From a bacterium (lineage in GTDB: Bacteria > Arandabacterota > Arandabacteria > Arandabacterales > JALGWA01): a stretch of 19,502 nucleotides of DNA. The DNA is taken from positions 1-19,502 of the forward strand of contig JASFEA010000052.1 in assembly GCA_050125095.1 (NCBI GenBank), read 5' to 3'. The notes under the pieces were generated by a model. The model was not told the DNA's origin, searched no databases, and worked only from the letters and a program-made list of their open reading frames with translations. Numbering within the stretch: position 1 is the stretch's first letter; every line of letters begins with the position of its first letter. Both the position numbers and the translations under genes were made by a program. Shown piece after piece: positions 1 to 19,502 of the stretch.

Positions 1-1
1 G

Positions 2-940
2 GAGGATGCCGAAAGCGTGGGATTGCCGCCGGATGAGCCCTGGTGGGGAGCTGCAGAAGACCTCGCGGCAATGGAGAGCTTCTTTTCCGACACGACCGTA
101 ATTAAAGTTGAAGCCGAAATATGGGTGGATTCGCCTGCGGTCTCGAGAGACAAGAACTCCAGCATGAGATGCTGGCCGTATATAAAGGTGTCAATGCAGA
201 GGGCCGGCTGGTCTGAACCGGCTATGATGACTGTTGAGGACACCTGGCTCTATTTCGAGTTTGTTAGAGATGAGGCGGACACGAACCTCTGGCGTATCTT
301 GAAGATGAGGGAAGAACTCAGGGAGAGTGTCAAGGCAAAGGCGTCCATGGCGACAGAGCCGGTCACATTCGGCCGCATAAAGGACATATTCAGACCCCGG
401 AGCCAATGCGAGATCAGCCCCAGGTCGACTCCCGAGTGTCTCTTCAGGGCATTCGAACAGGCCATGAACCGCAGGGATATCGACGCCTATTACGCCTGCC
501 TCCACGACGAATACCTGTTTGTATTCACTGCGCCCGACGCCGATGATATGGGACTGCCGCCGCTCGAACCGTGGTGGGGATTGGCCGAGGAGGTCAGTGC
601 AGTGGCCAGACTGTTTTCGGATCCCGGGATCACCATGGTCAAGTGCGCTCTACATATTGAGGCCGGCCCTTGGCCCATCGAGAACGGTTTCTTCTACGAG
701 CTTGATCCCGACATCACTGTGGTGATCGAAAGACCGGGCTGGAGCGAGCCCCTTGTCTACGAAGTCGAGTCGACCTGGCTCGAAGTGGAGGTCGTCCCGG
801 ATCCATATTGCCCCGAGAAGTGGGTTTTCGAGCGCATGTATGAGGTCTTCAAGGAGGGCCCTACGGCCGCCGGGGGATCCCATGCGGGACCTATGGTCGA
901 GGGATCCACCTTCGGCGGCATTAAGGCGATATACAAGTAG
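2..940 (+). CDS. 5'-truncated protein with at least two tandem copies of the 'CLHDEY/GLPP-PWWG' domain (possibly NTF2-like), each ending in a TFGxIK motif
   Basis: Frame is open from base 2 (EDAESVGLPPDEPWWG), so the GTG at 17 is internal. GLPPDEPWWG and GLPPLEPWWG, and GWSEP twice, mark two copies. Clear paralogy to 7376..8014 and 13788..14417. Confidence 0.85.
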   Translation, partial: EDAESVGLPPDEPWWGAAEDLAAMESFFSDTTVIKVEAEIWVDSPAVSRDKNSSMRCWPYIKVSMQRAGWSEPAMMTVEDTWLYFEFVRDEADTNLWRILKMREELRESVKAKASMATEPVTFGRIKDIFRPRSQCEISPRSTPECLFRAFEQAMNRRDIDAYYACLHDEYLFVFTAPDADDMGLPPLEPWWGLAEEVSAVARLFSDPGITMVKCALHIEAGPWPIENGFFYELDPDITVVIERPGWSEPLVYEVESTWLEVEVVPDPYCPEKWVFERMYEVFKEGPTAAGGSHAGPMVEGSTFGGIKAIYK

Positions 941-959
941 GCCGGTTTCCCGGCCTACT
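936..959. terminator. Perfect 10-bp hairpin between convergent genes, possible bidirectional terminator
   Basis: AGTAGGCCGG-tttc-CCGGCCTACT; no strong U-tract on either strand. Confidence 0.5.
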
Positions 960-993
960 CGGGATGCTTCCTTTATCTGGCTGTTCTCTCTGG

Positions 994-2823
994 CTAGCCC
1001 TTCACGTATTCGTCGTACTCGGGCTGCCACATGCGCCTGCGAATCTCGTTGGCCGACAGGGGCTTCCTGAGGCTGGCCTTGGCCTCGGGGTCCTTTATTG
1101 CCGCCTTTACCACCTCTGCGGCTATGTAGGCCGAGATGTCCCGCACCTTGTCCGCCGCGGTGATATTGCGCTTGGAGTCGTCGCGTATGCCCGGAAGCAC
1201 ATGTCCCTGGGACAGTAGCTCACCCTCGAACTCCTTCGTGTACTTGTAGAGAGCAACTGCGGAAGCCGTTACCATATTGTCAGTTACGACCTTTGCGCCG
1301 CTCTCGACCACGCCGCGCCCCAGACCCGGGAACGTCAGGAAGTTATTTGCCTGCGCGATGGGGTGGAGCCTTCCGTACTTGACCGGCTCGAACGGGCTTC
1401 CGGTGGCGACGATGGCCTTGCCCTTGGACCACTCGAATATCTGCGCCGGCGTAGCCTCATGGTTCGAAGTCGGATTAGACAGCGGGAACACGATGGGGCG
1501 CCTGTGCACGCACATGGCCTTGATTATGGGCCTGGTGAATTCCCCGGCCTTACCCGATGCGCCGATCAGTATGCCCGGCTTCACCTTGTTGACAAGGTCT
1601 TCAAGCGAAACGCGGCCTTTGAAGTTCTCTTTTCTCGCGAACTGGGCCTTATGCGGCGGGAGGTCGTCGCCCCGGTCCTCGTATATGAGTCCCTTGGAGT
1701 CGGTAAGGTAAATCTTGGAAAGCGCCGCCTTCTCGCTGAGCCCCCTCGCCATGAGGCCGTATCGAATCTGGCGCGCGATGCCGATGCCGCCGGCGCCTGC
1801 TCCATGTATGACTATAACGGAGTCCTTGAGGTTGCGTCCGCTGACATCAAGCGCGCCGAGAAGCGCCGCGTAGACGACCGCGCCGGTGCCCTGGATGTCG
1901 TCATTGAGACATCTCGTATTGTGTCTGTATCTTTCGAGGATGTCGAATGCCTTCTGTCCGCTGAAGTCCTCAAATTGAAGCACGGCGTCGGGCATGACCT
2001 TCTTGAAGGACTCGACGAATTTGTCCATAAAGATGAAGTAAGTGCCCTTCTCGAGCCTGGCGTGTCTGACGCCAAGGTAGTCCTTGTCCTGTAGGAGGGC
2101 TTCGGAGTTGGTGCCGACATCGAGGTCCACGGGCAGGCATGTCGTCGGCGCGAAACCGGCCGCCAGCGTGTAAAGGGCCAGTTTGCCCACAGTGATCTGG
2201 GAACCGCCGATGCCCTGGTCGCCTATGCCGAGGATGCCCTCGCTATCGGTCACGACTGCGATCTGTATGTCCCTGTTCGCCAGCCGCGATAATATGTCGT
2301 CCACATGGTCGATGTTCTCTGTGGTAATGAAGATGCCCGCCGGCCGCGCCATCCTGTGGCTCCAGGTCTGGCATGCCACACCCACCTCGGGGGTATAGAT
2401 GATGGGCAAGAACTCTTTGAGGTGATCCGTGACCACCCTGAAGAAGAGAGTCTCGTTTCTGTTCTTGAGATGCCTGAGGGCCGAGTAGAGAAGGTCGGGG
2501 TCGGAGATGCCCGTGCGCTTTATATTTCTGTATGCGATCTCCGACTGCTGGACTATGCTCCTTACGGCCGGAGGCAGCAGCCCCTCGAGCCCGAGCTCCT
2601 GTCGTTCGCGCTGCGTGAACGCCATGCCCTTATTGAGAAACGGGTCGTTGAGGAGGTCTCTTCCGGTCTTCTTGATTTTGCGCGTCTCTCCGCCATTGGA
2701 CTCAGGAATTACCGTCGCCGTCCTCGCGCGGCTCTTCCGGGCCGCTTTCCGGACAGCGGTTTTAGGGGATTTCTTGACGGACTTCTTTGCAGCCTTCTTC
2801 ACGGCCTTCTTCTTGGTTGCCAC
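994..2823 (-). CDS. maeA: NAD-dependent malic enzyme / malolactic-enzyme-like protein with Lys/Ala-rich N-terminal extension
   Basis: Motifs LLNDPFLNKGMAFT, IIYTPEVG, VTDSEGILGIGDQG, QFEDF, NDDIQGTG, GAGAGGIGIA, PLSNPT, QANN..FPGLG. GTG at 2823 is preceded by GGGAGG, so it is preferred over 2859. Confidence 0.92.
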   Translation of the reverse strand: MATKKKAVKKAAKKSVKKSPKTAVRKAARKSRARTATVIPESNGGETRKIKKTGRDLLNDPFLNKGMAFTQRERQELGLEGLLPPAVRSIVQQSEIAYRNIKRTGISDPDLLYSALRHLKNRNETLFFRVVTDHLKEFLPIIYTPEVGVACQTWSHRMARPAGIFITTENIDHVDDILSRLANRDIQIAVVTDSEGILGIGDQGIGGSQITVGKLALYTLAAGFAPTTCLPVDLDVGTNSEALLQDKDYLGVRHARLEKGTYFIFMDKFVESFKKVMPDAVLQFEDFSGQKAFDILERYRHNTRCLNDDIQGTGAVVYAALLGALDVSGRNLKDSVIVIHGAGAGGIGIARQIRYGLMARGLSEKAALSKIYLTDSKGLIYEDRGDDLPPHKAQFARKENFKGRVSLEDLVNKVKPGILIGASGKAGEFTRPIIKAMCVHRRPIVFPLSNPTSNHEATPAQIFEWSKGKAIVATGSPFEPVKYGRLHPIAQANNFLTFPGLGRGVVESGAKVVTDNMVTASAVALYKYTKEFEGELLSQGHVLPGIRDDSKRNITAADKVRDISAYIAAEVVKAAIKDPEAKASLRKPLSANEIRRRMWQPEYDEYVKG

Positions 2824-2918
2824 TTTGGCCTCCCAGTTAGAGCCCGGTGGGCTCTCCACCTATGTGTTTTTGCCGGCCCCGAAGGCGGCCGGCGATATCT
2901 TTTGGGCACATCGCGCTT

Positions 2919-2947
2919 ACCATAAGCTACTGGTCCCCGCTTGGCAA
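2919..2947 (-). promoter_or_regulatory. sigma70-type promoter for the malic enzyme gene
   Basis: Minus strand TTGCCA-17 nt-TATGGT. Confidence 0.5.
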
Positions 2948-2995
2948 GACCCAGTTCATATTAATTCCGGATAGCCGATGTCGCCGGGCGGCCGC

Positions 2996-3024
2996 TTGAC
3001 GATCGCCGGCTCAGATGTTATCGT
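2996..3024 (+). promoter_or_regulatory. sigma70-type promoter with extended -10
   Basis: TTGACG-17 nt-TATCGT with TG at 3016-3017. Confidence 0.55.
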
Positions 3025-3096
3025 AACCTTGTATGACCCCTGTGTAATGAAAAATCTAATAACTCCCGCGTGGCTTCAACTTCAAGGAGGAATCGC

Positions 3097-4020
3097 ATGC
3101 AGGCACGTCTTGCCGGAACCGCCCTCGTAACTTTGATTATCTTAGTCGTCCTGTCGCCGCAGATCGCGCTCTCCCAGGAAGGGGAGTTCCCGACCCTGAA
3201 GGGCCACTATCTCGGCCAGGTGCCCCCGGGGATGGAGCCCAGGCTCTTCGCTCGCGGCATAGTCTCCCATCCCGATTACAGAACCTATACATATGTATTT
3301 CTTCCCAACGGCAATGAGTGCGTATTCGATTATTACGGAGACAACGAGTACAAGGACGGAGCTCTTTTCACGACGCGCCTTGAGGACGGGAAGTGGATCG
3401 AGCCCGTGCCGGCCGGCCTCTTCGCCGGAATCGACAACGTATTCCTGCCGCGGGTCTCCCCAGACGGCGAGACCTGGTTCTTCACGTCGACATCGCTCGA
3501 AATGCCCGAGGGAGTGGAGGGGAAGACTCCTCTCTTCTATATCAGGAAGGACGGCACCGGCTGGACTGAGCCGCGATACCTCACGCAGGCAATACATGCC
3601 TCGGCCACCGAAGACGGCAAGGTCTACTACATGGTCGAGGGCCGGGACGGCAGCTACCCGGGCTTCAGGCAGCCGCTAAAGGGTGGTTACGGCGACCTCG
3701 AATGGTGCCAGCCCAGAGACTACTTCGGCGGCGATATGGCTCATCTCGTGGTGGCGCCCGATGAGTCCTACATGATCTTCGATTCGGAAAAGAGACCCAG
3801 GGTGGGGGAGTGCCGGCTCCACGTGAGCTTCAGGAAGGCCGACGGAACCTGGACCATGCCTATGTCCTTAGGCAGTCTCATAGAGCTCAAGGCCTCGATG
3901 GCCTGGATTTCGCCCGACGGCAAGTACATTTTCTTCAAGGCTTATGACGACGTCTACTGGGTGGACGCGGGCATCGTCGAGAAAATCAAGCCCAAAGGCA
4001 TAACCGCGAAGAAGAAGTAA
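3097..4020 (+). CDS. Exported PD40/TolB-like beta-propeller protein
   Basis: AAGGAGG RBS before ATG 3097; signal peptide (ALS-Q); YLGQVPPGMEPRLFARGIVS N-terminal motif; repeats PRVSPDGETWFFTS, VAPDESYMIFDS, WISPDGKYIFF. Confidence 0.8.
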   Translation: MQARLAGTALVTLIILVVLSPQIALSQEGEFPTLKGHYLGQVPPGMEPRLFARGIVSHPDYRTYTYVFLPNGNECVFDYYGDNEYKDGALFTTRLEDGKWIEPVPAGLFAGIDNVFLPRVSPDGETWFFTSTSLEMPEGVEGKTPLFYIRKDGTGWTEPRYLTQAIHASATEDGKVYYMVEGRDGSYPGFRQPLKGGYGDLEWCQPRDYFGGDMAHLVVAPDESYMIFDSEKRPRVGECRLHVSFRKADGTWTMPMSLGSLIELKASMAWISPDGKYIFFKAYDDVYWVDAGIVEKIKPKGITAKKK

Positions 4021-4069
4021 GAGCCACCGGCAGCAACATCAACATCGCCCGGCTCAGCACGCGGGTATC

Positions 4070-5140
4070 TCACCGGTAAAGCGACTTGATCGCTCCCCAG
4101 GTCACCGGCTCTGTGGCTTCTCCGCAGCCGCAGCTCCCTTCCCATGCTCCGATGTAGTGCGCGCAGTCGTGGCCACGCGGGTGGTTGCCCTCCAGACAGG
4201 GAGAACAGGTCTCCAGATAGAGCTGCGTGCCCGACGTATCGCAAAAAAGAGGATCGGCCGAGATGTTGCCGTAGACCGTATCCTGGTCGGCTATGTTCCC
4301 GACCCAGTCACCGCCGGAATTGCCGTATATGTCGCAGCACATCAGGCTCGGGGCATCTCCAGGAAGACTGGCGTACACGCCCTCGCTGCCGGCGTTAAAG
4401 GCTATGAGGCACCTGTAGAGCTGCGGCTGCGAGCCGAGCGTGGAATACAGGCCGGCGCCCAGATACCCGGCCGAATTGTTGATGAACGTGCATCCGGTTA
4501 ACCCCGGCGAAGACGAGTCCCCGCAGTAGATGGCGCCGCCGCTGGTCCCGGCCGAGTTCCTGGTCGCCGTGCAGGTGAAAAGCAAGGGGCACTGGCATTG
4601 CCAGAACTTCATCGCTCCGCCCGTGGCGGCCGCGTGGTTTTCAGTGAAGGTACACATTGTGAAACTCGGATCCGACGAGTAGGCCGCAACGGCGCCGCCG
4701 GACCCATCCGCCGAATTACCCTTGAAAAGACACCTGGTGAAGGCGCCCTCCGTGCCTCCCGAGCAGTATGCCCCACCGCCCTCGATCTCGGGGAAGTCGC
4801 CAGCCGCATATCCCCCTGTTATGGTGAATCCGCTTATCGTGGTGGTCCAATACAGGCCGTCGCAGTAGAACACACGGCCCAGTCCCTGGGCGTCTATACT
4901 AACGCAGTCGGGCAGGCCGGTGTCGCTGGTAAGCACCACTTCCGACTTCATCACGATGTCGTGTTCGTAATACGTGCCGCACTCGACGAGCACTGTATCG
5001 CCCGCGCCTGCCGAGTCCAGGCCGGCCTGGATCGTCGGGGCGTCACCGGTGCCCGCCGTATTGACGGTCCACGTGCGGGCCAGCAGGGGGGAGGCCGCAA
5101 AGAAGATACATAGTAAGGCACAGATGAATGGGGATTTCAT
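4070..5140 (-). CDS. Secreted right-handed beta-helix (pectin-lyase-like/Pmp-repeat) protein with C-terminal TWGAIKSLYR tail
   Basis: AGGAGG RBS before ATG 5140; signal peptide (LLA-R); GTGDAPTIQAGLDSA cap; FxxN...GGA repeats; paralog of 14428..15648. Confidence 0.85.
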   Translation of the reverse strand: MKSPFICALLCIFFAASPLLARTWTVNTAGTGDAPTIQAGLDSAGAGDTVLVECGTYYEHDIVMKSEVVLTSDTGLPDCVSIDAQGLGRVFYCDGLYWTTTISGFTITGGYAAGDFPEIEGGGAYCSGGTEGAFTRCLFKGNSADGSGGAVAAYSSDPSFTMCTFTENHAAATGGAMKFWQCQCPLLFTCTATRNSAGTSGGAIYCGDSSSPGLTGCTFINNSAGYLGAGLYSTLGSQPQLYRCLIAFNAGSEGVYASLPGDAPSLMCCDIYGNSGGDWVGNIADQDTVYGNISADPLFCDTSGTQLYLETCSPCLEGNHPRGHDCAHYIGAWEGSCGCGEATEPVTWGAIKSLYR

Positions 5141-5192
5141 CACACACCTCCTTTTTCTCTCGCTCGCTGCTCCACCTTGGGAAGATACCCAG

Positions 5193-5220
5193 ATTATAGT
5201 ACAAGAGAGCAAACAGTCAA
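5193..5220 (-). promoter_or_regulatory. Near-consensus sigma70 promoter for the beta-helix gene
   Basis: Minus strand TTGACT-16 nt-TATAAT, about 50 nt upstream of the start codon. Confidence 0.7.
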
Positions 5221-5359
5221 GTCAATGCCGTTTCGGCCCGTGCGGCAGGCCTCCGCGACGCCGTCGGCGATACGGCGGCGTCATGAAAAAAAGGCAAGAT
5301 TATGCTAACGACCTCCAATCATGCCATGGAATAAGCTGATAGCATTTGGGCCCAATTCG

Positions 5360-5368
5360 TGTTATAAT
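5360..5368 (+). promoter_or_regulatory. Extended -10 promoter element for the metalloprotease gene
   Basis: TGtTATAAT in an AT-rich divergent intergenic region. Confidence 0.55.
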
Positions 5369-5454
5369 GGAAAAGAGAGCAAAATAGGCCGGCAGAGGAC
5401 TATGCCCGTGGCCTCTGCGGCGCCATAACGGACCGGGCATGAGGAGTGAAGGAC

Positions 5455-7101
5455 ATGACCCTGCGCACATACCGGCTTTCTACAACGGTACTGGCGGGTG
5501 CAGCGCTTGCTTGCCTGCTCTTTATCTCTGTCGCTCCCCGGGGCACGGTGGAGCCAATGACCCCTGCTGCCACACTTGCGCAGCTGTTGTATTCCCAGGA
5601 CCCATTCGACCAGATCGTCCGCGGCGTCACCCTGCGGGGGCTCGCGCAGCAGGCGGCCAGGACCGGGTCCATAGATATCGGGCCGGTTGACGTCTGTCTC
5701 CATCCCGACACCAGTCCCGAGGACGCCGAGCGGATACTGAGGGAGCTTCCGACTTATATCCCCCTGCTTGAGAACGGCATGCTGGGTTACAACCGGAGCA
5801 ACCGCTGGTCGTATACCTGCATGGACGGCGCCACCGGATCAATCGGCGACCCCATAACCATCACTTGGGGTATTGTCCCCGACGGGACCTGGGCCGACGG
5901 CGGCAGCAGCAACCTGTTCGCCGTGTTCGACGCGCAATTCGGCGGTTCACTCTGGATGAACAAGGTAAGGAACGCCTTCGACCGCTGGGAGGCGGTCATC
6001 GGCATCACTTATATAGAGGTATCGGATGACGGCGCCAGCATGCCCGGCAGCAGCGGTTCCGTGGGCGTGCGCGGAGATGTCCGCATCGGCGGCAGGTCGA
6101 TTGACGGCTCCGGGAACGTGCTGGCATACAACTACTACCCCAATTGCGGCGACATGGTGCTTGACACGGACGATGCCAGTTTCTACAGCATCCCGATCGG
6201 CAACTATGGCAACCTCAAGAACGTCGTATGCCATGAGCACGGCCATGGCATGGGCCTCGGCCACGTTATCCCCGAGAACTGCACCAAGCTCATGGAGGCC
6301 TATCAGTGCGGCGGAGGCACGTTTGTCGGTCCGCAGGACGACGACATACGCGGCGGCATGCGCAACTACGGCGACCGTTACGAGAATAACGACACCAACG
6401 CCGAGCCGACCGACCTCGGCACAATAGTCGATACGCTCAGGGTCGAGACGGTGTCCATAGATAACGGGGTGTCCGATGTCGACTGGTATCTCATAAACTG
6501 CACGAGCCTCGACCTGACCATAGAAGTGGATCCCATAGGCTCGGGCTACATGTGCGGCCCCGAGGGCGGCACGGCTTCGTGGGTGAGAACCGATTCCATA
6601 TCCGATCCGGACATAGAGCTATACGATGCCACAGGTACGACGCTGCTGGAGAGCGCCACGAGCTGCACGATGTGCGAGACGGAGGTGCTGAGCTGCACGC
6701 TTCCGAGCACTGGCAGCTACCAGGTGCGCGTATTCCGCAAGACCGGTACGGGCAATAATGTGCAGTGTTACAACATGACCATTTACTATGATGAAGGGTC
6801 GGGCATCGAAGTGGCGAGCGGGGACGACGGGCTTGCGACCTCGGTCTATCCGAGCCCCTTCGCCGGCCAGACCACGGTCAGGTTCATGGCACCGGCCGAG
6901 GGAGCTTATGCGGTCGATGTATATGACGTCGGCGGCCGGCGCTCGAGATCTATGGAGGGCTACGCATCAGGGCCGGGCTGGGTCGAATCCGTATGGGACG
7001 GGCGCGACCAGGACGGACGGGAAGTCGCAAGCGGGATTTATTTCATACGAGTCCGCCTGGCCGGCTTCGTGGAGACGGACCGGGTGCTCGTGGTGCGTTA
7101 G
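5455..7101 (+). CDS. Secreted matrixin (M10-like metzincin) metalloprotease with PPC-like domain and FlgD-Ig/T9SS-like C-terminal domain
   Basis: GAGGAG RBS 8 nt before ATG 5455; HEHGHGMGLGH zinc motif; Met-turn KLMEA; LAYNYYP..GDMVLD; DVDWY...DPDIELYD (PPC-like); YPSPF...YDVGGR...WDGRDQDGREVASGIYF tail. Confidence 0.88.
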   Translation: MTLRTYRLSTTVLAGAALACLLFISVAPRGTVEPMTPAATLAQLLYSQDPFDQIVRGVTLRGLAQQAARTGSIDIGPVDVCLHPDTSPEDAERILRELPTYIPLLENGMLGYNRSNRWSYTCMDGATGSIGDPITITWGIVPDGTWADGGSSNLFAVFDAQFGGSLWMNKVRNAFDRWEAVIGITYIEVSDDGASMPGSSGSVGVRGDVRIGGRSIDGSGNVLAYNYYPNCGDMVLDTDDASFYSIPIGNYGNLKNVVCHEHGHGMGLGHVIPENCTKLMEAYQCGGGTFVGPQDDDIRGGMRNYGDRYENNDTNAEPTDLGTIVDTLRVETVSIDNGVSDVDWYLINCTSLDLTIEVDPIGSGYMCGPEGGTASWVRTDSISDPDIELYDATGTTLLESATSCTMCETEVLSCTLPSTGSYQVRVFRKTGTGNNVQCYNMTIYYDEGSGIEVASGDDGLATSVYPSPFAGQTTVRFMAPAEGAYAVDVYDVGGRRSRSMEGYASGPGWVESVWDGRDQDGREVASGIYFIRVRLAGFVETDRVLVVR

Positions 7102-7177
7102 GCCCTGTACTCGAGACCAGCTGAATGGTTACGATTTAATCAGAACAACAGACATATTTTAGAGGTAGATAGAGAGA

Positions 7178-7224
7178 AGCGCGGCGCAGCAGCCCGACAC
7201 GGCAGGCGCCGCGCTCTTCTTTTC
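7178..7224 (+). terminator. Probable intrinsic terminator after the protease gene
   Basis: Stem AGCGCGGCGC (7178-7187) / GCGCCGCGCT (7206-7215) followed by CTTCTTTTC. Confidence 0.6.
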
Positions 7225-7314
7225 GCCCGGATGCCGCCGGGGTCCCTTGTCAATCCGACCTTCGAGACCCGGCGCTTTCGGGGGCCTTGCACCGGCGGGC
7301 TCGACACCCGGCCC

Positions 7315-7343
7315 TTGCGGCAGGCGAACCACTCTGGTACAAT
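7315..7343 (+). promoter_or_regulatory. sigma70 promoter with extended -10
   Basis: TTGCGG-17 nt-TACAAT with TG at 7335-7336; GAGGAGG RBS follows. Confidence 0.65.
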
Positions 7344-7375
7344 CATAGCGAGCAAGCGAGGAGGTAGAACTCACT

Positions 7376-8014
7376 ATGAAGACCAGACCAATCCTGGCGG
7401 CACTTGCCGTCATGTCGCTCGCGATTCTCGTCTCCTGCGGAGACGATAACGGCGCCAATGTCAACGGCGGGCCTGAATACTCGCGGGCGACGCCGGAGGA
7501 TCTCATTCGCGCCCTTGCCGCTGCCCTCGAGGAAGAGGAAATCGACGTCTACGCTGAATGTCTGCATGATGAGTATTTATTCGAGTTCCTGCCCGGGGAC
7601 GCGGGCAGCGCGGGCCTTCCCCCCGATGGGCCCTGGTGGGGGAAGACCGAGGACGTGGCCTCCACATCCAACATGTTCGCGGCCGCGTTCGTTACGCGGA
7701 TCGAATGTGAATTGCCTGTGGACACGGGGCCGTGGGCTACCGACGAGGGCTTGGGCTTCAGACTCGATGCGATAATCAAGGTGACCAGCGAGGGGGGTGG
7801 CTATACTGAGCCGCGGGTATACATGGTCCAAGATTCGTATCTATATGCAGAGGTCGTAACTGACCCATATGATGGCGGCAAGTGGGTATTCAAGGCTCTT
7901 TTGGAGGCAAAGAAGGAAGGCCTCACAGCCGGGCCGGGGCCAGACCCGGGCAGGCTTACGGAGCCTACGACTTTCGGCAGCATAAAGGCGTTGTTCAGAC
8001 CGGAGGGCTTGTGA
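7376..8014 (+). CDS. Lipoprotein of the 'CLHDEY/GLPP-PWWG' family with TFGSIKALFR tail
   Basis: Lipobox LVSC; strong RBS; EYSRATPE, CLHDEY, GLPP..PWWGKT, GPW, DPYD..W shared with 13788..14417. Confidence 0.88.
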   Translation: MKTRPILAALAVMSLAILVSCGDDNGANVNGGPEYSRATPEDLIRALAAALEEEEIDVYAECLHDEYLFEFLPGDAGSAGLPPDGPWWGKTEDVASTSNMFAAAFVTRIECELPVDTGPWATDEGLGFRLDAIIKVTSEGGGYTEPRVYMVQDSYLYAEVVTDPYDGGKWVFKALLEAKKEGLTAGPGPDPGRLTEPTTFGSIKALFRPEGL

Positions 8015-8015
8015 G

Positions 8016-8288
8016 TTGAACCAAAAGCAGCCCTGCTTCTCAGACGGCATGCCCGCCAGGTGCCCGGCATGCGGTTCGGACAGAATCGCGAGGATTCTCT
8101 GGGGTATGCCGGTGTACTCCCAGGAGCTGCAGGAGCAAATGGACGCAGGCAAGGTGGTTCTGGGCGGATGCTGCGTATCCGACTTCGATCCCTGCTGGAC
8201 ATGCCTGGGCTGCGGTGCTGACATCTACAAGGAGACGCTCAGAGGCAAGGTGGGCAGGGAGGGTGATTTCCACCGGCCGGCCGGCTAG
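8016..8288 (+). CDS. Small putative zinc-ribbon protein
   Basis: CPACGS...ILWGMP...LGGCC...PCWTCLGC pattern; GGAGGG 8 nt before TTG 8016 (alternative ATG at 8049). Confidence 0.75.
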   Translation: MNQKQPCFSDGMPARCPACGSDRIARILWGMPVYSQELQEQMDAGKVVLGGCCVSDFDPCWTCLGCGADIYKETLRGKVGREGDFHRPAG

Positions 8289-8321
8289 AAGGGCTGTCCG
8301 GAGACTTCGGCAACTGCAGGC

Positions 8322-11300
8322 CTATGATCTACGTTTGCCGCGCGCGTTCTTCACGAGCCCGGTCAGAGCGGCGGCCGCGTGCCCGGGCCTGAGCCCCCCT
8401 TCGAACAGGCTGTAAACCACCGGGATCAGGACCAGCGTAATCAGCGTCGACGAGATGAGGCCGCCTATCACCACGCGCGCCAGGGGGGCCTGGGCCTCGC
8501 CGCCCTCACCCAGACCGAATGAAAGCGGCACAAGCGCGAGCACCGTTGTGGCCGCAGTCATGAGAATGGGGCGGAGGCGCCGCGCGCCCGCGAGCCTGAT
8601 GGCTTCCATCATTTCCTTGCCCTCATCGCGCCTCAGGCGGTTGGTGTAATCCACGAGCAGTATGGCGTTGTTAACCACGATGCCGGCCAGCATGATGCAG
8701 CCTATGAAGGCCTGCATGCTGAATATAGTGGCCGTCAGGATCATCAGGAGGACTATCCCCACTATGGCCATGGGTATGGAGAAGAGCACCACGAATGGAT
8801 CGCGGAAGGACTCGAACTGGCCCGCCATCACAAGGTATACGAGCAGGACGGCGATGATGAATCCCAGCAGGAGCTCGCGGAAGGCCTCCTGCTGCTCCTC
8901 ATAGTCGCCGCCGAACAGGATGGCGAAGTCCCTGGGCACGGGCACTGACCTCAGGCCGTCGCGGATGTCCGAGATCACCGAGCCCATGTCGCGCCCCGTG
9001 AAGTTGGCGTCGACGGTTATGATGCGCTCCTGGTCCTTGCGCTCGATGCTGACCGGACCCTCTTCCGGGGCCGTCTTGATGACGTTCCTTAAGATCACCG
9101 GCTCGCCGCGGTTATTCACCACGGTGAGGTCGAGAAGGTCGTCGAGCTCGCGCCGATCTTCTTCGCTCAGGCGCACGAGTATTCGGTACTCCTTGCCGGC
9201 CTCGCGGTAATAGGAAGCATACGTACCGCCGACGGCGGTCTCCAGCGCGTCGCCGATGCGCGCTACCGTAAGCCCCAGGTCGGCGGCCTTCTGGCGGTCT
9301 ATGCTGATGACGCGTTCGGGGCTCCCTTCCTGGCGGCTCACCCGCGTATCCGTGATTCCCGGAACGTCCGCCACGACTTCTTCGACGCGTGCGGCCAGCC
9401 CCTGCGCGGTCTTAAGGTCATAACCGCGCACCTCCACGCTGATATTGTCGCCGCTCGATGAGCCCATGCGCAGCAGAAAGAGTCCCTGGCCCGCTCGCGT
9501 CCTCAGCGTAACCCCGGGAATGCCCGAGAGCGACCGCCTGAGTTCGTTTGCGACGTCCTCGCTGCTCCGCCTGCGCTCGGCCCTGGGAACGAGCGTGAGC
9601 CTCACCTGTGCGGTATGGCCTCCCCGTGAACGCCAGCCTCCACCGCCCACGCGGGAGAGCATCGACACCATCTCGGGCACCTCACGGCGCACGGTCTCCT
9701 CGATGGCAAGTACGGCACGGTCCACTACTTCGAGGCGAGTCCCCACCGCCATCTCTATGTCTATGCGCACTTCGCCCTCGTCCGCGGCGGGCATGAGCTC
9801 TACGCCTATGAAGCGGATCAGCACCACAGATATAACGAAGAGAAGCGCCGTCATACCGATAACCGACTTGCGGTGACCGAGCGCCCAGTCGAGGCTCCGT
9901 CTGTAGCGGTCCTCAATGCCGCATATGACGCGCTCGCTCGCGGCGAAAGCCCGCCTCAGCCAGCCGAGCCCACCCGGCCGGCGGCCGGGGATGCCTGCCC
10001 GGGCGGCGCCGGCTCCGGCCCCGGCTGCAACCGGGCCGCCTCCTTCAGCACTGCCGCCTGCGGGTACGCTGCATGGTCGCCTCGGGTCCCCCGCCGCCCC
10101 GAACCTCAAGAACTTGCTCGCCAGCACCGGGATCAGCGTGAGAGCTACGATGAGCGAGCACAAGAGCGAGAAACTCACCACGTAGGCCATCTGCCGGAAC
10201 ATGATACCCGAGATGCCGCGTATGAAGACCACGGGGAGGAAGACCACGATGGTCGTGAGCACGCTGGCGAGTATCGCAGCCGATACCTCACCGGTGCCCT
10301 TGACTGCGCTCACCTCGGGCGTCTCGCCCTGTTCACGGTGCCGGTATATGTTCTCTATGACCACGATTGCGCTGTCCACGAGCATGCCTATGCCCAGCGC
10401 GAGGCCCCCGAATGTCATGATGTTGAGGGTGAAGCCGCTGAAGTACATGAGGCCGAATGTCGCCAGCACCGAGATGGGAATGGCAGTGGCCACGATGGCC
10501 GTGGACGAGATGCTCCTCAGGAAGAGAAGCAGGATAACGATGGCGAGTATGCCGCCGAGTATGGCGGAACGACCGACATTGTTCACCGACTGCTTTATGT
10601 ACGTCGAGGTGTCGATGAGGGGGATGAGCCTTATCTGCGGGAGGTCGCGGTTGATGCGCTCGATCTCGGCGTTGGCGGCCTCGGCCACCTTGACCGTGTT
10701 TGCGCCCGACTGCTTGCTCACGGAGATCCGGAGGCCCGGCTGGCCGTCTATGCGTATGAGCTGCCGCACCTCTTCCCATGAGTCCTCAACCTGGGCGATG
10801 TCCCTGATCTGTATGGGCGTGCCGCCGCGCATGGTGACTACCGTGTACTCTATTTCTTCGATCGACGTGAACTCGCCCTGCGTCCTTATCAGGACCTCCG
10901 ACGTTCCCTTCTCGTAAAGCCCGGCGGGCACGTTGCGGTTCTCGTTGCGGAGAGCGGCTATCACGGCCTCGGCGGATATTCCGAGGGCCTTGAGTTTCGC
11001 AGCCTTGAGATTGACGTGGACCTCGCGCGTCAGGCCGCCCCATATATCGACGGCCGCCACGCCCGGCACGCGTTCGAGGCGGTACTTGACCTGGTCTTCC
11101 GTGAGCTGGCGGAGGTCGCGCGCATTCATATTGCTGGCGACGCCCGTTATAAGAATGGGAAATGCCGAAAGGTCGAACTTGCGTATCATGGGCCGCTCGA
11201 TGTCCTCCGGCAGCCTATCCAGCACCCGGTCTATGCGGTCGCGTATGTCATTGGCGGCCTCGTCGAGCTCGGTGCCCCAGGCGAAGGACATCCTCACCAG

Positions 11301-11567
11301 GCTCCGGCCCTCCGTGGAGCTGGAGCTTATCTCCTCTACGCCCTGCACGGCCGCGAGGGCCTCCTCTATGGGCCTGGTCACGAGCTCTTCCATCTCCTGC
11401 GGCCCTACGTTTCCGTAGCTCGTGACCACGGAAATCGTGGGATAGGTGATCTCGGGCATGAGATCGATGGAGAGCCTTGAGAGCGATACCGCGCCCAGAA
11501 TGATAACTACGAAGAATATGACCAGCGTCAGGATGGGCCGCCTTACCGGCCCCTCTGCAGTGTTCAT
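8322..11567 (-). CDS. RND efflux permease (AcrB/AcrD/AcrF family)
   Basis: 1081 aa; GMLVDSAIVVIENI, GIVVNNAILLVDY, RLRPILMT, PLARVVIGGL; two large periplasmic loops. Confidence 0.95.
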   Translation of the reverse strand: MNTAEGPVRRPILTLVIFFVVIILGAVSLSRLSIDLMPEITYPTISVVTSYGNVGPQEMEELVTRPIEEALAAVQGVEEISSSSTEGRSLVRMSFAWGTELDEAANDIRDRIDRVLDRLPEDIERPMIRKFDLSAFPILITGVASNMNARDLRQLTEDQVKYRLERVPGVAAVDIWGGLTREVHVNLKAAKLKALGISAEAVIAALRNENRNVPAGLYEKGTSEVLIRTQGEFTSIEEIEYTVVTMRGGTPIQIRDIAQVEDSWEEVRQLIRIDGQPGLRISVSKQSGANTVKVAEAANAEIERINRDLPQIRLIPLIDTSTYIKQSVNNVGRSAILGGILAIVILLLFLRSISSTAIVATAIPISVLATFGLMYFSGFTLNIMTFGGLALGIGMLVDSAIVVIENIYRHREQGETPEVSAVKGTGEVSAAILASVLTTIVVFLPVVFIRGISGIMFRQMAYVVSFSLLCSLIVALTLIPVLASKFLRFGAAGDPRRPCSVPAGGSAEGGGPVAAGAGAGAARAGIPGRRPGGLGWLRRAFAASERVICGIEDRYRRSLDWALGHRKSVIGMTALLFVISVVLIRFIGVELMPAADEGEVRIDIEMAVGTRLEVVDRAVLAIEETVRREVPEMVSMLSRVGGGGWRSRGGHTAQVRLTLVPRAERRRSSEDVANELRRSLSGIPGVTLRTRAGQGLFLLRMGSSSGDNISVEVRGYDLKTAQGLAARVEEVVADVPGITDTRVSRQEGSPERVISIDRQKAADLGLTVARIGDALETAVGGTYASYYREAGKEYRILVRLSEEDRRELDDLLDLTVVNNRGEPVILRNVIKTAPEEGPVSIERKDQERIITVDANFTGRDMGSVISDIRDGLRSVPVPRDFAILFGGDYEEQQEAFRELLLGFIIAVLLVYLVMAGQFESFRDPFVVLFSIPMAIVGIVLLMILTATIFSMQAFIGCIMLAGIVVNNAILLVDYTNRLRRDEGKEMMEAIRLAGARRLRPILMTAATTVLALVPLSFGLGEGGEAQAPLARVVIGGLISSTLITLVLIPVVYSLFEGGLRPGHAAAALTGLVKNARGKRRS

Positions 11568-11588
11568 AAGCGCTGCCGCCTCACCTCT

Positions 11589-12767
11589 TTAGGCCTCGGG
11601 CCCGCCGCCCGGCTCGCCGCCTTCACCTTCGGGCAGAATCACGGTGCTCCCTTCCTGGAGAAGATGCTGGCCCAGCGTCACCACCCGGCCTGTGAGCACG
11701 GGCTCCAGGATTTCGGTAAGGTCGGAGGAGGTTATGCCTACGCGCACGGAAACATAGTGCGCTGTGGTCTCGCCGTCGCGCACCAGGAACAGGCCGCTGT
11801 CGCCGTTTCGCGTCACCACGGCCTGCGTGGGCACGACCTGCGCCGAGTCCTTCTCGGAGAGCGCCAGCGTCACCGTGCAGAACATGCCGGGTTTGAGGTA
11901 AAGGGAGTCGTTTGAGACAACCACTTCCATCTGCGCTACGCGCGAAGATTCCTCGAGCTTGGGCGCGATACGGCTCACCTGCCCGGCGAAGACCATGTCC
12001 GGGAAAGTGTCCACGCGGATGTCGGCCGTCTGGCCCGGCCTCACCTGGCCGTAGACGCGCTCTATCACCGTGGTCTGCACTATGACGGTGTCTATGCCGA
12101 TTACCGAGACAACCGGCGAGTTGGGAGAGAGGAGGCTTCCCTCATCGGCGAAGCGCTCTCCCACGAAGCCGGGCTCGGCCGCCACCAGGTTGGTGTATCC
12201 CAGGCGTATGCGAGCCGCGTTGAGGGCCGCCTGCCTCTGTTCCACCTGCGCCTCGGCAAGCTCTATCCGGGACCTGAGGGCGTCGTACTTGGTCTGGCCG
12301 GCGTCCAGGTCCGAGCGCGGGGCGATCTGCATCTCATGAAGCGACCTGACGCGCTCGAGCTCCTGACGGGCCAGTTCGAACTGGCTCTTGGTCTCGGCCA
12401 GATTGGCCCGGGCTATCCTCAGATTGGCCTCGGCCTCGAGCACCAGCTGCTGGTACTCGCCGTCGTCTATCCTGGCCACCAGCTCGCCCGTATCCACCCA
12501 GTCGCCGATGCGCTTGTTTATTCTGAGGATGCGGCCCGACACCTTGGGGGCCACAATGTACTGGTAAAGAGGGGATATAGTGCCGGTCATCTGCATGGTC
12601 TCGCGTATGGGCCGCCGGGACACCTCGGCGAGTTCCACGGCCACCGGCGGACTTGAAAAGCGTCCCGAGCCACCGCCCGTGCCGCCCATGACGAGCGCGC
12701 CGATGCGCCAGATAAGCACCGCGGCAAGCGCCCCTACCGCTATGTATGCAATTTGCTTTCTATTCAT
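11589..12767 (-). CDS. RND efflux periplasmic adaptor (membrane fusion protein)
   Basis: N-terminal TM; lipoyl-like PKVSGRI...GDWVDTGELVARID; alpha-hairpin; LKPGMF; directly upstream of the permease. Start may instead be TTG 12776. Confidence 0.93.
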   Translation of the reverse strand: MNRKQIAYIAVGALAAVLIWRIGALVMGGTGGGSGRFSSPPVAVELAEVSRRPIRETMQMTGTISPLYQYIVAPKVSGRILRINKRIGDWVDTGELVARIDDGEYQQLVLEAEANLRIARANLAETKSQFELARQELERVRSLHEMQIAPRSDLDAGQTKYDALRSRIELAEAQVEQRQAALNAARIRLGYTNLVAAEPGFVGERFADEGSLLSPNSPVVSVIGIDTVIVQTTVIERVYGQVRPGQTADIRVDTFPDMVFAGQVSRIAPKLEESSRVAQMEVVVSNDSLYLKPGMFCTVTLALSEKDSAQVVPTQAVVTRNGDSGLFLVRDGETTAHYVSVRVGITSSDLTEILEPVLTGRVVTLGQHLLQEGSTVILPEGEGGEPGGGPEA

Positions 12768-12827
12768 ATTCGCCAATCCGCCTTCGGGCCCCGCAGTTGT
12801 AAAGGTAATACCGGGGAAGACTATTTT

Positions 12828-12869
12828 CCACTATTAGATGCGGGATTACCACCATTAGATGTAAATCCC
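12828..12869. repeat. 13-bp direct repeat (21-bp period) overlapping a GGGATT/AATCCC inverted repeat upstream of the RND operon
   Basis: CCACTATTAGATG (12828-12840) and CCACCATTAGATG (12849-12861). Confidence 0.55.
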
Positions 12870-12944
12870 ATGCGCCGGCGCCGCCGCGACCGCAAGGGCG
12901 GGACCCCTCAGGGCAGCCGCCACGGCCGGCCTCAGCGCATGTGC

Positions 12945-12973
12945 TTGCGGCAGCAGCCTCACTTGGATATACT
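12945..12973 (+). promoter_or_regulatory. sigma70-type promoter
   Basis: TTGCGG-17 nt-TATACT; implies the ORF-track start at 12941 is too far upstream. Confidence 0.6.
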
Positions 12974-13024
12974 GAAACAGGAGCGAGCGGGAACCGCTAT
13001 ATTAATCTCAAAAGCGGGGTGGTC

Positions 13025-13669
13025 ATGAACCATGAGATCAAACTGGCCGAGAAGGAGAATCTCCGCCAGGAACTCCAGTCGCTCAAGGATTGCCAGGTTC
13101 GCTATTTCGCCGTAACCATCACGTCGGCTGCCGCCATACTCGGGATAGGGAGCCAGCTGGGCAGGCCGCAGGACCTTACCCTCCTTACTCTTGCGCCTCT
13201 TCTCATCACGCTGCCGTGCTGGTGGATCTTCTTCGACAAGGCCACAACCATCACCAGAATAGTCGCCTATGTCCGGGTGCTTGAGGAACTCATTATCGCA
13301 CCCGGGGAGGCCAGGCAGGAGTATATCGGCTGGGAGCGGGCGCTGTACCTGTTTCGACAGGACCTCCAGAGACTCAGACCGTCCGACCGCCTCAAGCGGC
13401 TGGGAGAGGGCCTCAAGGTCGGCGCGCTGCACGGGCTTACTTTCCGAACCACGCATCGGTACTGGGTCATTAACTGGTATACATTTCTGGGCATTTCCCT
13501 CTACTGCATAGTGCTCAGTCACTCGCGCACCGGGCACAATGGATACTGGGTGGTCTTTCTGGTGCTCTTCTGCGCCTCGAGTTTGTTTAACCTGAGCGTC
13601 CTGGGCAGGCTGATAGGGGGCGCAAACTCGTATGATTTCAATGAGACATCCTGGCGCAGGCTGCTGTAG
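13025..13669 (+). CDS. Hypothetical integral membrane protein (about 4 TM)
   Basis: N-terminal helix EKENLRQEL, two TM pairs separated by a soluble segment (ITRIVAYVRVLE...IGWE); ATG 13025 lies downstream of the promoter. Confidence 0.75.
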   Translation: MNHEIKLAEKENLRQELQSLKDCQVRYFAVTITSAAAILGIGSQLGRPQDLTLLTLAPLLITLPCWWIFFDKATTITRIVAYVRVLEELIIAPGEARQEYIGWERALYLFRQDLQRLRPSDRLKRLGEGLKVGALHGLTFRTTHRYWVINWYTFLGISLYCIVLSHSRTGHNGYWVVFLVLFCASSLFNLSVLGRLIGGANSYDFNETSWRRLL

Positions 13670-13710
13670 TGATTGTGAATTCGTCAATGCGTTCAGCCGT
13701 TTTGTGCCCA

Positions 13711-13739
13711 TGGACAGAGTCAGTTCTGAATGGTAAGAT
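13711..13739 (+). promoter_or_regulatory. sigma70 promoter with extended -10
   Basis: TGGACA-17 nt-TAAGAT with TG at 13731-13732. Confidence 0.55.
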
Positions 13740-13787
13740 TGTAAGGGGAGCAAAGACCAGGGCTGAGAACGGAGGGTGGTATCAATC

Positions 13788-14417
13788 ATGAGAACATTAG
13801 CGGTATTTATAGCGGTGGCAGTGCTGTCGCTGGCGCTTCTCACTTCCTGCAGCGACGACGAGGCAGCTCAGAACACCGAGCCGGAGTACTCTCGGGCCAC
13901 GCCCGAGGAGCTCATAGCCGCGCTGGCATACGCCCTCGAGGAAGAGCAAATTCTCATCTACGATGAGTGCCTGCATGACGAGTACCAATTCGAATTCCTG
14001 CCCCAGGACGCTGACGACGCGGGGCTTCCGCCCGAGGCGCCCTGGTGGGGAAAGACCCAGGATGTATCTGCCGTATCGGGCGTATTCTCGGACCCCATGG
14101 TCAAGAATATAGAAAGCGAGATCTGTGTCGACGCGGGCCCATGGACTTTGCCTGAAGGCGTGGGTTACAGGCTCGATCCCTCCATGGAGTTCACCATTAG
14201 CAGAGAGAGCGTGCCTGAGGACACGACGCTCTATGTCGGCAATTCATATCTGTACGTGGAGATCGCGCGTGACCCTTACGACGATGATCTATGGGTATTC
14301 AAGACAATAGAGGAGAGACTGAAGGAAGGCCTGAGTGCGTCCTCGGTGCTTGATTCTCATTCATCTTCAACACCCTACACCACGCTCGGCAGCATGAAGG
14401 CCAGATACGCGAAGTGA
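13788..14417 (+). CDS. Lipoprotein of the 'CLHDEY/GLPP-PWWG' family with degenerate TLGSMKARY tail
   Basis: Lipobox LTSC; GGAGGG RBS; aligns over its whole length with 7376..8014. Confidence 0.88.
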   Translation: MRTLAVFIAVAVLSLALLTSCSDDEAAQNTEPEYSRATPEELIAALAYALEEEQILIYDECLHDEYQFEFLPQDADDAGLPPEAPWWGKTQDVSAVSGVFSDPMVKNIESEICVDAGPWTLPEGVGYRLDPSMEFTISRESVPEDTTLYVGNSYLYVEIARDPYDDDLWVFKTIEERLKEGLSASSVLDSHSSSTPYTTLGSMKARYAK

Positions 14418-14427
14418 GGTGATTTCA

Positions 14428-15648
14428 ATGGAGAATTCGCTAAGAGCAACTGCGGTACTGTTTGCAATTACCACATTCGTGACGGCATATCCGGCTCTTG
14501 CACGCGACTGGTACGTCAGGCCCGACGGCACCGGAGACGCCCCCACCATACAGGCCGCCATAGACTCGGCAGCCTCAGGCGATGAGGTGTTCTTGACGAA
14601 CGGGGTGTTCACCGGCGACGGCAACCGCGATATCGACACCGGCGGCAAGGCCGTGGTCATAAGATCAGAAGGCGGCGATCCGGACTCGTGCGTCATCGAC
14701 TGCCAGGCGAACAGCCTCGACCCCCACCGGGGCTTCAACTTCTCCAATGGGGAGGGACCTACGACGAGACTTGAGGGCATCATGATAAAGAACGGCTGGC
14801 AGCATGGCGCTGCCGTCCGCATAAGATATGCCTCGCCGGCGATCATGGGCTGCAAGATGTGCGGCGGCAAGGGCGGAACGGGAGGGGCGCTCAACATCTC
14901 CGGCGGCTCCGAGGCCACGTTCGAAGACTGCGAGTTCTTCTCCAATACCGCGAGCGACGGCGGAGCCGCGGCCATAGGGGGAGAGGTCCGCCCGGTCTTC
15001 ATATCATGCTATTTCCACCACAACACCGCAAATGTGGAAGGAGGGGGTATACGGGCAGGCGACGCGAGTCTTGAGCTTGTCGACTGCATCTTTACCCACA
15101 ATCACGGGTATGAGGGCGGGGCAATCCATCTCGACCTCTGCGAGTCCGACCTCCTGATTACGGGATGCACTTTCGCTCACAACTCGGCTGACCATGGGGC
15201 GGGCATCTATAACTCGCGCGGCTCGCCGACATTTGAATACTCCACCTTCGTGTATAACGGCGGCCCTCACATTTTCTACTTCGGACGGGAGGTGCAACTC
15301 GTCAATTGCATCCTGGCCTACTCCGCTTCCGGCCCGGCCATTTACTGCAATATCTCCGACCCCGGACCGACTCTCACCTGCTGCGACATCTACGGTAACG
15401 CCGGCGGCGACTGGGTCGGCTGCTATGCGGCGCAGCTGGGAATCAACGGCAATCTCTCTGCCTGCCCGTCCTTCTGCTGGGCCGATGAGGGCGACTATCG
15501 CCTATGTGACGAGTCGCCTTGCGCACCCGGCAATCACCCTGACGGTTACGAATGCGGGCTCATAGGAGCATGGGAGGTAGGCTGCTCCTGCGGACCCACG
15601 CGGGCCGAACCTACAACCTGGGGCAAAATGAAGGCAATGTACAGGTAG
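14428..15648 (+). CDS. Secreted right-handed beta-helix (pectin-lyase-like/Pmp-repeat) protein with C-terminal TWGKMKAMYR tail
   Basis: GAGGTG RBS; signal peptide ALA-R; DGTGDAPTIQAAIDSA; FxxN...GG[AG] repeats; CCDIYGNAGGDWVG cap shared with 4070..5140. Confidence 0.87.
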   Translation: MENSLRATAVLFAITTFVTAYPALARDWYVRPDGTGDAPTIQAAIDSAASGDEVFLTNGVFTGDGNRDIDTGGKAVVIRSEGGDPDSCVIDCQANSLDPHRGFNFSNGEGPTTRLEGIMIKNGWQHGAAVRIRYASPAIMGCKMCGGKGGTGGALNISGGSEATFEDCEFFSNTASDGGAAAIGGEVRPVFISCYFHHNTANVEGGGIRAGDASLELVDCIFTHNHGYEGGAIHLDLCESDLLITGCTFAHNSADHGAGIYNSRGSPTFEYSTFVYNGGPHIFYFGREVQLVNCILAYSASGPAIYCNISDPGPTLTCCDIYGNAGGDWVGCYAAQLGINGNLSACPSFCWADEGDYRLCDESPCAPGNHPDGYECGLIGAWEVGCSCGPTRAEPTTWGKMKAMYR

Positions 15649-15681
15649 CACCGGAGCAACACCGGGAAAGGAGAACTCGAC

Positions 15682-15978
15682 GTGGGATCCCTCGGCATCG
15701 ATTCGCTTCGCAGCGAATACCCCAAGATGACAGACGAGCAGGCGGCCACGGCCTACGCCCGCGAGAACGGATTCATCGTAGTAATGAAGTACAAGAACTC
15801 GAAGGACGCCTCTGACTACACAGATATCGCCGCGTGCATCAACGAAGATGAGGTAGCGGCGTACATGGCGAGCCAGTACTGCCACGACCCCGTGGTCATA
15901 TACGATGTGAGCAGGGGTATCGGGGCCGAGCCGCCGGAGAAGAAGCCGCGCGCCTGGTGGCAATTCTGGAAGAGGTAG
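15682..15978 (+). CDS. Small hypothetical protein with C-terminal KKPRAWWQFWKR tail
   Basis: AAGGAG RBS before GTG; codon pattern like neighbouring genes; basic-aromatic tail. Confidence 0.75.
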   Translation: MGSLGIDSLRSEYPKMTDEQAATAYARENGFIVVMKYKNSKDASDYTDIAACINEDEVAAYMASQYCHDPVVIYDVSRGIGAEPPEKKPRAWWQFWKR

Positions 15979-16095
15979 ATGCTTCGCCAGGCGGGGCGGC
16001 CCTGACAAACACACAATGCCCGCCGAATCACATCCCGCGGCGTGAGGGCTTTGCAGCAGCCGCACCAAAAACCCCTTTCGCACACGATCTAAACA

Positions 16096-16104
16096 TGATA
16101 TAAT
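16096..16104 (+). promoter_or_regulatory. Extended -10 promoter element for the aminotransferase gene
   Basis: TGaTATAAT in an AT-rich patch about 50 nt before ATG 16155. Confidence 0.6.
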
Positions 16105-16154
16105 AGTATTGTAAGTATATAGACTAAGGAGACTTCAGAATAGGGGGCTTTAGA

Positions 16155-17327
16155 ATGTCTGACCAGGTGAATATCTCCCGAAGGGTCGGCCAGATCGCGA
16201 AATCGGCGATTCATGAGATGACGCGGCTCTCCAAGGAAGTCGAGGACCCGGCATTCCTGTCATGGGCCAAACCCACGTCGGATACTCCCGAGCATATTAG
16301 GGAGGCGGCCGCAGACGCCATCAAGAAGGGCCTCGTGGGCGGCTACTCGGAGAATGCCGGTATCCCCGCGCTCCGCGAGGAGATCGTCCTTAAGCTCGCG
16401 AGGGACAACGGCATCAAAGCAGACCCTTCGGAGATCATGGTCACGGTGGGGGCCATAGAGGGCCTGGCCGCGGCCGTCATGGCCGTTATAGACCCGGGTG
16501 ATGAGGTTATCCTGCCGAGCCCGACCTATTCGACGCATATTCGCCAGGTCGTAATCGCTTCCGGAAAGCCCGTGCTCGTTCCCACGCTTGAGGATGAGGG
16601 CTTCGCCCTGGACATCGAAGCCATAGAGCGCGCCATTACGCCCAGGACCAGGGCCTTCATGTTCTGCACGCCCAATAACCCCACGGGCACGGTGTTCGCT
16701 GAAGACCAGCTGCGCCGGCTCGCCGAACTGTGCCTGGAGCACGACCTCACGGTCATAACGGACGAAGCTTACGAGTATTTCACATTCGACGGCAACCGCC
16801 ACTTCAGCATAGGTTCCATACCCGAGATGCGGAAGAAAGTCATCTCCTGCTACACCTTCACCAAGACCTACGCCATGACGGGATGGAGGATCGGTTACCT
16901 CCACGCCGCCGCCGAAATGGTTCCCCATATCGGCAAGGCCCACATACCGTTTGCCATTTGCGCCCCGGTGGTATCCCAGTACGCGGCGCTCGCCGCGCTC
17001 AAGGGCCCCCAGGACTGCGTGGCCGGCTTCAGGGACCATTACCTCAAGACGCGGAACCTCATGTGCGAGAGGCTGGACGGCCTGAATTCGGTATTCTCAT
17101 ATCACAGGCCCGAGGGATCCTATCTCATGTTCCCCAGGATACTCCCGGATGAGGGCAAGGACTCCACGGCCTTCTGCAAGAAGCTCCTCAGGGAGGCTCG
17201 CGTCTCCACGACCCCGGGCATAGCTTTCGGGCCCACCGGTCAGCAGCATCTCAGGATGTCCTTCTGCGTACCGGAAGATGAGATAAACAAGGCTTTCGAC
17301 AGGATGGAAGTCTACTTCGGGAAGTGA
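16155..17327 (+). CDS. PLP-dependent aminotransferase class I/II (aspartate aminotransferase-like)
   Basis: GYSENAGIPALRE, PNNPTG, ITDEAY, TFTKTYAMTGWRIG (PLP lysine), PGIAFG...HLRMSF. Confidence 0.93.
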   Translation: MSDQVNISRRVGQIAKSAIHEMTRLSKEVEDPAFLSWAKPTSDTPEHIREAAADAIKKGLVGGYSENAGIPALREEIVLKLARDNGIKADPSEIMVTVGAIEGLAAAVMAVIDPGDEVILPSPTYSTHIRQVVIASGKPVLVPTLEDEGFALDIEAIERAITPRTRAFMFCTPNNPTGTVFAEDQLRRLAELCLEHDLTVITDEAYEYFTFDGNRHFSIGSIPEMRKKVISCYTFTKTYAMTGWRIGYLHAAAEMVPHIGKAHIPFAICAPVVSQYAALAALKGPQDCVAGFRDHYLKTRNLMCERLDGLNSVFSYHRPEGSYLMFPRILPDEGKDSTAFCKKLLREARVSTTPGIAFGPTGQQHLRMSFCVPEDEINKAFDRMEVYFGK

Positions 17328-17422
17328 GCGTCAAGACCCGGCATACCATATCGGCTTATGTCGTGATTCCGCTGACGCTGTCGCGCTGACACAGCGCGCC
17401 GCGGTCCAGGGAGGTGATTCTG

Positions 17423-18244
17423 TTGAGAGTTCTACCGATCATGCTAGCGGCGGCTTTGCTCCTGGCGGCGGGCTGCCGGCGGGAGGGGGCTCCGGAGATG
17501 ACCCGCGCGCCGCTTGCGGCCGGGCCCGGCGACAACGCCACCGCGCGCGACATACTGGAGCGCTATGCCGGCGCCTGGAGGGGCGCGGAAGAGATGAAGC
17601 TTGAAGAGGCCGCTGTGCTCGCCTTCTGGATAGAGGGCGAGGGCGGCGGCGAATACCACATCACGCTCGAGCCCGGCGGACCCGGGCGCCTGGGCGACGG
17701 CATACCCTCTGACTACGCCTTCGGATTCGAGACAGACTTGCAAACCCTGAGGCGCCTAGACCGGGGCGAGTGGAACGCCCTCACGGCGATGGGCCAGGCG
17801 CGGGGCTCGGATCCCATCCCGCTTGTCCCCCGAACGCCTGAGGGATTCGAGTGGACGCGGGAGAACCGCGCCTTCGTGCTGCCGCTAGTCTTCCACTTCT
17901 GGAATCGCGAGTGGCCCGAGCGCGTGCTCTTCGGCGAGGGCGTAACGCGAGAGGTGCACGGCGGGAACGTAGTCATCTTCTACTACAGTGAGGGTCTGCG
18001 GAGCGGCTGGTACCAGGTCAAGCCGGGCATGCACATGAACGCCGACCCGGCCGACCAGACCAACCCGTTTGATACGCTGGTAATCCTTACCCGTGGAACA
18101 GTGACGGCGAGGCTGGGAGGCGCCGAGCGGGTTCTCTCGGAGGGAGAGGCCGTGTTCGTCCCGGCTGGCATGCGGCACGAGTTCTGGGCCGAGGAGCACC
18201 AGTACGGCGAATTCGTGATAGTGATGTACGGGGAGGGGGCGTAG
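17423..18244 (+). CDS. Putative lipoprotein with SCP2-like domain and C-terminal cupin domain
   Basis: GGAGGTG RBS before TTG 17423; lipobox AAGC; cupin motifs LVILTRG and LSEGEAVFVPAGMRHEF. Confidence 0.75.
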   Translation: MRVLPIMLAAALLLAAGCRREGAPEMTRAPLAAGPGDNATARDILERYAGAWRGAEEMKLEEAAVLAFWIEGEGGGEYHITLEPGGPGRLGDGIPSDYAFGFETDLQTLRRLDRGEWNALTAMGQARGSDPIPLVPRTPEGFEWTRENRAFVLPLVFHFWNREWPERVLFGEGVTREVHGGNVVIFYYSEGLRSGWYQVKPGMHMNADPADQTNPFDTLVILTRGTVTARLGGAERVLSEGEAVFVPAGMRHEFWAEEHQYGEFVIVMYGEGA

Positions 18245-18258
18245 CACCCGCGGCGACT

Positions 18259-18357
18259 ATGGACGAAGACCTATCGATGCGGAGGGAGTGGACGCTCAAG
18301 GCCCACGGCAGGCAGATCGTCCTGGTAAAAAAGCCCAACGGGAAAACATCAGCATGA
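18259..18357 (+). pseudogene. 32-codon ORF, likely a truncated gene remnant (MDEDLSMRREWTLKAHGRQIVLVKKPNGKTSA)
   Basis: Translated by hand; resembles from memory the N-terminus of longer hypothetical proteins starting 'LRRKWTLRAHGRQVVFVKK' (unverified); stops at TGA 18355-18357. Confidence 0.45.
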
Positions 18358-18384
18358 AACGGCTGGAATCGCCGTGCAGGAGGC

Positions 18385-18393
18385 TGCTATAAT
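18385..18393 (+). promoter_or_regulatory. Extended -10 promoter element
   Basis: TGcTATAAT upstream of GGAGG RBS and ATG 18431. Confidence 0.6.
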
Positions 18394-18430
18394 CCTGGCG
18401 ACGCTGTGAATTCCAGACTGGAGGTCAGGG

Positions 18431-19502
18431 ATGAACTCACCTGTTGCTCTGCTCCCGCGCTCCCGCGCAAGTCTCTCCCTCTCGGCTGTTCTTGCTCTCG
18501 TTGTCCTTGCCGCCGGCATGCTCGTTTTCCAGGGTTGCGGCGGTGACGGCGGGGGCACCGGACCGTCCGGCGAAACCGAGACCGCTGCAATCAACAGCGC
18601 GACCGCGCTTCAGGAGGACTGCTTCGCCCTTCTTGAAGACCTCTTTGCGGTCACGGACACGGCCTCGGCGGTGGACTCGGTCGTCAAGGTCTTCCGGGCC
18701 GATTCGACGGTTGCCATGGCCGATACCAACAGCCAGGGCATATACGTGGAGTACAAGTGCGGCATGAGGGGCGGCATTATCCTCGACTACAGGGATGATC
18801 CCGTCGGCCCGGGCCCTTCGCCTCCCGGACCCCCCGATGGGGCCGGGCGTGGCGGTAAATGGCTGGGCCGCGCCCGCCACGCCGGCGAGGCCCGCGGCGG
18901 TCTTACCGCTCTCGGTTCTGTGCCCGCTGACAAGAGGACCGTGATCCTCAATCCGCATTACTATGAGAGGGATGAATATACGGATCTCATCGTCGAGACC
19001 TATGACGAGTACTTCCCGGTGCCCGGCTTCTATGAGCCCGAGACGTACTTCAACGAGGAGTGCAGGCTGGAGAAATTCACCTTCCTGGAAAGCTACGGCA
19101 TCGTGCACCTGTATTCGCATGGCTGGGCATGGCCGAGCGACTCCTATATAGTGACCGTCTACATGATGACCGGGGAGACGGTGAACGAACGCACCTCCAA
19201 CATCTACTGGCGGGACATCACAGAAGGGGACGTGCCGCTTGTAATAGGCCCGCACGGCCACAAGTACTTCATAAGCCCCGACTTCGTCGCCAAGTGGAAT
19301 AACTTCGAGGCGGATACCACGCTCATCTACGGCGGATTCTGCTACAGCATGCTGGGGGGCTGGGGCGGCGCCCTCATGGACGCCGGGGCAGGGGGCTATT
19401 TCGGGTTCAACTGGTCGGTTTACACCAACTGGAACGCGGGCTGGGCGATCAGCCTATTCACGGAGATGAGCGACACGCTTCGCATACATCCCATGACAAC
19501 GG
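18431..19502 (+). CDS. 3'-truncated lipoprotein with putative clan CD (caspase/gingipain/CHAT-like) cysteine peptidase domain
   Basis: Not in the ORF track (no stop in window). Open frame MNSPVALL...LVFQGC (Cys36); YGIVHLYSHG (His230), LIYGGFCYS (Cys304), then AGAGGYFGF. Confidence 0.75.
   Translation, partial: MNSPVALLPRSRASLSLSAVLALVVLAAGMLVFQGCGGDGGGTGPSGETETAAINSATALQEDCFALLEDLFAVTDTASAVDSVVKVFRADSTVAMADTNSQGIYVEYKCGMRGGIILDYRDDPVGPGPSPPGPPDGAGRGGKWLGRARHAGEARGGLTALGSVPADKRTVILNPHYYERDEYTDLIVETYDEYFPVPGFYEPETYFNEECRLEKFTFLESYGIVHLYSHGWAWPSDSYIVTVYMMTGETVNERTSNIYWRDITEGDVPLVIGPHGHKYFISPDFVAKWNNFEADTTLIYGGFCYSMLGGWGGALMDAGAGGYFGFNWSVYTNWNAGWAISLFTEMSDTLRIHPMTT

Follow-up and report, generated by a model that had tools for sequence, protein, structure and literature searches.

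Why do exported proteins of unrelated families in one bacterial genome end in the same short peptide? The question is raised by a stretch of 19,502 nt (the window, meaning the whole stretch of DNA that was analysed), in which a sequence-only reading had reported six copies of such a tail in five genes and proposed that they are a protein-sorting signal. All six tail peptides were found, in frame and in five genes, at the positions listed below, where the ranges including the stop codon are those of the earlier reading, which had counted it in for the last five of the six.

2..940, plus strand: 5′-truncated gene with two tandem NTF2-like ("CLHDEY") domains, a tail after each (translation)
350..394, plus strand: internal degenerate tail ATEPVTFGRIKDIFR (profile E = 0.12; 185 residues from the end)
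896..937, plus strand, stop codon 938-940: terminal tail VEGSTFGGIKAIYK, a TFG variant (profile 27.2 bits)
4070..5143, minus strand: signal-peptide beta-helix protein (Beta_helix, Chlam_PMP repeat) with a tail at its end (domain search)
4073..4117, minus strand (4070-4117 with stop): its tail ATEPVTWGAIKSLYR (profile 40.1 bits)
5446..7101, plus strand: M10 metalloprotease with a PPC domain and a type IX secretion system (T9SS) type-A C-terminal domain, CTD (TIGR04183 30.2 bits, cut-off 23; Peptidase_M10, FlgD_ig, PPC)
7376..8014, plus strand: NTF2-like lipoprotein, lipobox LVSC (translation, model, fold search)
7958-8011, plus strand (7958-8014 with stop): its tail TEPTTFGSIKALFRPEGL (translation)
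13776..14417, plus strand: NTF2-like lipoprotein, lipobox LTSC (translation, paralogue comparison)
14370-14414, plus strand (14370-14417 with stop): its degenerate tail TPYTTLGSMKARYAK (translation, motif search)
14419..15648, plus strand: signal-peptide beta-helix protein (domain search)
15601-15645, plus strand (15601-15648 with stop): its tail RAEPTTWGKMKAMYR (profile 43.7 bits)

In each of the four carriers whose N-terminus is visible, the protein starts with a signal peptide or lipobox (LVSC in 7376-8014, LTSC in 13776-14417, and hydrophobic N-termini in 4070-5143, minus strand, and 14419-15648), and the cytoplasmic and inner-membrane proteins of the window (malic enzyme, RND pump, aminotransferase) end without the tail, both as had been claimed. 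The metalloprotease gene supplies the other C-terminal module, the CTD, amid the tail genes of the window. In an RNA library, two 151-base contigs fell in 13776-14417 (13755-13905 and 13968-14118) and none on the rest of 13700-15700, which is too sparse to call expression or silence.

The truncated gene at 2..940 holds the one internal copy. Its two domains are 43-47% identical to single-domain paralogues, and in the alignment the cysteine that follows the internal tail (…FRPRSQCEIS…) falls on the lipobox cysteine of the single-domain forms, so that the product looks like a fusion of two adjacent lipoprotein genes. The same order of domain, tail, domain and tail was found in C167:1128-2288. 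Within this NTF2-like lipoprotein family, the tail is absent from 3 of 20 members, and from 1 to 6 or more extra residues are tolerated.

The position of the tail was evaluated by searching the complete genome (3.35 Mb), translated in six frames, with the pattern T[WFL]G.[IM]K..[YF]. There were 42 matches, of which 41 lay no more than 5 residues from a stop codon, in keeping with the predicted C-terminal enrichment, and exactly one residue followed the motif in 34; the internal ATEPVTFGRIKDIFR at 350..394 was the only strict match away from a C-terminus. In the same search the reversed motif gave 0 matches, and 30 position-shuffled motifs gave 0-2 each. Open frames of 180-730 residues lead into the tail. 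The consensus is (C)-x-G-P-[ST]-A-x-E-P-[ST]-T-W-G-x-I-K-[SA]-[LM]-[YF]-[RK]-COOH, that is, about 18-22 residues comprising a Pro/Ser/Thr/Glu linker and then an invariant ten-residue core (…TWGxIKxLYR), in which T, W, G and K vary little or not at all across phyla. The tails are encoded with three Thr codons, four Gly codons, five Arg codons and all three stop codons, and the DNA 3′ of the tails is unrelated between copies. Because synonymous codons differ and the downstream DNA is unrelated, the conserved unit is the peptide and not a DNA repeat.

The sequence-only reading had seen the tail on two protein families, and restriction to these would have counted against a general signal. A profile search of the genome found 58 carriers, which fall into 28 unrelated BLAST groups. 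A signal peptide was present in 51 of the 58, and the 7 without one are mostly truncated genes; by a crude but stricter heuristic, 43 of 52 tail proteins have one, compared to 648 of 2448 proteins with neither tail nor CTD. Among 51 carriers scanned against Pfam, 31 had no domain, and the domains found in the others were Beta_helix/PMP/NosD, DUF11, CBM_20, X25, PD40, LTD, LTXXQ, RTX and FlgD_ig. The LTXXQ/Spy-like, TolB-like propeller and NosD-like passengers are typically periplasmic, which fits retention as well as export. The carriers have a median length of 284 residues versus 655 for CTD proteins, and tail genes number 54 of the 2824 called genes, about 2% of the genome. The best reading of these sequences is that the tail represents a portable, strictly C-terminal tag on Sec-exported proteins.

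It had been suggested that the tail is a short amphipathic helix. In an AlphaFold2 model of the product of 7376-8011 (mean pLDDT 85.9), for which Foldseek returned NTF2/SnoaL-like folds (best E 3.6e-6), a strand at residues 194-198 is followed by a helix at 200-206, with a mean pLDDT of 93 over residues 201-210. A helix of about 7 residues in the core, after a strand, agrees with the suggestion in this one model of one family; its amphipathic character is only moderate, with helical hydrophobic moments of 0.43-0.55 and W, I and L/M-Y on one face. The beta-type moment is as high as the helical one in 2 of 3 tails computed.

Neither Pfam-A nor NCBIfam holds a model that matches the tail. NCBIfam sorting-signal models searched against 35-residue tails gave no match at E up to 10, and PDB sequences contained nothing matching. 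One carrier gave a sub-threshold match to "choice-of-anchor J" (NCBIfam), and an Atlas lead, scored 0.86, pointed to a choice-of-anchor R / IPTL-CTERM cluster. Literature searches on a TWGxIK-type motif, on type IX secretion in Eisenbacteria, and on C-terminal sorting in Eisenbacteria or Krumholzibacteria returned nothing relevant among mainly open-access papers. The tail is undescribed in databases and searchable papers.

The tail is widespread in particular lineages. It was found in all 18 genomes of its own small phylum, in 147 of 151 sampled Eisenbacteria and in all 12 genomes of a third phylum. Its distribution is uneven in the Latescibacterota/Krumholzibacteria group (64 of 101 genomes), and only 10 of 303 other bacterial genomes have it. 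In a DNA-pattern scan of species representatives, 123 of the 124 matches listed were genuine tails. The sequence-only reading had named three phyla with similar tails: record titles bore this out for Eisenbacteria and Krumholzibacteriota, whereas no Poribacteria were among the 124 matches listed.

A possible relation to T9SS, which the sequence-only reading had missed, is suggested by five observations: the tail swaps with the CTD, excludes it, clusters with it, ends like it, and is nearly confined to T9SS-bearing genomes. With regard to interchange, BLAST gave 70 pairs of a tail carrier and a CTD-bearing paralogue at E below 1e-6. Of the window proteins, the beta-helix protein at 4070..5143 (minus strand) has paralogues with a T9SS CTD in place of the tail, and the product of 14419..15648 is 40% identical to a CTD-bearing paralogue. 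Elsewhere some of these paralogues are direct neighbours (C32:15409 and C32:16469; C17:16067 lies between two CTD paralogues). With regard to exclusion, an HMM built from the CTDs of this genome matched 0 of 54 tail proteins, and the tail was found on 0 of 158 CTD proteins. Por_Secre_tail likewise gave no match on the tailed window proteins, on 51 carriers scanned with Pfam or on 47 scanned with NCBIfam, the one exception in these scans being C108, in which an FlgD_ig domain stands ahead of a degenerate tail.

As to clustering, 26 of the 213 genes within three positions of tail genes are CTD genes, versus 5.6% genome-wide, and tail and CTD genes are likewise interleaved in four other genomes. 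Arg or Lys is the final residue of 45 of the 54 tails and of 132 of the 158 CTDs, compared to 510 of 2612 other proteins, and both modules have a conserved Lys 4-5 and a conserved Thr 7-9 residues before the end. The genome itself encodes SprA (contig C2) and, as a gene pair, PorU (C39:14185-17463) and PorV (C39:17581-18261), and it has no fewer than 150 matches to the CTD. SprA was present in all 64 tail-positive genomes of the Latescibacterota/Krumholzibacteria group, in 5 of 5 further tail-positive genomes, and in 141 of 147 tail-positive Eisenbacteria; PorU-type matches were found in 4 of 5 of the remaining genomes tested. T9SS is not sufficient for the tail, since all 101 genomes of the Latescibacterota/Krumholzibacteria group have SprA and only 64 have the tail; records labelled Bacteroidota were also missing from the 124 pattern matches listed. 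The co-occurrence may also reflect mere shared ancestry, because all tail-bearing lineages are related (uncultured phyla of the FCB type).

A search for a co-distributed PorV-like or other reader, which the sequence-only reading had envisaged, found none that tracks the tail. PorV-like barrels number 4-7 per genome in both five tail-rich and five tail-free genomes of one phylum, and in a quick tree of 47 PorV-like sequences the main orthologue groups occur in both sets. The one tree group without tail-free members yielded an outer-membrane candidate (C187:624-1745 of genome G000), but it has clear orthologues in the tail-free genomes G208 and G215. A second PorU-like paralogue is likewise shared by tail-rich and tail-free genomes, and the PMT_2-TPR enzyme adjoining C204 is matched in 123 of 321 genomes, tail-free ones included. 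Among the 213 genes that lie no more than three positions from one of the 54 tail genes, the sole recurrent non-cargo group is heterogeneous and linked via TPR repeats (three sulfatase-family proteins, two PMT_2-TPR, one M56-TPR, one Ser/Thr kinase-TPR and one short TPR fragment). Eight tail-gene islands of 16-20 kb in five other genomes had no recurrent partner, only CTD genes, kinase-TPR and PMT_2-TPR. No recurrence was seen among neighbouring genes whose products combine a signal peptide with an aromatic C-terminus, and a sortase-like partner was not found.

We consider it rather probable that the tail serves as a tag for sorting or anchoring and has a partner that reads it. Once the protein has been exported by Sec, an envelope protein would probably recognise the core and the free basic C-terminus in trans, and this recognition would set the fate of the passenger, which might be retained, anchored or carried across the outer membrane. 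Because the tag fills the slot of the T9SS type-A CTD on paralogous passengers, our working model is that T9SS-bearing envelopes could have two classes of cargo, with the tag marking the second, possibly as a minimal signal that resembles the last strand of the CTD (motif E); coupling to T9SS is a part of the reading that we put forward tentatively, as rather less likely to hold than not to.

Several other explanations have to be weighed against such a tag. The tail might anchor its passenger by itself, as a short amphipathic helix with Trp/Tyr and Lys/Arg residues that adheres to LPS or to the interfacial zone of a membrane leaflet and, like the C-terminal helices of PBP5 or MinD, needs no dedicated reader; the modelled helix, with W, I and L/M-Y on one face and the moments given above, and the failure to find a reader gene would suit this. 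However, T, W, G and K are near-invariant across phyla and the C-terminal register is exact (34 of 42), the helix has only about 7 residues, and the beta-type moment is as high in 2 of 3 tails, so that we regard self-anchoring as unlikely. Similarly improbable is a docking peptide that, in the manner of a dockerin, attaches small secreted proteins to a scaffold at the surface or to an outer-membrane protein of high abundance, either non-covalently or covalently, in the latter case with the invariant Lys or Thr linked or modified. It would fit the small size of the carriers (medians of 284 and 655 residues), their mostly binding or adhesin-type modules, the location of their genes among those of large CTD-bearing surface proteins, and the invariance of Lys and Thr. 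In addition, TPR membrane enzymes of Ser/Thr-modifying type adjoin some tail genes (3 of 9 sulfatase-family genes and 2 PMT_2-TPR genes), and in six relatives the PMT_2-TPR orthologue lies on the same contig, about 0.2-4.5 kb from tail matches. Yet a receptor domain was not identified, and these adjoining enzymes belong to widespread multi-copy families and stand beside a minority of tail genes.

PDZ-type readers use C-terminal register and last residues, and both are conserved in the tail; its free C-terminus might thus be the ligand of a periplasmic PDZ-type protease or chaperone and govern maturation or turnover rather than location. Degradation is hard to reconcile with a tag that about 2% of genes encode, that has persisted across phyla and that alternates with a secretion domain on paralogues, and we think this very improbable. 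Finally, the tail might have no shared function: it could simply complete the structure of each fold, or it could be an artefact that arises from a DNA repeat, faulty assembly or a wrongly called reading frame. The pLDDT of 93 for the tail in the single model might mean packing on its own domain, but the 28 unrelated passenger groups, the synonymous codon variation, the unrelated flanks, the open frames of 180-730 residues ahead of the tail and its presence in hundreds of independent assemblies make this explanation scarcely credible.

On a bolder reading, the tail may mark an undescribed sorting or surface-attachment route for thousands of proteins in Eisenbacteria and in its own and neighbouring uncultured phyla, served by its own reader or working as one-strand minimal T9SS cargo without a folded CTD, with the invariant Thr or Lys as a possible site of attachment or modification; we hold this to be plausible, if somewhat short of an even prospect. 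A folded CTD is regarded as essential for type IX secretion. Sortases, exosortases, rhombosortases and the T9SS sortase are all machines that came to light through C-terminal sorting tags. A stripped-down T9SS signal would bear on which part of the CTD is recognised, and a reader of its own would point to an undescribed envelope pathway. Almost all genomes sampled from at least three uncultured phyla have the tail, and these phyla are common inhabitants of soil, sediment and wetland; the tail would allow the envelope or surface proteome of unculturable organisms to be predicted. A portable ten-residue tag is also a potentially useful tool.

Compared with known systems, the tail resembles the tripartite signals (LPXTG/sortase, PEP-CTERM/exosortase, GlyGly-CTERM/rhombosortase, MYXO-CTERM and IPTL-CTERM), which consist of a motif, a TM helix and a basic cluster, in being a short conserved motif that ends many unrelated exported proteins per lineage, with dozens of copies per genome. 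It differs, as the sequence-only reading had maintained for LPXTG, PEP-CTERM and GlyGly-CTERM, in that no TM helix or basic cluster follows: the proteins end within 5 residues of the motif (41 of 42), typically one residue past it. Signals read at a free C-terminus include peroxisomal PTS1, bound by the TPR protein PEX5, and PDZ ligands such as the outer-membrane protein C-termini read by DegS. Like these, the tail stands in fixed register to the carboxyl end with its last residues conserved; unlike them, it is longer (10 residues), has an invariant T-W-G, and belongs to the bacterial envelope. The beta-signal of outer-membrane proteins, in which an aromatic residue at the C-terminus closes a beta-strand, was rejected as an identity, the terminal residue being Arg or Lys in 45 of 54 tails and aromatic (Trp) in 1 of 52 listed. 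The C-terminal amphipathic membrane-targeting helices of PBP5, MinD and FtsA are likewise short, carry aromatic and basic residues and lie at the very end, but they span two or more turns and are conserved in character and not in sequence, whereas the tail is sequence-invariant across phyla and its helix is much shorter.

The nearest likeness is to the T9SS type-A CTD (TIGR04183 / PF18962 Por_Secre_tail, and its FlgD_ig-like form), which also occupies the extreme C-terminus of signal-peptide proteins behind a flexible linker, on the same passenger families and in the same genomes, with a hydrophobic-hydrophobic-Arg/Lys ending and a conserved Lys upstream. According to PMC11969387, CTDs are defined by a beta-sandwich or a sheet of at least three strands with motifs B, D and E; they can go from 7 to 3 strands with cleavage and glycosylation retained, and short three-strand CTDs are described from Prevotella intermedia. 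The tail, at 10-20 residues versus 40-80 for the CTD, is too short for either a beta-sandwich or a three-stranded sheet and matches no CTD model (0 of 54 with the CTD HMM), and we rejected its assignment as a CTD of known type, in agreement with the earlier view that it is not a folded T9SS CTD. It has a modelled strand and helix in place of the beta-sheet domain with motifs B and D, and what it shares with the CTD is only the motif-E-like Lys and the basic terminus.

The source genome (3.35 Mb in 268 contigs, each designated here by C and a number, the window being C52) was scanned for T[WFL]G.[IM]K..[YF] over all six-frame stop-to-stop segments. It was found that 41 of the 42 matches lay within 5 residues of a stop, with precisely one residue between motif and stop in 34 of the 42; as controls, the reversed motif gave no matches and 30 position-shuffled motifs gave 0 to 2 each. 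The C-terminal enrichment on which the sequence-only reading had staked its proposal of a protein-sorting signal was therefore found. A profile built from 34 tails recovered 58 segments with a terminal tail (E < 0.1), referred to as carriers, and these formed 28 BLAST groups (E < 1e-5) after removal of the last 24 residues, extending the tail beyond the two families in which it had been noticed. The consensus was (C)-x-G-P-[ST]-A-x-E-P-[ST]-T-W-G-x-I-K-[SA]-[LM]-[YF]-[RK]-COOH, with a Cys 9 to 12 residues ahead of the tail Trp in 32 of the 58 carriers. In 23 tails that share one residue pattern, 3 to 5 different codons encoded each of Thr, Gly, Ile and Arg, all three stop codons were used, and the downstream DNA was unrelated. 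Therefore, selection acts on the peptide, and the tail is not a DNA repeat.

Neither Pfam-A nor NCBIfam (release 20) had a model that covered the tail, whether whole proteins were compared or, at E up to 10, 35-residue tails; the match to a described family HMM that would have refuted the sequence-only reading was thus not seen. PDB sequences gave no match to a profile of 124 tails at E up to 10, and a full-text literature search on the motif, and on type IX secretion and C-terminal sorting in Eisenbacteria, found no paper in a collection short of most subscription journals.

Tail profile matches were present in 18 of 18 genomes of this phylum, at least 14 to 52 in each, the per-genome counts being lower bounds. 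When one genome of each prokaryotic species was scanned with a degenerate DNA pattern encoding T-W-G-x-I-K-x-x-Y-R-stop, at least 124 stretches matched. Among the matches listed, 123 of 124 had an open frame and a tail-type upstream linker, the exception being a Sulfurimonas record with stops; the labels among these listed matches were MAGs of Candidatus Eisenbacteria/Eiseniibacteriota, Krumholzibacteriota, Latescibacterota and Zixiibacteriota, a few Gemmatimonadota, one Acidobacteriota, or plain 'bacterium'. The genome samples gave the following.

Occurrence of the tail in genome samples
Eisenbacteria sample: 147/151 genomes (146/150 without the unpublished genome G060)
Phylum of genome G045: 12/12 genomes
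Phylum with Latescibacteria- and Krumholzibacteriota-labelled MAGs: 64/101 genomes at E up to 1e-5, with at least 10 copies in 12 of these
Outside this phylum, in a broad draw of 321 genomes: 10/303 genomes, with at least 7 copies in six of these

The tail is real, highly non-random and widespread.

A simple hydrophobicity test identified a signal peptide in 51 of the 58 carriers. Of the other seven, four are truncated at a contig end or next to one, two are the 3′ parts of genes split by an in-frame TGA, whose 5′ parts do have a signal peptide, and one is unexplained. A stricter test, based on our own crude gene calls (2824 genes), gave 43/52 for tail proteins, 92/128 for proteins with the type IX secretion (T9SS) type-A C-terminal domain (CTD; TIGR04183/PF18962) and 648/2448 for the rest, which supports the proposed tie between the tail and signal-peptide proteins. 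A lipobox-like motif was seen in 4 of the 58. The carriers are short (median 284 residues, versus 655 for CTD proteins), and a Pfam scan of 51 carriers found a domain in 20 and none in 31; the domains were beta-helix/PMP/NosD, DUF11, CBM_20, pullulanase X25, PD40 propeller, lamin-tail, LTXXQ/Metal_resist, RTX repeats and FlgD_ig.

One secreted family, Cys-rich and about 290 residues long, matches nothing in Pfam or NCBIfam; it has 10 paralogues in the source genome (L001, L003, L227-L231, L237, L244 and L247) and 51 further loci in other MAGs, and the tail is at the end of almost every member. Separately, an in-frame TGA occurs at the same position (...G-[LI]-G-TGA-[SR]-G...) in three paralogous tail-bearing genes for secreted CBM-like proteins:

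C15:27815-28390, minus strand
C80:4965-5498, minus strand
C124:1-191, plus strand

Some 20 bases 3′ of the TGA there is a conserved hairpin (GUCGCCGGGAGCGRC), and a tRNA-Sec is encoded at C59:11231-11325. These three genes are candidate exported selenoproteins.

Within the window, all six tail peptides reported earlier were confirmed in frame and in place, five ending genes and one, at 350-394, internal. The assignment of their carriers to beta-helix and 'CLHDEY' proteins likewise held (Pfam; AlphaFold2/Foldseek).

Tail genes of the window and a CTD gene between them
2-940, 'CLHDEY' carrier
4070-5143, minus strand, signal-peptide beta-helix carrier (Pfam Beta_helix and Chlam_PMP)
5446-7101, metalloprotease with a T9SS type-A CTD (TIGR04183, 30.2 bits, cut-off 23)
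7376-8014, 'CLHDEY' carrier
13776-14417, 'CLHDEY' carrier
14419-15648, signal-peptide beta-helix carrier (Pfam Beta_helix and Chlam_PMP)

Two of the three 'CLHDEY' proteins are lipoproteins, their lipoboxes being LVSC and LTSC. The AlphaFold2 model of 7376-8011 (mean pLDDT 85.9, 20 aligned sequences) was placed by Foldseek among NTF2/SnoaL-like folds (best E 3.6e-6). Gene 2-940 comprises two such domains with a tail after each, as does its paralogue C167:1128-2288, and its internal tail is directly followed by a Cys that lines up with the lipobox Cys in single-domain forms. The internal copy appears to be a relic of fused neighbouring NTF2-like lipoprotein genes, and both proteins of this layout appear to be such fusions, in which the first tail and the second lipobox Cys were kept internally. 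In this family, 17 of 20 members have a T-F-G variant with 0 to 6 or more extra residues, and 3 of 20 have no tail.

Elsewhere in the window, an RND (AcrB-type) pump, identified by eye at 8322-11567 (minus strand), has, mid-protein, a low-complexity insert that is rich in Gly, Ala, Pro and Arg and some 60 residues long. In a wetland metatranscriptome library, two 151-base contigs showed ≥99% matches to the lipoprotein gene 13776-14417, within 13755-14118, a weak signal that does not prove transcription.

The tail is probably a portable C-terminal tag that sorts or anchors exported proteins by way of a putative envelope partner that reads it. For one family, the modelled shape is in line with the short amphipathic helix proposed earlier: in the sole model, that of 7376-8011, the linker (194-198) is a strand and F200-L206 a helix (mean pLDDT 93 over 201-210), and the helical hydrophobic moment was 0.43-0.55 for three typical tail cores. 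A rival is that the tail is an amphipathic anchor that inserts by itself; others make it a docking or modification peptide, or a processing tag. The neighbours of tail genes in the source genome were heterogeneous, and no specific reader candidate emerged from them. The co-distributed PorV-like or barrel receptor envisaged by the sequence-only reading did not materialize: PorV-like and PorU-like paralogues were equally present in tail-rich and tail-free genomes, orthologues of a candidate barrel occur in tail-free genomes, and a PMT_2-TPR glycosyltransferase, rejected as a tail-specific reader, had matches in 123 of 321 genomes.

This glycosyltransferase gene (C204:1315-3501) adjoins a tail gene that belongs to the Cys-rich 'WRIYL' family, and its orthologues in six relatives (G003, G004, G006, G010, G012 and G014) share a contig with tail matches, at distances of no more than a few kb; it may be a cargo-specific modification enzyme. 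Orthologous Ser/Thr kinase-TPR genes at C8:36098-39280 and, in genome G200, L318:2112-4562 (37% identity over 714 residues) each adjoin tail genes, in two different phyla. A small ORF beside the latter (L318, 4535-5110) is, by eye, an ECF-type sigma factor candidate.

A tentative reading is that the tail defines a minimal class of T9SS cargo, and a bolder one is that it may mark a new pathway. The source genome has SprA above the family cut-off, PorU above cut-off (C39:14185-17463) immediately upstream of the best PorV-like gene, and at least 150 CTD matches, with 158 C-terminal CTD proteins by our own HMM. SprA was present in 64/64 tail-positive genomes of the Latescibacterota/Krumholzibacteria group, 5/5 outlying high-quality tail-positive genomes and 141/147 tail-positive Eisenbacteria. 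Four of five SprA-less tail-positive Eisenbacteria tested (G106 left out) had a PorU-type match (E up to 1e-30), two above cut-off, and one tail-positive Eisenbacteria genome, G181, had neither SprA nor a PorU-type match. T9SS nearly always accompanies the tail in tail-positive genomes. However, SprA was present in 101/101 genomes of the Latescibacterota/Krumholzibacteria group, 37 of them without the tail, and therefore T9SS is not sufficient for it; because the tail lineages are all related, the co-occurrence may merely reflect ancestry.

Tail and CTD are found on the same passengers: 70 BLAST hit pairs joined carriers to CTD-bearing paralogues in the source genome, every beta-helix carrier being among those paired. 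C32:15409 (tail) and C32:16469 (CTD) are adjacent paralogues, and C17:16067 (tail) sits between two CTD paralogues. Of the 213 genes no more than 3 positions from a tail gene, 26 were CTD genes, versus 5.6% genome-wide, and tail and CTD genes are also interleaved in islands of genomes belonging to two further phyla. No protein of the source genome combined the two, save a contig-end fragment, C108:10306-10719 (minus strand), where a degenerate tail (...TEPGTWGGIKAGVKEK) comes after a complete FlgD_ig domain that is T9SS CTD-like.

The final residue was Arg or Lys in 45/54 tails, 132/158 CTDs and 510/2612 other proteins. The two ends are also alike in pattern, T-x-K-h-h-h-h-[RK] in the T9SS CTD and T-W-G-x-I-K-s-h-h-[RK] in the tail (h, hydrophobic; s, small). 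According to PMC11969387, T9SS CTDs cut from seven strands to three still allow cleavage and glycosylation; the tail would take this shortening further, to roughly the last strand of the CTD.
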